Positions 1-64,000 of a stretch of DNA of 64,000 nucleotides are shown piece by piece; position 1 is the first letter of the stretch; each line of letters begins with the position of its first letter. The DNA is from a virus. The position numbers and the translations under genes were made by a program. The notes beneath the pieces are model-generated. The model was not told the DNA's origin. It did no database searches and saw only the letters and a list, made by a program, of their open reading frames with translations. Location: the IMG/VR virus record IMGVR_UViG_3300024999_000055, positions 32,001 to 96,000 of that record; one strand, written 5' to 3'.

Positions 1-149
1 GTGATTTTTATACCTACTAAATCAATAAAAAATATCAATTTTAATAAATTTTTTAGTTCTAAAAGGATAAATCCCTTTCCATATAGAATACTACTCTATA
101 ACATCACTCATCAATCATCTCTAATAACATATTAATAGGAGCAAACCAC

Positions 150-1733
150 ATGAAAAAAGATTTAATTTCCGCCGTAGCATACTGTCGGGTGTCAACTAAA
201 TCTACTGATCAAAAAAATAGTTATGATGCACAAATTAAATTTTTTAGAGAAAAAGCTGAAGAGTTAGGATATGAATTAGTAAAAGGAATAGGTACTTTTG
301 GAGATGGTATATTCGCAGATAGGGGAATTAGTGGTAAGGCATTAACTAAAAGAATTGAATTTAAAAAATTAACAGAACAAGTTAAAACTTTAAAATTTAA
401 AGCAATCCTAGTTACGAATGCAAGTAGACTAGCGAGGAATGCAGTAGATGGAATGAATGTTATTAGAGAAATTAAACCATATGATGCTTATATACATTTT
501 CTTAAAGAAAATTTAAAAAGTTGTAATCATTCTGATGAATTTTTAATTGATTTTTTTATGATGTTTTCACAAAATGAATTAAGAGAAATGTCTAAAAAAA
601 TTCAAGATGGTGTAAGGAAAGCACAAGGCAAAGGTGTATGGACAGCACCCCCACCTTATGGTTATAATCGCTTGAATGGTTATTTACAGATTAATGAAGA
701 AGAAAAACAAGTTGTTGAATTAATGTTTTTTCTTTATGCAGAAATTGGATATTCTATAGATAAATTAGTACGTGAATTAAATGGTATATGTATTCCTACT
801 AAAAAAGAAAAGAAATGGCAACATACTACTATTAGACATATTATTGAAAATCCAATTTATACTGGTTTACAAATAAATCATCAGACAGAAATGAAGGATA
901 TTTTTATTAATTTAATAGAGAAAATTAATGAGCATGGACAGATTAGGAATTATTTTGAACATTTACAGATAATTGATAAAGAAATATTTATTAAGGCACA
1001 AGAGATTAAAAAAGAGCGTTCTCAAATGGTAGAAAACGGAAAAAAATATAGTTCTACCAATGTATTATCGAATATATTTTTTTGTAAGTATTGCAATGCA
1101 AGTATGAAACGTATGCAAAGGTCAGATAAAAAAGGTCAGTTTTATTATGTATGTAGTAATTGTCATAAAGATAGAGCAATTTGTAAATATTACAATTATA
1201 TTAAAGGAGAAGAAGCCTTTGATAAAATTATGAAAGATGTTAAAAGTTTTGCTGAAAATATTAAGGGTAGAACAAATTTAAAAGAATTATATCAGTTTTA
1301 TATAGATAAATACTTAAACAAAAATTTTGTTAATAAATTACCTGAAATAGAATCTGAAATAGAAAGATTAGAAAATCGTAAAAAAAATTATCAAATTATG
1401 AAGGCAGATGGAGAATTATCTAAAAACGATTTTAGTGATAGAATGAATGAAGTTGAAAGTGAATTAAAAAATTTATATAGAAATAGAGATAAGATTTTAA
1501 ATATTGAAAAAGAAATTGAAAATATATGGGATATTTACAATTATTTAATTTCTACTATTCAAAATTTTGATATTAGAAAATCAAGTAATGGTGATATCAA
1601 AAAGATAATTACAAAAGTAGAAATTAAAACTGTTGACAATGAAAAACTAATTGAAGTACAATTGAATAATGGTCTAGAAAAAGATTTCTCCACTATCTCG
1701 AATGAATATAATATGCAATTCATTGATTTTTAG
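150..1733 (+). CDS. Large serine recombinase (phage integrase)
   Basis: AYCRVST catalytic motif, DRGISG, SRLARN, PPYGY recombinase domain, CxxC..C Zn-ribbon and coiled coil; AGGAG RBS. Confidence 0.95.
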   Translation: MKKDLISAVAYCRVSTKSTDQKNSYDAQIKFFREKAEELGYELVKGIGTFGDGIFADRGISGKALTKRIEFKKLTEQVKTLKFKAILVTNASRLARNAVDGMNVIREIKPYDAYIHFLKENLKSCNHSDEFLIDFFMMFSQNELREMSKKIQDGVRKAQGKGVWTAPPPYGYNRLNGYLQINEEEKQVVELMFFLYAEIGYSIDKLVRELNGICIPTKKEKKWQHTTIRHIIENPIYTGLQINHQTEMKDIFINLIEKINEHGQIRNYFEHLQIIDKEIFIKAQEIKKERSQMVENGKKYSSTNVLSNIFFCKYCNASMKRMQRSDKKGQFYYVCSNCHKDRAICKYYNYIKGEEAFDKIMKDVKSFAENIKGRTNLKELYQFYIDKYLNKNFVNKLPEIESEIERLENRKKNYQIMKADGELSKNDFSDRMNEVESELKNLYRNRDKILNIEKEIENIWDIYNYLISTIQNFDIRKSSNGDIKKIITKVEIKTVDNEKLIEVQLNNGLEKDFSTISNEYNMQFIDF

Positions 1734-1768
1734 AAGTAAGACTAGAGACAGTATTCTAAAAGTCAACG

Positions 1769-1794
1769 AAAGGGTATCTTAATTGATACCCTTT
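1769..1794. terminator. Bidirectional intrinsic terminator between convergent genes
   Basis: AAAGGGTATC-ttaatt-GATACCCTTT perfect 10-bp stem. Confidence 0.8.
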
Positions 1795-1798
1795 AATA

Positions 1799-2116
1799 TT
1801 AATTAATATTTATATTTGTACGTATCCCTAAATATAATTTATCTGTTGTTTTATATCCACCTACAATAAAATCTTTAAAATCTATTTTCTTTTTATCTTC
1901 GTTTAAATTATCTATAAATTTTTTTAATTTACCAACATTTTCAAGTTCAAATACTTCTAGAATTTGATTGTATATTTTAATTTTTATTTCCGATAAATTA
2001 TTTTCTGTAAATTCAAAAACACTAGGATAATTGTAAGGTGGATTTTTCATTTTATTTATTTTACGAAGAATAGGATTAAAAACTTCATAATATTCAATTT
2101 CTTTCATATTCATCAC
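1799..2116 (-). CDS. Hypothetical protein, last gene of the - strand block
   Basis: ORF with AGGGTGA RBS, ends at the terminator. Confidence 0.6.
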   Translation of the reverse strand: MMNMKEIEYYEVFNPILRKINKMKNPPYNYPSVFEFTENNLSEIKIKIYNQILEVFELENVGKLKKFIDNLNEDKKKIDFKDFIVGGYKTTDKLYLGIRTNININ

Positions 2117-2167
2117 CCTATATATATGTATTAATCAACTAACTATTTATTGTCTGCCAATTATTGG

Positions 2168-2737
2168 TTATTCATCTATACTCCCAACAACCCCATAAAA
2201 CTCATCCCATCCACTAACTCTATAATCACAATCCACACCAACAACCAATTCTCTATTGTACGCTCTATCCATAACTACACTCACACCATTAAATTTACTT
2301 ATATACTCAGGACAGTCATCAAACAATATCCCACTATCTATACCATCGCCTATCCTACTTAACAAATCACCTTTATTTCCAACTAATATTAAATTTTTAA
2401 TATCAAAGAATGGCAAATGTTTCCTAATCCATAAATATTTTTCAAATACAGAATATTCGTTCATTGGAGAGGAAATTATAAACATTTCATTCCCATCATT
2501 AACTAATTTTTTTATTGTTTCTATCGCACCTTCAATTGGTTCTAACATTCTAAAGAATCCTGGTTGCTTAAGTATTTCTATTCCTTTTTCACCTATGTAT
2601 TGTGATAATGAATATGTTTTAATATCATTTGGTTTTAAATTTTTATCATATTTGTAATTATAGATACGACATAATTTGTCTAATAATTTACAAATAACTT
2701 CATCAAGATCGAGATAGATTGTTAATTTTTTACTCAT
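2168..2737 (-). CDS. 5'(3')-deoxyribonucleotidase (HAD, NT5C-like)
   Basis: IYLDLDEV motif I, GFFRMLEP, EKYLW, LFDD motif. Confidence 0.85.
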   Translation of the reverse strand: MSKKLTIYLDLDEVICKLLDKLCRIYNYKYDKNLKPNDIKTYSLSQYIGEKGIEILKQPGFFRMLEPIEGAIETIKKLVNDGNEMFIISSPMNEYSVFEKYLWIRKHLPFFDIKNLILVGNKGDLLSRIGDGIDSGILFDDCPEYISKFNGVSVVMDRAYNRELVVGVDCDYRVSGWDEFYGVVGSIDE

Positions 2738-3312
2738 AAATTTCCTCCAATTATATTAATAATTTCACCAACACATTTATCAAAATCATAATTATCTACC
2801 ACATAATCTACTTCTTTATTAATAACTTCTTGTGTAAACTTTTCTTTGTCATCTAAATATCTTCTATTCCATTCAACCTCATCAAAATCTTCCCTATCAA
2901 TACATCTACTTCTTCTTGTTTGCTCATCAACATTAATAAAAAATGATATAATATTATCCTTATAATGTTTTTTAAATTGAATTAATCCTAAAATATCTAA
3001 AACAACGATATAATTATGTTTTGATAAATCAATACTATCTTTACTAACTCCATAATACCAAATATCAGGAATATTATTTACTAATGTATTATATGTACGA
3101 CATTCAATAAATTCATTATTAGATAGCATTTTTTCAAATTGTTTTTTTGTAATAAAATGATATGGATTACATTCTGATTCATTTAGGCGAATTGGACGAG
3201 ATGTATATGAGATTATTTCTGAGTAATTATAATTATTTGCTATGTGTTTTGTGAGAACATCTTTCCCTGAAGCAGAAAATCCACTAAGAATAAGAATTTT
3301 ATTGATATTTAT
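2734..3312 (-). CDS. gmk: Guanylate kinase-like NMP kinase (extended to an ATA start; the ORF track truncates it at 3129)
   Basis: In-frame upstream extension INKILILSGFSASGKD...SYTSRPIRLNE...YHFI contains the P-loop; WYYG motif; AGGAG 9 nt before ATA at 3312. Confidence 0.85.
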   Translation of the reverse strand: MNINKILILSGFSASGKDVLTKHIANNYNYSEIISYTSRPIRLNESECNPYHFITKKQFEKMLSNNEFIECRTYNTLVNNIPDIWYYGVSKDSIDLSKHNYIVVLDILGLIQFKKHYKDNIISFFINVDEQTRRSRCIDREDFDEVEWNRRYLDDKEKFTQEVINKEVDYVVDNYDFDKCVGEIINIIGGNL

Positions 3313-3314
3313 AA

Positions 3315-4448
3315 CTAATCTCTCCTTTTTATATTATATTTATTATTGTAAAAGTTCAAAAACTTTTGAAATTTATTATATTTTCTTTCTAGAAAAGTTT
3401 TAGCATCTTTATACAAATAATTGTATATCTTATATATTCCATGTACTCCTCCATATTTTAAATGTCTTATAGTTTCAGAATTATGATTTTTATATAATTT
3501 TGTATAACTTAATTCACATTGCTCCACTAATATTCTTTGCATGACTTGTAAAAAATGTATATTACTAATAATATCAATTCCCCATTGATTATCTTTTCCA
3601 TAAATACAACCATCACCGTCAAAATATCCTCTAATAAAATGATGAATTAAGTTATTAGGTAAAATATTAATATCAGGAAATCTTATAGTAAAACTTTTAT
3701 TTTCTATACAACCACATTTTTTTAAATCTAATATCATTTTACTATCGTGAATTGTTATTCTTTTATTTTTATATTCTTTATTATTTAAAATTACATTTTT
3801 ATCTTTAATTAACACATCTGCGTGTATACTATATAAAAATTTTTCTAAATGATTTTTATCTCTTTCTTGTAAAGTTAAATCTACTGCATTTTTATTTATA
3901 CTTCCATCTGCATATAAAAATCCTAACCAATATGCCTTTTCTTCAGTGTTTATATTTTCAAAAAAATCATTATATTTTTTTTGTCTTAATTCAATGTTTC
4001 TTTCTTTTAAAATATCTTTTACCATATAGTCTGACATATTAAATTGGTCTTCTATGTATTTTATATTATTTCCTTTTAAATAACTATTAATTATTTCATC
4101 TTTTTGTATTTCTGTAAAAATACGTTTATTCTCTTTATTACGTTTTATTTTATTTTCTCTTTCTATACATCCACAACTTTGTGTATTACCCGAAGTTAAA
4201 CTTCCTCTTCTTACTTCAATAATAGTTTTATCTTTACAAGAACATTGACATATCCATAATATTTTATTTTGTTTATTTCTTTTTTTACTTTTACCTAAAA
4301 CAGTTAATCTTCCAAATGTTTGATTAGTTAAACTATAATTTTTTCTTAAATCATAAGTATTGATTAATTTATTTATATAAGATTGTCCTACATCAAATAT
4401 TTTTGCTAGTTCTTTTTGAGTATAATTTAATTCTATGTATTTTTGCAA
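3315..4448 (-). CDS. Free-standing LAGLIDADG homing endonuclease
   Basis: AYWLGFLYADG and HFIRGYFDGDG motifs; N-terminal FGRLTV..WxCxCxC..SCGC module. Confidence 0.85.
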   Translation of the reverse strand: MQKYIELNYTQKELAKIFDVGQSYINKLINTYDLRKNYSLTNQTFGRLTVLGKSKKRNKQNKILWICQCSCKDKTIIEVRRGSLTSGNTQSCGCIERENKIKRNKENKRIFTEIQKDEIINSYLKGNNIKYIEDQFNMSDYMVKDILKERNIELRQKKYNDFFENINTEEKAYWLGFLYADGSINKNAVDLTLQERDKNHLEKFLYSIHADVLIKDKNVILNNKEYKNKRITIHDSKMILDLKKCGCIENKSFTIRFPDINILPNNLIHHFIRGYFDGDGCIYGKDNQWGIDIISNIHFLQVMQRILVEQCELSYTKLYKNHNSETIRHLKYGGVHGIYKIYNYLYKDAKTFLERKYNKFQKFLNFYNNKYNIKRRD

Positions 4449-4542
4449 TTCTTCTTTAGAAATATTATATTTTATATTTTTTATTTTATACGATTTCCTT
4501 TCTAAATTTATTTTTATATTCTATTCATATTCCTACCACTGT

Positions 4543-5373
4543 TTAAACAGCAATAGGAATACCTTTAATTTGTTCTCCACATTTATAATCTTCTAACACA
4601 AAATCATTCACAGTAAAATTATAAAAATTATTAATCTTATCATTTACAATCAATCTAGGAGCATCATAATTATCTCTACTAATTAATTCTTTAACTTTAT
4701 CTACATGTCTGTCATAAACATGAGCATCAGCAATAACATGAACAAATTCACCAACTTCTAAATCATTAACTTGTGCGAACATATGTAAAAGTATTGAGTA
4801 TTGACATACATTCCAATTATTAGCAGCTAATACATCTTGACTTCTCTGATTCAATATTCCATTCAACTTATTATCTATAACATTAAATGTCATGCTATAT
4901 GCACAAGGATATAAATTCATTTCATGTAAATCTTCAAAATTATAAATATTAGTCATAATTCTTCTACTATATGGATTATGTTCTAAATCGTATAATACCC
5001 TATCTACTTGATCAAACCATCCTTCTTTATATTTATGTTTCTTTTGAAATTGAAAACCGTAACATTTACCAATCGAACCATTTTCATCTGCCCATTGATT
5101 CCAAATTTTTGAATTTAAATCTTTAATATTATTAGATTTTTTTTGCCATATCCATAAAATTTCATCAATACATGCTTTTAAATTTGTTGGTCTTAATGTT
5201 AATATAGGAAATTCTTCTTGTAGATCATATCTATTAACAATTCCAAATTTCTTAATTGTATGTGCAGGTGTTCCATCTTCCCATTTTGCTCTGATAATTT
5301 GTCCTTCGGAAGATGTTCCGTTTTCTATAATGTCTTTGCACATAGAAATGAATATATTGTCTGCTTTACTCAT
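4543..5373 (-). CDS. thyA: Thymidylate synthase
   Basis: EILWIW, PYSRR, LYPCA catalytic Cys, QRSQD, AHVYDRH. Confidence 0.97.
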   Translation of the reverse strand: MSKADNIFISMCKDIIENGTSSEGQIIRAKWEDGTPAHTIKKFGIVNRYDLQEEFPILTLRPTNLKACIDEILWIWQKKSNNIKDLNSKIWNQWADENGSIGKCYGFQFQKKHKYKEGWFDQVDRVLYDLEHNPYSRRIMTNIYNFEDLHEMNLYPCAYSMTFNVIDNKLNGILNQRSQDVLAANNWNVCQYSILLHMFAQVNDLEVGEFVHVIADAHVYDRHVDKVKELISRDNYDAPRLIVNDKINNFYNFTVNDFVLEDYKCGEQIKGIPIAV

Positions 5374-5644
5374 ATGTATATTATATTCTCCTTTATTTAT
5401 TATTTTACTATTCTATTTATTGTCCTAATCTTAACACAAAAACTTTCCAATCAAAAATGCTATACTTATTAATATTGTTCCTACAATTATTGCCATACAT
5501 AACATAGGTGTCATAAAATCATAAGGATGATATGCTTTACTATTAATATAATAAGCATAACCAAATCCTGAACAAATGAATATGATTAGAAATGCCCACC
5601 ACGGGATGTAGATAATTATCACCTCCTTTCATAAGTTTATTTAT

Positions 5645-5673
5645 ATTATATATTTATTTTAATATTCTGTCAA
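5645..5673 (-). promoter_or_regulatory. SigA-type promoter for the thyA-HEG-gmk-nucleotidase block
   Basis: TTGACA-17 bp-TATAAT. Confidence 0.8.
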
Positions 5674-5687
5674 GTTTAAATTTCATA

Positions 5688-5705
5688 ACCAAACATGACA
5701 TTGAT
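5688..5705. repeat. Dyad site A
   Basis: ACCAAA-catgac-ATTGAT directly after the stop at 5707. Confidence 0.55.
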
Positions 5706-7659
5706 ATTAATCCAATTCTACATTCTCACATAATTCATCTTTCATCCATCCCTTAATGAATTCATTTATTGTCATATCTCCATTAATCGCATGAATTTTT
5801 TTATTTTGTTTTTTAAATCTAGCGACAGCAATTTCTAACCATGATATATGATAATAATGTGGCATTTCATTACTTATTGAATTATTAAATAAATTATTTA
5901 CACATGGAATATACGTTTGAAATTCACCATTATTCATATTAATAGGATTTAAAGGACAATTCCATGCATGATTTCCTGCTGAATCTTTTTGACAATATAA
6001 ACACATAGAAATACTCATATATCATTCTCCTTTCTATTTTTTATTATTTCAATATTCGTTCACATTAATTAATTTTCCACAATTATCACACACTATAATA
6101 GTTTCTTTGTTTATATTATTTTCTTTATTTTCATTTGTTACATCAACAACCTTAGGATTAGAAATTAATTTCCCACAATTTGTACATAATATTTTACCTA
6201 TTAAAACACCTATACCTAACATATTATTACCTCCTTTATTTCGTCATTTACCTTCTAAATATTTTTCCATACAATTTACACAATCTTCAATACATGCAAT
6301 ACGATAAGAAATACAACAATATCCATCATCAACTAACTTTTCAGCAATTCTTTTTCTTTCTTCTTTTGCACCTTCTTCTTTATTCATTTCTGCAAACATA
6401 GATAAAGTGTCTGCTTCTAAATGTATTTTATTTTTATTCATAAGAAACCTCCTTTCTTTAGAGTTTAATTATATGTATTTAATTATAATTTCATATTAAT
6501 TCTAAAATCTGCTTCAATAATTAATTTTGCTAAATCTTTTTGTAATTTTGTCGCTATAGTACGCCACTCAATTATTTCTATATCTGATGCTTCAGTATTT
6601 GGATTCTGAAATAAACAAGATAACTCTTTAATTCTATCTTGTAATGATTGGAATTGATTATAAAATTTTTTATCTGATCTTATTGTGTATTGCATGATTA
6701 ATTTTCTCCTTTCTTATTTATTTTAACATTCTATTTTCATTATCTTCCATATCATATTTTAAATGATTTAATCTTTCATTTAATTCCTCAGACCAATCAA
6801 TCATTAATTTACAACTATATGTTGAATTTATATATTGGGAGTATTCATGTAATGCCCTAGTAATTTCTTGAATTCTTTGTAATTCATAAATATGTTTAGG
6901 TGTAATTCCTAATGGTGGTTTATTCATGTTGTTATTCTCTTTTAGTTTATTTTCTGATTTTCATTCCAATTTTTAATTAATGTTTCTACAGTTAAAAATC
7001 CACCTAGAGAATACATACAAACAGGGCATATTATTTGACTATTATATTCTAAATTTTCATTATATAAAATTACATTATTATTGTTACATATTGGGCAAGG
7101 TTTTAATTTATTCATATAATTTCTCCTTTTTAATCAATTTCAGCACCACAATGAACACAAATATTCAATTCTTCTGCACATTTCATACAAAATTTATCAA
7201 CATTAGAATTATGATGTAGAAATTCTTCTTTGCAGTTTTTACAATTAAATGTTGTAAATGCTTGAAGTGCTATTTTAATATTAATATAATAACAATATTT
7301 ACATTTTTGCAATTTTAATCTTTGTAGCTGTTTTGGGTCTGTATCGTAGTTATTTAAATTTTTTCTTATTGTAGATATAAATGATTTATTAGTTTCTGAT
7401 TGATGTTTTGGATTGATTGTCATATTATTTCTCCTTATTTTTTAATTTTTACTTTATCCATGTAACTATAAATTTCTGTTGCTTCTATATCTAAAGTATC
7501 TGCATATCCTATTTTTCTATTAAAATGTGTGCTTACTATTTTAAAATAATTATTCATATATTTTATTGTATCTTCATGTTTAATTTCAATTGTTTGATAA
7601 TGTTTATTAATTATATAGGCAATTATTAATAACATTTTTTTAATCATATTATAATCTCC

Positions 7660-7881
7660 TTAAATTTCATATTTTTCTTTTACAATATTGGTTGTGAATA
7701 ACTCAAACTTATCACAGCAATTATTAGATTTTAATTCAGACAACCTTTTAAGCATCTCTGATTCCGTATAAAATAATTCTCTTACTTCTCCTAAAGGCAT
7801 TAGTTTTGCACAACCAATCCCACCACAAACATATGTATGATAATCAATACCATATAATTTATTTACTTTGTTGTATATTAT
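7660..7881 (-). CDS. Hypothetical protein, ATA start (missed by the ORF track)
   Basis: AAAGGAGG 9 nt before ATA; 73-codon open frame filling the gap. Confidence 0.65.
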   Translation of the reverse strand: MIYNKVNKLYGIDYHTYVCGGIGCAKLMPLGEVRELFYTESEMLKRLSELKSNNCCDKFELFTTNIVKEKYEI

Positions 7882-7908
7882 AGGATTGTACCTCCTTTCT
7901 AAATTGAG

Positions 7909-7968
7909 ATCAAAGACAAATTTTATTAAAACATATTAAATCTTAGAATACAGTAAAATTAATGATTA
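7909..7968. repeat. Dyad site A followed by a degenerate motif B
   Basis: ATCAAA-gacaaa-TTTTAT, then GAATACAGTAAAATTAATGATTA at 7946. Confidence 0.5.
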
Positions 7969-8437
7969 TAAGTTATAAAATATTAAATCCTAATGAATCT
8001 AAATTTTGTGTACAATTATTAATGCAACCAATGTTCAATATTCGCTAATATCTTAATATGCTTTATATTATAAATAACTGTATTACTAGTAGTAGTTTTA
8101 GCTATATTCTTGACATTTAAACAAGGAATATCTAAACTTTTATTATTCCCTGTATAATTTTCAATATATACATAATCAGCTTTTTCTCTTTTTATATCAT
8201 ATCCAAAAGCAAATGTATCATCAACTAAAGTCAAACAATAAATCTTTTTATTTCTCCAATATACATTCCCATTTTTTATACACTCGTTTTGTTTTTCTTT
8301 TGAAAGTTTAACTTCTTTTAAATAATGAGCATTATACATATATCTTCTCCTTATTTTCATCAATTTCATTTATTAGATTATGACATTTTGCTATCATTTC
8401 AGATTGTTTATTCATATTTTATTATCCTTTTTATATT

Positions 8438-9418
8438 TTAATAAATTCTTTTCTCTAATAACTTAATATCATTTATTTCAAACATATTACAAATTAAAGC
8501 AATACGAATCCACATTCCATTTTCGCATTGTTCCCAGTATTTAGCACGTTTATTTTTATCAATCTCAACAGCAATTTCATTTCTTCTAGGTAACGGATGA
8601 AGTATAATCGTATCATCTTTCAATTTATTTATATTACTACTAGTTATGCTGTATTTATTCGTATCAATAATTTCATTTTCATTAATTCCTTCATTTTTAT
8701 ATTCATCTTGCAATCTAATCATATAGACAACATCAACTTCCGATATAACCTTTTCAAAATCATCAGTTAATTCATAATCAATATTCAATTGTTCTAATAT
8801 ATCAGATTTAATTTGAAATGTTTTTGGTGCAACAAAATATAACTTAGTACCTTTAACTTTATTTAATAATAGTGTTAATGATTTAACTGTTCTACCTCGC
8901 AATAAATCTCCAATAAATGCTATTTTTTTATTTTCTAATCCATATCTCCATATAGTATAAAAATCTAAAAGTGCTTGCGTTGGATGTTGGTCTGATCCCG
9001 ATCCAGCATTAATTATCCTCATATCATCAGGTAAATTTTCAGAAATTTCATAGATAAAATCAGATGATGGATGTCTCATTATAATTAAATCTATATATTG
9101 AGAAAATGTTTTAATTGCATCTAATTCAGATTCACCTTTTACTTCTGAGGAAGTAGAAGTATCTCTAATTTCTGAAGTAGATATACCTAAAATGTGGCAA
9201 GCATTTTGAAAAGATAAAAATGTTCTGGTTGATGATTGTTTGAAGTATAGTATTGCTCTTTTATCTGATAGAATTGTTTTTAAGTATTTTAATCCTTGTG
9301 AAGTTGATGCTGTATTTCTGATTGTGTCTGTTAGTTTGCATAGATTAAGTAGATTTTCTAGTGAATATTGTTGTGAGTTTATACATCTTGTTTGTATATT
9401 TGCGTTTATAATAATCAT
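8438..9418 (-). CDS. pyrB: Aspartate carbamoyltransferase catalytic subunit
   Basis: QSSTRT, KGESELD, MRHP, INAGSGSDQHPTQALLD, GDL..GRTVKSL, RLQDE, HPLPR. Confidence 0.95.
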   Translation of the reverse strand: MIIINANIQTRCINSQQYSLENLLNLCKLTDTIRNTASTSQGLKYLKTILSDKRAILYFKQSSTRTFLSFQNACHILGISTSEIRDTSTSSEVKGESELDAIKTFSQYIDLIIMRHPSSDFIYEISENLPDDMRIINAGSGSDQHPTQALLDFYTIWRYGLENKKIAFIGDLLRGRTVKSLTLLLNKVKGTKLYFVAPKTFQIKSDILEQLNIDYELTDDFEKVISEVDVVYMIRLQDEYKNEGINENEIIDTNKYSITSSNINKLKDDTIILHPLPRRNEIAVEIDKNKRAKYWEQCENGMWIRIALICNMFEINDIKLLEKRIY

Positions 9419-9424
9419 CTCCTT

Positions 9425-10039
9425 TTATATAATTTTATTTTTAATATAACTTTTATTTACTAGAGCAAAATCTATATCCTCATCAACATTATTCAATTTC
9501 AGATAATCATCCCATGTAACATTACTACAAAGACACATTGAATCAATAAATCCTAAAATAAATTCAACATTGCATCTAGTTTTAATAGATAAATTCATTT
9601 TATGCCTATTATTTATATAAAATGATTGTGGAGTATCCCCAAATTTCCTACTCATACCTTTCCAATCACAAATCATTTGATTAATGTGTTTAATTGGTAT
9701 ATCTAGTGCTATTCCATTATTGTCTATCCAATAATTCCAATGATGAGGATTATTTTTAAAATGATGCTCCCATGCTTTATTAAAATTATTTTTACATTCT
9801 AGATAGTTTCTGCTTAAATTAGACATCCCATTATTTAATTGTTCCCAATTATAATCTTTTTCAAGTTTTACACCATGATACCCATAAAACCATTCTGAAT
9901 ATGGTATAAATTCACATGGTAATAGTTTACTTAAATCATGTGTAAATGCGTGAAAATATAATTTTTCTTTCCAACATTCAATAAATACATTTTTCTTATG
10001 TTCTAAGACGTATTTTAGGTAATTAATATATTTTTTCAC
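9425..10039 (-). CDS. DUF5662-like (HD-related) protein
   Basis: EHKKNV, HDLSK, AWEHH..NPHHW, MICDW pattern. Confidence 0.7.
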   Translation of the reverse strand: MKKYINYLKYVLEHKKNVFIECWKEKLYFHAFTHDLSKLLPCEFIPYSEWFYGYHGVKLEKDYNWEQLNNGMSNLSRNYLECKNNFNKAWEHHFKNNPHHWNYWIDNNGIALDIPIKHINQMICDWKGMSRKFGDTPQSFYINNRHKMNLSIKTRCNVEFILGFIDSMCLCSNVTWDDYLKLNNVDEDIDFALVNKSYIKNKII

Positions 10040-11835
10040 ATTATTCTCCTTTTAGTTTAATATTCATACATATAAGGTTTTAAAATATTTTCTATTTCAT
10101 TCATTAATTTTGCACATTGTAACCATTTAACTTTTAATTCTTCATTTTCAATATCTTCACCATTAAGATATGATTGTATTGCATATCCTAATCCTTCTAT
10201 ATAAACAATTTCTCCAATATCTTTTAATGTTTTCATATAATTAATCTCCTTTAATAATTTTCTATTAATTCATTCATAATATTTAAATTCATTTTAATTA
10301 ATTCTGGTTCATTATCATCAACTTCGTCTAAAATAATTTCTCTTAAACTTTCTTTAATTTGCATTGTTAATTCTTCTAAATTTATACCTTTTCATCTATA
10401 TGTTTCTTTCCTTTTTCTGTAATTTTAAAATTTAATTCAATATTAAATTTCATTTCTACTACAATTGTTTCATTTGTCATAATTAATTCCTCCTTTGATT
10501 AAATTTAATATATTTATTAATTTCAAATAATAATATTTCTAAAATATCTTCTCTGCCTTTCTTATAATTACTATTTTGAAATAATTCATTTTCTTTAATT
10601 AATTTATTTACTATTAATTTTATTCTATCTTTTTCTGCAATTCTTCCTTCCTCAAATGCCTCTTTTCTATGTCTACCTAACATACAACTTAATTCACCAT
10701 GACTAATTTCTGCCATTATTTACTCCTTTCTTATATTTAAGATTAAATTAAACTGGTTTTAATGTTAACACTTCTCTATTCCAACACTCTTTACATTTAT
10801 TTATATTATCTTCAAAATTATATTTACATTCATCTTTTTGTTTCTTATATTTAGAATATGGATTTTCATATGGTGTATTTTTTAAACATTCAAAATATGA
10901 TGGGCAATAACTATCAAATATATAATCTTTTAATGTGATTTTATGATACTTTGCAAAAGATTTTATATCTTCAATTTCTTCGCTGGTTTGTATAATATAA
11001 TCAATTAATTTCATGTATTAATCTCCTTTAATTTCTACTTTCTTATTCCTTCTTTTACATTCATTTAAAGCATCTTGATATGAAAAATGTAAATATTTAT
11101 CCATTTCATAAAAGAAAGAATCTTTATCCTTCCAGTATCGCAATTCACCATCTTCATCTCGATCAATTTTATCTATTGAAACTAATTTCTTACTAACTTC
11201 CCATTTTTGCTTAGTTTTATTATGTATACCTTTCCCACCACATTCAGAACATTTTTCATCTACTTGACCGTTTTTGTAGCATTTATTACAGACAACTTTT
11301 ATTTTATAGTCTTGTAGTTTGATGTGATACATTTGAAGATTAGTATTATAATATAGATTATTTTTATATTCTTTTGCTATAATTTCTTTTTCTTTTACTA
11401 TTTCGCAATCTTCTCTTAAAATAAAATGACTATAATATTTAGATGCTTCATCAGTAATTATATAATCTACAGTACCACTTTCTTCTACTATAAATTCTTC
11501 ATTAATATAATTGCTATACCAATAATCAATATATTTTGCTTTTATAATTTTAACTTTCATATTAATTCTCCTTTTAGTTTATTATTTTTATTTACTTTCT
11601 GGAGATCTACTAAATCCTATTTGAAAGAATAACCATCCGCAATGTACAGTATGTTTTTCATTTATAAATTTAGGAAACCACCATATATTCTTAAAATCAA
11701 TTTCCCATATAATAGAATATTTTTTATTATCGAACCAAGTAAACCATAGAAAATTAACACCATTTATTTTGATTAGTTTTATATTTTTCATTTACTATCC
11801 TTTCTTAATTATTAAAAGAAACTTTGGAGTAAACT

Positions 11836-12126
11836 TTATTCCCAATTTATAATTCTTTCATCTGTGATTAAACTTGAAAATCTAACCATAGGATATATAA
11901 TTTCTTTTATTGTATCCTCATCAATATTTTTATTTATATATAATTTATCACATCTACAACATCTTGAATTATCTTGAATAGACATAGTATGATAAGAATC
12001 TCCATTTTTCATAATTATTCTATTCTCAGTTCGTTCTTGAATTGCACTATCAATTAATAATTGACTTAATAATTCAAGGAATGTATTTGCTTCTTTTATT
12101 GTATTGCTTACAATTATTGCTTTCAT
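11836..12126 (-). CDS. Small protein resembling the central terminase ATPase subdomain
   Basis: KAIIVSNTIKEA...MKNGD...NSRCCR..LYIN...IIYP motif order; own RBS. Confidence 0.45.
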   Translation of the reverse strand: MKAIIVSNTIKEANTFLELLSQLLIDSAIQERTENRIIMKNGDSYHTMSIQDNSRCCRCDKLYINKNIDEDTIKEIIYPMVRFSSLITDERIINWE

Positions 12127-12439
12127 AATATTTTCTCCTTTTTATTTTATTTTATTGTTTTATAACCACTTAATAAACATTGTATAGTTCTGAATACTTT
12201 CTTTTTATCATTATTACATTCCCATGTTTCATTAAATAAACCACATTTAGTATATGATTGTCTTTCTGGAGCACCAGCACCATGTACAGGATGATGCTCA
12301 AAATCAATACAACCATAGCATAATTTATCTTCTGTAGGAGTGTTTACCCATAAGTCTTTAATATCTGTGTTTATTTTTATTCTTAACTCTTGATGATTTT
12401 GATATTCTTCTAATGTCATATGATTATTTCTCCTAAATA

Positions 12440-13000
12440 TTATTTAATATGCCATGCTTTTGCTTGCTTTTCTGCATTTATTCTATTTTTAATTTGTTTT
12501 GCAATAATTTCTGTACTTGCCTTTTCACCTTTAATAACTTGATATTTTACTTCAAATTCATCTAACATTTTTCTTAATTTAATATCGTCTTGTTTTGCTT
12601 CTTCTGCTGTTTGAAATCTACCAATAGGATTAAAAGATTTAACTCTTTCAAGAAAGTAATTTATATTATTGAATTGATTAAATTTATTAAGTATATTTTT
12701 ATTAAAATCTTTATCTATAGGATTATTATAAAATGCGGATAATAAGATTGGTGAATCTGTAATTATTACATCTAATTTTCCACAATCAACAAGACGTTTT
12801 ATACTATATTTTTGTTTTCCAAAGATATAATCTTGGTCTTTAAAAATAGCAGACCTTTCTTCATATAATTGGTGTTTGACATATTCACTACAATACTCTA
12901 CATTAATTCCACCCATCCATTTTAATTCTGCTGATACATCCCAAGATATAGATGTTTTTCCACATCCACTTCCAGCAAAGAAATTAACTACAATTGTCAT
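12440..13000 (-). CDS. P-loop NTPase / NadR-like nucleotide kinase
   Basis: AGSGCGKT Walker A, IITDSP, GRFQT lid. Confidence 0.75.
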   Translation of the reverse strand: MTIVVNFFAGSGCGKTSISWDVSAELKWMGGINVEYCSEYVKHQLYEERSAIFKDQDYIFGKQKYSIKRLVDCGKLDVIITDSPILLSAFYNNPIDKDFNKNILNKFNQFNNINYFLERVKSFNPIGRFQTAEEAKQDDIKLRKMLDEFEVKYQVIKGEKASTEIIAKQIKNRINAEKQAKAWHIK

Positions 13001-13042
13001 ATGTATTTCCTCCTCTATTATAAAGTTTGATCTAAACTAATT

Positions 13043-13549
13043 TTATTTTAACTTTCTAAAAACTACAATCATACTTGGGAATGGGGCAGAATCTTCACAC
13101 CCACTAAATTTTAATCTACCTTCAATAAATCTAATTTCCATCTTATTATATATGTATTTATGGAAAAATTTAGTATCTGTCCTTGATGGAAGTAAAGCAA
13201 CTACTATTATATCTTTTTGACTTTCCTCATATGCTTTCTTAATCCAATCTTCTTGTCCTGGTTTATATTTATCAATATGATAACCACGTTTTTGGCATCC
13301 TTTTTTCTTACAATTGGGTTTACATGGTTTCTCTGGTTTAGAGTAAGGTGGATTCATAAATACTATTTCATTTGACCAATCTTTAGATAATCCATCATCT
13401 TCTATAGTATAATATTTATCACATTTATGATTATCATGTGTGGCACATGGATCAAGTGTAAAATTAAATTCTTCATTAAGTTTATCAAAGAAATTTTGGG
13501 GTGTTTCCCAGGAATCTGATTCGCTAGAAAACATTAATTCTTTATTCAT
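13043..13549 (-). CDS. Phage N6-adenine DNA methyltransferase
   Basis: WETPQ, FTLDPCA, DGL..W, FMNPPYS, LLPSRTDT, GRLKF, APFPS. Confidence 0.92.
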   Translation of the reverse strand: MNKELMFSSESDSWETPQNFFDKLNEEFNFTLDPCATHDNHKCDKYYTIEDDGLSKDWSNEIVFMNPPYSKPEKPCKPNCKKKGCQKRGYHIDKYKPGQEDWIKKAYEESQKDIIVVALLPSRTDTKFFHKYIYNKMEIRFIEGRLKFSGCEDSAPFPSMIVVFRKLK

Positions 13550-13581
13550 GTATTATCTCCTTTATTTTTATAATTTATTAA

Positions 13582-16500
13582 TTAATTATTTTCCAATATT
13601 TCTTTATAATAATCAATCCAATCTTGATTTTCTAATTTTTTCTTAACAACAATATCAAAATATTCTTTTCTCATATCTTGTAATGAAAATTTAGTTATTC
13701 CTTTCTTTTTAAGATTCTTATTTACCATTTTAATTATTTCTGTTCTATTCATTGGATAAAGTTTAATCAATCTTTCCTTCTCTGCTTTTTCTTCTTCCTC
13801 TAATCTAATTTTCTCTTCTTCGATTCTTTTTCTTTCTTCTTCTTGTTCATCTACAATACTATCCAAATCAATCTCTAACCTATTCCATTTACTCTCCATA
13901 TGAGCAGGTATAACTACTTCTGGCACTAACACTTCTTTAATTTCAAACATCTCATAAGGTTCATAATCATAATTATAGTCTGTGAAATATGAACCATTTC
14001 TTTGTACAGAACGAGAAATTCCAAAATTAAATTCTTGTATTTCCTGATAATCTCCATCCATTTCTATTAATTGACCTTGCTCAGTTTTGTATTGATATTT
14101 TCCTTGATCATCCCAATTATCATCTCCGACATCTTTAAATCCATAGATTTTACCATTGTGTGTATATGCAAAATTTTCTAAATCTTCTTTTCCTAGTTTC
14201 TTTACTATTTTTGCAAATAGGGTAATATTCATATTTGAATTCTCCTTTTATTATTTATTTTTAAATCTACACCATTTAGGACTAAATATTGCTTGTAATT
14301 TTGGAATGCCTCTACCATAAATTTGTGCGAATGAATTAAAATCAGGGTTTATAGTATCCATACAATGACCATATACTCCAAATATTTTTTGTTCTAAATT
14401 ACCATTTGACCAATCATCTTTTTCAAAATATTCACATTTACTACATTTAAAAATTTTCATAATATCCTCCTTTTAATTTAATATTGTAAATCAACACCAA
14501 ATTTCTCTTTGGTTCAAATATTGAGTGTCACAAACACAGTAATATCAATGGTTTGTGAATTGGTGATTTTATGATTTTTATACTTTATAAGCTAATTTTT
14601 TTCATTTCCAACCTATACAATTATAAACATCACATAATAAATGTAAATTGTCATAAATAAGATTTTCTACTCTTGATTGTTTAGGTATTGTACAACCACT
14701 TAAACATCCTAAAATTGATTTTCTAAAAACTGAAATACCTTCTTTAATCTCATTAATATAATCTTCCCAACTTTCTACTTGTATCACTCTTGATTGATGG
14801 TCTATTATATTATCATTATCATTATCATCTAATGATAAATTTGTTTCTATTATTTTAATCATATTACTTACTCTCCTTTTCCTCAAATATTTCTTTATAT
14901 TTATCCACATTTATTTTACATTTATAATATATTTCATAATCTTTCCATTCACATTCCATAATATCTCTAATAGAAGTTATTCTTTCTTGAAAATATTCAC
15001 ATCCATAACAATTATCATCAGAACCTTTATCATAGCATTTTTGATTGTATTCTCCAATAGCACCAAATGGACACCAACTATTTTTTGATTCATCATCATA
15101 AATTCTATTAGCAGGATGTTCACATTTAGGGAATCTCTCTTGATATGCTTGAATTTCTTGCAGTGAGTAGTAACCGTATTCTTTACATTTTTCATGTGGT
15201 AGAATTCCTAGTGTATAATCAATCCAATCCTGACTACGCATAAGATCTGAACGAGCACCTTGACCAAATCTAGCATAGAATAATTCTTGACCTGCTAATG
15301 GCATTTTGTTAATGAAATCTAATATTTCTTTTTCGTATTTGTAATTTAATTGCATCATATTATCTTCTGAATATGATTTTATAATTTCTAGTTTCCACCA
15401 TTCTTGATTTGTTAAGGATAGGCAATTATCGCATAAATTTAGTCTACTTGAAAAGTTCGTAAATATAGAATTATGATTAAGTGTAGGAATGAGTATTTCA
15501 TGTATTTGAGGGTATGATTGTAGACAATTGAAACATATAGAATCTGGATTTTCTATTGCAATGTGGTGAGGATTGATTGAATTGGTTGTTTCAATTAATT
15601 TTGTTGATTCATGCATATTTTATCTCCTTTCTAAATATATTATTATTGTATTAACTATTTAATTAGTTTTAAAGTTCCAAATTCTTTAAATTTTTCACTT
15701 TCTAATTCTTCTAATTCTAATTTATCAAGTTCTTCTTGTAATTCATTAATTCTATTTCTTAAAAATTGCTTCTCTTGCTCTAGTTTAAATTTTTCAATCT
15801 CTTTATTTATATTTTGTTCATTTGATTCAAACTGTTCTTGATATTTCCAATAATCTCTCTCTTGCCCTTCCCATGCATAACTGCCTAAACTAATAACTTT
15901 TTTTATTCTAAATGCAGAAGCCGTAAAATCACAACCATTACCACAACATCTATATTTTTCATTATATCCTTTATCTTCAGGTTCACATTCACAATATCCC
16001 CAATGTCTTTCATCTTTAGTAAATTCTATATAATAACAATAATCATAATAAACATCTACCATATATTCACTTTCTTTTTCATTGTCTGGTTTTTCAATTA
16101 ATATTCTAATTTTGCCATTTGTATAACCTCCAGAGTAATCTTCGTCATAACCGTTAATATAATATGTATGCTTTGTAATATCGTCTAAGAATTCTTTACA
16201 ATTTTCAATTTGTTGGTCTATTACTGAAATTATATATGGGATATCTAAGATTTTTTTGTTATAATTAATTCTGTTTTCATTTTCATTGTTTAAAGTGCTA
16301 ATTAGATTTTGGATAAATTGGTCTTTGGTTGAAAGGTTAGATGTAGTCATAGGATAGTGTCTCTCCTTTTATTTTTTATTTTTATAATGTATTTTTAATT
16401 TCTTTCCATAAGAAATCACATAATTTATTTACTCCATTAACTCTTACTAGTGGAGCATTATAATCATCTAATAATTCAATCATTTGTCCAATATTTAATA

Positions 16501-16991
16501 ACGGATAATATTCATAATATACTTTTGTCCTTTCAAAACTTAATCCATTGCAATTATGTGTAAAACATTCAATACTTTCTTTTCCATTAACATTTAAATA
16601 ATAAATATCACCCATTTTAATTCCTTTTGATATCCACCATTTATATAGTTTTATTTTTTGCTCTTTTAATAATTCATTAAGTTGATTTATAGTAATTATT
16701 TGTTTCATAGAAAAACTCCTTATTTATATTAGTTTATTGAATATCTTGATTATTTCTTATTAATTCTTCCAATCCATTTAAACATTCTAATTCTTCAACT
16801 AAGTTTGCAATTTTACAAACAATTATTTCTTTTTTGTTAGGTATTTCAGATAATCCATAGCAATTGTCTAATAGAACATATTTACTGACTAGTTGGCAAA
16901 TTTCAAAATAATTATCGCTTTCATGGTAAAATCTACAATTCCATTTTATACATTTTAATTTTGTTGAATCTTTTTGTTCTTTTATTTCCAT
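13582..16991 (-). other. Hypothetical phage genes (69-250 aa)
   Basis: Contiguous ORFs with RBSs, no recognisable family. Confidence 0.7.
14496..14558. repeat. Dyad site A plus motif B
   Basis: ACCAAA-tttctc-TTTGGT; TCACAAACACAGTAATATCAATGGTTTGTGA at 14528. Confidence 0.7.
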
Positions 16992-17017
16992 ATAGTTTGT
17001 CCCTTCTCTTATGGTTA

Positions 17018-17046
17018 ATTATACATTTATTTTTTTATTCTGTCAA
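17018..17046 (-). promoter_or_regulatory. SigA-type promoter
   Basis: TTGACA-17 bp-TATAAT. Confidence 0.8.
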
Positions 17047-17092
17047 TGATAATTTTCATTATTTTTCATTATATTTCTATTTTTATTTGATT

Positions 17093-17121
17093 TTTAGCAG
17101 GAATGGTTAGTCCCTGCTAAA
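17093..17121 (-). terminator. Hairpin/terminator after dut
   Basis: TTTAGCAGG...CCTGCTAAA stem. Confidence 0.6.
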
Positions 17122-17134
17122 TAGAGTAAATTAA

Positions 17135-17596
17135 TTAATTCGTACTTCCTATGCCACCTTTACGTTCTTCCTCTGTATTTCCATTATCAGAAACTAAAAA
17201 TGGAATAAAAATACCTTGTGCGATTCTTTCAAATTGTTCAATATGTACTGGTTCATCTGTCATATTATATAAACAAATTCCAATATTCCCATCATTATTT
17301 ATATTGGAAAAATAATCCTGATCTACAATACCTATTGTATTTGCCAACATTAAACCTTTTTTAATTCCAATTGAACTTCTTACGTCAAGTATAAGAACTT
17401 CACCTTCTTGCATGTATGATTTTACATCCGTCCAAATTATTTCTTTTGATTTTGGTTGAATAGTTATAGAAATTGGAGATGAAAAATCATATCCTGCGGA
17501 AATTTTAGTTGCTCTAATGGGAAGTTTAATTTCTACATCTTTGTGCTTTCTGAATGAATCAGATACTACTTCAAAACCTCTAATTTTTGTTTGCAT
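17135..17596 (-). CDS. dut: Trimeric dUTPase
   Basis: SAGYDF, RSSIG, GIVDQDY, ERIAQG, RKGGIGST. Confidence 0.96.
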   Translation of the reverse strand: MQTKIRGFEVVSDSFRKHKDVEIKLPIRATKISAGYDFSSPISITIQPKSKEIIWTDVKSYMQEGEVLILDVRSSIGIKKGLMLANTIGIVDQDYFSNINNDGNIGICLYNMTDEPVHIEQFERIAQGIFIPFLVSDNGNTEEERKGGIGSTN

Positions 17597-17629
17597 AATA
17601 TTTTATTCTCCTTTTGTTTTTATTATATT

Positions 17630-18292
17630 TTATACTTCTTTCATAATAAATTCATTTAATATATATGGTGTATTTTTTTTATATTTAATATTTAATTCCT
17701 CTATATAATTTTTATTATCTTCAAATACACTTTTATCCAAGAAAGGATATTTCACTGTTCTTATTTGATTCAATCCTTTATCAAATTGAATGGTATACTG
17801 CAAAGATAATAATATATTTTTAATTATTTTTTTTGAAATATTTACACCAAGAGTTTTTAATATGATATTTTTATCAATATCATGTTGCATATATTGAAAA
17901 GGCAATTTCATATCTATATGTACACCATCTATAATATTACATTGCAATATATTTTTTATTTTAAGTGGGAATGTACCATTTGTGTATATTATTATTGGTA
18001 AATTTGTTGTATTTTTAATTTGTTGTATATCATGTAATATATCTACTATATTATTAATTAAATATTCACCACCACTTATAACTATATAATCATAAAGAAA
18101 AGAGTTTAATTTTAATAATTTAACAATTTCTTTAATGTCATAAAAATTATTATGTTTTTTTATTATCAATTCGTCATAATTAATGCAGTTGTAACATTTT
18201 AAGTTACAACCACACAAACTATGGATTAATAATGTTGGTGAATTATTTATTTCAGATACAGATGTGATAAATTTATTATAATATTTTATCAT
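17630..18292 (-). CDS. nrdG: Anaerobic RNR activating radical-SAM protein
   Basis: CNLKCYNC, SGGE, YTNG; adjacent to nrdD. Confidence 0.85.
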   Translation of the reverse strand: MIKYYNKFITSVSEINNSPTLLIHSLCGCNLKCYNCINYDELIIKKHNNFYDIKEIVKLLKLNSFLYDYIVISGGEYLINNIVDILHDIQQIKNTTNLPIIIYTNGTFPLKIKNILQCNIIDGVHIDMKLPFQYMQHDIDKNIILKTLGVNISKKIIKNILLSLQYTIQFDKGLNQIRTVKYPFLDKSVFEDNKNYIEELNIKYKKNTPYILNEFIMKEV

Positions 18293-20221
18293 TTATAAAT
18301 CTAATTCCGTAAATTTTTTTCTTATATTCCAATCATATCTTCTTGCTTTACTCCAAAAATTATATTTCCCTTCATATATTTTAGATTTATTTAATTTTAT
18401 ATTTTTTCTAGAAATCATTTTAACATATCCTATAACTCTTGAAAAAGTAGCTATATCATCACTACCACATACATTGCATTTTTCAATATTTTTACCGTCA
18501 GTTGCTTTAAATTTTTGTCCACAATTCATACAACTTGTTAATGTTGGTGTAAAAGTAATATAGTTAATTGGTTTATCAAATAATTTATTTAAATACTTTG
18601 CTAATTTTAATGGTTCAATTTTTGATTCGATAAAATGGTGTAGAATTGAACCACTTGTTGCATAACCTTGGTATTCTGCTGCGTTTTCTATTTGTTGAGT
18701 AAAATCTTCTTCACTAAATGGCAACATACATCCAGAAGTTAAATATATATCTTTACCAATTCCTTGAACAAATATTTTTCTATTATTTTCTTTTGCCCAT
18801 TTTAGATCATTTCTGGCTAATTTAATACCAGCATTTTCTGCTGGTGCATATTCGATCCCACAAGCAACTTTATCTCTTACAATAAATTCATTTACAATTT
18901 CTGTAATATATTGCATTATTTCATGAGCAAATAATTTACCTTCTGTATTTTTAAGTCCATCTTCATATCCTATATTAATCAATGCTTCATGCATACCAGT
19001 AACCGCAAATACATTAAAATAATTTTTTAAATCTTCATTAAATGAGAAAAACGTAGGGAATAAATCTTTATTTTGTTCAATAAATTTTCTTTTAGCCATA
19101 TGCCCTTCTTGCATTATTTCAAAATATTCACGAATTTTTGATTTTAATAATTCTTTATCATGCCCAAACTCAATGAATACTCTATTTAAGTTTAAATTAA
19201 GAACTTGAATAGCACCTGTATTGCCAATTGATGAACCAAATATTCCTCCTCCTACTTTTGATAATAAAGAAAGATCAATTTGTAAGCGACAGCATAGACT
19301 TCTTGATACTTCTGGATCTTTTGGTTTAATATTAGGATTTAGTTTTCTGTAATATTCATTTTTAAAAGGTTTAGTTTTGAAATTTTCAAAATAAACTCCA
19401 CCCCAAGAATACATTTTATTTAATAAATATAAAAACAATTCATTTTCATAGTTAAAATTATCATCAATTTGCACAGTAATTAATGGAAAAGTAAATGGAA
19501 TACCTGCTCTTGTTCCTTCTGCCATTACATCAATAATAGCATTATTAATTCTATCGAAATATTTTGATGGTATTTCTGAATATGTAAAATCACAAACATC
19601 GCCACTAATTATAACTAATTCATCTTTAATTTCTTCTGAAGGTTTCCCAAATTCCATTGTAATATTAGAAAAAGCGCTTTCACTACCAGAACGAAGTGGT
19701 AGGTTTAATTCGTAGATTAAAGATTTAAACATTCTTCTAAGTTGTTTATCTGAATATTTTATATCATTAATTTCTTCATTATATAAATAAGAAGCAGAAA
19801 TTGTTGTCATTTGAGATAACATTACTGCACCTGATACTTGTTGAGACATTAAAACAACTATATTACTAAAATGTCTTAGCAGTACATCTAAACTAGAACA
19901 TGGTTCTGATTCTAACATATTTTTTGCACGACTTGGGATACCTAATGTGGCAATATCTTTACAAGAAACTGATTGACAATATGAACTTAATTGTTTGTCA
20001 TGTATGTATATAACTCCATCTTTATATAAATCAACAAGTTTTTTAGGAAATATTTTTGTCATTAAATATTCTTCTTCAGATTTATTACAAATATTCTTTC
20101 TTAATAAAGGTAAGGAATATACGAAATTACTATTTTCCCTTTTTAAATAATCTGTTTTTATATCATCGTCATTTGCAATAAATTTACTAATTAATTCATT
20201 TGTATTCTTAAACATTCCCAT
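18293..20221 (-). CDS. nrdD: Class III anaerobic ribonucleoside-triphosphate reductase
   Basis: IYIHD, PFTFP, LCCR thiyl motif, PAEN, CxxC..CxxC, RVIGY glycyl-radical loop. Confidence 0.93.
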   Translation of the reverse strand: MGMFKNTNELISKFIANDDDIKTDYLKRENSNFVYSLPLLRKNICNKSEEEYLMTKIFPKKLVDLYKDGVIYIHDKQLSSYCQSVSCKDIATLGIPSRAKNMLESEPCSSLDVLLRHFSNIVVLMSQQVSGAVMLSQMTTISASYLYNEEINDIKYSDKQLRRMFKSLIYELNLPLRSGSESAFSNITMEFGKPSEEIKDELVIISGDVCDFTYSEIPSKYFDRINNAIIDVMAEGTRAGIPFTFPLITVQIDDNFNYENELFLYLLNKMYSWGGVYFENFKTKPFKNEYYRKLNPNIKPKDPEVSRSLCCRLQIDLSLLSKVGGGIFGSSIGNTGAIQVLNLNLNRVFIEFGHDKELLKSKIREYFEIMQEGHMAKRKFIEQNKDLFPTFFSFNEDLKNYFNVFAVTGMHEALINIGYEDGLKNTEGKLFAHEIMQYITEIVNEFIVRDKVACGIEYAPAENAGIKLARNDLKWAKENNRKIFVQGIGKDIYLTSGCMLPFSEEDFTQQIENAAEYQGYATSGSILHHFIESKIEPLKLAKYLNKLFDKPINYITFTPTLTSCMNCGQKFKATDGKNIEKCNVCGSDDIATFSRVIGYVKMISRKNIKLNKSKIYEGKYNFWSKARRYDWNIRKKFTELDL

Positions 20222-20226
20222 ATATA

Positions 20227-20424
20227 TTATATCTCCTTTACATATTTAATTGCTTCATTGAATTTCATAATTTTTCCATCTACTTGTAACATAGGCATAC
20301 TTAAAAAACCCTTCTCCATCATAATATTTATATCATTACATTCCTTATATGTAACTTGTTTTTGGTCTAATTTTTGTTTTAATATTTTACATTTGGAACA
20401 GTTATTAGAGTAAAGTAATATCAG
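20227..20424 (-). CDS. Glutaredoxin/NrdH-like redoxin (missed by the ORF track; CTG or ATT start)
   Basis: LYSNNCSKCKILKQKL...SMPMLQVDG; GGAGG 8 nt before CTG. Confidence 0.85.
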   Translation of the reverse strand: MILLYSNNCSKCKILKQKLDQKQVTYKECNDINIMMEKGFLSMPMLQVDGKIMKFNEAIKYVKEI

Positions 20425-20470
20425 AATAAAACCCTCCTTTTGATAAATTTATTTTAAATTTATTTTAAAA

Positions 20471-20671
20471 CTAACCACTAACTTTGCTTAATTTTTTATT
20501 TAATTTATCTCCTTTCTTCACCTTAATAAACTCTCCATAGTCATTATTCCTATTACAAATCTTCTCCATTCTCATATTATAAAGTTGTTCAGCATCAGGT
20601 TTTGCCAAATATCTAAAACACTCATTAATTTTCACACAACTACTATTTAGACAAAGAGCAATACTAGGCAA
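20471..20671 (-). CDS. Small Cys-rich protein (paralog 1)
   Basis: IALC....C.....C.RYLAKPD. Confidence 0.65.
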   Translation of the reverse strand: MPSIALCLNSSCVKINECFRYLAKPDAEQLYNMRMEKICNRNNDYGEFIKVKKGDKLNKKLSKVSG

Positions 20672-20703
20672 AATCTCACCACCATTATATTTATTTTATT
20701 ATT

Positions 20704-20874
20704 CTAACATCTTTTCAACATTTTCACCTCTAAATAATACTCATAACCATTATTTTCATCACAATCATCATTTTCATTTATATATTTTTGATATTTGTCT
20801 GGTCTTGCCAGAAACCTAAGACAATTCTGTGCTTTCTTGCAATTATCATTCTTACATAATGTCAAATCACAGAT
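20704..20874 (-). CDS. Small Cys-rich protein (paralog 2; missed by the ORF track)
   Basis: CDLTLCKNDNCKKAQNCLRFLARPD; GGAGG 8 nt before ATC. Confidence 0.6.
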   Translation of the reverse strand: MCDLTLCKNDNCKKAQNCLRFLARPDKYQKYINENDDCDENNGYEYYLEVKMLKRC

Positions 20875-20915
20875 AATTTTCACCTCCTTTATTTAATACT
20901 TTTTAATTTATATTT

Positions 20916-20944
20916 ATTTTAACATTTTGTTACTCAATTGTCAA
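20916..20944 (-). promoter_or_regulatory. SigA-type promoter for the nrd-dut operon
   Basis: TTGACA-17 bp-TGtTAAAAT (extended -10). Confidence 0.75.
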
Positions 20945-22226
20945 CAATTATTTTTATTATTTCCAAAATAATTCATGAAATATATACATGTCAATCCATC
21001 CAAAAGGGGTTACTAATAAAACTAATAGAAAACTAACAATTAAAAATACTACATTTGATATTATTTTGCCCAAAATACATCAATCATTTCTATTCTTCTT
21101 TCGGTCTACAACAACCACATTCAGGATTATGCCAATCACAACACCATTCACCATTAAAACGCCAATAATTATCTTCACCTAAATAAAAATCATCTTTGTT
21201 ACCAATATAACATTTATTATTTCTTAATAATTCACATTCATAATTTATATACTCACCTTCTGTATATGTACATTTCCCTAATTTTTCTTCATCTTGTACA
21301 TCTACTTTAAAATAATTTCTAAAATTTTCAATAGGATAATCAGTAAAATTTAAGTCTATTTTATCATGCCAATTAACTTCAACCTCTTGTGCATTAAAAG
21401 GAACAAGACTACAATCTGTAGAATTCCCTATGTCATGCATAATTTCGTTTAAATTGCTATAGTTATCATTTATATCTATAATATATAACTCTACTTTGTG
21501 TAACTTTGCCATAATAATTCTCCTTTTTATTTTTTTAATAATCTACTATTAAAAACCCCCAGTGTCAAATAATGTATCTTCATTTTTATTTATTATTAAT
21601 CGTTTGGTTATTTTTCTTAATATAGTTTTATTAATATCGTCCATAATTTTCTCCTTCAATGCATTTCATTACAATAATATTTTTATTTAATTATTCCCAT
21701 CCCCAACCACAATGATCAAATGTACATCTCCAATTTTCATAAAAACTAATCCATACCACTTTACTTCCACATACAGGACATCTTTTTTCACCATTAATAA
21801 TTTTAGGTTCTGCCATAATTAAACTCCTCCTTAAATTTTATATATCTTCATATTTTCTTCATAATTTATTCTACCCCATAAACATCTAGCAATACTATAA
21901 AGTTTATTATTATGAGTGTCCCTGTCAATTTTCTTATCAATTAAATCAATATATAATTTTTTACATACATTAATTCATTTTTACATTCTGGACATTCAAT
22001 ATTAGTATTCATTAATTGTGCCTTTTGTATAAGTTTCAATATATTATCATTGTGTTCATTTATTGTTTTCATATTAATTTTCCTCCTCGCAAACGTATAT
22101 AGGATGATACTCTATATTTAAACAATATATACATATATTACATTTATTTTTCTTTTTACAGTTATAACATAAGCAACCTTCGCATTCTATTGGAATATTT
22201 TTATTTATAATATAACTCATTATCCC

Positions 22227-22541
22227 TTACAAAAATTCAATAACATCTTTTAAAGCAAAATTTCTTTCTGCACATTTTTCTATATCATAAGCACGAAATA
22301 ACCATTGTTCTTTTGGATGATATTCCGTACTTCCAAACCAAATATCATAAGGGATTACAATTCTATTATTTGTTTCACCTTTATAGTTTTTATATACAAA
22401 TTGTAATATAGGTGTATATTCTGTATTTTTGGGTTCCCAAATTTCATATTCAATACATTCATTTTTATCTCTGCAATTTTCACAATTAAAACCTTTACTT
22501 TTACACCTTAATCCATGATCATACATTGCTTGTGTTGTCAT
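22227..22541 (-). CDS. Small WYL-like domain protein
   Basis: FVYKNYKGE..NRIVIP..IWFG.TEYH..QWLFRAYD....RNFAL. Confidence 0.65.
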   Translation of the reverse strand: MTTQAMYDHGLRCKSKGFNCENCRDKNECIEYEIWEPKNTEYTPILQFVYKNYKGETNNRIVIPYDIWFGSTEYHPKEQWLFRAYDIEKCAERNFALKDVIEFL

Positions 22542-22816
22542 GTTTTATTTCTCTCCTTTAATGTACTATATAATCCAACTCTAATATATATCCTTTAGAT
22601 TTTACTTGTGCTACAATTCCAATTAATTTAACATAATCACCATTAGGTTTAATACTATTTTTATTACAATTAGGTGAAGCAAAATATAATTTATCTACTA
22701 TTTTCGTACTAGATACTTTATATAAATAATAACATTTATTTCCATGTATCCATTGTACTTCATCTCCGGGGTTTAAATCAATATTAGGATATGTGTTTTG
22801 TTTTACTATTAGCATG

Positions 22817-23125
22817 TTATTTAATATTCTCCTTATGCTCAATTTTTCTAATAAAAACACCTTTCTCATATATCTCAATTCCTTCTTTAGTCCATATATT
22901 AAAATCCATTTCCATTGTTTTCATATATTCTAATTGTCCTTTATATAGTATTGTTTTCCCATATCTATAAGGAGTGAAATATGAAACAATTTTATCTTTT
23001 GCAATTATAGTTTTTAAATATAATCTTTGCCATGATTGTAGTTTAACATTGTAAAATTTTTCAATAAAAGCAATAGGATTGTTTTGATACTTTTCTTTAA
23101 AATTTAATTTTTCTTTATTTGTCAT
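22817..23125 (-). CDS. Small protein resembling the terminase large subunit N-terminus
   Basis: YQNNPIAFIEKFYNVKLQSWQR..L, then PYRYGKT Walker-A-like motif. Confidence 0.55.
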   Translation of the reverse strand: MTNKEKLNFKEKYQNNPIAFIEKFYNVKLQSWQRLYLKTIIAKDKIVSYFTPYRYGKTILYKGQLEYMKTMEMDFNIWTKEGIEIYEKGVFIRKIEHKENIK

Positions 23126-24114
23126 ATTTATTACCTCTTAACTTTTTTCGTCATATTCCCATTTTAATCCTAATTCACATTCATTACATATTTCTTTACT
23201 AAATTTATGTTTACAATTACTGCAACTACTATATAGGTTATTATAATCTTTCATATTAAATTGACTTCACTCTAATTTATTTATTATAAGGACATTTATG
23301 TAGTTTACATCCACAAATATCATGTGATATGCATACATTATGTAAAAAAGGATATTCAGGATGATATGTTTTTAAATCATTGAGTACTTGCGAATAACAT
23401 CTAGATATCATGCGCATTCCGCATTCAGAACAATAATAACCTGCATTACCATTTCCTTCTGCTTCTAAATTATAATTAGTAAATTCGTGACAATTTAAAC
23501 AATAATATTCATTATGAATTTTAATCACCTTCTTTACTTATTTTATTTAAATAAATGTTCATGATTACAATATTTCCAATCTAAATTTATATTGTGCATT
23601 AAATTCTTTAAATAATCATCTAATTGCTTATGACTTTTAATAGGTGGTGATATTCTAATATTAGGATTACAAATAAATAACATTGTTCTTCTTAGATATA
23701 ATAAATAATTTAAATGGAATTTATCATCCTTTCTTGCATCTTTATGATGAAAATCAAATATACCAGCACATTCATTATCAAATATAAAACCATTTTTATT
23801 AATTATATTTACTATTTTATCTCCATTCCATTTTTTAAAAGGTGAATTAAGATAATGTCCTATTGGTTTCATATATTCCTCCTTTGAATAATACAAACAA
23901 ACAATTCATTATATCTTTCCTAAATAAGAATAATTAATTAAATATAATTTACTCGTATCTATATAATTAATATGATGTTTAGATTTTAAATACTCAATAA
24001 ATTTATCTTTTGCCTCATCAACATTATTTGCTTTAGTTCTTACACAATGATTCATTATCCATTCTTCATCATAAATACAAACATATTCATCCATACAGTT
24101 AATCTCCTTTCTTT

Positions 24115-24138
24115 ATAAAATGAAAGTTTTATCATGAT
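24115..24138. repeat. Dyad site A
   Basis: ATAAAA-tgaaag-TTTTATCATGAT. Confidence 0.7.
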
Positions 24139-24531
24139 TTAATTACTAGATGTAGTATATAATTAATTTTAATATACAAGATATAGTATTTATAAATTTT
24201 GATACATTGTGGGTGGTTATACATAATTCACTATTTTTATTATCTTGTAAATATTTTTTTATATTCTTATTTATTATTTCTTTATTAGTTTTATAATCAT
24301 CACTTGAATAACAGCAATATGTTATTATTGCCTTCCCACAATTTTCACATGATTTTTCATGTGCTCCTTTATAGCAAGCGACACATTCAGAATTTTCTGC
24401 ACCACATTCACTTTTATCATTATGTTTAAAACATTCTCCATAATAATTTAAATTAACATCTTTTCCACATAAAAAACATTTACTATATTTCATAATATTT
24501 TATCTACTTTTTATTTAATATTACTTAAGTA

Positions 24532-24906
24532 TTACTTAAATCTTTTCTTCATTTCACTACCAACTAATTCACCAACAATATCTTTCAACTCATTCTTAAT
24601 CTCTGTATCTGATAAAATATTAAATTGCTCTTTTACTTCTTTGTATTGTTTAGTTTTAACATATTTCTTACTTAAATCATCAACTAAACTATTTTTAACT
24701 TCTTCCTTGAAATCAGTATCCATAATATCTAACATCATTCTCTTTACTTCATCTTGTAGTTTTTCTTTAAATGATCTACCATAATGTTCATATCTATTAT
24801 TCATAACTTCATTAATTAATTGTTTTGCTGATTCATAAATTATTGCAGATTCTATGTCACTAATATTATCATTATAGTCTAATTCTACTGTGAAATTTAA
24901 TTTTAT
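24532..24906 (-). CDS. Hypothetical protein, probable ATA start
   Basis: 34-codon in-frame extension to an ATA placed 10 nt after GGAG. Confidence 0.6.
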   Translation of the reverse strand: MKLNFTVELDYNDNISDIESAIIYESAKQLINEVMNNRYEHYGRSFKEKLQDEVKRMMLDIMDTDFKEEVKNSLVDDLSKKYVKTKQYKEVKEQFNILSDTEIKNELKDIVGELVGSEMKKRFK

Positions 24907-26842
24907 GATTATTCATCTCCTTTTGTTTATATTATATTTTATATTTCTTAATAATGGACATTCGATCACTTCTTCACGTTCATTGAAATATGTATCAACT
25001 ATTTCTGAAATTTTATTATTGTATAATTTACATCCGTATTCAACCCAATATCTTATCCAAGTTCTAGTAGAATATTCACATTCAAAGCACATTTTTTATT
25101 CTCCTTATAATTTATCATAAGTCTTATCTCTTTCTTTAACAATTTTATATAGATAACTAGGTTTATTAATCGTATCCATAATTATTTCTTCTGTGATTTC
25201 TATTTCATTATCACATTCAGAACAATATTCATAAGAGTAATTTAATATAGGTTGTAAACTATCAAATTCTGCTTCTTCACTATCTGATAATTTTTCCTTT
25301 TTATTTAATTCAAAATATCTAAGATACCTATTTATCTTTTTTTCATCCATAATAATATAATTACAGCATATATACATTTTGTAGTATCTTTCTAATATTT
25401 GTTTTGATACTAAAAATTCTAATATTTTATTTATATTCACAATCTCTTTTGACCAATTTTTAAATATTTTAGTTAATTTAGGTGTGTATTCATGTAAATA
25501 AGAATGAAATCCCCATTCCACTAAAAATTTATCTAATTTAATCTTATCTCCTTCAGATATAAAGTTTAATTCTTTAATCTCAGGATAATGATGTACACCT
25601 AATAGTTCTGAATATTCTTGTAATTTTTTATTGTCTATAATATCATTGATTTCTGATGTTAAATATCTGAATGAAAAATATGAAGGTAGTATTTTAGTAA
25701 AATCAGTCAATTCTTCTCTTGAGAATTGCTTAAATTCTTCAATGTTAATTTGTTTTAAATATGTATTAAATTCAGTGTATTTATTTATAATTGTTTGTAG
25801 ATAATTATTCATATTTTAATCTCCTTTATCCTTTTCTTTCTGTTTCTTCTTAACTTTCTTAATTTCTAATGCTAATTTACTATCTCCTTCACCATTGTCT
25901 TCCTTTTTATCTTTCTTTAACTTTTTATCACACCATTTTAATACTCCACAACAACCTACATAACCTTTTACAGTTTTATCTTTACATGTTGATCTAGGGA
26001 ATTCCATATACATGTCATAACCTTCTTTTGCTGTCCAATTCATTTTAACAATTTCTGTGATTAGATTTGGACAATTGTTTTGGTTAGTTGTGGATTCTGT
26101 GGGGTATGTAGAGTCTATATTTTCTATTGTATTGTCATTATTTTCGTTTTCTTCTTCGATATTATGTATGAAAGATACCTCCTTAAACTTCTATTCTATC
26201 AATTATCTCTTTTGGTTTACAATATCCTATTTGACATTTACCACATAACCATTTCTTATCTAATTGATGCTCCCAACACCATGTACCATTATCTCTTCCT
26301 TCTTTTTCATCTGTAATATATCCGCAATGAGTACATGGATGAAATGATATTCTGTATCTTGTTCTTTTTAACATGATTTTAATCTCCTTTATTAATCTGC
26401 ACACCTATCACATTTACCTGAATCAGTATAATCAGCAAACAATACTCCGCATACTGGACAATGCTCTAAACAATCATCACAAAAAACATCATTATATTGT
26501 TCATATTTATTGTGTGGTTTTAATTCTGATAACTTTAATAGTTTACCACAATCAGCACATTGTTTGTATTCGTCCATAATTTTATTCTCCTTTTTATTCT
26601 TATTATTTTATTAATTCATATTTTGCATTTAAATTGCTAAATGTTAAAGGGATAACTCCATTAACTATACCAAATTGATCACAATACCATATAACCCCAT
26701 TCATTTTAGTTATATACCAATATTCATTTATTGCATAATTTGCTTTAAATATTTGTCCTTCTTGAATTATATTGATAACTTCACTTAAACTAATAGGGTG
26801 ATACATATTTATTCTTCCTTTCTTTTTTATTTTAATTTCATC

Positions 26843-26860
26843 ACCAATCCTCGAATTTAT
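26843..26860. repeat. Dyad site A at the tnpB 3' boundary
   Basis: ACCAAT-cctcga-ATTTAT. Confidence 0.55.
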
Positions 26861-26882
26861 TCAAATATTCCTATTTGATTTG

Positions 26883-28097
26883 TTAGATTATATTAACTCT
26901 AACTGGATGTAAACCTACACCCTCTATTCCCTCTGCAAAAGCATCAGGAAATACTTTTTTAATAATCTGGTATGCACCATTTAAGTCTGCATTAATAAAT
27001 TCACCTCCATTACTTTGAAATAATCCTCTTGCCACTCTTCTACTTTTATTATAATTTTCTTTACATGGTATTTCACCATCAAGAAAACTTGTACCAGAAG
27101 TATATGATTCTTCTGTTTCAATAAAATTAATACCAACATTCTCACATTTGTATTTAATCTTTTCAATAAATAAACTATGTGGAATACCAACAAAATTCTG
27201 ATTAACTTTCCTACTCATATTACTTTCTTGTTTCCAATCTTTATTTTTACCTACTACCACAGTATCGATATTATTCTCAATGCACCAATTAATTATGTAT
27301 TTACTTGTTTTATGTATATAATCAGTTATTTTATTATTTCGTTTATTAGTTAATTGCTGTAGTTTATTACTCCAATTTTTATCATGTTTTAATTTTAAAT
27401 CAGATTGTTTTTTAGATTTTTCTTTATTATAATACTGATTTATAGATTTCAATGGTTTACCATTAATTATGAATGATTGTAATCCAATATTATTCCCTAC
27501 AGTCGCCAAATTATCTATTCCAATATCTATCCCTATTATATTGTTATTATAACTTATTTTTTCTGGAACATCAATTTCGTAAACAATTTCCATTATATAT
27601 GTATCACTTTTTGGTATAAATCTCACTTGCATAAGTTTACCATTTACATTAGTTCTTATTTTATTATTTAATGGTTTTAATTTACTCCAACTAAATCTTA
27701 AATAACCATCACTTATACTGAATTTAATATTATCAATTATTAAATTATATCTTCCTTCTTTTTCTTTATAATTAGGAAGTTTAGGTTTACCTAAAAATTT
27801 ATCTTTGTTTTTATTCCATTCTTTAATACCTGCAAAAAATGACCTCCAATTTTGATCAAGTAATTTTAAAGTTTGTTGACCTACATTGCTCCCTATTTCT
27901 TTATATGGTTCAGATTCTTTACACAACTGAAATAATTCATTATATCTAATCCATTTTTTATTATTTATAAATTCTTGACGAATTATATAATTAGCATAAT
28001 TATAAAGATTTTTAGATTTAAAACATAACTCATCTATTAATTTCCATTGTGGATTATTCTTTTTAATGATATGTTGTTCAACTCTATTTGTTTTCAT
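26883..28097 (-). mobile_element. tnpB: Solo TnpB (IS200/IS605/IS607 superfamily RNA-guided nuclease), no tnpA
   Basis: SKNLYN, PKLPNYK, GIDIGIDNLA (RuvC-I), EESYTS, RGLF, INADLNGA (RuvC-III). Confidence 0.92.
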
Positions 28098-28287
28098 TTA
28101 TATGTCCTTATATAATTATTTTAATTTACCACGTTTAGGTCATATTTTATAGTTAATTATTCTAAAATTTAATCTATAAATTTTAATAAGATATAATCTT
28201 CTTTGGGTAAGACCCATACCCTCTATCTTCTTATAATAATTGAAGATTACTTTTTGTTTTAACTACCACCCTCTTCCCTTGGATATT

Positions 28288-28316
28288 ATTATAATTGTTT
28301 TCAGTTTGATTGTCAA
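28288..28316 (-). promoter_or_regulatory. SigA-type promoter upstream of tnpB
   Basis: TTGACA-17 bp-TATAAT. Confidence 0.75.
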
Positions 28317-28359
28317 TATTTATTTTTATATTTTGTTAATATTAATTTATTTAATTTAT

Positions 28360-31300
28360 TTAATTTAAACATTTTATTAACATATCTTTTAAATGTGTTT
28401 GTTTGGTCGAAACACTGGTTTGTTTAATTGCATATCTCAATGCTCTATTTTCAGCACATAATACACAATATTCTTTTGCTCTAGTTAACATTGTATACAC
28501 CATTTCCTTAGTTAATAATTTATAGTGAGAGTAATCCAACGCTGCTATTACATATTTTATTCCAGAACCCTGTGCCTTATGACAAGTCATTACATAGCCA
28601 AGAGATATTTTAGGTAAATGAGACTTAGGAATATATATATTACCTTTATTATTAAAATTAACAATTAGAGTATTTCTTATATAATCAATATCAACTACAA
28701 TTCCTAAATCTCCATTGAATATTGGAATTTCATCTCCATATTCATTTACTGTTTTATAATTATTTTTATTATTTAAGACTTTATCACCTATATAAATTGT
28801 GAAAGGATATTTTGAGTTATCTCCAACAATTAACCCTTTTTTATTTTTAGTATCAATAACAATTTCCTGCAATAAATTATTTAAGTAGTAAGCACTTGCT
28901 TTTCCTCTTTCTTTCATTGGTACAATGACTTGAATATCAAATATGCTTTCAGTTTTTGGTAATAATTCTTTAAAGTGTTCTACAACCTTTGTATGAGTAT
29001 TATTTTTGTCTTTATATATATCTAATTTTAAGTCTTGTAATTCTCCTCTAATTTCTATACCTGTGAAATCTTTATCAATAATTTGTTCTTGATTTTTAAT
29101 TTTAATACTTTCTGTAATAATTGCTGATTTTTCTGCTTGTCTATGAATTTTTGTAAGTTTTACAATTTTTATATATCCACTTTGAATCATATCAAACATA
29201 ATATTTCCGACACCAATAGATTCCAATTGATGCTCGTCACCTAACATGATTAATTTTGATCCAGTTTCTATAGCTTGAATTAATTTATAAAAAATATCTG
29301 CCCCATCCATAGATATCTCATCATGAATAATTATTTTTACAGGAAGTTTATTGTTTTTATTATATGTAAAACCAGTTTCAGGATTATATCCTAATAATCT
29401 ATGAATTGTATAACCATCTTCACCAGTTATTTCACTTAAATTACACGAAGCTCTACCTGATAATGCGGTTTGGGCAAAAGAATAGTTTTTCTTAAACACT
29501 TCTAATTCCCCTGCTACTGTGCTACTCTTTCCACAATTTCCAGTAATAAATATTTTATTATTCCTTCTTAATATTAACATTCCTGAAGGTACAGTGAAAC
29601 AATATTTATATCCATCTAATGTTTTATATTTAGTTATTGGTGTTTTTGTGTGAGGATTAACAATAGTGATGTCTATATTATTTGTTGGTAAAACGCAATA
29701 ACAAGGATTATCATATCTTTCGTCAATATATATTGTCGCTCTAATACCACAAGCAGAAAATGCAAACTGCATAAAATCTGCACTTTCTTTTTCTATTGTA
29801 ATAAATCTAGGCAGTGAATTTTTTGGACTTGAACTATCCCAATATTTATATTCATCAATTATTATTTTTAATTGATTATTTGAACATTTATACCAGTAAC
29901 TATCAAATATTTTACTTCTTTTAGGAGCATCAAAATAAATATATGTAAGATTATCTTTTGTAGTAATAGAATAATTAATATTACAATCATTTAATAATTG
30001 TAATGCTCTTTTTATTTTTCTTTCTTTTGAAAAACATAACCTACATCTATTTGTTGAGGTAGTATCGTGAAAATAACCGTCAGCATGTATACAAACCATT
30101 AGTCTAATTTCATTATCTGTTAAATCTATACCATTTGATGAATAATTAAATGTTGTAATAAATTTACCGTCAAAACCATTTTTCTTTTTATTGTGCTTTT
30201 GAATCATCTCAGACATTTTAATATTTATAATATTATTTTTATAATTTTTATATATTACTTTGTGTTCATCACATAAACACTGATTTGCCCCTCTTGTTTC
30301 AAAATGCCATAGGTATTCAGAAGGATATTTATGATATTTTAACGGATTAACTAATTCAGAATTTCCATTTTTATTATATTGTAATACTTTATCACTCTCT
30401 TTATAATTTGATATTTTCGCCCATTTTACACCATTGAAATATTCTGTATCACAATCTACACAACCTGCCGATCCCGTAATCATTACCACTTGATTTTCAA
30501 GAATAGTTTTAATCCCTTCTATTTGTTCTTCTGTAAATTCCCATCCTTGTCTTTGTTCTAGTTTTTGAATTCTATCTTCCCAATCTTTAAATTCAAAATA
30601 ATTTTCTACTTCATTTAGCCTTTTTAACTCTTTGGCAATATTTTCTTCCAAGTTATAATATTTCATTAAGCTAATTTTATCTTGGTTTTCACTTGTCCAA
30701 ATTATGTTTTGATTCTTCATTTCACGCAATGCCTGTGTTAGAGTTTCTTGTGGTAATTCACATCCAATTGTCCCATCTACAGCATCTAGAAGATTATCTA
30801 TATCCACCCATGTATTACCAATATATGCTTCCTGATGTAAATAGTATTTAACATACGCTTTTACTCTATTAATTGAATATTCCCCTAATCCACTATTTAA
30901 AGCCATTTCATCTGCTTTATCCCATCCAATTCCATCAATTTCATCAATTAATATATATGGATTTTCCTCTATTTTTGCAATTACTGTATTTGGACTTCCA
31001 TAAAAATCAACTAATTTTTCGATTGTATTGTTACTTAACCCATATTTATCTAATTTTACATATGCTTCTGAATAATCTTTACTGTTTTCATATTTTTCTA
31101 TTAGTTTTAAAGCAGTTGGAACACCAATCCCTTTTACTGTGCATAATGCTTTAATATCATTATCTTCCAATACTTCAATAGGATTTTCAAAAGTTTTAAA
31201 CAATTCAATACATTGTTTTTCAGGTAATATTTTTTCTAAAAATTTATATTGATCTTCTTTATTATTTAATTTTATATCTATACACATGAAAATTATTTTA

Positions 31301-31557
31301 TATTGTATGCCAAATCTTTCATTTTCTACTTCTTTGCCAATAATTACATAAATTTCATCATCATTTATTTCACACATACATCCAGTTAATGTAATAGTTC
31401 CCCATTTATTTATTCGTGGTTCTCCTTGCAATGTATCTAAGATAGTAACGGAAATTATACCAAAATCTCCGTTACCAATAATCTTATTTTTAGGAAACAT
31501 TTGTTTAGATAAACGACATTTGCATTTAATCATTATATCGTCTTGATTTTGTTCCAA
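28360..31557 (-). CDS. RecD2-like SF1B helicase containing an intein
   Basis: HhH region, ENPY, TIHRLL, DEISM, GDEHQL, HRQA, NGDLG, TCHKAQGS, YTMLTRA. Confidence 0.93.
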   Translation of the reverse strand: MEQNQDDIMIKCKCRLSKQMFPKNKIIGNGDFGIISVTILDTLQGEPRINKWGTITLTGCMCEINDDEIYVIIGKEVENERFGIQYKIIFMCIDIKLNNKEDQYKFLEKILPEKQCIELFKTFENPIEVLEDNDIKALCTVKGIGVPTALKLIEKYENSKDYSEAYVKLDKYGLSNNTIEKLVDFYGSPNTVIAKIEENPYILIDEIDGIGWDKADEMALNSGLGEYSINRVKAYVKYYLHQEAYIGNTWVDIDNLLDAVDGTIGCELPQETLTQALREMKNQNIIWTSENQDKISLMKYYNLEENIAKELKRLNEVENYFEFKDWEDRIQKLEQRQGWEFTEEQIEGIKTILENQVVMITGSAGCVDCDTEYFNGVKWAKISNYKESDKVLQYNKNGNSELVNPLKYHKYPSEYLWHFETRGANQCLCDEHKVIYKNYKNNIINIKMSEMIQKHNKKKNGFDGKFITTFNYSSNGIDLTDNEIRLMVCIHADGYFHDTTSTNRCRLCFSKERKIKRALQLLNDCNINYSITTKDNLTYIYFDAPKRSKIFDSYWYKCSNNQLKIIIDEYKYWDSSSPKNSLPRFITIEKESADFMQFAFSACGIRATIYIDERYDNPCYCVLPTNNIDITIVNPHTKTPITKYKTLDGYKYCFTVPSGMLILRRNNKIFITGNCGKSSTVAGELEVFKKNYSFAQTALSGRASCNLSEITGEDGYTIHRLLGYNPETGFTYNKNNKLPVKIIIHDEISMDGADIFYKLIQAIETGSKLIMLGDEHQLESIGVGNIMFDMIQSGYIKIVKLTKIHRQAEKSAIITESIKIKNQEQIIDKDFTGIEIRGELQDLKLDIYKDKNNTHTKVVEHFKELLPKTESIFDIQVIVPMKERGKASAYYLNNLLQEIVIDTKNKKGLIVGDNSKYPFTIYIGDKVLNNKNNYKTVNEYGDEIPIFNGDLGIVVDIDYIRNTLIVNFNNKGNIYIPKSHLPKISLGYVMTCHKAQGSGIKYVIAALDYSHYKLLTKEMVYTMLTRAKEYCVLCAENRALRYAIKQTSVSTKQTHLKDMLIKCLN
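29536..30462 (-). mobile_element. Intein (309 aa) in the Walker A motif of the helicase
   Basis: GSAG|CVDCDTEY...YCFTVPSG...FITGN|CGKS; internal LAGLIDADG-like LMVCIHADG. Confidence 0.92.
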
Positions 31558-31571
31558 AACTCTACCTCCTT

Positions 31572-34500
31572 TTATTCTACTAATTGAACTCTATCACTTT
31601 GTAAAATCAATGTTCCGTCTTCTTTAACTTCTATTATTCTTTGAATACTATGTTGATAAATAGAATTTTTATATCTTTTTGGTTTGAATATATCTCCTCT
31701 TCTGAAACCAGTTACCAATAATAATTCTGATCTTTTAAACCATCCGTTTTCTAAAATTATTTTTTTAGTTTTTCCTTTATCATCTATACCATTGTCTTTA
31801 GAAATTGTTTTATCATAAAAAGAAAATTGTCCTGAATAAAACTTCAAGGTTACAACACCTTCGGGAGTTAGGATAGTTACTGAATGTTTATTTTTATCTC
31901 TATCTAAAACAGTTCCTATAATTCTATCCAATTGAAACTTGGGATATTGTAATCCTTTATATTTTGTAAACCCAATTACTATGGGTTCTTCAGGTAAAGA
32001 ATAAAAATCGACTATTCCATATTTTTCTTTATTAACATTTGCTAATTCATGTCCAGATTCTTTACTATAAAAACTCATACTTTCCATTTCCCATGAACTG
32101 ATATTACCTTTCATATATTGATTTTTGATATTTTGAAAAATAATATTAGTATATGTTTTTATACATTCCTCCGTAGTTATCCACTTATTTAATTGAACAA
32201 CTTTATTTTTGTAAACAGATTCAAATGAACCTTTACGTGATGTTCCCAATGCTACAAGCAAATATCCTTCATCATCATATTTATAATCTTTATCTTCCTG
32301 CATATCATTTGCAAAATGTTCCAAGAAAAAATTATTTGCATGTTCTGTATCTTCATCATTATATATATCTTTTATTTTGTGCCAAGCAATTGTTTTTGAT
32401 TGTTCATCTGTTATTTTCTTCATACTTATTAAATATTCTCTAAAATTATAAAATCTTAATTCGTCTTTTAGTTCAATTGGTATAATTCCTAACTCAGCAA
32501 TTTTACTAATATCTTTAGAATTTAGTTTCGTTTTAGATGGATTTAATAATCGCAAATAATCCTCTAATATTTCTTCTCTTGGTTTATTTTCAATTTTATC
32601 AAATGATCCTGCTTTAATTAACATTATAGTCTGACCTTCTGCTACTAATGATCTCATTTGTGATTTACCAGTCTTTAATGTTGTTTCCTTTTTTATCAAT
32701 ACTAATCGTTCATGAAAATCTTTTAAATTTTTGTATGGTCTATTCTGCATAATGGTTTGTGCTGTTTCGTTATTAATTTTCATAATTCCTTTGAATCCAA
32801 AAATAATTTCATTATTTTGTTCATCAGGTAAAAAACCTTGTTCTGCTTTATTTATATATGGTAATGATACATTGATATCTTTAGATTGTAATTTACCTAT
32901 TGCTTTTGCAATTTCTCCGTAATTTGTTGTTCTTTCTTTTGCTTCTATATCAGAATCTTCACATGTTTCTCTATCAACTGCACCTGATTCAACCATTAAT
33001 ACTGCTGTATTCCAATAAATAGGAGGATAATAATAAACTAGATTTAATTGTTGAATGAGAATAATAGTATAGGCCACGGCATGTAAAATACTAAAACTGT
33101 ACCCTAACTGCAATGCTATTTGTTCATTCCAAATATAATCCAATAAAATTTGCGGTGCATTTGCTTTTTTGCCCCATTCAAAGAACATTGTTTTAGCATC
33201 GTCAATTAATTTTTGTTGTTTTTTTGCTACACCTTTTCTTAATTTATTACTTTCTATTACTCCAAATCCTGCAATATTACTGTCCATAGTCAATAACATC
33301 ATCCGTTCTTGACTTGAACATACTCCATTATCTTGAAGTAAATGTCTTTCCATTATTTTAATTTGTTCTTTATTTAATCCAAACTTTTTCATATCCCTAT
33401 ACCATTCAGAAATATTATTTTTATATCTAACAAATTTTTCTAATGGTTGCTCTCCACTATCTACCATTAATCTCATAACTGTATTTCCATTAGAAGCATC
33501 AATTAAATTTTGTGGTTGAATTAATTTAATTGCTTGTTCACCTACACTTGATTCAAACTGAAATGCTGAAAGTATTTCTCCTTTACATAAAATAGCCCAC
33601 ATTTCTTTTGATTTGAAATCTATAACGTCTGGATGTAAATATTTATTATATGTTTTTCTTAAACTACCTTGCCATTCTATTTTATTATTTTTTACTAACA
33701 TTTCCATAGTTAATTGAAGCATTGATTCTGTTTTAGTATTTAGAAAATCATATTTTAGATTTGATACTTGTTCTGAATCGTGTAATTCATAGGCAGATAT
33801 TAATTCTCCACTTGGACTTCTCATTACTGAATTATGTTTTGTGATTGGTTCATTTAAAATAATTACTCCACAAGCATGTGTTGATCTTTTATTAATTAAT
33901 CCTTCAATACCTAATATAATATTTAATAAATTTTTATCCGCATATTCACTGACCATATTTCTAAATTCAGTTACTTGTTTTCTTCCATTATCTAAATCTC
34001 CATAAAAACAATCATGAATACTCCATACTTTTCCTCTTTCTATAGGTACTAAAGAACTTAAATATAACGCAACATCATTGTTGATATGCAAACCTCTACA
34101 GCCAGTAAGGATTGCTGACTTAGAAGTTTCTGTTCCAAAGGTACATACTCTTATTGCATCTCCACCAATACTTTGATAATATTTTACTATTTTATCCATT
34201 ACTACATCTTTTTTATGAGAACTGTAATCAATATCAATATCAAAAATATCTGGTCTTTCTGCTGACATAAATCTCCAATGAGGCATTTCTACACCTTGTT
34301 CTAAAGGATTTACTTGAGTAATGCCCAATAAATAATTGATAATATATCCATTAGCACTACCACGACCTGGGCCGACGAATGATTCGGCTTCTTCCCAGAT
34401 AATATCTATATTTTTTTGCATAGTATTTAAATATGCTCCCATTGGTTGATGTTTAACTTTACTTGCTCCTGTAATTTCTTTACATTCAATATTAACTCTT

Positions 34501-35669
34501 TCTAATACATCGTCTAATTTTTCTTTTTTAATTTCTCTTTCTTCTATTCCTTTAAATATTTGAGTAATCAAGAAAGTATGTTGATTCTCAATGTCTTCAT
34601 AAAGTTCTTTTATATATGGATATTTGTCTAATATTTTTTGATTAACTGAATACCACTCTGATTTTTTGGGTAATTTTCTCAAAGGAATAATAGATTCTGC
34701 AAAAAAATCATATCCTTTAACTTTATCAGTAATTTCTTTAGTGTTTAATATTGCTTTTTCAATATCCTCAATTTCTAAATAATCCATATTTTTAAATATT
34801 TCATCAACGGTGAAGAAATGAGTTGTACTATAAAACATATCTACTTCACGATTACCATTGGAATCTTCTTCTGATGTTAAGAACGCTTTATGAATTTCTC
34901 TATCTTTAGATGTAAGATAATGTGCATCAGTTGTTACTATCCATTTAATCCCATATGCTTTTGCTATTTTAATAGCCATTATATTAAAATCTATTTGTTC
35001 CTGTTGAAGAGATGGTTGTAATTCAATATAAAAATCTTCACCAAATAAATCCAAACACCAATTTATAAAATAATCTATCTCGTCTTTTATTTGCTCTTGT
35101 TTTTCCTTATTTTCTTCTTGTAATAAATTTAATATTAAATTTGGCAGTCTACCTCCTAAACAGGCAGAAGACACGATTAAATGTCCTCTGCATTCATTAA
35201 TAATCTCTTCTATATCACTATAAAATGTAGGAACTCTTTCTATACCTTTATAATTAAACATTCTTTTCCATGCTTTTGTAGATAATTTCCTAATTTGTTC
35301 ATGACCTTCATTGTCTTTAGCCAACAAAATAAAATGATAAAATTGAGTTTTTCCTTGTTCTTTCATTTCTTCATACATTGTTTCTTCATCAACTAAATAA
35401 ATTTCATTTCCCAATATTGGTTTAAAATCTTTATGTATTTTTTCTTTAGATTTTAATTTTTCTACTGTATTTAAAAATTTTACATGAGAACTAAGACATT
35501 CATGATCTGTAATAGCCATTGCAAGATTACCTAATTTATTTACATATGTAATCATATCCTCAATTTTATTAATTGAGTCCAAAATTCTTATATTTGAGTA
35601 TTCGCTATGAACATGTAAATGTACAAATATTTCATTTAATTTATTTAAATATTCTTGGGAGTAAGGCAA
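31572..35669 (-). CDS. dnaE: DNA polymerase III alpha (DnaE-type)
   Basis: PHP HLHVHSEYS/TDH, GPGRGS, PDIFDIDID, HACG, KYDFL, YSF...HA. Confidence 0.96.
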   Translation of the reverse strand: MPYSQEYLNKLNEIFVHLHVHSEYSNIRILDSINKIEDMITYVNKLGNLAMAITDHECLSSHVKFLNTVEKLKSKEKIHKDFKPILGNEIYLVDEETMYEEMKEQGKTQFYHFILLAKDNEGHEQIRKLSTKAWKRMFNYKGIERVPTFYSDIEEIINECRGHLIVSSACLGGRLPNLILNLLQEENKEKQEQIKDEIDYFINWCLDLFGEDFYIELQPSLQQEQIDFNIMAIKIAKAYGIKWIVTTDAHYLTSKDREIHKAFLTSEEDSNGNREVDMFYSTTHFFTVDEIFKNMDYLEIEDIEKAILNTKEITDKVKGYDFFAESIIPLRKLPKKSEWYSVNQKILDKYPYIKELYEDIENQHTFLITQIFKGIEEREIKKEKLDDVLERVNIECKEITGASKVKHQPMGAYLNTMQKNIDIIWEEAESFVGPGRGSANGYIINYLLGITQVNPLEQGVEMPHWRFMSAERPDIFDIDIDYSSHKKDVVMDKIVKYYQSIGGDAIRVCTFGTETSKSAILTGCRGLHINNDVALYLSSLVPIERGKVWSIHDCFYGDLDNGRKQVTEFRNMVSEYADKNLLNIILGIEGLINKRSTHACGVIILNEPITKHNSVMRSPSGELISAYELHDSEQVSNLKYDFLNTKTESMLQLTMEMLVKNNKIEWQGSLRKTYNKYLHPDVIDFKSKEMWAILCKGEILSAFQFESSVGEQAIKLIQPQNLIDASNGNTVMRLMVDSGEQPLEKFVRYKNNISEWYRDMKKFGLNKEQIKIMERHLLQDNGVCSSQERMMLLTMDSNIAGFGVIESNKLRKGVAKKQQKLIDDAKTMFFEWGKKANAPQILLDYIWNEQIALQLGYSFSILHAVAYTIILIQQLNLVYYYPPIYWNTAVLMVESGAVDRETCEDSDIEAKERTTNYGEIAKAIGKLQSKDINVSLPYINKAEQGFLPDEQNNEIIFGFKGIMKINNETAQTIMQNRPYKNLKDFHERLVLIKKETTLKTGKSQMRSLVAEGQTIMLIKAGSFDKIENKPREEILEDYLRLLNPSKTKLNSKDISKIAELGIIPIELKDELRFYNFREYLISMKKITDEQSKTIAWHKIKDIYNDEDTEHANNFFLEHFANDMQEDKDYKYDDEGYLLVALGTSRKGSFESVYKNKVVQLNKWITTEECIKTYTNIIFQNIKNQYMKGNISSWEMESMSFYSKESGHELANVNKEKYGIVDFYSLPEEPIVIGFTKYKGLQYPKFQLDRIIGTVLDRDKNKHSVTILTPEGVVTLKFYSGQFSFYDKTISKDNGIDDKGKTKKIILENGWFKRSELLLVTGFRRGDIFKPKRYKNSIYQHSIQRIIEVKEDGTLILQSDRVQLVE

Positions 35670-35687
35670 TATATCATCACTCTTTCT

Positions 35688-37502
35688 TTAAAATCTAAAT
35701 TCTTTAGCATTTTCCACATTAAAATCAATAATATTTATTTGTGGAAAATCATTATTATTCCATTTATTAATTTCAAATTCACCAATAACATCTATTTTTA
35801 CCTTGTTAGTTTTTGATTTGGATAATCCTTTATGTGATTTCATAATCATTTGATTATATGTATTTTCACCAGAAAACTTTTTAATAAATGAAATTTTATT
35901 AGTACCAATAATCTTTTCAAATTTTATTAAGTTTCTTTTTTCTCCAAGTAATTGTATATCTTCAATTTTCAATACTATATTTGTAATTGCAAAAATAGGT
36001 TTTCTCAATGTATTGCCCCAAATATCTGCCCATTGACCAACTTGAAGAATATGTTTTTCTTTTAATTTTCCTACAGGTATTTCATAATCAACTAAATATA
36101 CATCTTCAATATCTACATCTTTAAACATCTCGTTTAACTTATTTTGTGTCTCTTGAATTTTACTTTCTTTAATTTGAAATCCACCTGCATTTGGATGTCC
36201 ACCTAACATTATAAAAGTATCAATTTCTTTTAATATATCCATAAAAGATATTATGGGAAATAAATTATAACTTCTAAAACTCCCTCCAAATATTGTTTCT
36301 TGTTCTTTATTCTTTAATTCATTTTTTTTCATTTGTTTTAAGATAATAATGGGACGTTTATAAATACTTGCTAATTTATTTGCAACTAATCCAGAGAATG
36401 ATTTTTCTAATATATCTGTAGCATTTATTATAATTACTTTATTATCATTTAATTTTTGTGTTTCAATTATCTCAACCAATTCTTCCATTGATTTTTTGAC
36501 TATTTTATCTTGTCTAGCTTTGATATTGGTAGTTTCTCGAATCATACATTCTTGTAAGGTTTGTATTATAATTTCTGGTTTGGGATCTTCTTTGTGTTTC
36601 CTTCTTGGTTGATATTCTTTTGTCTCTTTTTTCCCTAGAAAAGCATTTATTAAATCCATTCTTTCTTTGGCATTCCCTATTCTTGTAGTTGCATTAATAA
36701 AAGGAGCAATCTTCCATCCAACAAATGTAAAATTAATATTTTCTTCATCTACAATTTTATTTTTTATTAAAAATTGATTTATAAATTTATTATTAATAGT
36801 TTTTAAACCTTCGATGGCTAAATACCTTGTTTCGTAATTTCTCAAATCCATAGAATCTGCTATCATACCTATTGCTACTAAATCTAGATAATTATCTGCA
36901 AAATTATATTTATATTTTTTATCATATTCTTTAATAAATTTATAAACCACTCCTGCACCAGATAATGTAGTATTGGGGTATTGTCCATCTTGGCAATTGA
37001 TAACCACAGCGTAAGGATTATCTTCTTCTATCTCATGATGATCAAGAATTAATATATCCACATCTCTAGTCTCTACTAATTCCTTGCATTGTTTTACATC
37101 TGATGTTCCAGCATCAGGAACTATTAATAAATTAAAATTATATTCTTCTAAATTTTTTACTATAATTCCATGTATTTTATTGCTATTCATTGAATGAGTA
37201 ATAATTATATTTGGATTTATATTTAATATATAATTATCAATTTCCGTAGCAGATGTTAATCCATCAACATCAACATCATCTATAATATGTATTTTACTAT
37301 TATTTTCTATATGCCAATTAAGCATATTTAAACCTCTGTCCATATTTTTAAGTAACATTCCATCATGTAAAACTGATTTATTGATATTTAACATCTCTTT
37401 TGGATTCTCAACGCCTCTATTTTTTAATAAAATATCCAATAATTCATTCTCACTAATTAATTCATAACCTTTATTTAAAACTCGATACTTTATTACAAAC
37501 AT
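35688..37502 (-). CDS. recJ: RecJ-like DHH ssDNA exonuclease
   Basis: DVDVDG, VPDAG, LDHH, LSGAGV, INA..R, GGHPNAGG. Confidence 0.92.
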   Translation of the reverse strand: MFVIKYRVLNKGYELISENELLDILLKNRGVENPKEMLNINKSVLHDGMLLKNMDRGLNMLNWHIENNSKIHIIDDVDVDGLTSATEIDNYILNINPNIIITHSMNSNKIHGIIVKNLEEYNFNLLIVPDAGTSDVKQCKELVETRDVDILILDHHEIEEDNPYAVVINCQDGQYPNTTLSGAGVVYKFIKEYDKKYKYNFADNYLDLVAIGMIADSMDLRNYETRYLAIEGLKTINNKFINQFLIKNKIVDEENINFTFVGWKIAPFINATTRIGNAKERMDLINAFLGKKETKEYQPRRKHKEDPKPEIIIQTLQECMIRETTNIKARQDKIVKKSMEELVEIIETQKLNDNKVIIINATDILEKSFSGLVANKLASIYKRPIIILKQMKKNELKNKEQETIFGGSFRSYNLFPIISFMDILKEIDTFIMLGGHPNAGGFQIKESKIQETQNKLNEMFKDVDIEDVYLVDYEIPVGKLKEKHILQVGQWADIWGNTLRKPIFAITNIVLKIEDIQLLGEKRNLIKFEKIIGTNKISFIKKFSGENTYNQMIMKSHKGLSKSKTNKVKIDVIGEFEINKWNNNDFPQINIIDFNVENAKEFRF

Positions 37503-37507
37503 CTCCT

Positions 37508-38644
37508 TTATTTTATCATCTCTTTTAATTCTTCTATATCATCTATGTAATACCGTTCTCTATATAATTCTTCAAATGTATTTTTTCCAAAATCTAGAGG
37601 CGAGTCCTTGTATCTAATGCGATTATCCCAACAAACTACTATTGATACATTACAATATGACATAAACATTTCTGAGATTTTTATTAATCTTTTTATATAA
37701 TTTTCATATTCTTTCCATGCTTTTGAATTTTTATCTATATTCTCATTGTCTATCAATTCAATTTGATATTGTTTGTCAAATGCAATTGCAATCTCTTCTA
37801 TTCCTAAAGACAATAATAAATCTCTTTGATAAAGACTTAAACTCATCCCACATAGTGCAACAGTAATGTTATTTTTTTGACCATAATAACTTCCATATAA
37901 CATTACTGCCTTTTCTGATTCAACGATAATTACTTTTTTAAATTGCTTTATGTTATTTTGATTTTGAAATATTCCATAAAGATTAAAGGACATTGGATAT
38001 TTATAAGTTAATCTTTGAATAGTAATTGGCATATATTTCTTACCACTTTCAGTTTCATGTTTAAAAAATGCTCTTCCTCTTATACCTACTAGATTGCCAT
38101 TAATATCATAATGAGGAATTATTGTTTTGTTTTGGCTTATATAAAATTTAATTTGAAAGAATGAGGCAATTTCATCATTTATACCTTCTGTATACCAAGA
38201 TAAAGGAATATAATCATCAAACATATTTAATATATATTTATCATAGGTAGGAAGTTGTATTATCCTATTTTCTTTTTTATAAAGATGAAATTTCAAAAAA
38301 TCTAAATCCTTATTTTGTATCTCTCGTTTCTGTAATCCTATTTTTAATTTTTTAAATCTTGAAATCCCTTTAAAATTACAAATGTAGTTATAAGATTCAA
38401 TGAAATCAATTCCTTTAGCAGACATAACAACATCAAACAAACTTAATGATCCACAACAAGTAAAACATTGAAAAAATTTAGTATCTGAAAAATAATATAA
38501 TTTATTACTATCTCCATTATGACAAACTGTATTAAAATATATATTCCCTTTATCATCTAATTTATAATTATTTGAACCTAAATCTTTTAATATTTCAATA
38601 ATGTCTTCAGTAGTAATTAAATTAATTAATTCATCTCTGTCCAT
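37508..38644 (-). CDS. DNA primase
   Basis: CH...CFTCC Zn finger, IIPH..GIRGR, ESEK and AFD TOPRIM motifs. Confidence 0.88.
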   Translation of the reverse strand: MDRDELINLITTEDIIEILKDLGSNNYKLDDKGNIYFNTVCHNGDSNKLYYFSDTKFFQCFTCCGSLSLFDVVMSAKGIDFIESYNYICNFKGISRFKKLKIGLQKREIQNKDLDFLKFHLYKKENRIIQLPTYDKYILNMFDDYIPLSWYTEGINDEIASFFQIKFYISQNKTIIPHYDINGNLVGIRGRAFFKHETESGKKYMPITIQRLTYKYPMSFNLYGIFQNQNNIKQFKKVIIVESEKAVMLYGSYYGQKNNITVALCGMSLSLYQRDLLLSLGIEEIAIAFDKQYQIELIDNENIDKNSKAWKEYENYIKRLIKISEMFMSYCNVSIVVCWDNRIRYKDSPLDFGKNTFEELYRERYYIDDIEELKEMIK

Positions 38645-38645
38645 A

Positions 38646-40232
38646 TTAAATCACTCTTTCGGTGATCTTATCTTCTAACTCTATAATCGTTTTATCTATA
38701 GATATTGGTTCATATTCTCTATTTGTACAAAACATATCTATCGTTCTCATATTTCCTAAGTTTTGATGACACCATATTTTAACTTCTTCTGTAATTTCAC
38801 CGAATCTATTTTTATATATTGAATAACACATATTAGGTAATAATGTTTTATTTAATCCTTTCGCCTTTTGAATTAATGGTTGTATATAATCAAGTTCTTT
38901 TTTTGTAGGAGCAAAAACAACAATTCCTACATCAGCTTTATTTGGTAATGATCTAGCTCCTTTTACTGCTCTTTGATCTCTAACACTGTCTCTACGTGCT
39001 TCATCTGTTGTTTGTGTGAAACCGAAAATTACAATATCATAATCTGTAGCTAATTTTTTAGTATTAGCAGAAAGATTTAACAATACTTGATCTTCTCTTG
39101 CTGACATTCCTTTAGTTAATTGAACATATTCTGCAATCAATGCTTGTGTTAATTCAAGGTAATCAATTGCAAGAACATCTAATCCTTCTTTAAATTTATA
39201 TCTATCTACAGTATTTCTTAGATATGCTAAGTCATAATTAGATTCGTCTTCTAAAAAGATTTTTGCTTGTTTTACATATTCTATTGCTTTATCAATTCTT
39301 TTTTCTTCTTCTTCAGTTAAAGTATTTTTTTTGATTTTATATTCTTCCACTCCACTAACAAATGCCCACATCATAGGTTCTAACTCTTCATATATTTTCA
39401 TTTCTGTTCCTATATATAATCCTACATTATTTTGACCATTAGGATTAGGTAAAAAATTTTCCTTGTCATGATCCCATAAATAGGGACTACAAACTAATAA
39501 TAATCTTTCAATTGCAATTCTTGTTTTGCCTTTCCCACTATCCCTTGTTTCAAGAAAAAATCCTCCTTTTAATGCACCTCTTGTAAGAGTATTTAAATAC
39601 TTACTTTCAATTCCATATCCATAGCATGGAGATTCCTTCATTTTAATTCTTAATTCTTCTGCATTATCTCCAGATTTTCTTCTTTTAGATGAATCTTTTA
39701 TAAAGAATTTCTCTTTAACATTGAAATTTTTTCTATCGAAATGTTGTTGTATTTCATTTAATGTCATAGATTCAAATTTTTCTTGTTGTTGCTTAATGAT
39801 TATATGATCTATTTCTTCCATGTCTAAAATTTCAGATACATTTATACCTTCACTTATGTAACTTCTTAATAAAGATAATTTTCTAATTTTATTATAGTAA
39901 TATTCATAGTTAAGAATATTAGCATCTTCATATACTTGAGATAACCATTCAAGATTCTTTTCATTTTCAAATAACAAGATATATCCTTTTGGATCATTTG
40001 TATTTAAATATGTTTCAATATCTGAGATTCTAATTTCTTTTAATTCCTGAAGATATAGATTATAAATACAAGTGAAAGTTAACTTATGTATGCCATTTGG
40101 AAAATCTTCATCTACATTCAGTATAAATTTTTTATCTTTTAATAAATAAGGATCTTTCATTAAACATCCTAATACTTGACAAGATGCTCGTTTATCAAAA
40201 TATTTCTCTATTTGTTTTTTAGTTATTCTCAT
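38646..40232 (-). CDS. DnaB-like replicative helicase
   Basis: SGKGKTR, GTEM, AIDYL, KAD, KNRFG. Confidence 0.9.
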   Translation of the reverse strand: MRITKKQIEKYFDKRASCQVLGCLMKDPYLLKDKKFILNVDEDFPNGIHKLTFTCIYNLYLQELKEIRISDIETYLNTNDPKGYILLFENEKNLEWLSQVYEDANILNYEYYYNKIRKLSLLRSYISEGINVSEILDMEEIDHIIIKQQQEKFESMTLNEIQQHFDRKNFNVKEKFFIKDSSKRRKSGDNAEELRIKMKESPCYGYGIESKYLNTLTRGALKGGFFLETRDSGKGKTRIAIERLLLVCSPYLWDHDKENFLPNPNGQNNVGLYIGTEMKIYEELEPMMWAFVSGVEEYKIKKNTLTEEEEKRIDKAIEYVKQAKIFLEDESNYDLAYLRNTVDRYKFKEGLDVLAIDYLELTQALIAEYVQLTKGMSAREDQVLLNLSANTKKLATDYDIVIFGFTQTTDEARRDSVRDQRAVKGARSLPNKADVGIVVFAPTKKELDYIQPLIQKAKGLNKTLLPNMCYSIYKNRFGEITEEVKIWCHQNLGNMRTIDMFCTNREYEPISIDKTIIELEDKITERVI

Positions 40233-40737
40233 TACCTACCTCCCAATTTTTTTGCAATGGTAAAGGTTTTTTGATATTAATTTGTTTACTTGATATTTGT
40301 GTTTTTATATTTATAATTTGTTCATTATTAATAAATTCTTCAGATTTATCTTCTAAATTAAATACCTTATTATAATGATTTTTTGCTTTCTCATAATAAT
40401 AAGGTATAATACCTAATCCAGTTTCATCTAAAACTTTATTTTCTAATACATCATAGTAATATAATAATGTATAATACATCCCTATATTAGTATAATTATA
40501 ATTATCTCTATAGGTTTTTAATTGTTGAAACATCATACCCGTTGGAACTTTTATATTGTATATCTTACATATGTATTGAAATAATAAATCCCAGTCATTT
40601 TTATATTTATCAGATTCTATTTCTTTTGTTTCTAAGCATTTACTACAGTATTTTTTATTACTTTTAACAGTTAAATCTTCTTTATTGAAAGATTCTTTGC
40701 ATATATAACATTTTAATTGTCTTTGTTTTTTTTCCAT
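40219..40737 (-). CDS. Replication-associated Zn-finger protein (SPbeta YorH-like position)
   Basis: CxxC..CxxC, GIIPYYY motif, synteny. Confidence 0.55.
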   Translation of the reverse strand: MEKKQRQLKCYICKESFNKEDLTVKSNKKYCSKCLETKEIESDKYKNDWDLLFQYICKIYNIKVPTGMMFQQLKTYRDNYNYTNIGMYYTLLYYYDVLENKVLDETGLGIIPYYYEKAKNHYNKVFNLEDKSEEFINNEQIINIKTQISSKQINIKKPLPLQKNWEVGNENN

Positions 40738-40760
40738 AAATCAACCTACCTTTTAATAAA

Positions 40761-40786
40761 TAAAGAGGTAGTTTCCTACCCCTTTA
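40761..40786 (-). terminator. GAAA-tetraloop hairpin
   Basis: TAAAGGGGTAG-GAAA-CTACCTCTTTA on the transcript strand. Confidence 0.6.
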
Positions 40787-40803
40787 TTCTTTTTATAATA
40801 TTA

Positions 40804-41829
40804 TTAATCTTCCATTTCTTCTAATAATTCTTCTAAATCTTGTTTAATCCGCATTAAAGGTTGAATTTGTTTTTTAGTAGATTCACTAACAGTAACATCT
40901 TCCCCAAGATGTTCAGCAACAATATCTGCATATTCTTCAAGTTTATCAATTTCTTCAAATCGTGTAAATAATTCTCCGATGGATTCTTTTAATTCTTCAT
41001 GTGTAGGTTCTTCACCTTCATAAATTTCTCTTTGTGCTTTATAATCAATATCATCTTTTTGACCAGACATTTCCTTTTCTTTAATTAAACCTGCAATAAT
41101 AACTTTTTCTAAATTTTCTGCTGTAAAATCTTCAATATAACGCTCAGTATAAATATTTCTGCATCGAGCAAAAAACTCATCTGTTTCTGCTAAATAACCA
41201 CTAGAATGAATAGGATTCCCTTCTTCATCTACACCATTTGATTTTAGATATACAATATAATCAGAATTATTTCGGATAGGTGCAATGTTTCTTTCGTCAC
41301 CTTCAATAACAAATTTTTCTTTATCTTTATCAAATTTTTCATGACCAAGAAAGACTACTGTAAACCCAAGTTTTAATAATTTATTAACTTGATTAAACAT
41401 TTCATCTTGATATTCTTGCCACAGACCATAACCTTTATTTCCTGTTTTGATACTTGTTGAGCCAAATTTCTCAATTATATAATCTCTACACCATCTACCC
41501 ATAGTTTCCATACCATCACATATAATAGTAACTTGTTCTTGTTCAAGAATTTTACACCATTTCTTACCACCTAAAGTTCTTAAATGTCCTGTAAAATCAC
41601 TCCATTTATTTGCTTTTAAAACAATAGCACCACTAATACCATTTAAACCTTCTTCAAAAGGAATAAAAACTGGATTTTTAAATTTAGATGCTTGATAGGT
41701 TTTCCCCAAATCATTATATCCATATATTGTAATAATTTTTCCTCTTAAATCAGTAGTAATTTTACTTACTTTAGCTTTGTCTCTAAAAGTTGTTTCAACC
41801 AAACTTAATAAATCACTTGAAATTGCCAT
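40804..41829 (-). CDS. Sak4-like AAA ssDNA-annealing ATPase
   Basis: IYG...LGKT, FEEG, GYGLW, FLGH. Confidence 0.8.
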   Translation of the reverse strand: MAISSDLLSLVETTFRDKAKVSKITTDLRGKIITIYGYNDLGKTYQASKFKNPVFIPFEEGLNGISGAIVLKANKWSDFTGHLRTLGGKKWCKILEQEQVTIICDGMETMGRWCRDYIIEKFGSTSIKTGNKGYGLWQEYQDEMFNQVNKLLKLGFTVVFLGHEKFDKDKEKFVIEGDERNIAPIRNNSDYIVYLKSNGVDEEGNPIHSSGYLAETDEFFARCRNIYTERYIEDFTAENLEKVIIAGLIKEKEMSGQKDDIDYKAQREIYEGEEPTHEELKESIGELFTRFEEIDKLEEYADIVAEHLGEDVTVSESTKKQIQPLMRIKQDLEELLEEMED

Positions 41830-41880
41830 AAAATATATTCCTCCAATTTATATTTATTTTATATTTATGTAATAAGCAAA

Positions 41881-41910
41881 TGAGGAAGGGGATTTCTCCC
41901 CTATCACTCA
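41881..41910 (-). terminator. GAAA-tetraloop hairpin
   Basis: TGAG..AGGGGA-GAAA-TCCCCT..CTCA on the transcript strand. Confidence 0.55.
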
Positions 41911-41923
41911 ATTAAATATCAGA

Positions 41924-42877
41924 TTAGAATTTAGGGCGTTCCCTCTTAGTTGTATTTGCTCCTGTCCCTTTTAATCCTTTTCCTTTTTTATCAGTATATT
42001 CTTCATTCTTTTTATTTTCAATTTCATTGTCTCTTTCGATCTTAGCCTTTTTTACAAGTTCTGGATCGAATTCTTTTTCTTCATCTTCTTGAATATCTGC
42101 ACCAAGAACAATTAACTCATTAACATACTCTCTATGTTCTTCAATTTTTGCTTTACCTAAAGTTCCACCTTTTTTAGTTTTAACAATTTTACTTTGGTAA
42201 TTGATGTTGCCCCATAAATTTAATGTCATACCTTCTTCAACAGAATTCAAAACATCTGCACCAAAGTCATATTCTTCACCTTCATCATCAATAATTGTCC
42301 CTGCAACAAATTCCATAGGAATAACTTTCCCACCATACACAGGAATCCATCCTGAAATTATTGTCCTACCAGTTTCTTCATCATTTTTTATTTCCTCTTT
42401 AATTGACGTAACATACATTTCTACATCAAAATCAGCTTTATAATCTTCAGGTTTAATACTATTATCAATTGAAATCGTACCAAAACCTAATTCAATAGTA
42501 ATTTTAGTTTTTACTTCCTCAGATTCTTTAATTTTAAATATTTCTTCTTTGAAATGTGGTACAAAATCTTTATTGCCAAAAACTCTTACCTTAGTTACAT
42601 TTTCTCGATCTTCATCATTTTTACAATCTGCAAGTGTTAACTGTTCTTTTTCAATGAATTTATTTAAAGTTTCAAAAACTTTTTTAGCTTTACCATCTTT
42701 ATTTTTTTCTTTTACAAAAACCTTTACTTCTAATTCTGAAAACTCACCAGTTTTAACTATCAATGAACCATTTATGTAGTTACCCTCTTTATCTTTGTTA
42801 AATTTTAATTTGTGTTCTTTAACTTCACCTGTTAATGTAACATTGTTAACCGCTTGTCTCAATTCATTATTTGCCAT
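41924..42877 (-). CDS. Putative single-stranded DNA-binding protein
   Basis: NNVTLTG OB-fold-like start, C-terminal aromatic tail, position beside Sak4. Confidence 0.6.
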   Translation of the reverse strand: MANNELRQAVNNVTLTGEVKEHKLKFNKDKEGNYINGSLIVKTGEFSELEVKVFVKEKNKDGKAKKVFETLNKFIEKEQLTLADCKNDEDRENVTKVRVFGNKDFVPHFKEEIFKIKESEEVKTKITIELGFGTISIDNSIKPEDYKADFDVEMYVTSIKEEIKNDEETGRTIISGWIPVYGGKVIPMEFVAGTIIDDEGEEYDFGADVLNSVEEGMTLNLWGNINYQSKIVKTKKGGTLGKAKIEEHREYVNELIVLGADIQEDEEKEFDPELVKKAKIERDNEIENKKNEEYTDKKGKGLKGTGANTTKRERPKF

Positions 42878-43332
42878 ATGTAATATTAGTCTCCTTTAAA
42901 TTTTAATTTTTATTTTTACAATCTATATACTTATTTAATAACTAAACTATCAATCGACTAATTAAATCCTACTCTTCATCCTCTTTCTCATCATCTTCAA
43001 CATATAATCTCAGACTTCCTTCTTGCATTTCAACTACATTCCATCTTTCATTATGTTTTCCACCATCAGGAATAAATTCAATTTCAACTTTCTCTGGTTT
43101 TGTACCTTTGAATCCAGTTACATTTCCTACTTTTAATTCTCCGTTGTCTTCTGAAATAAATCTAATTTTGTTTCCTGTAGAAATGGTTTGCAATTCTCCT
43201 GTATTAATTTCTACTTCAATTGATTTGTACGGAACTTTTTCAACATTGACCATAAATAAATCATTTCTCCTTTTCATTATAGATTTTATCTTATTTTACA
43301 CTTTAAAATCTTAGAAGCCTAACTTTTTACAA

Positions 43333-43411
43333 ATCATGACCAAATATTCCTTTTATCATGATTTTCTGAAAATTGACATGCTCTAAACCATTATTTTATA
43401 GGGGTTTGTGA
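43333..43411. repeat. Best dyad site A (12-6-12) plus motif B
   Basis: ATCATGACCAAA-tattcc-TTTTATCATGAT; AAACCATTATTTTATAGGGGTTT at 43385. Confidence 0.8.
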
Positions 43412-43523
43412 TTTGGTATATTTTGTAAATCACCCTTTCTTTGAAATATTTTCTTACCTTTTCGATTTTTTGATGAAATTTGAATCATTTTTGATATTTT
43501 TCTTAATTCCTTCCTACATCACT

Positions 43524-43552
43524 ATTATATTCCCATTCTGTATAATTGTCAA
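43524..43552 (-). promoter_or_regulatory. SigA-type promoter for the replication operon
   Basis: TTGACA-17 bp-TATAAT. Confidence 0.8.
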
Positions 43553-43605
43553 GAGAGAATTTAATTTATTTTTTGTTTTAGTTAAATTCTCTCTTGAATA
43601 GGAAA

Positions 43606-45570
43606 CTAAATCATCTTAATAAATTCATCTTCGGAAAGCACATAAATACCATCTTTAATTGCTTTATCTACTTTACTACTACCTTTTACACTTCCAACTA
43701 CAAGATAATCTAAACTCTTAGCATATCCTGAAGTAAATTCAGCACCCAAACCTTCAAGTAATGATTTTAATTCTTCTTTCTTGTAATTTGCAAACGTCCC
43801 AGTACAGTAAATCTTCTTAGAATGAAAAAATCCATCTTTATTTGTTGTATTTTCCAACTTAATTTCCTCCTTCTTAACACTCACAACATCTAATAATTCC
43901 TTAATTTGTTTCATATTATCTTCATCTTGAAAATATGAATAAATACTCATTGCAGTAGTTTCGCCAAAATCTTTAATAGTCATAAATTTATAACCTGAAT
44001 AAGATTCTGTTGCATCTAAAAAAGCATTAATATCACTATTAAAATGTTTCTCTAATCTCTTAGAACTACCAAATCCAACATTTTTAATCCCTAAAGATGC
44101 AATTAGTGAACACATTTTAATACTCTTAGAATTTTCAATCGCTTTAATCATCTTATTATAAGATTTCAAAGCAAAACCAGGAAGTGATATAATATCTTTT
44201 TTATATCTTTCTAGTTTAAAAATATCCATATAACAATTAATAAAACCTTTGTCAATAAATACTTCTAATGATGCTTCACCAATATCACTAATATTAAAGC
44301 ATTGTTTACTAACAAAGTGTTTTAATTTCTTAAGTAACTTTGCATCACAATCAGGATTAAGACAGAATAAATCATGAGTATTTACAACTTTTCTAACTTC
44401 TACTTTACCTTTACAAGTAGGACATTCTTTAGGAATTTCTTCAGTTCCACTTCTTGTAATATTATTTTCAATTGCAGGAATAATTTTGTTCCTCTTCGAT
44501 ATCTCAATCACATCATCTTTACCAAGTTTTAATTGCCAAAATCTATCTAAATTATGTGTTGTTGCTCTGGTTACTTCTGTACCTTCAATTTGAACTGGTT
44601 GGAAGATACCTGTACCTACAATTTTCCCAAATCTACTTGTATTCCATTCAGTATATAGATATTTTGATTTATGCCAACTATCCTCGAATTTGAAAGAAAT
44701 TGATCCATTATAATGATGATTGGTTTTGCCTAATGATTCTGCATATTTAATATCATTGAATGTTAGCACTAGGCCATCAATTGGATAATCAAAAGTAGGA
44801 ATATCTTCTATAATTTGATTAATTGTTTCTTCAAGATTATTTTTATCAACAATCCAATATTGAACAGTATCAAATCCTTGTGATTTTAACCATTCTAATT
44901 GTTCAATTTTTGTATTAAATTTATTTCCTTTAAGAATATTAAAAGCACAAAATTCAATATTCCTATCTTTGCATACTTTAGAATCAAGCAAACCAACTGA
45001 ACCATTCGCTAAATTCCTTGGATTTGCATATCTATCATCTGGATTTTTAATTTTAGAGTTTAATTCATTGAATGAAGAATATTTCATATAATTCTCACCA
45101 ATAATTTGAATCTCTTGTTCATCATCAATTGTTAATGGAATATTTTTAATACTATTACCATTATGAGAAATATCTTCTCCAATATTTGTTTCTGAATCTC
45201 CTCTAGTTACCAATTGTTTAAATTCTTTTTGATAAGTTATTTTACCTGTCCCACCATCAATTTTTAACATTAACACACCTTGTTTATCACCTAACCATTT
45301 TACCAATTTAGGAATTTCTTTGATCTTGTTAAGTGACAATAGAGGAATATCATGGTGTACTTTTGGTAGATTAGATACTACTTTATAACCTGCTCTTTGT
45401 GTAGGTGAATTAGATAATATGATATTAGTAGATTCTTCTAATGATTTAAGTTCGTCAAATAGAATGTTGTATTCACGATTCTCCATTATAGGAGTATTTA
45501 GATTGTAGTATGCATCACATGCTTTGTTTAATTCTTTCACCAAATCTTGAATTCTCTTAATCTTATCCAT
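43606..45570 (-). CDS. ligA: NAD-dependent DNA ligase
   Basis: KIDG, TRGD, NPRNLANG, IDGLV, Zn finger, HhH, BRCT. Confidence 0.96.
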   Translation of the reverse strand: MDKIKRIQDLVKELNKACDAYYNLNTPIMENREYNILFDELKSLEESTNIILSNSPTQRAGYKVVSNLPKVHHDIPLLSLNKIKEIPKLVKWLGDKQGVLMLKIDGGTGKITYQKEFKQLVTRGDSETNIGEDISHNGNSIKNIPLTIDDEQEIQIIGENYMKYSSFNELNSKIKNPDDRYANPRNLANGSVGLLDSKVCKDRNIEFCAFNILKGNKFNTKIEQLEWLKSQGFDTVQYWIVDKNNLEETINQIIEDIPTFDYPIDGLVLTFNDIKYAESLGKTNHHYNGSISFKFEDSWHKSKYLYTEWNTSRFGKIVGTGIFQPVQIEGTEVTRATTHNLDRFWQLKLGKDDVIEISKRNKIIPAIENNITRSGTEEIPKECPTCKGKVEVRKVVNTHDLFCLNPDCDAKLLKKLKHFVSKQCFNISDIGEASLEVFIDKGFINCYMDIFKLERYKKDIISLPGFALKSYNKMIKAIENSKSIKMCSLIASLGIKNVGFGSSKRLEKHFNSDINAFLDATESYSGYKFMTIKDFGETTAMSIYSYFQDEDNMKQIKELLDVVSVKKEEIKLENTTNKDGFFHSKKIYCTGTFANYKKEELKSLLEGLGAEFTSGYAKSLDYLVVGSVKGSSKVDKAIKDGIYVLSEDEFIKMI

Positions 45571-46222
45571 ATGTAGCCTCCTTTAAATTTCTATTCCCAT
45601 TATATTATCATTCTGTCAAGATTTTTTTTCATTTTATAACATTCTGGATTATCTTCTGTAACATAAATACATCTAGGAAACTTAAAATATTTACATCCTT
45701 TTAGACTTGTATCACATTCCATATATAATCTTTCTCCACATCTTGTACAACGATAATGTTTTTCTAATTCGGAACCACAACTACGAATTGCTGTTGCTTC
45801 ATATTTCCAATCATGAATACCAAGTAAACAACGTATATTCATTTTATAATTTTTTCTCCTTTCAACACAAAAGAGGAATATCAAAGCAATATTTTACTCC
45901 CTATTCTCTAACATCCATTCTAAACAATATTCTTCAGAAATCAAAGTTAAATCATCCAACACATCTGGTAAAAACGGCCCAGTTTGTGGATTATAAATTT
46001 CATATACCTTTCCATCTTTAATAATATATCCTTGTTCTTTAAGATATTTTAAATCCTTTTTATTATTTAAAATAAATTCCCTTAATTCACAAGGATATTC
46101 TAAATACCAATTATCACCTTTAATATTTGACTTTCCTAAATTAGCTAAATAAATAGCTTTAGTATAATTATTATAAGTTACAAGTGCATAACAACCAATA
46201 TCTTTTTCTTTGATATGATAAT

Positions 46223-46543
46223 CTAAATATTTTTGTTTTTCTTGTTTGTTTTTGATTTCCATAAGTTATCTCCTTTACTTATTTTATCAATTAAAACACT
46301 TAAATAATTTGCATCTTTTATTCCTGCTATACTCATACAAATCCATTTATTAATAAATTTATTTTCTTCCGTAGATAATTCATCCCATTTATCAGATATT
46401 TTTTTAAGTATTTCTGATAATGATTTCAATTCATATTTATCTTTTCTTATATTAATTCCAACATTTAATAATACTTTTTCAATATGTTCTAAATTATTTT
46501 GATATGTATTATCTATTCTTTCTAATGTTTTATCATTTTCCAT
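46223..46543 (-). CDS. Small protein resembling a tape measure protein segment
   Basis: EKVL..VGINIR......SLSEIL..IS.KW..LS...IAG....N.L..L pattern; own GGAGG RBS. Confidence 0.55.
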   Translation of the reverse strand: MENDKTLERIDNTYQNNLEHIEKVLLNVGINIRKDKYELKSLSEILKKISDKWDELSTEENKFINKWICMSIAGIKDANYLSVLIDKISKGDNLWKSKTNKKNKNI

Positions 46544-46564
46544 ATTAATTCCTCCTATTTCATT

Positions 46565-46731
46565 ACAAAATCTTTCTTTGGTGTTAATATTATTTTACTT
46601 TATTTATTTTATGTAAATAATCACTCATAAATGCTTATATATCAAGGGTTTGCAGGTATTGATATGAGTAAAATCATAAATATACCTATTTTACGTATTT
46701 TACCCATATCATGATAAAACAGAATTTTTAT
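46565..46731. repeat. Gene-less unit: site A - motif B - site A
   Basis: ACAAAA-tctttc-TTTGGT; AAATGCTTATATATCAAGGGTTT at 46629; ATCATGATAAAA-cagaat-TTTTAT. Confidence 0.7.
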
Positions 46732-47023
46732 ATTAACTAAAATTAACTCAAAATACAATATTAAGATTTATCAACTTTTTTATTAATTATTTACTACCAA
46801 CTACAAGCACCACATAATGATCCACGATCTATGCGACAACCGCATTTTGAGCATCTAGGACTACTGGATGAATTATAGGATGATCTAACTCCACCACAAA
46901 ATTCACCAATAGTTTGCCCACCATTGCGATGTACTTCTCGTCTATTTGCTTCATTAATCCTCCTTTTTTCTTCTTGAATTTTTCTCTCTACATCTTCAAA
47001 TAAACCCATAATTAATCTCTCCT

Positions 47024-47380
47024 TTAAATTAATTTTAATTTTTTTAATATAGGCATTATATTTTCTTTTTCTTGTGGATAATATTTTGTCATAGTTTCAT
47101 AAGCGTTTAATGGTTTATCTAGTTTTGTATATCTGGCACACTCCCAATCTATAATCATTTCTAAATAATTCTTCTTTCTTTTAGATTCTACATGATGTCT
47201 TGAGTATTTACGATGAATATTTCTAATTGTTTTCTTATTTAATGGTAATAAATATAGAATTAATTTATCAACATCATGTAAATATCCCGATATAGTATTT
47301 TTACCTAATAATTGTTTTTCTACTTTCAAAAATGCTTTTTTATGATTCCATGTGTAAAATATTAATTTTAAATTAAACAT
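47024..47380 (-). CDS. Short DUF5662-like protein
   Basis: NHKKA, HDVDK, HR..SRHH, EMIIDW. Confidence 0.6.
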   Translation of the reverse strand: MFNLKLIFYTWNHKKAFLKVEKQLLGKNTISGYLHDVDKLILYLLPLNKKTIRNIHRKYSRHHVESKRKKNYLEMIIDWECARYTKLDKPLNAYETMTKYYPQEKENIMPILKKLKLI

Positions 47381-47396
47381 TTTTATACTCCCACAT

Positions 47397-48836
47397 TTAA
47401 TTAATCTCTAATGCATTAAATCTTTTTGCTATCTCTTTAAAAGATGAATTATAAGCATTTATAAATCTTTCGTTATTATTTAAGTCATCTTCATTAAGAT
47501 ATTTTTTATTACGTCCATCATAATCATCACAAACTACTGGTTCAATAACACTCCTATCATATGAATTTTGTATAGTAATAGTTTTAATCATTCTTGGTTC
47601 ATTGTTTTCTTTCTCATATTCAAAAATTAGATTTAAATTATTTGATAATTCTATAGGGAATATAGTATTATATCTTCTGTTCCAATACTTATTATATCTT
47701 CTATTATTTAATTCCTGTATATTCTTTTTAATAATTTCTAAAATATACTTATATCTATCCATAATTTTATTATAATCCAATGTAAAATTTTCTTTTAACA
47801 TTTTAGATTCTATATTTATAGGATTAATTTTTTTAAAATCATCTTGTATTATTAAAGTATTCTTCATTTCAAATATAATTTCATCAATATCCTTTCCCCA
47901 ACATAATCCAACTACAGAAGTTATATCATCATTAGTAATGTCAATATTTTCTGGTACAGCAAATAAAATAGGATCTAATCTGCAATATAAATATTCTATT
48001 TGTTTTTGTTGTTTAAGAATAGTATTTTGTAATTGTTGGTTTTGTGATTCTAAATTCATTTGTACTTGTCTATTTCTATATTTTTCATTTATGAATTCTG
48101 TTTCTAATTTATTTAATTTGTTTGAAATTGAATTTATTTTATCACTTAATGTTTTTATATTTATATCAAATGATTGTGCTAGTGATTTTAAATTTTCATC
48201 ATTGGTTTTCGTTGCCATATATAAATTTTTCTGTGTAGGAATTATTAAATCTAATGTTTGAAATATATTTTCAAAGTAATCAGAATAATAAATACCTTTA
48301 ATTACATCACTTTTAATTTGTTCCCATACATTATAATAGTCTATAGGGCATAATAAATAACATTGATAATTGGTTGTTGTATCCTGTCTTAATAATTCAT
48401 TAAAATATTTATACCCTTTCTTTAATTCATATGAATTATCCTCTATATCAAATAGTTTATCAATTTCAGTATATTCAACAGGAATTATTACCATATTAAA
48501 AATATTTGCAAGCGTTCTATATTCAGATATTTTAACTTTGGGTAGATGATTTAATGCTGTTAAAATATCTGAATATTCTCCATCACAACTAGGAATCTTT
48601 TTTAATTTAGGAGGTAATCTTCTTTCCGTTATCCAACTATTTTTTCTTATTTCTAAACTTTCATTTTTTAATTTATTATTTATTTTATTTTTTAATTCTG
48701 GTGTTTCTCCTAGATATTCTAATGATTGTTTATATAAATCAATCACTTTTCCAAAATTGTTTATAATGTCATTATCTTTTTCTAATAACTTAACAGGTTT
48801 ATTTTCAAATTTAACTGCCTGTAATAAATTAGGCAT
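47397..48836 (-). CDS. Hypothetical coiled-coil protein
   Basis: 479 aa ORF, own promoter and RBS. Confidence 0.75.
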   Translation of the reverse strand: MPNLLQAVKFENKPVKLLEKDNDIINNFGKVIDLYKQSLEYLGETPELKNKINNKLKNESLEIRKNSWITERRLPPKLKKIPSCDGEYSDILTALNHLPKVKISEYRTLANIFNMVIIPVEYTEIDKLFDIEDNSYELKKGYKYFNELLRQDTTTNYQCYLLCPIDYYNVWEQIKSDVIKGIYYSDYFENIFQTLDLIIPTQKNLYMATKTNDENLKSLAQSFDINIKTLSDKINSISNKLNKLETEFINEKYRNRQVQMNLESQNQQLQNTILKQQKQIEYLYCRLDPILFAVPENIDITNDDITSVVGLCWGKDIDEIIFEMKNTLIIQDDFKKINPINIESKMLKENFTLDYNKIMDRYKYILEIIKKNIQELNNRRYNKYWNRRYNTIFPIELSNNLNLIFEYEKENNEPRMIKTITIQNSYDRSVIEPVVCDDYDGRNKKYLNEDDLNNNERFINAYNSSFKEIAKRFNALEIN

Positions 48837-48866
48837 TATATCGCCCTCCTTTTAATTGTTGTATTT

Positions 48867-48895
48867 ATTTTAACATTTTGTTGTTAGTTTGTCAA
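48867..48895 (-). promoter_or_regulatory. SigA-type promoter
   Basis: TTGACA-17 bp-TGtTAAAAT. Confidence 0.75.
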
Positions 48896-48908
48896 CTATT
48901 ATTTCTTA

Positions 48909-48982
48909 ACGAAATGCGTCTTTGGTAATGATATTTATACTACATATAGTATATTGTAATAATTATATACTATATGTAGTAT
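48909..48982. promoter_or_regulatory. Site A plus tandem NrdR-box-like pair
   Basis: ACGAAA-tgcgtc-TTTGGT; ATACTACATATAGTAT (48937) and ATACTATATGTAGTAT (48967). Confidence 0.7.
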
Positions 48983-49321
48983 TTATTCTATAATTCATTC
49001 AATGTATTTCTAACTCTTCTTACCAACCAAAACCATTTTTCTGTTTCATATTTTTGTCTAAGCAAATCATCAATATCAAACCAATAACTTTTAAAATTAC
49101 CACTATTCATAAATTTAATCATTGCTAAATATGCTTCACTCTCTGTTAATTCTTTGTTTTCAAATTGTTTATTAATAATTATTGCACTATTCATTACTAT
49201 TGGTGCTTTTCTAGCAACAATTTTTACTTTATCTCTTCTTGGCATAATAATCACCTCTTTAGGCAATTATATCACTTATTATTATATTTATCAATATATA
49301 TTTTTCTCATATGTATAATAT

Positions 49322-50047
49322 TTATATTACTATTTTATAATTCATTTTTAAATATAATTCATCTAATTCTTTTTTAAATCTATTTTCTAGATCCTGAACA
49401 CTTTCTTTTGCTCTAAATTGATTCCAAGACCTATTATCCATATCTTTAAGTTGTCCCCATAAATCAGGATAATATATGTATAAATTTCTTAATTCTCTTA
49501 AACTAGAGAAAGGACAACACCAACAACTTACTCTATTAAATTTAGTATATAGTCCACCCCAATCAAAACCTTTATCATAACAATATTTTAATGCTTCCCC
49601 TTCTGTCATTTTCCAATCAATTAATGGATATCTTTTAAATTGATTATCATCTACTCTATTTAATTCATCCATACCAATTCCTATATATTGAATATAACTA
49701 CCATTTCCATATTTTTTATTTAAATATGATTTTATTAAATCTCTTTTTAATACTGAAGTACACCATCTATTTTGACCTTGAGATGCCCATGCATATCCTT
49801 TTTGTCCTTTATTTTTACCTCTCGTTTTTTCATGATCAAACATCCAATAATCAAATGTCTTATTCTGAAGAATTGTAATTGGCATACTTGTATATTGTTT
49901 TATTTTTTCAATGTGTTCATAAAGTTGAGGAAACTCTTTTGTTGTATCTGCACAAACAATTTCGTCTATTCGCATATCTTTTTCCTTCATTAATAGGAAA
50001 AGTGCTGTTGAATCTTTCCCACCAGAAAAACTAACTATATGGTTCAA
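49322..50047 (-). CDS. PAPS reductase-family (PP-loop) protein
   Basis: SFSGGKDS, ADT..EFP, RWCT..LK, PLIDW, RVSCWCCP. Confidence 0.88.
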   Translation of the reverse strand: MNHIVSFSGGKDSTALFLLMKEKDMRIDEIVCADTTKEFPQLYEHIEKIKQYTSMPITILQNKTFDYWMFDHEKTRGKNKGQKGYAWASQGQNRWCTSVLKRDLIKSYLNKKYGNGSYIQYIGIGMDELNRVDDNQFKRYPLIDWKMTEGEALKYCYDKGFDWGGLYTKFNRVSCWCCPFSSLRELRNLYIYYPDLWGQLKDMDNRSWNQFRAKESVQDLENRFKKELDELYLKMNYKIVI

Positions 50048-50084
50048 ATAAATTAATCCTCCATTTATTATATTTTAAGTTGTG

Positions 50085-50159
50085 ATAAATTTTATGTTTT
50101 GTTGTGATTTTTATACTACATATAGTATTCACAATCTATATCTATATTATATGTAGTAT
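50085..50159. promoter_or_regulatory. Site A plus tandem NrdR-box-like pair
   Basis: ATAAAT-tttatg-TTTTGT; boxes at 50113 and 50144. Confidence 0.7.
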
Positions 50160-50178
50160 CGTAAAAACATTAAACCTA

Positions 50179-50625
50179 CTAAATCATTGACTCAATTTCT
50201 TCAATTGCTAAAGATACTTGTCTTTCGCTAGAGAGAAGAACATGAAGTTTACTTTCAAGTAATTTCAATTTCCTATCTTCTTCTTCATATTTCAAAATCT
50301 CTAATTTTAATTTAATATCCGTAATCCATTGATCAAATACATAACCGGAAATAACATATTCTTCATCTAGTCCCAAATCAACGGCAGATAATAAATATGA
50401 ATTTAATTTAACTAGTAAATGAGTTAAACCTTCTCTATTTAATACTTGTAAATTCAATCTTACTCCATCCAATTCAATACTACAATTTGTTAATGGTGAA
50501 AATTTCTTTTTAGTTTTTAAACCTTTCTTCTTCTCTGCAATCTGCGATTTTAACAACATAATCTTATCATCATTTGTCATTTGTTTTTCACTCATATTAT
50601 TTTCCCTCCGAATATAATTTTCCAT
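50179..50625 (-). CDS. Hypothetical helical protein
   Basis: ORF coupled to the upstream gene. Confidence 0.7.
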   Translation of the reverse strand: MENYIRRENNMSEKQMTNDDKIMLLKSQIAEKKKGLKTKKKFSPLTNCSIELDGVRLNLQVLNREGLTHLLVKLNSYLLSAVDLGLDEEYVISGYVFDQWITDIKLKLEILKYEEEDRKLKLLESKLHVLLSSERQVSLAIEEIESMI

Positions 50626-51691
50626 TTGTTAGATATGTGTTTTTATACATTGGTTTATATTTATTGTATATTTCCTCCAAAGTATACTCTACATATATTC
50701 TATTATTATTAAGAAAACCATAAGTGTTACCATCTCTAAGATAATATTTACCTGTATTATTATACATTTTTTCTACAGAAATATATCTTTTATCTGTATC
50801 ATAAAAATATGTCCCTCTATTTGTTGCCTTTTTACTAAATTCTTCAAAAGTATATTCTATATATTCATCCTTACTATCATCAACAGGAGAATAGTGTTCG
50901 TTACATTCAAGTTTATCAAATAATTCTGCGTAATTATCGACACATTCTGAAGATATAATTGATATAAATCTTTCTCCTAGACTTTTTAATGTTAATAAAC
51001 TAATCCATTTACTATTATATTTATCATTATCATCATACTTTCTGATAAAATAATGATGTTTGCCTTTGTTTATTTTATTCGTTACCCATTCATAATCATA
51101 ACGACTGTTTGATTTATATATTCTTTCATTTTTAGTATCATAATAATCAAATCTACCCATATAAATATATTCTTCATCTGATTTAGTTTTATATGTACCA
51201 CCTAATACTAAATCTTTTACTTTAACATAATTCTTCTCATGTAATATTTCATTATATTGGATGATTTCTTTATAGTCTGGTGAATCTATAGGCAATAATA
51301 ATAAATCCTTGCCTGAGTAAGCATAAAGAAATTGCCCTTCTAACCCTTTTCCTTTAATACTGTTATTATTTTCCAAAATATATAATAAATTCTCTATTGA
51401 TATTTCTATTTCAAAATTACGAGGATCGTATACTCTGCAATATGCATGTCTATAATTCCAATTACTCTGATAATCCCCAACTTTCTTATTTAATACAAAT
51501 CCTGATGTTGGCTCATTTACAAATTCTTGTGGTTCGATATTTTTATCGCGCCAGCCGTTCCAGGATTTTTCTTTACGCAATACATTTTTTTGATCATAAT
51601 AAATTACATATGCTAATTTTTGAGTATATGTATCAGAACGATTTTGATAACCTACTTTAATAGTTTTGGGAATGAAGATATTTGTTTTTAT
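50597..51691 (-). CDS. Hypothetical phage protein, ATA start
   Basis: 37-codon in-frame extension IKTNIFIPKTIKVGYQ...; GGAGG 8 nt before ATA. Confidence 0.7.
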   Translation of the reverse strand: MKTNIFIPKTIKVGYQNRSDTYTQKLAYVIYYDQKNVLRKEKSWNGWRDKNIEPQEFVNEPTSGFVLNKKVGDYQSNWNYRHAYCRVYDPRNFEIEISIENLLYILENNNSIKGKGLEGQFLYAYSGKDLLLLPIDSPDYKEIIQYNEILHEKNYVKVKDLVLGGTYKTKSDEEYIYMGRFDYYDTKNERIYKSNSRYDYEWVTNKINKGKHHYFIRKYDDNDKYNSKWISLLTLKSLGERFISIISSECVDNYAELFDKLECNEHYSPVDDSKDEYIEYTFEEFSKKATNRGTYFYDTDKRYISVEKMYNNTGKYYLRDGNTYGFLNNNRIYVEYTLEEIYNKYKPMYKNTYLTNGKLYSEGK

Positions 51692-51911
51692 AAGATTAAC
51701 CTCCTTTCTTATTTTTAAGAATTAATTATTTCATCAAATTTTTCACCGCAATTACTACAATATTTATTCATTGAACTTTGATTACTACTATTACAATTAG
51801 TACAATAATACACAGTTATCTTTTTCCCTTCAAAAGTATCATAACAACATTCTTCTTTAATTAGTATTTTTGCCATAATATGATTGCTCCTTTATTAATT
51901 TATTTTATTTA

Positions 51912-53153
51912 TCATTCTCCTGCCTTATAATTATAAATAGGTTTAATAATATCTAATATTTCAACAGTATTATTAATATTATTAATAATTTCTTCTATAG
52001 GTTTATAAGCCATAGGTGCTTCATCAAGCGTATGTGTACTTACAGAATTAGTAAAAATATCTTTCATAGATTCTTGATAATCTTCCATAGATATATTTTC
52101 TTTTGCCTTACTTCTACTCATTAATCTACCAGCACCATGAGGAGCAGAATAATTCCAATCTGCATTTCCTTTGCCTACAGCTAATATTGATCCATCACGC
52201 ATATTAATAGGAATTAAAACTTTTTCACCTTCATAAGCAGAAATAGCACCTTTACGAATAATATTATCTTTAAAATTAATGTAGTTATGAATTGTTTCAA
52301 ATATTTTAATATTATGATATTCTTTTGCAGTTATTTCTCCTATTTTTATAAGTTTTAATAAAATAATATCTGCTATGATATATCTATTTAAAGTAGCATA
52401 TTCTTGGCAAAGTTTCATATCATGTAAATATTTATCTCTCCATTCACCAGAAAGAAAACATAAATCTTTTGGATAAGATGGATGTAAATTATTATACCTT
52501 TTCTCTAATTCTTTTAATGCACTATGAATTTCATTTCTCTTTCCTTGTTGCTTATAATCAGCAATTAACTTTTCTTTTTGTTCATAAAAATCACTTTTGC
52601 CACTACATAAATCTATAGCAATGTTTTGATAATATTCTGCTACTTGTTTTCCTAAACTTCTACTTCCTGAGTGAATTACAAGATATAAATTATCATTGCT
52701 ATCTTTATTTACTTCAATAAAGTGATTTCCTCCACCAAGAGTACCTATACTTTTTTCTATTCTTTTTGTATCTTTAAGTGACCTATAGCAATGTAATTCT
52801 CTCATTTCATCAAAGTCAGATATTCTATTTTTATGTGTATTTCTTCCTAATGGGACAAATTCACGAATAATATCATCTAATTTTTGTAAATCAATATTTA
52901 CTTTTCCTAATTCAAAAACTCCCATACCACAACCGATATCTACCCCTACAATATTAGGAATTACTTTATCTCTTAAATCAGCAGTAAATCCTATTACACA
53001 GCCTGACCCATAATGACAATCTGGCATAATACGAATTTTACCACCTTCTACAAAAGGTTGATTACATAATTCAATTATCTGAGATATAGCAGTTTGTTCA
53101 ATATTATCAGTAAAAACTTTTGCAGTATTGTATTTTCCTTTTAATTCTAACAA
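51912..53153 (-). CDS. rtcB: RtcB RNA ligase
   Basis: MPDCH, GVDIGCG, GTLGGGNHFIE, HSGSR, HNY, RKGA, SAPHGAGR, DEAPMAYK; start moved to the TTG after GGAGG. Confidence 0.96.
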   Translation of the reverse strand: MLELKGKYNTAKVFTDNIEQTAISQIIELCNQPFVEGGKIRIMPDCHYGSGCVIGFTADLRDKVIPNIVGVDIGCGMGVFELGKVNIDLQKLDDIIREFVPLGRNTHKNRISDFDEMRELHCYRSLKDTKRIEKSIGTLGGGNHFIEVNKDSNDNLYLVIHSGSRSLGKQVAEYYQNIAIDLCSGKSDFYEQKEKLIADYKQQGKRNEIHSALKELEKRYNNLHPSYPKDLCFLSGEWRDKYLHDMKLCQEYATLNRYIIADIILLKLIKIGEITAKEYHNIKIFETIHNYINFKDNIIRKGAISAYEGEKVLIPINMRDGSILAVGKGNADWNYSAPHGAGRLMSRSKAKENISMEDYQESMKDIFTNSVSTHTLDEAPMAYKPIEEIINNINNTVEILDIIKPIYNYKAGE

Positions 53154-53180
53154 GTTTTCAACCTCCTTTATCTTAATGAC

Positions 53181-53209
53181 ATTATACAATTATTTTTATA
53201 TTGTGTCAA
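53181..53209 (-). promoter_or_regulatory. SigA-type promoter for rtcB
   Basis: TTGACA-17 bp-TATAAT. Confidence 0.8.
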
Positions 53210-53873
53210 TACCTAAAATCGTTACCAATCTAATTATTTGACATGATTTATTAATCCACTTTAATAAAATACTCAATACTAGATATTTCACTTCCTATAA
53301 TTGCAACATTCTTTTCTGCACAATCTATTAATTCAAAATGTGATAATTTAATTTCATTAGTTTGTTTAGGCATTATATTCATAATTAATTCCTCAAATTT
53401 AAGTTGTGTTTTAATCTTATATTCCTTACCGCTTTTCATGCAAATGATATAATCATACATAATATATTTTCTCCTTTTTTAACTATTTATAGAGTAATCT
53501 AACCTAACTTTTTTAACTTTATATTTATCCATACTATCTCTTTCTATCCATTCTCTTACATATTCATTTGCTTCTGCTCTGGTATCAAAAGTAATTGCTT
53601 CACTAATTAACTTATTAATTTCATATTCAGTTTTAAAATCATTCATAGATTCAATTCTTGAGTAATATCCATCTTGGGTTATATTATATATAACATAATA
53701 AATATATGTTTCTGCTATTTTCATATATTATCCTTTCTTAGATATTGTGTATGTATATTTAATATTATTTTTGAGTATAATCTTATTAGAGAAGTTGGTA
53801 GCAAGTTTAATATATAGTAATATTACCTCCTATGTTTTATTGCATATATTACACTACCAAATTCTCTTTTTGT

Positions 53874-54113
53874 TTATCTAAACTTATTCTTCAATTCTTT
53901 CTTATACAAATCCAATACTTCTTCTTGATTACTATCAATATAATCATAAATAATTTCTTCAATTTGAGATGAAAAATTAATTCGTTTAAGTTGATCTCTC
54001 ATTTCATCTTTAATTAATGATTTAATTTCATCATCTATGATAGAGTTTGCAATCTTATTAAATCTTTCAGCGATAGATTTTAAGATTATGTAATTTTCTG
54101 TTTGATTTTTTAT
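53874..54113 (-). CDS. Hypothetical protein, ATA start (missed by the ORF track)
   Basis: 79-codon frame, GGAG 9 nt before ATA, stop abuts site A at 53856. Confidence 0.6.
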   Translation of the reverse strand: MKNQTENYIILKSIAERFNKIANSIIDDEIKSLIKDEMRDQLKRINFSSQIEEIIYDYIDSNQEEVLDLYKKELKNKFR

Positions 54114-54880
54114 GGTTTCATTCTCCTTTATATTTATAATTTCTTCTCATATGAAATGGTCTACTATCTTCAGGATCATATGGATAACATTTTTCACATA
54201 TAATTGGCGTATTACTTTCATTTACAATACTTTTTATTAATTTATCTCCATATTTACATTCAGTACAATAAACATGTTCAAACATAATATTTATTTCTCC
54301 ACATTTAATATCTTGCATATATTAAATCTCCTTTATATTTTAATAAAATGTGTATGGTTATGATTTTATTCTATTACTTCAATTTTAACTTTCTTACCAT
54401 TTAATCTTCTGCATAACTCCCATATACTTATTCCATCTTTTCTTCCTAATAAAAACCATTGCCCTTCCATGTCATTATAAATTTCACCCTCATATGTAAT
54501 ATCAAGATATGGAATTATTAATTCATCTTCCACATATTTAATAAATATTTCTTTAGAATAATCTAAACCCCAATATGGGTCATCATAGTCAATTTTATGT
54601 CCATTATTTAGTATGCCATGTATACCAAATTGAATATTTTCACTAACCCATCCATTACAATTAGAAGGATAAATGGTAGCATAATATTCAGTAATAGTTA
54701 TAGAATATTTTTCTCTAATATATTCTATTGCTTTAGTTAAATTAATATTGATTATATCTTGCTTATTCATACATTCAATTTCATGTTGCACACAATTATA
54801 ATGATCTGTAAATTCTTTATCACATTTTTCACATTTATAAATTTCTTTTGGCATAATAATTTAGTCTCCTTTTTATTAAT

Positions 54881-54982
54881 ATGAAAGCAAAATTTGGCTC
54901 AAATATTACCAAAGATTCCTTTGATCATGATTTCTATACTATATGTAGTAGATATATGGTTTTGTATCACTACATATAGTAT
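54881..54982. promoter_or_regulatory. Two A sites plus tandem NrdR-box-like pair
   Basis: ATGAAA-gcaaaa-TTTGGC; ACCAAA-gattcc-TTTGATCATGAT; boxes at 54936 and 54967. Confidence 0.7.
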
Positions 54983-54991
54983 ATTATTAAC

Positions 54992-56692
54992 TTATCCTAC
55001 CTTATATATTTCTTTTTCATTAATAACTATAAATTTACCACCTTCTCGCAATAATTTACTATCTTCATTTACAATATTACATTCAAAGTCTTTATAAATA
55101 TTTTTTTCATAACTATAACCCTTAATACATCCATCGCTTGGTTTAAATATTATATTATTATAGAAACATAAATTTCCTAAATCGTTAGTGTATTTTATTG
55201 CTTCACTTTCATATATTACATTATTTTTGTTTAAAACATAAGTATTAAATAATCCTTTTTGATTTTCAGTAATAAATAACCATCTCTTAGTTACTATATC
55301 ATAATGCAAACCATAATTAATAATTTTATCAGTATTCATTAATGTGTAATTATATCCTGAAACATTAATGATTTTCATATTGTCATATATATTGCAAACA
55401 AAATATGTCTTATCATCAATAATTTCAAAAATATTATTAAAAGAAACTTTACTAATATTTTTATTATAGTTTCCATTTTCATTAATGGTTAATTCAACCA
55501 AACTATTACTTAAATTAATATAATATACTTTATTATCAATTATTCTTACATCACTTTTATTAATCTTCTCAAATGTAAAAATATTATTTGATGTTTTAAT
55601 CTGAATTTTATTATTAAATATTCCATAGATAATACTTCCATCATTAGAAAAATAATATCTATTCTTCTTATTTTTCACCTTATATTTTGATTTAATATGA
55701 ACGATATTATCATCATTATCTAAATATAAGTCTAAACTCAATATAGTTTTAATACTCTCATTTGTAAAATACAAAAATACTGGTATCCCATTACTACTTT
55801 CAATTTTAATAGGTTTATCTATTATCTTTGCTAAATTATTGCATATTGGACATTCCGTAAATTTACCATAGTAATATTCTTTATCTTTCTGACAATATTT
55901 TAAATTATTAAAATAGTCATCTAAACTATTATCTATGATAAATCTTTTTTTATTTTCAAATACCTCTTTTAATTCTTCTAACATTTTAGGTGACATATAA
56001 TTCCATTTATTTATTGTTTTAGGAATAGTAACTTTATTATTATCAATAACTGATATACCTTTATTCATACGTTCTAATATATTTATATCTGGAGTAATTG
56101 TTCCTCCAAATGGATGTATCCTAGTTAAAGATTTAAATATTAATATTCCAAAAGCATAATCATCTGTGTCAGAAGAAAAATTATTACTTGTTAATAACGG
56201 ATCTTTAAATGAATCCATACATACTAAACCTTTGTATTTATCTATAGTCCAACTATCACAATCAATAAAATATATATTAAAATATTTATCAAATAAAATA
56301 TTACAATCATTTAAGTCACTAATATATATATTTTGATTGTGTAATTTTATTAGAGTATCTTTAATATTAACCAACATTTTAAGTATATCTTTTGATTTAA
56401 TATTATTTGTTTGTAAATATTTCTTATTAGATAGTCTTTTAAATTCTTCACCTTCAACTTTATCCATTAAATATCCTACAAACTTACCTTTATTATAAAC
56501 AATATCATTAGGAATGATTACGTTATCAGGTAGTGTTTTAGACATTAATAACTTTACTTTTTCTAATTTTTCATTTTTATCAATATTACTTTTGTATATT
56601 TTAATAATCTGATTTTGATATTCATAAATTATTCCTTCTCCACCTTCGGCTAGTGGATTTTGTTTTAAGAACTTATCATCTACCTGAATCAT
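54992..56692 (-). CDS. Ser/Thr protein kinase with a beta-rich C-terminal domain
   Basis: AEGGEG Gly loop, IKIY, ISDLNDCNIL catalytic loop, FIDCDS, HPF. Confidence 0.88.
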   Translation of the reverse strand: MIQVDDKFLKQNPLAEGGEGIIYEYQNQIIKIYKSNIDKNEKLEKVKLLMSKTLPDNVIIPNDIVYNKGKFVGYLMDKVEGEEFKRLSNKKYLQTNNIKSKDILKMLVNIKDTLIKLHNQNIYISDLNDCNILFDKYFNIYFIDCDSWTIDKYKGLVCMDSFKDPLLTSNNFSSDTDDYAFGILIFKSLTRIHPFGGTITPDINILERMNKGISVIDNNKVTIPKTINKWNYMSPKMLEELKEVFENKKRFIIDNSLDDYFNNLKYCQKDKEYYYGKFTECPICNNLAKIIDKPIKIESSNGIPVFLYFTNESIKTILSLDLYLDNDDNIVHIKSKYKVKNKKNRYYFSNDGSIIYGIFNNKIQIKTSNNIFTFEKINKSDVRIIDNKVYYINLSNSLVELTINENGNYNKNISKVSFNNIFEIIDDKTYFVCNIYDNMKIINVSGYNYTLMNTDKIINYGLHYDIVTKRWLFITENQKGLFNTYVLNKNNVIYESEAIKYTNDLGNLCFYNNIIFKPSDGCIKGYSYEKNIYKDFECNIVNEDSKLLREGGKFIVINEKEIYKVG

Positions 56693-56703
56693 TTAATCAT
56701 CTC

Positions 56704-57348
56704 CTAAAATGCAATTGTAATATCATCTTTAAATAATTTATGTTCTCTATTTATTAATCTTTTAATAGCAAATTCTTTTCTGTTAATTAAACTTTTTTCA
56801 AATTCCTCTTTAAATTCACTATTTAAAATATATTGCAAACCATCTGAAGCAATACCTATAGATTTATACTCGTCTTTTTTATAATATCTTAAATCAAAAT
56901 TCACTCCATTTTTATAATCAGATAAATATTCTTCTGATATATAATTATAGGCATAATATTTAGGTTTATTATTTTGTTCTATTGTTTCATATTCTAAAAT
57001 ATCATCATATTTTTGTTTAATAATAATTCCGTCTCCACATGAATAAACAACAAAATGTTCTTCTAATTCTTCAACAAATAAAATAGTAAATAATAAGAAA
57101 TCCTTAATATTATTTGGTTTATTATTTATAATATTACTATTAAATATAACATTAAAAAAATCTTTTGTGCTAATAATAGGACATCCTAAATCTTCGTACA
57201 TGTGACAAAACAATTTAACTCCCACTTCTGAATGTAACCCTTCCGAACAACCATCTACAACACATTTAATGTTATTATGTATAAATCCATAATCTTGATT
57301 ATTTAAACCTTTTTCTAAATGACTATATCCTATTTTATTTATAAACAT
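56704..57348 (-). CDS. PP2C-like protein phosphatase
   Basis: GYSH..NNQD, VVDGCS, CGDG, ASDG, DDITI. Confidence 0.88.
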   Translation of the reverse strand: MFINKIGYSHLEKGLNNQDYGFIHNNIKCVVDGCSEGLHSEVGVKLFCHMYEDLGCPIISTKDFFNVIFNSNIINNKPNNIKDFLLFTILFVEELEEHFVVYSCGDGIIIKQKYDDILEYETIEQNNKPKYYAYNYISEEYLSDYKNGVNFDLRYYKKDEYKSIGIASDGLQYILNSEFKEEFEKSLINRKEFAIKRLINREHKLFKDDITIAF

Positions 57349-57366
57349 ATTATAATCTCCTTAATT

Positions 57367-57405
57367 TATACTAAGGTAAGAATTAATATATCTTACCTTA
57401 GTATA
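57367..57405. terminator. Perfect 15-bp intra-operon hairpin
   Basis: TATACTAAGGTAAGA-9 nt-TCTTACCTTAGTATA. Confidence 0.65.
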
Positions 57406-57421
57406 TTTATGTTTTTATTTA

Positions 57422-58096
57422 TTACATTGTAAAGAAATCATCTGTTTTATTTACTACATTTTTAGAACTTTCAATAACAGATTTTGATAAACAATTAAAC
57501 GCCTTTCTTAATTCTGATGCAGAACTCTTAACATCAAGTATATTTTTAAAATCTAATTGTTTAGCAATACTTGTTGCTCCTCCACCAAAACTTATAAATG
57601 CAGTTGTAATTTCTTCATTGTTAAGTGTCTGGATACTTCTTTTAGCATCTGATATTACATTTCTTGAAGAAGTATTATCACCATCACTAAATATTGCAAA
57701 TACTGCTTTAACCCTCATTCCTTGATTTTTTAGAAATGTTATATAGTTAGTTAATTTCTCACTACCTTCTACGATTACATCATATAATGCCGTCATGCCA
57801 TTTGAGGAATAAGCAATATCAAAATCTGATACTTTTTTATATCCTCCAACATTAATATAATCTGCAAAATCTGCTCTTGCTACAAGGATTTCGTCAATTT
57901 CTTTTGAATCTAATAGTGCATTTTTAAATTCATTTAATGAAAATTTCATGTCAGATACAAATGGATACATTGAACCAGAACCATCAATACCTACAAAGAT
58001 AAGATTTACACTTTCATTATCAATTTCTTCTACAGAAGTATTCTCAATTTCAATTTCGTCCATACCTAAAATATCTAATTCGTTTGTCATAGTCAT
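57422..58096 (-). CDS. vWA domain protein (TerY-like)
   Basis: MIDAS IDGSGSM, TALYD, FSDG. Confidence 0.85.
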   Translation of the reverse strand: MTMTNELDILGMDEIEIENTSVEEIDNESVNLIFVGIDGSGSMYPFVSDMKFSLNEFKNALLDSKEIDEILVARADFADYINVGGYKKVSDFDIAYSSNGMTALYDVIVEGSEKLTNYITFLKNQGMRVKAVFAIFSDGDNTSSRNVISDAKRSIQTLNNEEITTAFISFGGGATSIAKQLDFKNILDVKSSASELRKAFNCLSKSVIESSKNVVNKTDDFFTM

Positions 58097-58142
58097 AATA
58101 TATTCCTCCTATTATTTTTATTATTTTATATTTTTATTATCT

Positions 58143-59051
58143 TTAAAGTTTTAAGTCTGTTGATTTAAGTATATTTACTTTATATTGCTTTTTAAAAGAT
58201 TTAAAAGCATTTTCTGTTGTTTGTTCAAAACTTGGAATAGAAGACATACAATCTTCAAGAATGTAAATTTTCTTAGTTACTTCAGGTTTATTTTGATAAT
58301 ACTCAAGAATTTGTTTAATTGATTCTAAACAACAGTGTGATTTTGCCTCACCCAAAACAACAATCTTATCAAACTTTTCAATCTTATTAAGAAAATCAAT
58401 ATTGATATAGTTTTTTGTATCATATTCTGGCTTAATCACCCCGTACATCTCGCTCAAAGGGTCTTGACCTTTAACAAGTCTAAGTGTCATACTTTTCTTT
58501 GCTACTGAATGAAAATAAACCATATTAGCAAATTGATTTTCTAATGCACAACCACTTGTACCTTGTAGGCAATGATATGTCCATATAACTAAAACCTTTT
58601 TACCTTGTTTTTCTAAATTCTCCACATATTCTCTACTTGCTTTAGGATTAACAACAGGCATCCATTTTCCAGAATCTAAATCTGCCAATGTAATTGCTGT
58701 AAATGGAGTAGGATTATTGCCTTTAGCATCTACCCACCAGCAAGGATGGAAAATTTGGAATGGGTTATGTGTATCAATTGATACAGCAATTTGTGAGATT
58801 TTATCCATATTATCATAAATAAATCTTGTGGAATTTTCAACATCTTTAATTGCTCCAGGTACACCCAACGCTCCATTATCCATAAAATCTTGTTGAACAT
58901 CAATTCCGATTACTAATACACTTTCTGAATTTTTACTTGCAGGAATCATTTGCTCATTGTTTGCTAATACTAACAAGTCATTCATCTTGATTGGATTTTC
59001 TGTTGCCCCGATAGATGATACATTTACGATTTCCTCAAATTTTGTTTTCAT
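58143..59051 (-). CDS. Nicotinamidase/isochorismatase-family cysteine hydrolase
   Basis: IDVQQDF, DTH...H, WTYHC, KG, GEAKSHC. Confidence 0.85.
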   Translation of the reverse strand: MKTKFEEIVNVSSIGATENPIKMNDLLVLANNEQMIPASKNSESVLVIGIDVQQDFMDNGALGVPGAIKDVENSTRFIYDNMDKISQIAVSIDTHNPFQIFHPCWWVDAKGNNPTPFTAITLADLDSGKWMPVVNPKASREYVENLEKQGKKVLVIWTYHCLQGTSGCALENQFANMVYFHSVAKKSMTLRLVKGQDPLSEMYGVIKPEYDTKNYINIDFLNKIEKFDKIVVLGEAKSHCCLESIKQILEYYQNKPEVTKKIYILEDCMSSIPSFEQTTENAFKSFKKQYKVNILKSTDLKL

Positions 59052-59104
59052 GTTTTTAATCTCCTTTTTATTTATATTTTTTATTTGTTTTATTTATTGA
59101 TGTT

Positions 59105-59133
59105 ATTCTACCATACTAGTTAGTGACTGTCAA
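59105..59133 (-). promoter_or_regulatory. SigA-type promoter for the four-gene kinase operon
   Basis: TTGACA-17 bp-TGgTAGAAT. Confidence 0.8.
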
Positions 59134-59175
59134 CATATTTATTTTAATATTCTATTAATATTATACTTTATTTAG

Positions 59176-59255
59176 ATCATGACAAAACCAATATTTTATA
59201 TTGAAATTTTCCTACATATAGTAGTATTTAATTATTTAACCACTATATGTAGTAT
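59176..59255. promoter_or_regulatory. Site A plus tandem NrdR-box-like pair
   Basis: ATCATGACAAAA-ccaata-TTTTAT; boxes at 59209 and 59240. Confidence 0.7.
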
Positions 59256-59262
59256 ATAAAAA

Positions 59263-62200
59263 CTATTCTTCTACAATCTCATATTCATCATCAATTAAAT
59301 ATATCCATTCGTTTCCTTTATATTGAACAAATACTCCCCTAATATTACCTTCCCAATTATAATCACCTATTGATTCTTTAGATTCTTCTATAGTTAACTC
59401 ATTATATATTTTTGCTTCAACAATTTCTCCAACTTTCTCATTGAAATAATTAGATAATATTTTAACTTTCATATGTATTATTCCTCCTCTTCATCCCATT
59501 CTTCTAACAATTCTATTGCTTCACTATAACCTTTCCAGTTATCCACTCCTGCACATTTAAGTGCTTCTAAAAAATTACTATCTTTTAATAATTTATTATA
59601 TTCTTCTAACGTAATATTTATAGTTTCATTATTATATGTATTAAATTTCTCAATCAATTTAAAACATCTAGGTTCAATACTCTTATCAATATTAACACCA
59701 GGAACAAATGTTAATCCTTCGGCCACATTATCTCCTTGTTGAGTAGAAACTTGAACTAAACAACCATTAGGTAAATTGCATACCTTTGTTGATTTCATCC
59801 ATTTTTGATTTTTAGAACTTGCTTTACATAATAATGCAAAAGTATCTCCGTCACCATAAACTTTAATATCATTAATTTTCTCTTTTGCTTGCTCAACGTT
59901 TTGAATGTTTAATGTTTTACTATTCATATTATTTTCCTCCTCTTTATTATTTGATATTTTTCTTTTAAATTCTTTACATCCACCAGGAGTGCAATCACCT
60001 TTGCCACAATTATTATCATTTCTACAATAACCCATACATAAATTATCATTAAATTGCTTTGCACAATCAAAACAACAATCTACTTTATTATATTTATTCA
60101 TATGTATTCATTATCTCCTTTACATTTTTTTAAAATCTCAAATGCCATGCGTTCATCGCTCCACTTAACGCACCATTATCACCAAGCAATAAATATCCAC
60201 AAAACATAATAAAAGTAGTAGTTACAATGTGACTTACCTCAATACTACCAATAACCTTTGTGTTTAATAATTCTTTCATAATAATCTCTCCTCTTTATTT
60301 TTATATTTTTCAAATATCATAATATATTTTATTATCTTTAACTGCACCATTAACATCTTTTATTTCTTTAATATAATATCTACTATCACAATCATTCTTA
60401 CTACTAAAAGTATGAATAATTGTTGTTATATAATATTTATTATTATCTATATCTTTAACTTTTATCTTATAAGTATGTGCCCAATAATTATTATTACCAT
60501 AAATATAAATGATAATATTAATTTTATAATCAAAATTTTCACCTCCTATATGTTTTATTAATTTTAACTTTTTTATTAAAATCAGGATAATATACTTTTG
60601 CTAATTTCCTATGTTGTTTATTAACTATATTAAAATCTTTTGTATTGAGTGAAAATTCTAATGTTTTATATTTATTTTTATTTAATGTAGATATTATAAA
60701 TACTAATAGAAAATGAATTGCAAATATTGTTAACCACAATCTAAAAAGATTAATAATATCAATAAATAACATTCCTATAATTATAGCACAAATAAAATTT
60801 AAAAAACAAAATAAATTAATTTCTAAATAATTATTATGAATAAATTTAACTCTATCATTATAATTAAGATATAAATAACTTAACCAAAATTCTAGTAATA
60901 TCATTGAATTATTCCTTTGTATTAAGTTTAATATCGTCACGAAACATTCAATTGATTAAATTTGCACCGTCCAAATATTTTCATCATTATCTTTTAAGCA
61001 TTCTGCATCTAATTTATTTTCATTATTAAGTTGTAATAATTTATCAATTAATTTCATAATCTTATTCTCCTTTCTCTTCTCTACATAAACTTTCATGAAT
61101 ACTACTTGCAATACTAATATACTCTGCCATTTCATGTAATTCTTCTCTTAATTCTAATTGATCTGCTAATTCTTCGGCAAATCTTTTATATTCTTGCCAT
61201 GTAATATTAGAAATAAAATTTTTAACTACTTCTTTATCATGTTCTAAATCAACTGCCATTTTTACAATGAATTCTTTAAATTCATCAATTGCAATATTAA
61301 TATTTTCTTCTCTTTGTTCTTTAGACATCTCACTAAATTTCATAGTGTTTATCCTTTCTATTTCAATATTAAAGTTAGATATTTCTATATATTGTGGTCG
61401 TGTATATAACCACAATATATAGAATACATATACTTTTATGTATAATTTTACTTTTCCTTCTTACTCTTACTCCCTACACTATTTGTAACATTACTAATTG
61501 ATTTTTTCATATTATCAATATCAGTAAGTAAAAATACCATAGCCTGCTCTTTGGTAAATCCAATTTCAACATAAGCGTCGAATTGATTCTTTCTTACTTT
61601 TGCTTTAGCAGTAAAATATTCAGTATTATTTGAAAAGTCCTTGTATACTTCTAATAATTCTTGACCAACCATATAAACTAATGGTTTAAATTGATCTACC
61701 TGCTCTTTAATCATCCCCTTTAATTCATCTGGATTCTCCAATAAATTGTATAATAATTTGTTCATATTAACATTCTCCTTTTCGTTTTTATATTTTTATT
61801 TAATAGCAATACATTATAACGTATCACTATTTTACACACTCCATAAACACATCAATATTATCATCAATTATTTTAACTATCTGACACAATTCATCTAACA
61901 TACTAGCAGTTAAATGATTATCCATTGTATCCGTATCAATATAAGCATATTTTTCTTTAACATTGATTACAATAGAAATTTCAGTTTCATAGATATAAAC
62001 ACATATCTCACTAAAAGGCCAAATATGTAATGACAATTTGCTACCTTCATAATCTCCAATTATATTTAATATTTGTTTAATTATGCTTTGTAGATTTGTA
62101 TTGCTATTAGGTAAAATATTATTATTTACATTTTCTTTAATTTTATCTTTTTCTTCATTTTTACCTATAAACTCCAAATTATCTATAGCAAAACATAATT

Positions 62201-63900
62201 TACCTTTTTGTGAATCAATGTCATTTACATTTTTATCATAGAATTCTATGATAAATCTATTGTTAAACCCATAATTATGATCAATTTTAATTATTCCTAT
62301 TTTACCTATGTACATTTCTAATTCAGTACTGTCTTGAAATTGAAATCCATCTGTATTTATTACTTTTACTACTTTATCTATGTATTTAGACATATTGTAT
62401 TCTCCCTTCTATTTATCTTTAATATTTCTATTCAACCAATCGCAATATTTTTGACATTCTTCTTTACTTTTAAATCCTAGTCTCTCGCCATATGATTTAT
62501 TTTTATGCAATTCAATAATACTTTCATCAAATTCATCAACAACATTATAAATTTTAAATTCTTGATAATCATAATCATAACTATTTCTATCTTTACTAGG
62601 AGAATAACTTCTACTAAAATAAAATTTTCTTTCTGAAGAATATCTACTATCTCGTTTACTAAATTTAATCATTATAATTACACTTATAGCAGGAACATAT
62701 TTACTTAACATTTTTGCACAAGCACATGCAGTTTTAGTGATTTCACCATTTGGAAATTTTGCAACTAATTTTCTCTCTTTATTACATAAGTTACATTTTT
62801 CATTTTGGTAACGCTCTATATCAGCAAACCATACTTCACACTCTTCTATATATTGCTTTAAAGTATCACCGATATTACTTTGATAAAATTCATTAGTGAC
62901 TTCTCTTTTAAGATTTTCTTCTTTATATTTTAGATCATTTTCTTTATTTAAAATATCTCTTTCACGTTGTTTATATTTATTATTTTCTTCTTTTAATCTT
63001 ACATTTTCATCCTTGATATTCTCAATTTGTGACTTAACACTATCTAATAAAGCATCTTTCATTTTTTGTTGATATTCTATTAAAATTTCATCCGCTAAAG
63101 TTGGTTCATAATAAGGTGGTTCTTCATAATAATCGTACATATTTTCAATCTCCTTTTTTATTTATTAAATTATTACAATTTTAGATTCATGCAATATCCA
63201 AGTGCCATTATTTAAATTATTATAAACTTGTTTTCCTACATAATTATTATCATATGTAATTCCATTGTCAACAGCAGTTAATAAATATCTATCTTTATCT
63301 GAATTTTTTGAAACAATATAATAACTTTTACCATCACAATGAGATAGAAAGAATGGTGTTTCTGGTATTTCTATTTTTTTAGAATTATTATTATTTTCTA
63401 TTTTAATTTTATACATATTCATTTTCTCCTTTTTTTGTTTATTAAATTAAAACCAAAGATAAGTTTGATCATATATTAATTTATTTTTAATTTAATCTAT
63501 ATAATCACATTGCAAATTATCTGTTTCCTTGCCACATATAGGACAATCAAATATCGCAACTTCTAATCCTTCATACTCTGTAGTTTCTTTTACAGCAATA
63601 TCCATAGAATTAAATAAACCATTACACTTATTACATTTCATATTAGGCAATTCCATATTTTCTCCTTTGTTCTATATTATTCTATTCTTCTACAATTTGA
63701 ATCATTTCAACAGTATTAGGTGAGAATCCAACACCCATTAAAAAACACTTAAACTCTTCTACTAATAACTCAATTTGAGTTTGAATCTCTGAATCTACTT
63801 TCATAAGTGTTTTGATAAGTCTACTTTCATTATTAAATTCGTCAATGTAAGCAAAATCAATTTTAACTTTAGATTCATTTTTATGTTCTATATCAATCAT
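59263..63900 (-). other. Hypothetical phage genes
   Basis: Contiguous ORFs of 69-243 aa with RBSs; A sites at 60939 and 63452. Confidence 0.7.
61382..61425. promoter_or_regulatory. NrdR-box-like inverted pair
   Basis: TTTCTATATATTGTGG and CCACAATATATAGAAT, 28 bp apart. Confidence 0.6.
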
Positions 63901-63948
63901 ATGTATTTTTTCTCCTTTCGTAAGTTTTATTATTTAATAACTGATTAT

Positions 63949-63977
63949 ATTATACAATTATATTTATATTCTGTCAA
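63949..63977 (-). promoter_or_regulatory. SigA-type promoter
   Basis: TTGACA-17 bp-TATAAT. Confidence 0.8.
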
Positions 63978-64000
63978 GTACCTATCTAGGACAATCCCTA

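Follow-up and report, generated by a model that had tools for sequence, protein, structure and literature searches.

For both C1 of phage P1 and KorA/KorB of IncP, a single regulator acts at many operators, spread over a large mobile genome (P1, IncP plasmids) and placed at varied distances from promoters, and pdif sites are known to bracket accessory modules. In SPbeta, MrpR (YopR) binds the repeated element SPBRE in ten promoter regions (PMC10516654). The PeSL composite terminator/promoter cassettes of T4-like phages have been proposed to undergo homology-guided exchange (PMC2839356, PMC4122927), and difH and difSL are single-recombinase Xer sites (PMC5357621). The palindromic dyad described here comes from a phage record of 106,330 bp, within which a stretch of 64,000 nucleotides (the window, to which all coordinates refer) had received a first-pass annotation; its nearest analogues would be SPBRE/MrpR and the dispersed C1 operators of P1.

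Like SPBRE, the dyad is a short element present in some ten or more copies in the intergenic regulatory regions of early genes, in a large temperate phage with a serine integrase (a large serine recombinase is encoded at 150-1733). The phage also has replication genes of SPbeta type, in a shared module whose YorK-like RecJ is 36% identical, and the arm-spacer-arm shape would suit a recombinase-fold binder. The sequence, however, is unrelated to SPBRE, which was derived from seven SPbeta upstream regions as ACAAATACAAAAAATATGTATATA and includes the -10-like TGTATATA; the dyads mostly do not lie over promoters, some relatives have two to three times as many of them, and no MrpR/YopR homologue or other protein of the tyrosine-recombinase fold was found in the 106-kb record. 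With C1 and KorA/KorB the likeness lies in the many scattered sites and variable promoter distances, but there the binders are known and the sites overlap or flank promoters, whereas here the binder is only predicted. PeSL, too, is a small composite motif, conserved and intergenic, found beside variable ORFs where the genome is plastic, with the genes between copies replaced and the motif at indel and replacement break points between relatives; it consists, however, of a stem-loop and an early sigma-70 promoter, whereas in the present, different phage group a 12-6-12 palindrome, not a recognisable promoter, is combined with a hairpin or NrdR boxes. The dif, difH/difSL and pdif sites also have two 11-bp arms, partly symmetric about a 6-bp centre, and the A-tract and T-tract beside the centre are as in difH/difSL. 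Here, however, a single genome carries dozens of dyads, no two with the same centre; they lack the canonical ATAA-N6-TTAT core, breaks are not limited to the centre, and the record encodes no cognate recombinase. Integron attC sites likewise stand at each cassette junction, left arm and spacer staying with the upstream gene and the break falling near the 3' edge; attC, however, recombines as a folded single strand with conserved extrahelical bases and paired R and L boxes, while the arms of the dyad do not covary, and no IntI-type integrase, attI or common promoter is seen here.

The first-pass annotation had listed 19 copies of a loosely defined dyad, often extended by ATCATG/CATGAT, and had taken them for recombination sites at accessory-gene junctions. 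With its loose pattern the window yields 49 strand matches, whereas shuffled sequence yields 28.8 +/- 6.3. The stricter AYMAAA-N6-TTTKRT occurs 14 times in the whole record (3.2 +/- 1.9 expected from shuffles) and 11 times in intergenic DNA, where intergenic-only shuffles give 0.47 +/- 0.69 and none of 300 reaches 11. When the spacer is varied from N0 to N13 with the same arms, N6 alone is enriched (14 copies vs. 0-3 elsewhere in the 106-kb record), and the same palindrome is enriched, again at N6 only, in three further phage contigs of IMG/VR (32, 25 and 16 copies of the strict form; other spacers give 0-5 in the four records). On a 34-bp symmetric PWM, partly circular because its training set consisted of strict sites from three phages, 13 of the 19 listed copies score at least 10 and are solid, four are marginal (6.5-9), and two, at 11811 and 45880, fall below 0. 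Placement is mostly intergenic, as had been stated: this holds for 15 of the 16 matches scoring at least 12 in this record, of which 12.5% is intergenic, and for 25 of 29 and 36 of 40 matches in two other records.

The flanking extension is borne out. The full dyad is a 30-bp 12-6-12 palindrome, in which arms of 12 bp enclose a free 6-bp spacer adjoined by an A-tract and a T-tract; with arms of 11-12 bp it has the tyrosine-recombinase type of geometry previously ascribed to it, like difH/difSL (PMC5357621). In the spacer there is next to no sequence information. The type of the left arm does not depend on that of the right (chi-square p = 0.76), positions 3/16 show the pair counts expected from multiplying their marginals, and wobble pairing between the arms is not favoured (T/G 19 vs. 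C/A 14). Given independent arms and an unconserved spacer, we predict that the dyad is a protein site on double-stranded DNA rather than a hairpin.

Around the dyad lies a composite module, in the order terminator-like hairpin or NrdR-box pair, dyad, and RBS or sigma-A promoter. Relative to the dyad, the GGG of the hairpin arm lies at -24/-25 and the second NrdR box at -25 in three lineages, and the mean folding energy is -5.1 kcal/mol for the 44 nt upstream of dyads, -2.4 on the downstream side and -3.0 for 44-mers drawn at random from intergenic DNA. In six cases, across three lineages, a consensus promoter begins 13-15 nt after a dyad; most dyads stand directly before an RBS without a recognisable sigma-A promoter, and only four of about ten consensus promoters in the record have a dyad within 50 bp, upstream of the -35 with its centre near -58, so that classical promoter occlusion does not explain the dyads. 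NrdR boxes are operators in promoter regions, with six conserved positions, C4 A6 A8 T9 T11 G13 (PMC13584703). The NrdR-like boxes here agree at these positions when read off the sequence, and each of the record's five strict NrdR-like 14-mers precedes a dyad by 25 or 55 nt, which places the dyad in regulatory DNA.

The best dyad, ATCATG-ATAAAA-N6-TTTGGT-CATGAT (43339-43356; PWM 31.8), sits downstream of a sigma-A promoter, in the leader of a conserved gene of 95-102 aa, before whose orthologues a dyad is kept, 58-106 nt away, in 13 of 23 related loci. Matching offsets to a -35 are found at 5688-5705 (PWM 12.7), which ends 14 nt before the -35 (5673) of a consensus sigma-A promoter driving thyA and nucleotide-metabolism genes (downstream genes by Pfam), at the marginal 53224-53241 (8.9), which ends 14 nt before that of the rtcB promoter, and at dyad B (48909-48926; 21.0). 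The last has an NrdR-box-like pair, identified by pattern matches, 10-11 bp upstream (48938-48981) and a consensus sigma-A promoter on the minus strand (48867-48895), its -35 13 nt downstream; other consensus sigma-A promoters are at 53181-53209, 5645-5673, 59105-59133 and 43524-43552. Further box pairs (50114-50158, 54937-54981 and 59210-59254) lie upstream of dyad A (50085-50102; 16.6), with a PAPS-reductase-like gene downstream, of 54908-54925 (26.7), with the marginal 54881-54898 (6.5) in tandem 9 nt later, and of 59182-59199 (23.7), 48 nt before the kinase-operon promoter. A single NrdR-like box (24144-24157) lies 25 nt upstream of 24115-24132 (22.3), which has a stop codon on one side and an RBS on the other. 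An RBS follows 12 nt after 7909-7926 (20.3), 20 nt after 63452-63469 (23.6) and 23 nt after the perfect ACCAAA/TTTGGT dyad at 14496-14513 (25.7), itself behind a CACAAACC-type hairpin. A dyad-hairpin-dyad unit running from 46731 to 46554, with no ORF inside and conserved alone in L058, comprises 46714-46731 (20.1) and then 46565-46582 (23.1), with an RBS 8 nt later. The weak dyad at 26843-26860 (10.6) touches, with its left arm ATAAAT, the 3' end of a TnpB element (OrfB_IS605 and a Cas12f1-like TNB domain; 26883-28097, minus strand), and homology of the TnpB end extends into this arm here, in L052 and in G001. The remaining marginal dyads are 53856-53873 (9.0), which fits the strict pattern with poor flanks, and 60939-60956 (8.6), over a GTG start.

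Dyads stand at most accessory-gene junctions in this phage and in several relatives, and gene content changes between relatives at the dyads, in keeping with the original claim; the rtcB interval, the kinase operon and the PAPS-reductase gene each have sites on both sides, and the replisome block is free of them (no PWM match between 26843 and 43339). In the relatives, dyad modules of 80-180 bp remain as the only conserved stretches between genes that are unrelated. Among 29 comparable dyad pairs, which are not independent, the CATAAA locus being counted several times, flank homology is one-sided in 23 (upstream only in 16, downstream only in 7) and two-sided in one. Breaks are not confined to the N6 spacer, where the first-pass annotation had proposed to look for them: they range from 20 nt ahead of the dyad to 30 nt past it (-20 to -1, 1-7, 26-31 and also 16-19) and share no fixed position. 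Seven of the 16 upstream-only pairs break at 16-19, and in 10 of the 16 the spacer stays with the upstream flank. Between dyads A and B lie the PAPS-reductase gene, a 92-aa gene and NrdR boxes. Homology of dyad A with G001, L053 and L061 spans the left arm and the spacer CATAAA and stops at the right arm, dyad B has its right arm and promoter in common with L061:3743, and L061 carries a single hybrid dyad, the spacer CATAAA of A joined to the right arm and promoter of B. At dyad 59182 homology with G001 stops after the left arm; L059 has an extra gene right after dyad 46565, without a second dyad at its far end; and L058:916 bears the CATAAA spacer in inverted form. Spacers do differ between copies, with no identical pair within any of three genomes (16, 29 and 40 dyads).

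The window lacks a tyrosine recombinase, as had been noted, and so do the whole 106-kb record (G000), G004 and G005-G009. Xer-like recombinases are encoded by two dyad-rich relatives, G003 (334 aa) and G001 (282 aa); by sequence reading both have all the catalytic residues (R, K, HxxR, H, Y), and the 334-aa protein scores above the NCBIfam cut-off for XerA. The G003 gene is followed 24 nt later by a dyad, and none lies near that of G001. Because the G001-G003 sequences contain no serine integrase, these genes may simply be integrases. In searches for a binder, made in records that are 47-73% complete, no HU was found, and HTH_3 and SpoIIID-like proteins were rejected as not common to all dyad-bearing lineages. 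The only protein families common to all three such lineages are P0001, DNA ligase and one HNH family. P0001 (42969-43277, minus strand), a conserved small all-beta protein, is acidic and its model has no match to a DNA-binding fold; it is probably not the dyad binder.

The integron- or pdif-style shuffling first proposed would make the dyads core sites of an Xer-like tyrosine recombinase, of phage or host, at which accessory segments are inserted, excised and swapped. The junction role stands, and the A-B segment with its PAPS-reductase gene, matched by the single hybrid dyad of L061, speaks for such a system, as do the inverted spacer at L058:916, the difH/difSL-like geometry with AAA and TTT beside the spacer, and, in G001 and G003, recombinases with intact catalytic residues, that of G003 next to a dyad. 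One strand pair would probably be exchanged at the spacer/right-arm boundary, so that spacer identity would not be required; retention of the spacer with the upstream flank agrees with this, and breaks at 16-19 are compatible with a crossover at position 13 because the TTT is invariant. We nevertheless consider it unlikely, since the lack of shared spacers within a genome would block canonical two-step exchange between its dyads, breaks also fall well outside 16-19 (in pairs that count the CATAAA locus repeatedly), the L059 gene was inserted without a second dyad, this record, G004 and G005-G009 have no tyrosine recombinase, and the Xer-like genes may be integrases, with no dyad near that of G001.

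It seems quite unlikely that the dyad region works as the core of a middle-type promoter specific to the phage, or as an activator docking site, so that each small gene behind a terminator would be a transcription unit started there. About 28 genes of G003 each follow a hairpin and a dyad, with an RBS 4-25 nt later and no sigma-A promoter, leaving the dyad as the sole conserved element able to restart transcription; NrdR boxes, normally promoter-region elements, end about 10 bp before the dyad, and hexamers in its flanks, TAAAAT and CATAAT for example, look like weak -10 elements. A palindrome, however, has no direction, no -35/-10 pair with legal spacing fits the consensus by reading, the two contexts (RBS at +10, -35 at +14) cannot share one start-site geometry, and in relatives an ordinary sigma-A promoter with no dyad is predicted to drive the P0001 gene. 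That the dyad acts as a hairpin in RNA or single-stranded DNA, for instance in processing or termination or as a folded site of attC or REP type, is very improbable: a 13-bp stem could form in the best copies, and the leaders that contain the sites are transcribed, but mismatched arm combinations are as frequent as independence predicts, wobble pairs are not preferred and an Rfam search of the window finds nothing. Chance matches in AT-rich intergenic DNA are hardly credible. With a G+C content of 24.9% in the record and 21% in its intergenic DNA, about 29 matches to the loose pattern are expected in the window, and two of the 19 listed sites are probably of this kind, but for the family as a whole a chance origin is refuted by the intergenic enrichment and by the N6-only spacing in four records.

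The explanation we prefer, to which we give about an even chance, is that the dyad is an operator-type docking site for a predicted symmetric protein and the core of portable control modules that act as mosaic joints. An operator of the SPBRE/MrpR kind, raised in the first-pass annotation only as a fallback, fits the data at least as well as recombination does, though no MrpR homologue was found in the record. The protein, dimeric or tetrameric, would bind the dyad on double-stranded DNA, and the dyad would be the invariant core of an intergenic module in which a stop codon is followed by a conserved-sequence terminator-like hairpin or an NrdR-box pair, 10-20 bp, the dyad, and then either an RBS 10-25 nt on or a consensus sigma-A -35 13-15 nt on. 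We infer that the bound protein would control or insulate transcription at unit boundaries, as an operator or a roadblock. The dyad is inherited more often with the upstream element than with the downstream gene (16 vs. 7), which would be odd for a simple operator of the latter.

Such modules would punctuate the early and accessory gene arrays of a clade of SPbeta-like temperate phages and, because they are conserved islands between otherwise unrelated genes, may also serve as joints for gene exchange among co-circulating relatives; the variable break points suggest that this exchange would be guided by homology, as has been proposed for the PeSL cassettes of T4-like phages.

The repeated dyad with a 6-bp spacer that the first-pass annotation described is real. 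The loose pattern is only modestly enriched, with 49 strand matches in the window against 28.8 +/- 6.3 in shuffled sequence; the stricter form AYMAAA-N6-TTTKRT occurs 14 times in the whole record (G000, 106,330 bp) vs. 3.2 +/- 1.9 in dinucleotide shuffles. When the intergenic DNA is shuffled separately, 0.47 copies are expected and 11 observed, a number reached in 0 of 300 shuffles. When the same arms are searched for at every spacer length between 0 and 13 bp, G000 has 14 copies at 6 bp and 0-3 at every other length, the 6-bp spacing alone being enriched. The proposed extension by outer arms of the ATCATG/CATGAT type into a 12-6-12 palindrome is borne out by the consensus of 66 sites, AAATCATG-AYMAAA-N6-TTTKRT-CATGATTT, with ATATTTGA/TCAAAT as a second flavour of outer arm. 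Among the 19 copies listed at first, 13 score at least 10 with a 34-bp symmetric PWM (scores that are partly circular, the matrix having been trained on the strict sites), 4 are marginal, and those at 11811 and 45880 do not fit. The PWM scan gave no dyad in the replisome block, in agreement with the annotation.

The arms and spacer were analysed over 66 non-redundant sites, oriented by gene direction. The arm types ATAAAA, ACCAAA, ACAAAA and ATCAAA pair freely on left and right (chi-square p = 0.76); at positions 3/16 the pair counts equal the product of the marginals, and G-U-compatible combinations are not favoured over C-A combinations (19 vs. 14). The spacer is all but devoid of information at its six positions, the sole bias being against prolonging a run of A or T. 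Because the arms combine independently and the spacer is nearly information-free, the dyad is not an RNA or single-strand hairpin; an intrinsic terminator is likewise ruled out by arms that do not covary, and the same feature separates the dyad from integron attC, a folded single strand with paired boxes that belongs with IntI, attI and Pc. No Rfam family matched in the window, nor did ARAGORN find a tRNA gene there. The dyad is instead a double-stranded site, presumably for a symmetric protein, with the spacer serving merely as a ruler.

Pfam gene content, together with a RecJ-like protein that has 36% identity to YorK from Bacillus phage SPbeta and related phages, marks the source element as a temperate phage distantly akin to SPbeta, with a very AT-rich host; the record itself has a G+C content of 24.9% and an estimated completeness of 57%. 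A DNA-level search of the GenBank phage collection for the nearest phage found none that is close. The window covers bases 32,001-96,000 of the record, and almost all of its genes are encoded on the minus strand. Its Pfam matches include a large serine recombinase (150-1733, plus strand), RtcB (51912-53189), TnpB, an NAD-dependent DNA ligase, a protein kinase, a PAPS-reductase-like protein, thymidylate synthase, a 5'-nucleotidase and aspartate carbamoyltransferase; the 479-aa protein encoded at 47397-48836 has no Pfam family and, as the single query of a locus search, no match. A 1065-aa polymerase-like gene contains about 940 bp (29521-30464) that are missing from the 78%-identical gene of a related sequence, L009 (792 aa), and this extra stretch could be intein sequence or a homing element that has inserted there. 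The region 2734-4448, between thyA and a guanylate-kinase-like gene, holds a 377-aa ORF with LAGLIDADG and HTH matches; the P-loop start of the kinase-like gene seemingly lies inside the 185-bp 'intergenic' stretch 3130-3314, and that gene may have been split or its start misassigned.

When IMG/VR was scanned for the full 28-bp palindrome, three other contigs came up, with 32 strict dyads in G003 (64.9 kb), 25 in G002 (99.6 kb; G002 and G003 are one phage) and 16 in G001 (142.8 kb); a control pattern read backwards matches 2-4 times in these relatives, and N6 is again the sole enriched spacing. PWM hits of at least 10 number 42 in G003, 31 in G001 and 18 in G000, vs. 0.6, 3 and 1.2 in locally shuffled sequence. 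These phages are only distantly related: the replication proteins of G000 and G003 are 23-38% identical, and the three lineages have just three protein families in common. In other relatives dyads are sparse (6 in the 96.7 kb of G005, for example). The original observation is thus confirmed and is stronger than the first-pass annotation could know, since the dyad family spans a phage clade. Outside the phages, the 28-bp palindrome was searched for in 185,579 species genomes and was hit 13 times, from which neither a host nor a regulon emerged; five of the hit genomes were checked, and each has exactly one copy, with no tyrosine-recombinase gene detected on the contig that carries it. The gene neighbours of two of the 13 hits were uninformative. 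A palindrome CTCATGACAAAA-N6-TTTTGTCATGAG is conserved in seven alphaproteobacterial genomes (Rhodobacteraceae and Sphingomicrobium, G+C 54-62%; L034, L035, L037, L038, L041, L042 and L046), and ATGATCAAA-N6-TTTGATCAT is present as a single copy in genomes of Bdellovibrio, Bacteroidota, Falkowbacteria and Tissierella.

Within the intergenic regions the dyad has a fixed position on the coding strand, with either a conserved hairpin or a pair of NrdR-like boxes upstream. The hairpin consists of ACAAAyCCC, a loop and GGGrTTT, often followed by a short T run, and its 3' arm lies at -24/-25 in G001 and G003, less regularly in G000. The 44 nt upstream of the dyad fold at -5.1 kcal/mol vs. -2.4 for the 44 nt downstream (Wilcoxon p = 2e-5), random intergenic 44-mers folding at -3.0 kcal/mol. 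As for the boxes, the NrdR operator is taken here as a pair of 16-bp boxes with a linker of 15-16 bp, each box with the six highly conserved positions C4, A6, A8, T9, T11 and G13 (PMC13584703). All six positions are present in TACTAYATRTAGTA, read beside the dyads, and the box starts of a pair lie 30-32 bp apart, giving a linker of 14-16 bp. Such pairs are found at 48938-48981, 50114-50158, 54937-54981 and 59210-59254, with a lone box at 24144-24157. Box 2 starts at -25 from the dyad and box 1 at -55 to -57, and strict 14-mers stand at these offsets in 5/5 cases in G000 and 5/6 in G001, which shares the arrangement; G003 has none. In G000 the boxes always lie 10-11 bp ahead of a dyad, and the genes they precede are not ribonucleotide reductase genes: the 479-aa unknown, the PAPS-reductase-like gene, a 162-aa unknown and the kinase operon.

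Downstream of the dyad an RBS follows within 4-25 nt in most cases, and a sigma-A promoter in a minority only. A consensus TTGACA-17-TATAAT promoter comes after the dyad in six cases from three lineages, its -35 element starting 13-15 nt on, so that the centre of a promoter-linked dyad lies near -58. Roughly 4 of about 10 strong promoters in G000 have a dyad at most 50 bp upstream; in three of these the distance between dyad and -35 is a constant 13-14 nt. A scan of the coding strand listed the strong promoters already known, five in number, and no others. At most dyads no promoter can be recognised, and reading of the consensus revealed no legal -35/-10 arrangement for sigma-A within the dyad; that the dyad is itself a phage-specific promoter strikes us as quite improbable. 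The consensus sigma-A promoters form families with near-identical 17-bp spacers that are common to the relatives, one with -35 starts at 5673, 17046 and 63977 and another at 20944 and 48895, with the sequences TTGACAGAATAT...TATAAT and TTGACAA...AACAAAATGTTAAAAT; the conserved spacers may hide a second operator.

Between relatives, the dyad modules are short conserved islands beside unrelated genes: 50166..50073 in L053, 46731..46554 in L058, 48937..48834 and 46652..46565 in L059, 48926..48846 in L061, and 59261..59194 and 26927..26803 in G001. We compared 131 distinct dyad instances from 23 sequences, counting as a pair any two with at least 75% identity in one 40-nt flank; the comparison is ungapped and the pairs are non-independent events. 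Homology is one-sided in 23 of the 29 qualifying pairs (16 upstream-only, 7 downstream-only), 5 others being ambiguous and 1 conserved on both sides. Junctions between relatives do lie at the dyads, as the annotation had led one to ask, but they share no single position and are not confined to the N6 spacer: in the 16 upstream-only pairs the change point falls at positions 16-19 in 7, at 1-7 in 4 (one by eye), before the dyad (-20 to -1) in 3, and at 27-31 in 2, with the spacer travelling with the upstream flank in 10.

The clearest single case involves dyads A (50085) and B (48909), which, as first described, bracket the PAPS-reductase-like gene, along with a 92-aa gene and a NrdR-box pair. 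In L061 a single dyad joins the spacer of A, CATAAA, to the right arm and promoter of B, the one hybrid site seen. The same spacer occurs with other flank combinations in G001, L053 and L059. L058:916 and L059:110 have upstream flanks that are 97% identical and one and the same spacer, turned round in one of them (TTTATG vs. CATAAA), which suggests that the dyad or its centre was inverted or replaced. The 3' end of a TnpB element (the omega-RNA region) abuts the dyad left arm ATAAAT at three different loci (26855-26927; L052:4100-4204; and 106459-106578 of G001, that is L029:6459-6578). In L052 and L054 the leader that runs from the promoter at 43552 to the dyad at 43339 has given way to an insert of about 1.3 kb, which stops exactly at the dyad. 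These contacts suggest that IS605-type elements target or home to dyad edges.

The best reading of this pattern, held with moderate confidence, is that the dyad would be an operator-type protein site within portable regulatory modules. Like the SPBRE of phage SPbeta, the operator of the master repressor MrpR (YopR), it is a repeated conserved site in intergenic regulatory regions of early genes; an operator of that type would overlap or adjoin the promoters it controls, and about 4 of 10 strong promoters of G000 have a dyad close by, with no promoter recognised at most dyads. Like the PeSL cassettes of T4-like phages, it marks break points of replacements and indels between relatives; a PeSL is a composite of terminator and promoter, and at the dyads terminator-like folding upstream is significant, with a sigma-A promoter following in a minority of cases. 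The conserved motif of the PeSLs has been proposed as the homology for exchange between co-infecting relatives (PMC2839356, PMC4122927), and the conserved regulatory island of 30-60 bp around the dyad would serve in the same way; the scatter of break points is what homology-guided exchange through such an island leads one to expect.

Site-specific recombination at the dyads, the integron- or pdif-style mechanism proposed at first, seems unlikely. The evolutionary side of that proposal is partly supported, the dyads being mosaic joints, and conserved islands beside differing genes, the predominance of one-sided homology and the hybrid dyad of L061 all speak for it. The 12-6-12 form also fits a tyrosine-recombinase core site such as dif, pdif or lox, with inverted 11-13-bp arms and a 6-8-bp spacer. 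The mechanism fares worse. Partner sites of dif, pdif or lox share a spacer, whereas no spacer is shared by two dyads within G000, G001 or G003, as had been noticed for the copies in the window (although the null expectation is itself just 0.2-0.6 pairs). Identical spacers were seen solely between orthologous dyads of different phages, and as a mark of cassette movement between genomes shared spacers are at chance level outside orthologous positions. Junctions would be expected at arm/spacer boundaries; the observed breaks share no one position, 7 of the 16 upstream-only pairs breaking at 16-19 and 4 at 1-7. In L059 an extra gene directly follows dyad 46565, and its other end carries no dyad. 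An elaborated version we hold to be rather improbable: a cassette system in SPbeta-like phages of very AT-rich hosts, with dozens of dif-like 12-6-12 sites that each have a spacer of their own, at which an Xer-like recombinase or host Xer would insert, excise and swap accessory segments by exchanging one strand pair at the spacer/right-arm boundary, left-arm-homing TnpB elements using the same sites.

The dyad-rich relatives do encode Xer-like tyrosine recombinases, at 62059-63063 of G003 (L047:1465-2469) and 8878-9726 of G001 (L049:1456-2304), both on the minus strand. By sequence reading these have a SAM-like N-terminal and a catalytic domain with the full set of catalytic residues; the G003 protein scores above the NCBIfam XerA cut-off, and scores of the relatives' recombinases with integron-integrase models are far under the cut-offs. 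G002, which like G003 encodes an Xer-like enzyme, has an additional YomM-like third recombinase. A dyad lies 24 nt after the G003 gene and none near that of G001; a recombinase pseudogene fragment adjoins dyad G003:59433. Since no serine integrase was found in the examined sequence of G001-G003, these genes may simply be the integrases of those phages. No tyrosine recombinase was found in G004-G009, nor a tyrosine-recombinase domain (PF00589) in the 57%-complete record G000.

No binder candidate stands out among the proteins of these records. A MrpR-like repressor was set aside, tblastn with SPbeta YopR and YopP, like the PF00589 search, having drawn a blank in G000; a search of five records for an HU/IHF-type protein found none. 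G000 and G001, unlike G002/G003, encode Xre-type HTH proteins and a protein of 203 aa in which a SpoIIID-like HTH is repeated two or three times; both kinds were rejected as being confined to some lineages. The 203-aa protein (L074:8626-9237, 72626-73237 in window coordinates and just outside it, minus strand), conserved in G001 (64% identity) and G005, is a candidate early regulator whose operon starts behind the strong dyad 74093. P0001, a small, strongly acidic protein of 95-102 aa (42969-43277, minus strand), is the only small protein common to all lineages and sits behind the best dyad, 43339; a dyad 58-106 nt upstream of its gene is kept in 13/23 related loci. Always encoded between the ligase and replisome genes, it is 61-99% identical across the three lineages, vs. 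23-42% for the majority of the other shared proteins. Neither Pfam nor NCBIfam has a family for it, and its all-beta model (pLDDT 67) has no significant PDB match in Foldseek; these properties led us to drop the 102-aa protein as an unlikely binder, and it could have a role in host takeover or as an accessory factor of the replisome.

In large temperate phages, small accessory genes stand in long arrays whose regulation and reshuffling are poorly understood. Here one short palindrome marks most accessory-array junctions in several divergent phages, keeps a constant distance to host-type NrdR operators or terminator-like hairpins, and coincides with points of gene-content difference between relatives; it is also a simple sequence probe by which metagenomes can be searched for this phage group. 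If its binder is a regulator, this would be a second, unrelated case of genome-wide control of the SPBRE/MrpR type, wired in addition to the nucleotide-pool sensor NrdR. If the binder is instead a recombinase, this would be the first phage with an integron-like cassette system, and the cassette reading, if true, would make it a phage counterpart of integrons or pdif modules.

Follow-up and report, generated by a model that had tools for sequence, protein, structure and literature searches.

Probable NrdR operator pairs coupled to a phage-specific dyad precede accessory genes in a large phage of clostridia-like bacteria

Introduction

The operators of the bacterial repressor NrdR, captured in the consensus of Rodionov and Gelfand (PMC9110341, PMC12051234, PMC13584703), are pairs of partially palindromic 16-bp boxes with an AT-rich core, set about three helical turns apart from centre to centre. 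The conserved positions of each box are C4, A6, A8, T9, T11 and G13, and the A/T content between C4 and G13 is at least 63% (PMC13584703). The linker between the boxes is 15–16 bp long; linkers of 14–17 bp are bound well and those of 12–13 bp poorly (PMC12051234). DNA binding by the NrdR tetramer requires loading with dATP plus ATP (PMC9110341). Paired NrdR boxes have been held to be exclusive to ribonucleotide reductase operons (bioRxiv 10.1101/2025.03.28.645925), and we found no literature on NrdR boxes at non-reductase genes of phages.

A second described system of relevance is the promoter-early stem-loop (PeSL) cassettes of T4-type phages (PMC2839356, PMC4122927), short repeated intergenic cassettes that lie between accessory genes of large phages and coincide with breakpoints of gene gain, loss and replacement among close relatives.

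The phage locus described here shares features with both. Its box pairs have the box structure, conserved positions, AT-rich core and, with 14–15 bp, the linker of bacterial NrdR operators, but they precede accessory genes rather than reductase genes, are missing from the phage nrdD, number five in 106 kb, and are accompanied at 9–10 bp by an additional dyad that is never seen at reductase operators. Like PeSLs, they belong to short intergenic cassettes located at breakpoints; however, a PeSL consists of an early promoter and a stem-loop, with no host-repressor operator, whereas the phage cassette joins an NrdR-type operator to an AAA-N6-TTT dyad, with a promoter that is presumed rather than seen.

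Box pairs with the sequence features of NrdR operators

The window, that is, the whole stretch of DNA analysed (64,000 nucleotides, positions 32,001 to 96,000 of the IMG/VR record IMGVR_UViG_3300024999_000055), belongs to a viral contig of 106,330 bp with 25% GC and a completeness of only ~57%, and its source is a large phage of clostridia-like bacteria. All positions given below are window positions. The entire 106,330-bp contig was scanned for two boxes with C4, A6, A8, T9, T11 and G13 placed 30–33 bp apart, which yielded four pairs matching all 12 conserved positions and one matching 11, compared to a mean of 0.01 pairs at 12/12 in first-order Markov shuffles of the contig. These pairs, together with one that departs from the specification, are as follows (no strand is assigned).

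24143–24189 (boxes 24143–24158 and 24174–24189): NrdR-type box pair, linker 15 bp, 12/12
48937–48982 (boxes at 48937 and 48967): NrdR-type box pair, linker 14 bp, 12/12
50113–50159: NrdR-type box pair, linker 15 bp, 11/12, with T at position 4 of the box at 50144
54936–54982 (boxes at 54936 and 54967): NrdR-type box pair, linker 15 bp, 12/12
59209–59255 (boxes at 59209 and 59240): NrdR-type box pair, linker 15 bp, 12/12
61382–61425 (boxes at 61382 and 61410): off-specification pair, good boxes, linker 12 bp, no dyad

A previous sequence-only reading of the window had listed five tandem pairs, of which those at 48937, 50113, 54936 and 59209 are borne out by the scan; the boxes at 61382 and 61410 are present and good as boxes, but their 12-bp linker had escaped attention, as had the perfect pair at 24143. 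Across the five pairs that the scan recovered, 59 of the 60 conserved positions are kept, the sole exception being position 4 of the box at 50144, and the C7/G10 asymmetry of the 54936 pair is opposite to that of the others. The core CTACATATAG occurs seven times in the window compared to 0.18 occurrences expected, and the inner eight bases of both CTACATATAG and CTATATGTAG include seven A/T, above the published minimum. Thus, in box length, conserved positions, linker and core composition, the five pairs agree with all published sequence rules for an NrdR site. All pairs are located in gaps between minus-strand genes, 5–19 nt past the upstream stop codon, and the 24.1k pair overlaps the end of the upstream ORF.

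The same sequence is found at reductase operons of bacteria. The exact pair ACTACATATAGT-N19/20-ACTATATGTAGT directly precedes reductase genes across many bacterial phyla, with 10 of 30 loci showing this arrangement (nrdD in L022, L025, L035, L049, L053, L055 and L058, nrdE in L030, nrdJ in L048 and nrdB in L023). This count leaves out the copies of an unrelated repeat element: a Peptostreptococcales MAG contributed eight matches that proved to belong to a long palindromic repeat and were excluded as NrdR sites. The identification of the five phage pairs as NrdR boxes, already suggested by the sequence-only reading, is strongly supported by the sequence rules and by the presence of the same pair sequence directly before nrdD, nrdE, nrdJ or nrdB in bacteria; the pairs are thus predicted to be genuine operators for the host NrdR, and NrdR proteins are able to bind heterologous sites. 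The conservation of 59 of the 60 positions and of the spacing, despite unrelated linkers and flanks, argues for purifying selection on NrdR binding. By a pattern count, the contig contains three strict pairs in 0.106 Mb, compared to six in roughly 230 Mb from 61 genomes of the likely host family, a density that is ~1000-fold higher.

A phage-specific dyad at a fixed distance from the pairs

Beside each of the five pairs lies a copy of a short dyad, designated site A in the sequence-only reading (again, no strand is assigned).

24115–24132: site A dyad, ATAAAA-N6-TTTTAT, 10 bp from the nearest box
48909–48926: site A dyad, ACCAAA-N6-TTTCGT in the minus-strand view, 10 bp from the box
50085–50102: degenerate copy of site A, at which homology to the relatives L006 and L013 ends
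54908–54925: site A dyad, ATCAAA-N6-TTTGGT in the minus-strand view, preceded by ATCATG, 10 bp from the box
59182–59199: site A dyad, ATAAAA-N6-TTTTGT, 9 bp from the box

Four of these are clear dyads, at 10, 10, 10 and 9 bp from the box, so the fixed spacing previously noted holds for them, but the copy at 50085 is degenerate. The cassette has the following order: NrdR box 1, a linker of 14–15 bp, box 2, 9–10 bp, the AAA-N6-TTT dyad and the leader of the next gene. After the 24115 dyad, for example, the minus strand carries a ribosome-binding site and then the start of a 61-aa ORF.

The spacing is conserved in other phages, as the sequence-only reading had proposed to check. For 17 of the 28 pairs from this contig and a first set of viral loci, a dyad lies no more than 21 nt away (0.4 expected), in 13 cases at 9–11 bp, and in an independent set from other viral contigs, 88 of the 112 canonical pairs have a dyad exactly 10 bp away. 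No dyad was found beside any of the bacterial reductase operators examined. The composite of pair and dyad is general and phage-specific. In most of the viral cassettes, a start codon follows 11–32 nt after the dyad, and the dyad is usually succeeded by a ribosome-binding site and diverse non-reductase genes.

About a dozen copies of the dyad are dispersed over the contig, each with a different N6 centre. Conservation is confined to a core of 4 bp in each arm, the outer positions being particular to the phage group, and the spacing between pair and dyad is fixed and in helical phase. In operators of the Cro/CI type, such as those of phage 434 (ACAA-N6-TTGT), half-sites of 4–6 bp are likewise separated by 6 bp with a free centre, differ in their arms between phage groups and lie near the start of a transcription unit. 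This half-site geometry fits a Cro/CI-type helix-turn-helix dimer, and the dyad is probably a second operator, for a regulator that the phage itself would encode; among the proteins of the contig is a 68-aa helix-turn-helix protein of the Xre type, encoded at contig positions 5446–5607. Unlike the operators of a clustered immunity region, the dyads are dispersed.

Genes and promoters associated with the cassettes

The genes and promoters that follow the cassettes, and the nrdD gene of the phage, are listed below.

18293–20221, minus strand: phage nrdD, lacking an ATP-cone, no NrdR box upstream
23909–24094, minus strand: first gene after the 24.1k cassette, 61 aa, no family match
47397–48836, minus strand: first gene after the 48.9k cassette, 479 aa, no family match
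48867–48895, minus strand: sigma-70-like promoter TTGACA-17-TAAAAT with TG, downstream of site A and before the 479-aa gene
49322–50047, minus strand: first gene after the 50.1k cassette, PAPS-reductase-like protein, 241 aa
54366–54854, minus strand: first gene after the 54.9k cassette, 162 aa, no family match
54992–59051, minus strand: operon after the 59.2k cassette, encoding a 302-aa protein (weak nicotinamidase-like match), a 224-aa protein, a PP2C phosphatase and a protein kinase
59105–59133, minus strand: sigma-70-like promoter TTGACA-17-TAGAAT with TG, downstream of site A and before the 302-aa/PP2C/kinase operon

The 479-, 162- and 61-aa proteins have no match in Pfam, PHROGs, NCBIfam or the protein atlas, and no common link of the downstream genes to nucleotide metabolism was seen. 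Two pairs each had been described as bracketing the kinase operon and the PAPS-reductase pair of genes, which is literally true from the positions because each pair stands at the head of the next gene block. In none of the phage pairs do the boxes lie over the core promoter of a ribonucleotide reductase operon. The near-consensus sigma-70-type promoters at 48.9k and 59.2k are located downstream of boxes and dyad alike, which would put the boxes roughly between -60 and -110, away from where a repressor usually acts. A scan for sigma-70 promoters inside or upstream of the cassettes gave no enrichment over shuffles; no -35 element is conserved in the linker, nor is the sequence upstream of box 1, and box 2 is followed merely by a weak A-rich motif ending in T. 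We infer a promoter for the cassettes, and none could be placed confidently.

In agreement with the sequence-only reading, the conserved-position scan of the contig detected no box pair upstream of the phage nrdD or its glutaredoxin-like leader ORF. The contig, which is ~57% complete, codes for no NrdR and for neither the zinc ribbon of NrdR nor an ATP-cone. In the family of Clostridium thailandense, 38 of the 40 genomes sampled have NrdR. Derepression of the NrdR regulon has been observed during lytic phage infection (PMC6755750). The NrdD proteins of Clostridium tyrobutyricum phages share 62% identity with the NrdD encoded here, and Clostridium phage FA67, which among cultured phages is the nearest by NrdD, shows no pair in the 42 kb examined.

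Comparison with related phages

A megablast search of the region against 50,697 phage records gave no match. In two relatives that are 91% identical to the phage (L001 and L002), the 59.2k pair is absent, with the site A dyad, the promoter and the operon retained, and a further relative with 71% identity (L003) has no pairs. The pairs are thus dispensable add-ons. Homology with relatives breaks exactly at cassettes, at window positions 59208, 50087 and 61437. In L010 and L014, the boxes orthologous to the 61382 pair are separated by a linker of 16 bp and lie 10 bp from a dyad; the copy in this phage therefore has a deletion of 4 nt, and the pair looks decayed.

A putative dNTP-responsive gate and its alternatives

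The explanation that we favour, and consider somewhat better than even, is that the cassette acts in cis as a transcription gate that depends on the host NrdR, responds to dNTPs and is paired with a second operator. Under this scenario, the phage would have acquired NrdR operators within a compact intergenic cassette. Because NrdR binds as a tetramer only with dATP plus ATP, the sites would be occupied early in infection or whenever dNTPs are plentiful, and transcription into the accessory genes would be blocked, either by occlusion of a promoter overlapping the boxes or by halting read-through RNA polymerase that arrives from the unit upstream. As phage DNA replication drains the dNTP pool, NrdR would leave the sites and the genes would be turned on. 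The dNTP-sensing roadblock, one of the options raised in the sequence-only reading, is one form of this favoured gate. In support of the gate, we count the agreement with the sequence rules, the match to reductase operators, the density of the pairs, the NrdR-free contig, the coupling to the dyad and the derepression of the NrdR regulon by phage; counted against it are the placement of the promoters, the dispensability of the pairs and the lack of a nucleotide-metabolism link among the downstream genes. From the sequence features, the accessory genes are probably tied to the dNTP state of the cell through sites for the host NrdR. A broader version, to which we give slightly less than an even chance, is that the composite is a cassette of large phages of Firmicutes, apparently spread by recombination, in which a host NrdR operator and a phage operator at 10 bp place arbitrary genes (accessory, replication or lysis) under dATP/ATP control.

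If the gate operates as proposed, phages read the dNTP sensor of the host to schedule their own genes, as suggested by the coupling of pairs to a phage-only motif in about a hundred cassettes. In the broader version, the cassette would be a timing device of general use, for which phages hijack a repressor hitherto regarded as dedicated to ribonucleotide reductase operons. Non-reductase targets would then be added to NrdR, a protein under exploration as an antibacterial target, and the same sites could also disturb the control of precursors in the host. The cassette allows a direct test of whether a virus has turned a metabolic repressor of its host to its own use, and is a natural, compact, candidate dNTP-responsive promoter module.

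The readings in which the pairs serve as decoys, RNA hairpins or recombination accessories are weaker than the gate. If the pairs had no role in cis, hundreds to thousands of replicated near-consensus sites might soak up scarce NrdR, derepress the host reductase operons and increase the dNTP supply, as would befit fully matched boxes whose density is ~1000 times that in likely host genomes and which are missing at the nrdD of the phage itself, lie upstream of, rather than over, the only recognisable promoters in two cases, and are gained and lost between close relatives the way accessory features are. We consider such titration unlikely as the main function, given that it requires neither a fixed 10-bp distance to a dyad nor a place directly before ribosome-binding sites, both of which hold in about 100 distinct cassettes, and that the phage makes a class III reductase of its own and hence depends less on host enzymes; titration could nevertheless be a side effect of cis-regulatory sites. 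Somewhat more doubtful is the possibility that the resemblance to NrdR sites is incidental, with the boxes bound by a phage protein or acting as RNA hairpins in processing, 3'-end protection or termination. Four pairs fold at -16 to -25 kcal/mol with z-scores of -3 to -6, their start shortly after the upstream stop codon is where a terminator would lie, and predicted intrinsic terminators are almost absent in the region. However, a near-palindromic box pair folds automatically, so that the fold is not independent evidence, and no potential to form a hairpin is seen in the 24.1k pair (z -0.45). Intrinsic termination was rejected, given the AT-rich stems followed by A-rich sequence, with no U tract after any pair, and the failure of the 24.1k pair to fold. 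A phage protein as the binder is also at odds with the retention of all six NrdR-specific positions and a three-turn spacing while linkers diverge, with the identical sequence at bacterial reductase promoters, and with the lack of an encoded NrdR-like zinc ribbon in the ~57% complete contig.

Two further readings start from the mosaic structure of the locus. The cassettes could be inert passengers, mobile units spread by recombination at the dyad in which the NrdR half is a hitch-hiking remnant; breaks of homology located exactly at cassettes, the variable presence of a pair between 91%-identical genomes and the decayed, dyad-less 61.4k copy are in line with this view, but 59 of the 60 conserved positions and the correct spacing would hardly persist in five copies with unrelated linkers and flanks, and we regard it as quite improbable. 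The least credible proposal, which originates from the sequence-only reading and appears very unlikely, is that NrdR bound beside site A assists a recombinase, as ArgR and PepA do at cer, and couples exchange to dNTP status. Such an architectural role would fit the fixed, helically phased placement of the pair relative to a dyad whose centre measures 6 bp, and would also fit the mosaic breakpoints. The differing N6 centres, however, are incompatible with tyrosine-recombinase strand exchange between copies, and for this reason, site A was rejected as a core site of the dif or lox type; the 4-bp core per arm with group-specific outer positions is as expected of helix-turn-helix operators, and the dyads directly precede ribosome-binding sites. 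The coincidence of breakpoints with cassettes is equally expected from ordinary homologous recombination, as at the PeSL cassettes of T4-type phages (PMC2839356).

Paired NrdR boxes in the phage contig

The viral contig is a single linear sequence of 106,330 bp with 25% G+C that CheckV estimates to be ~57% complete, and its bases 32001-96000 make up the window. Between 47 and 64 kb of the window it carries every gene on the minus strand, and the core CTACATATAG occurs 7 times in the window, compared with 0.18 expected. We scanned the contig for pairs of 16-bp boxes with C4, A6, A8, T9, T11 and G13, the highly conserved positions of NrdR boxes (PMC13584703), at a centre-to-centre distance of 30–33 bp, and recovered five pairs.

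NrdR box pairs in the window (start; conserved positions; linker)
24143; 12/12; 15 bp
48937; 12/12; 14 bp
50113; 11/12; 15 bp
54936; 12/12; 15 bp
59209; 12/12; 15 bp
61382 (off-range pair); boxes good; 12 bp

Pairs scoring 12/12 averaged 0.01 in shuffled sequence, and the linkers of all five pairs (14–15 bp) fall inside the 14–17 bp range that gives good binding (PMC12051234). The sequence-only reading had listed four of these pairs but missed the one at 24143, and the further pair that it placed at 61382 has a linker of only 12 bp. Given that the orthologues of the latter in two related contigs have 16-bp linkers, this copy carries a 4-nt deletion, which probably weakens the pair.

The same pair precedes reductase genes in bacteria

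With each bacterial species represented by one genome, a search for the phage-type pair in its exact form (ACTACATATAGT, 19–20 bases, ACTATATGTAGT) returned 38 loci from many phyla, of which we set aside 8, all belonging to a long palindromic repeat of one MAG. In 10 of the 30 loci kept, the pair directly precedes a gene for ribonucleotide reductase: nrdD (seven loci), nrdE (Terrisporobacter), nrdJ (Clostridium thailandense) and nrdB (a Gracilibacteria MAG). Since very few of the genes in any genome encode reductases, this association is not due to chance. Judged by its sequence, the phage-type pair is an NrdR operator, as had been proposed from the boxes themselves: the conserved positions are present, and the same pair heads reductase genes in bacteria.

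In two Lachnospiraceae MAGs, the same pair precedes carB, which encodes the large chain of carbamoyl-phosphate synthase (L032:3733-3775, L041:3637-3680), so that the NrdR regulon may extend to pyrimidine synthesis. A Bacteroidales MAG locus (L047:1063-1106) has a pair with flanks nearly identical to those of the carB loci. The repeat set aside, present in at least 8 copies in one Peptostreptococcales MAG (L024, L026, L027, L029, L038, L043, L052 and L059), resembles a miniature transposable element with arms TTAGGGTGTCAAAAG...CTTTTGACACCCTAA, the centre of which matches the pair pattern by accident.

A partner dyad at fixed spacing

Beside four of the phage pairs, on the side toward the next gene, there is a clear AYMAAA-N6-TTTKRT dyad (site A), often extended to ATCATG...CATGAT, that starts 9–10 bp past the box. 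The fixed spacing noted earlier thus holds for the clear dyads, but at 50085 only a degenerate copy is present. The whole contig contains about a dozen dyads, most without an NrdR pair. Across this contig and a first set of viral loci, 17 of 28 pairs have a dyad within 21 nt, compared with 0.4 expected; 13 of these dyads lie at 9–11 bp and 3 at 20 bp, that is, one helical turn further. A second set, independent of the first and made up of viral contigs retrieved by the canonical box ACTATATATAGT, has 112 distinct pairs; a dyad accompanies 97 of them, at exactly 10 bp in 88, so that the spacing recurs in other phages and the coupling of pair and dyad is not peculiar to this one. No dyad was found at the bacterial reductase or carB operators among the loci examined; two bacterial loci do carry it, and both look like prophages. 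The spacing is constant while linkers and flanks vary among copies, which indicates that it is under selection.

The geometry of the dyad recalls a Cro/CI-type operator, and our guess, by analogy, is that its partner could be the Xre-type protein of this contig.
Contig 5446-5607 (+), outside the window: Xre-type helix-turn-helix protein, 68 aa
Contig 5398: lone NrdR-like box, ~50 nt upstream of the Xre-type protein gene

Genes behind the cassettes and mosaicism

In most of the cassettes formed by pair and dyad, the next ribosome-binding site and start codon lie 11–32 nt past the dyad. The downstream proteins belong to many unrelated families, and no reductase was found among those tested behind viral cassettes. 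In a few other phages or prophages, a pair lies 38–124 nt upstream of lysis genes (Amidase_2, Amidase_3, XhlA; L012:9338-9384, L021:4994-5041, L020:3255-3301). A recent regulon study limits paired NrdR boxes to reductase operons (bioRxiv 10.1101/2025.03.28.645925), and our literature search turned up no account of NrdR pairs at phage genes other than those of reductases. Three further genes were recorded.
Window 58143-59051 (-): 302-aa protein, first in the PP2C/kinase operon; weak nicotinamidase (isochorismatase-like) match, E 4e-7, below the family cut-off
Window 59478-60101 (-): 207-aa protein whose C-terminal 50 residues match PHROG "host RecBCD nuclease inhibitor" families, E about 1e-14
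L139:2832-4820, another large phage: NAD-dependent DNA ligase gene directly behind a pair-and-dyad cassette (cluster of three)

At the nucleotide level, homology with related viral contigs stops exactly at cassettes (window 59208, 50087 and 61437), a pattern like that of T4-type phages, which are shuffled at their PeSL cassettes (PMC2839356, PMC4122927). Two 91%-identical contigs (L001 and L002) have a different upstream gene ahead of site A and lack the pair at 59209 but keep the dyad, the promoter and the kinase operon, which shows that the NrdR half of the cassette is a dispensable add-on.

A putative dNTP-dependent gate

To bind DNA, which it does as a tetramer, NrdR must be loaded with both dATP and ATP, and with ATP alone it forms non-binding oligomers (PMC9110341); in Streptococcus pneumoniae, lytic infection strongly derepresses the NrdR regulon (PMC6755750). 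The simplest reading of the cassettes is that chosen phage gene blocks probably lie behind a gate held by NrdR, which would stay shut while dNTPs are plentiful and open once replication drains the pool. The gate could be a promoter under the boxes, as at reductase genes, or a roadblock for polymerase coming from the upstream unit. Some observations point to control of read-through: the pairs start 5–19 nt past the upstream stop codon, no conserved -35 element was found across cassette copies, and near-consensus promoters lie downstream of the entire cassette at 48937 and 59209. Pointing away from it is an A-rich motif just past box 2 that ends in T and weakly resembles a -10 element; transcription from it would start at the dyad.

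The pairs may act as decoys, one of the options of the sequence-only reading, and this could coexist with a gate, but a pure decoy function leaves the fixed geometry of the cassette unexplained. Another of its options, that NrdR is a recombination accessory at site A, is unlikely because the N6 centres of the dyads differ from copy to copy. The pairs might instead act as RNA hairpins, but any two near-palindromic boxes will produce such folds automatically, the pair at 24143 has no fold, and no pair is followed by a U tract.

The phage reductase and the likely host

No NrdR, NrdR zinc ribbon or ATP-cone is encoded on the ~57%-complete contig, and the contig scan found no NrdR box upstream of the phage nrdD, in agreement with the earlier remark that the phage's own nrd promoter has none.
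Window 18293-20500 (-): phage NrdD without ATP-cone, behind a small ORF
The small ORF has an apparent CTG start after a strong ribosome-binding site and was described as glutaredoxin-like in the sequence-only reading. The phage NrdD shares 62% identity with NrdDs of Clostridium tyrobutyricum phages. In the family of Clostridium thailandense, NrdR was found in 38 of 40 sampled genomes, and the density of strict pairs in the phage exceeds that in 61 genomes of this family ~1000-fold.
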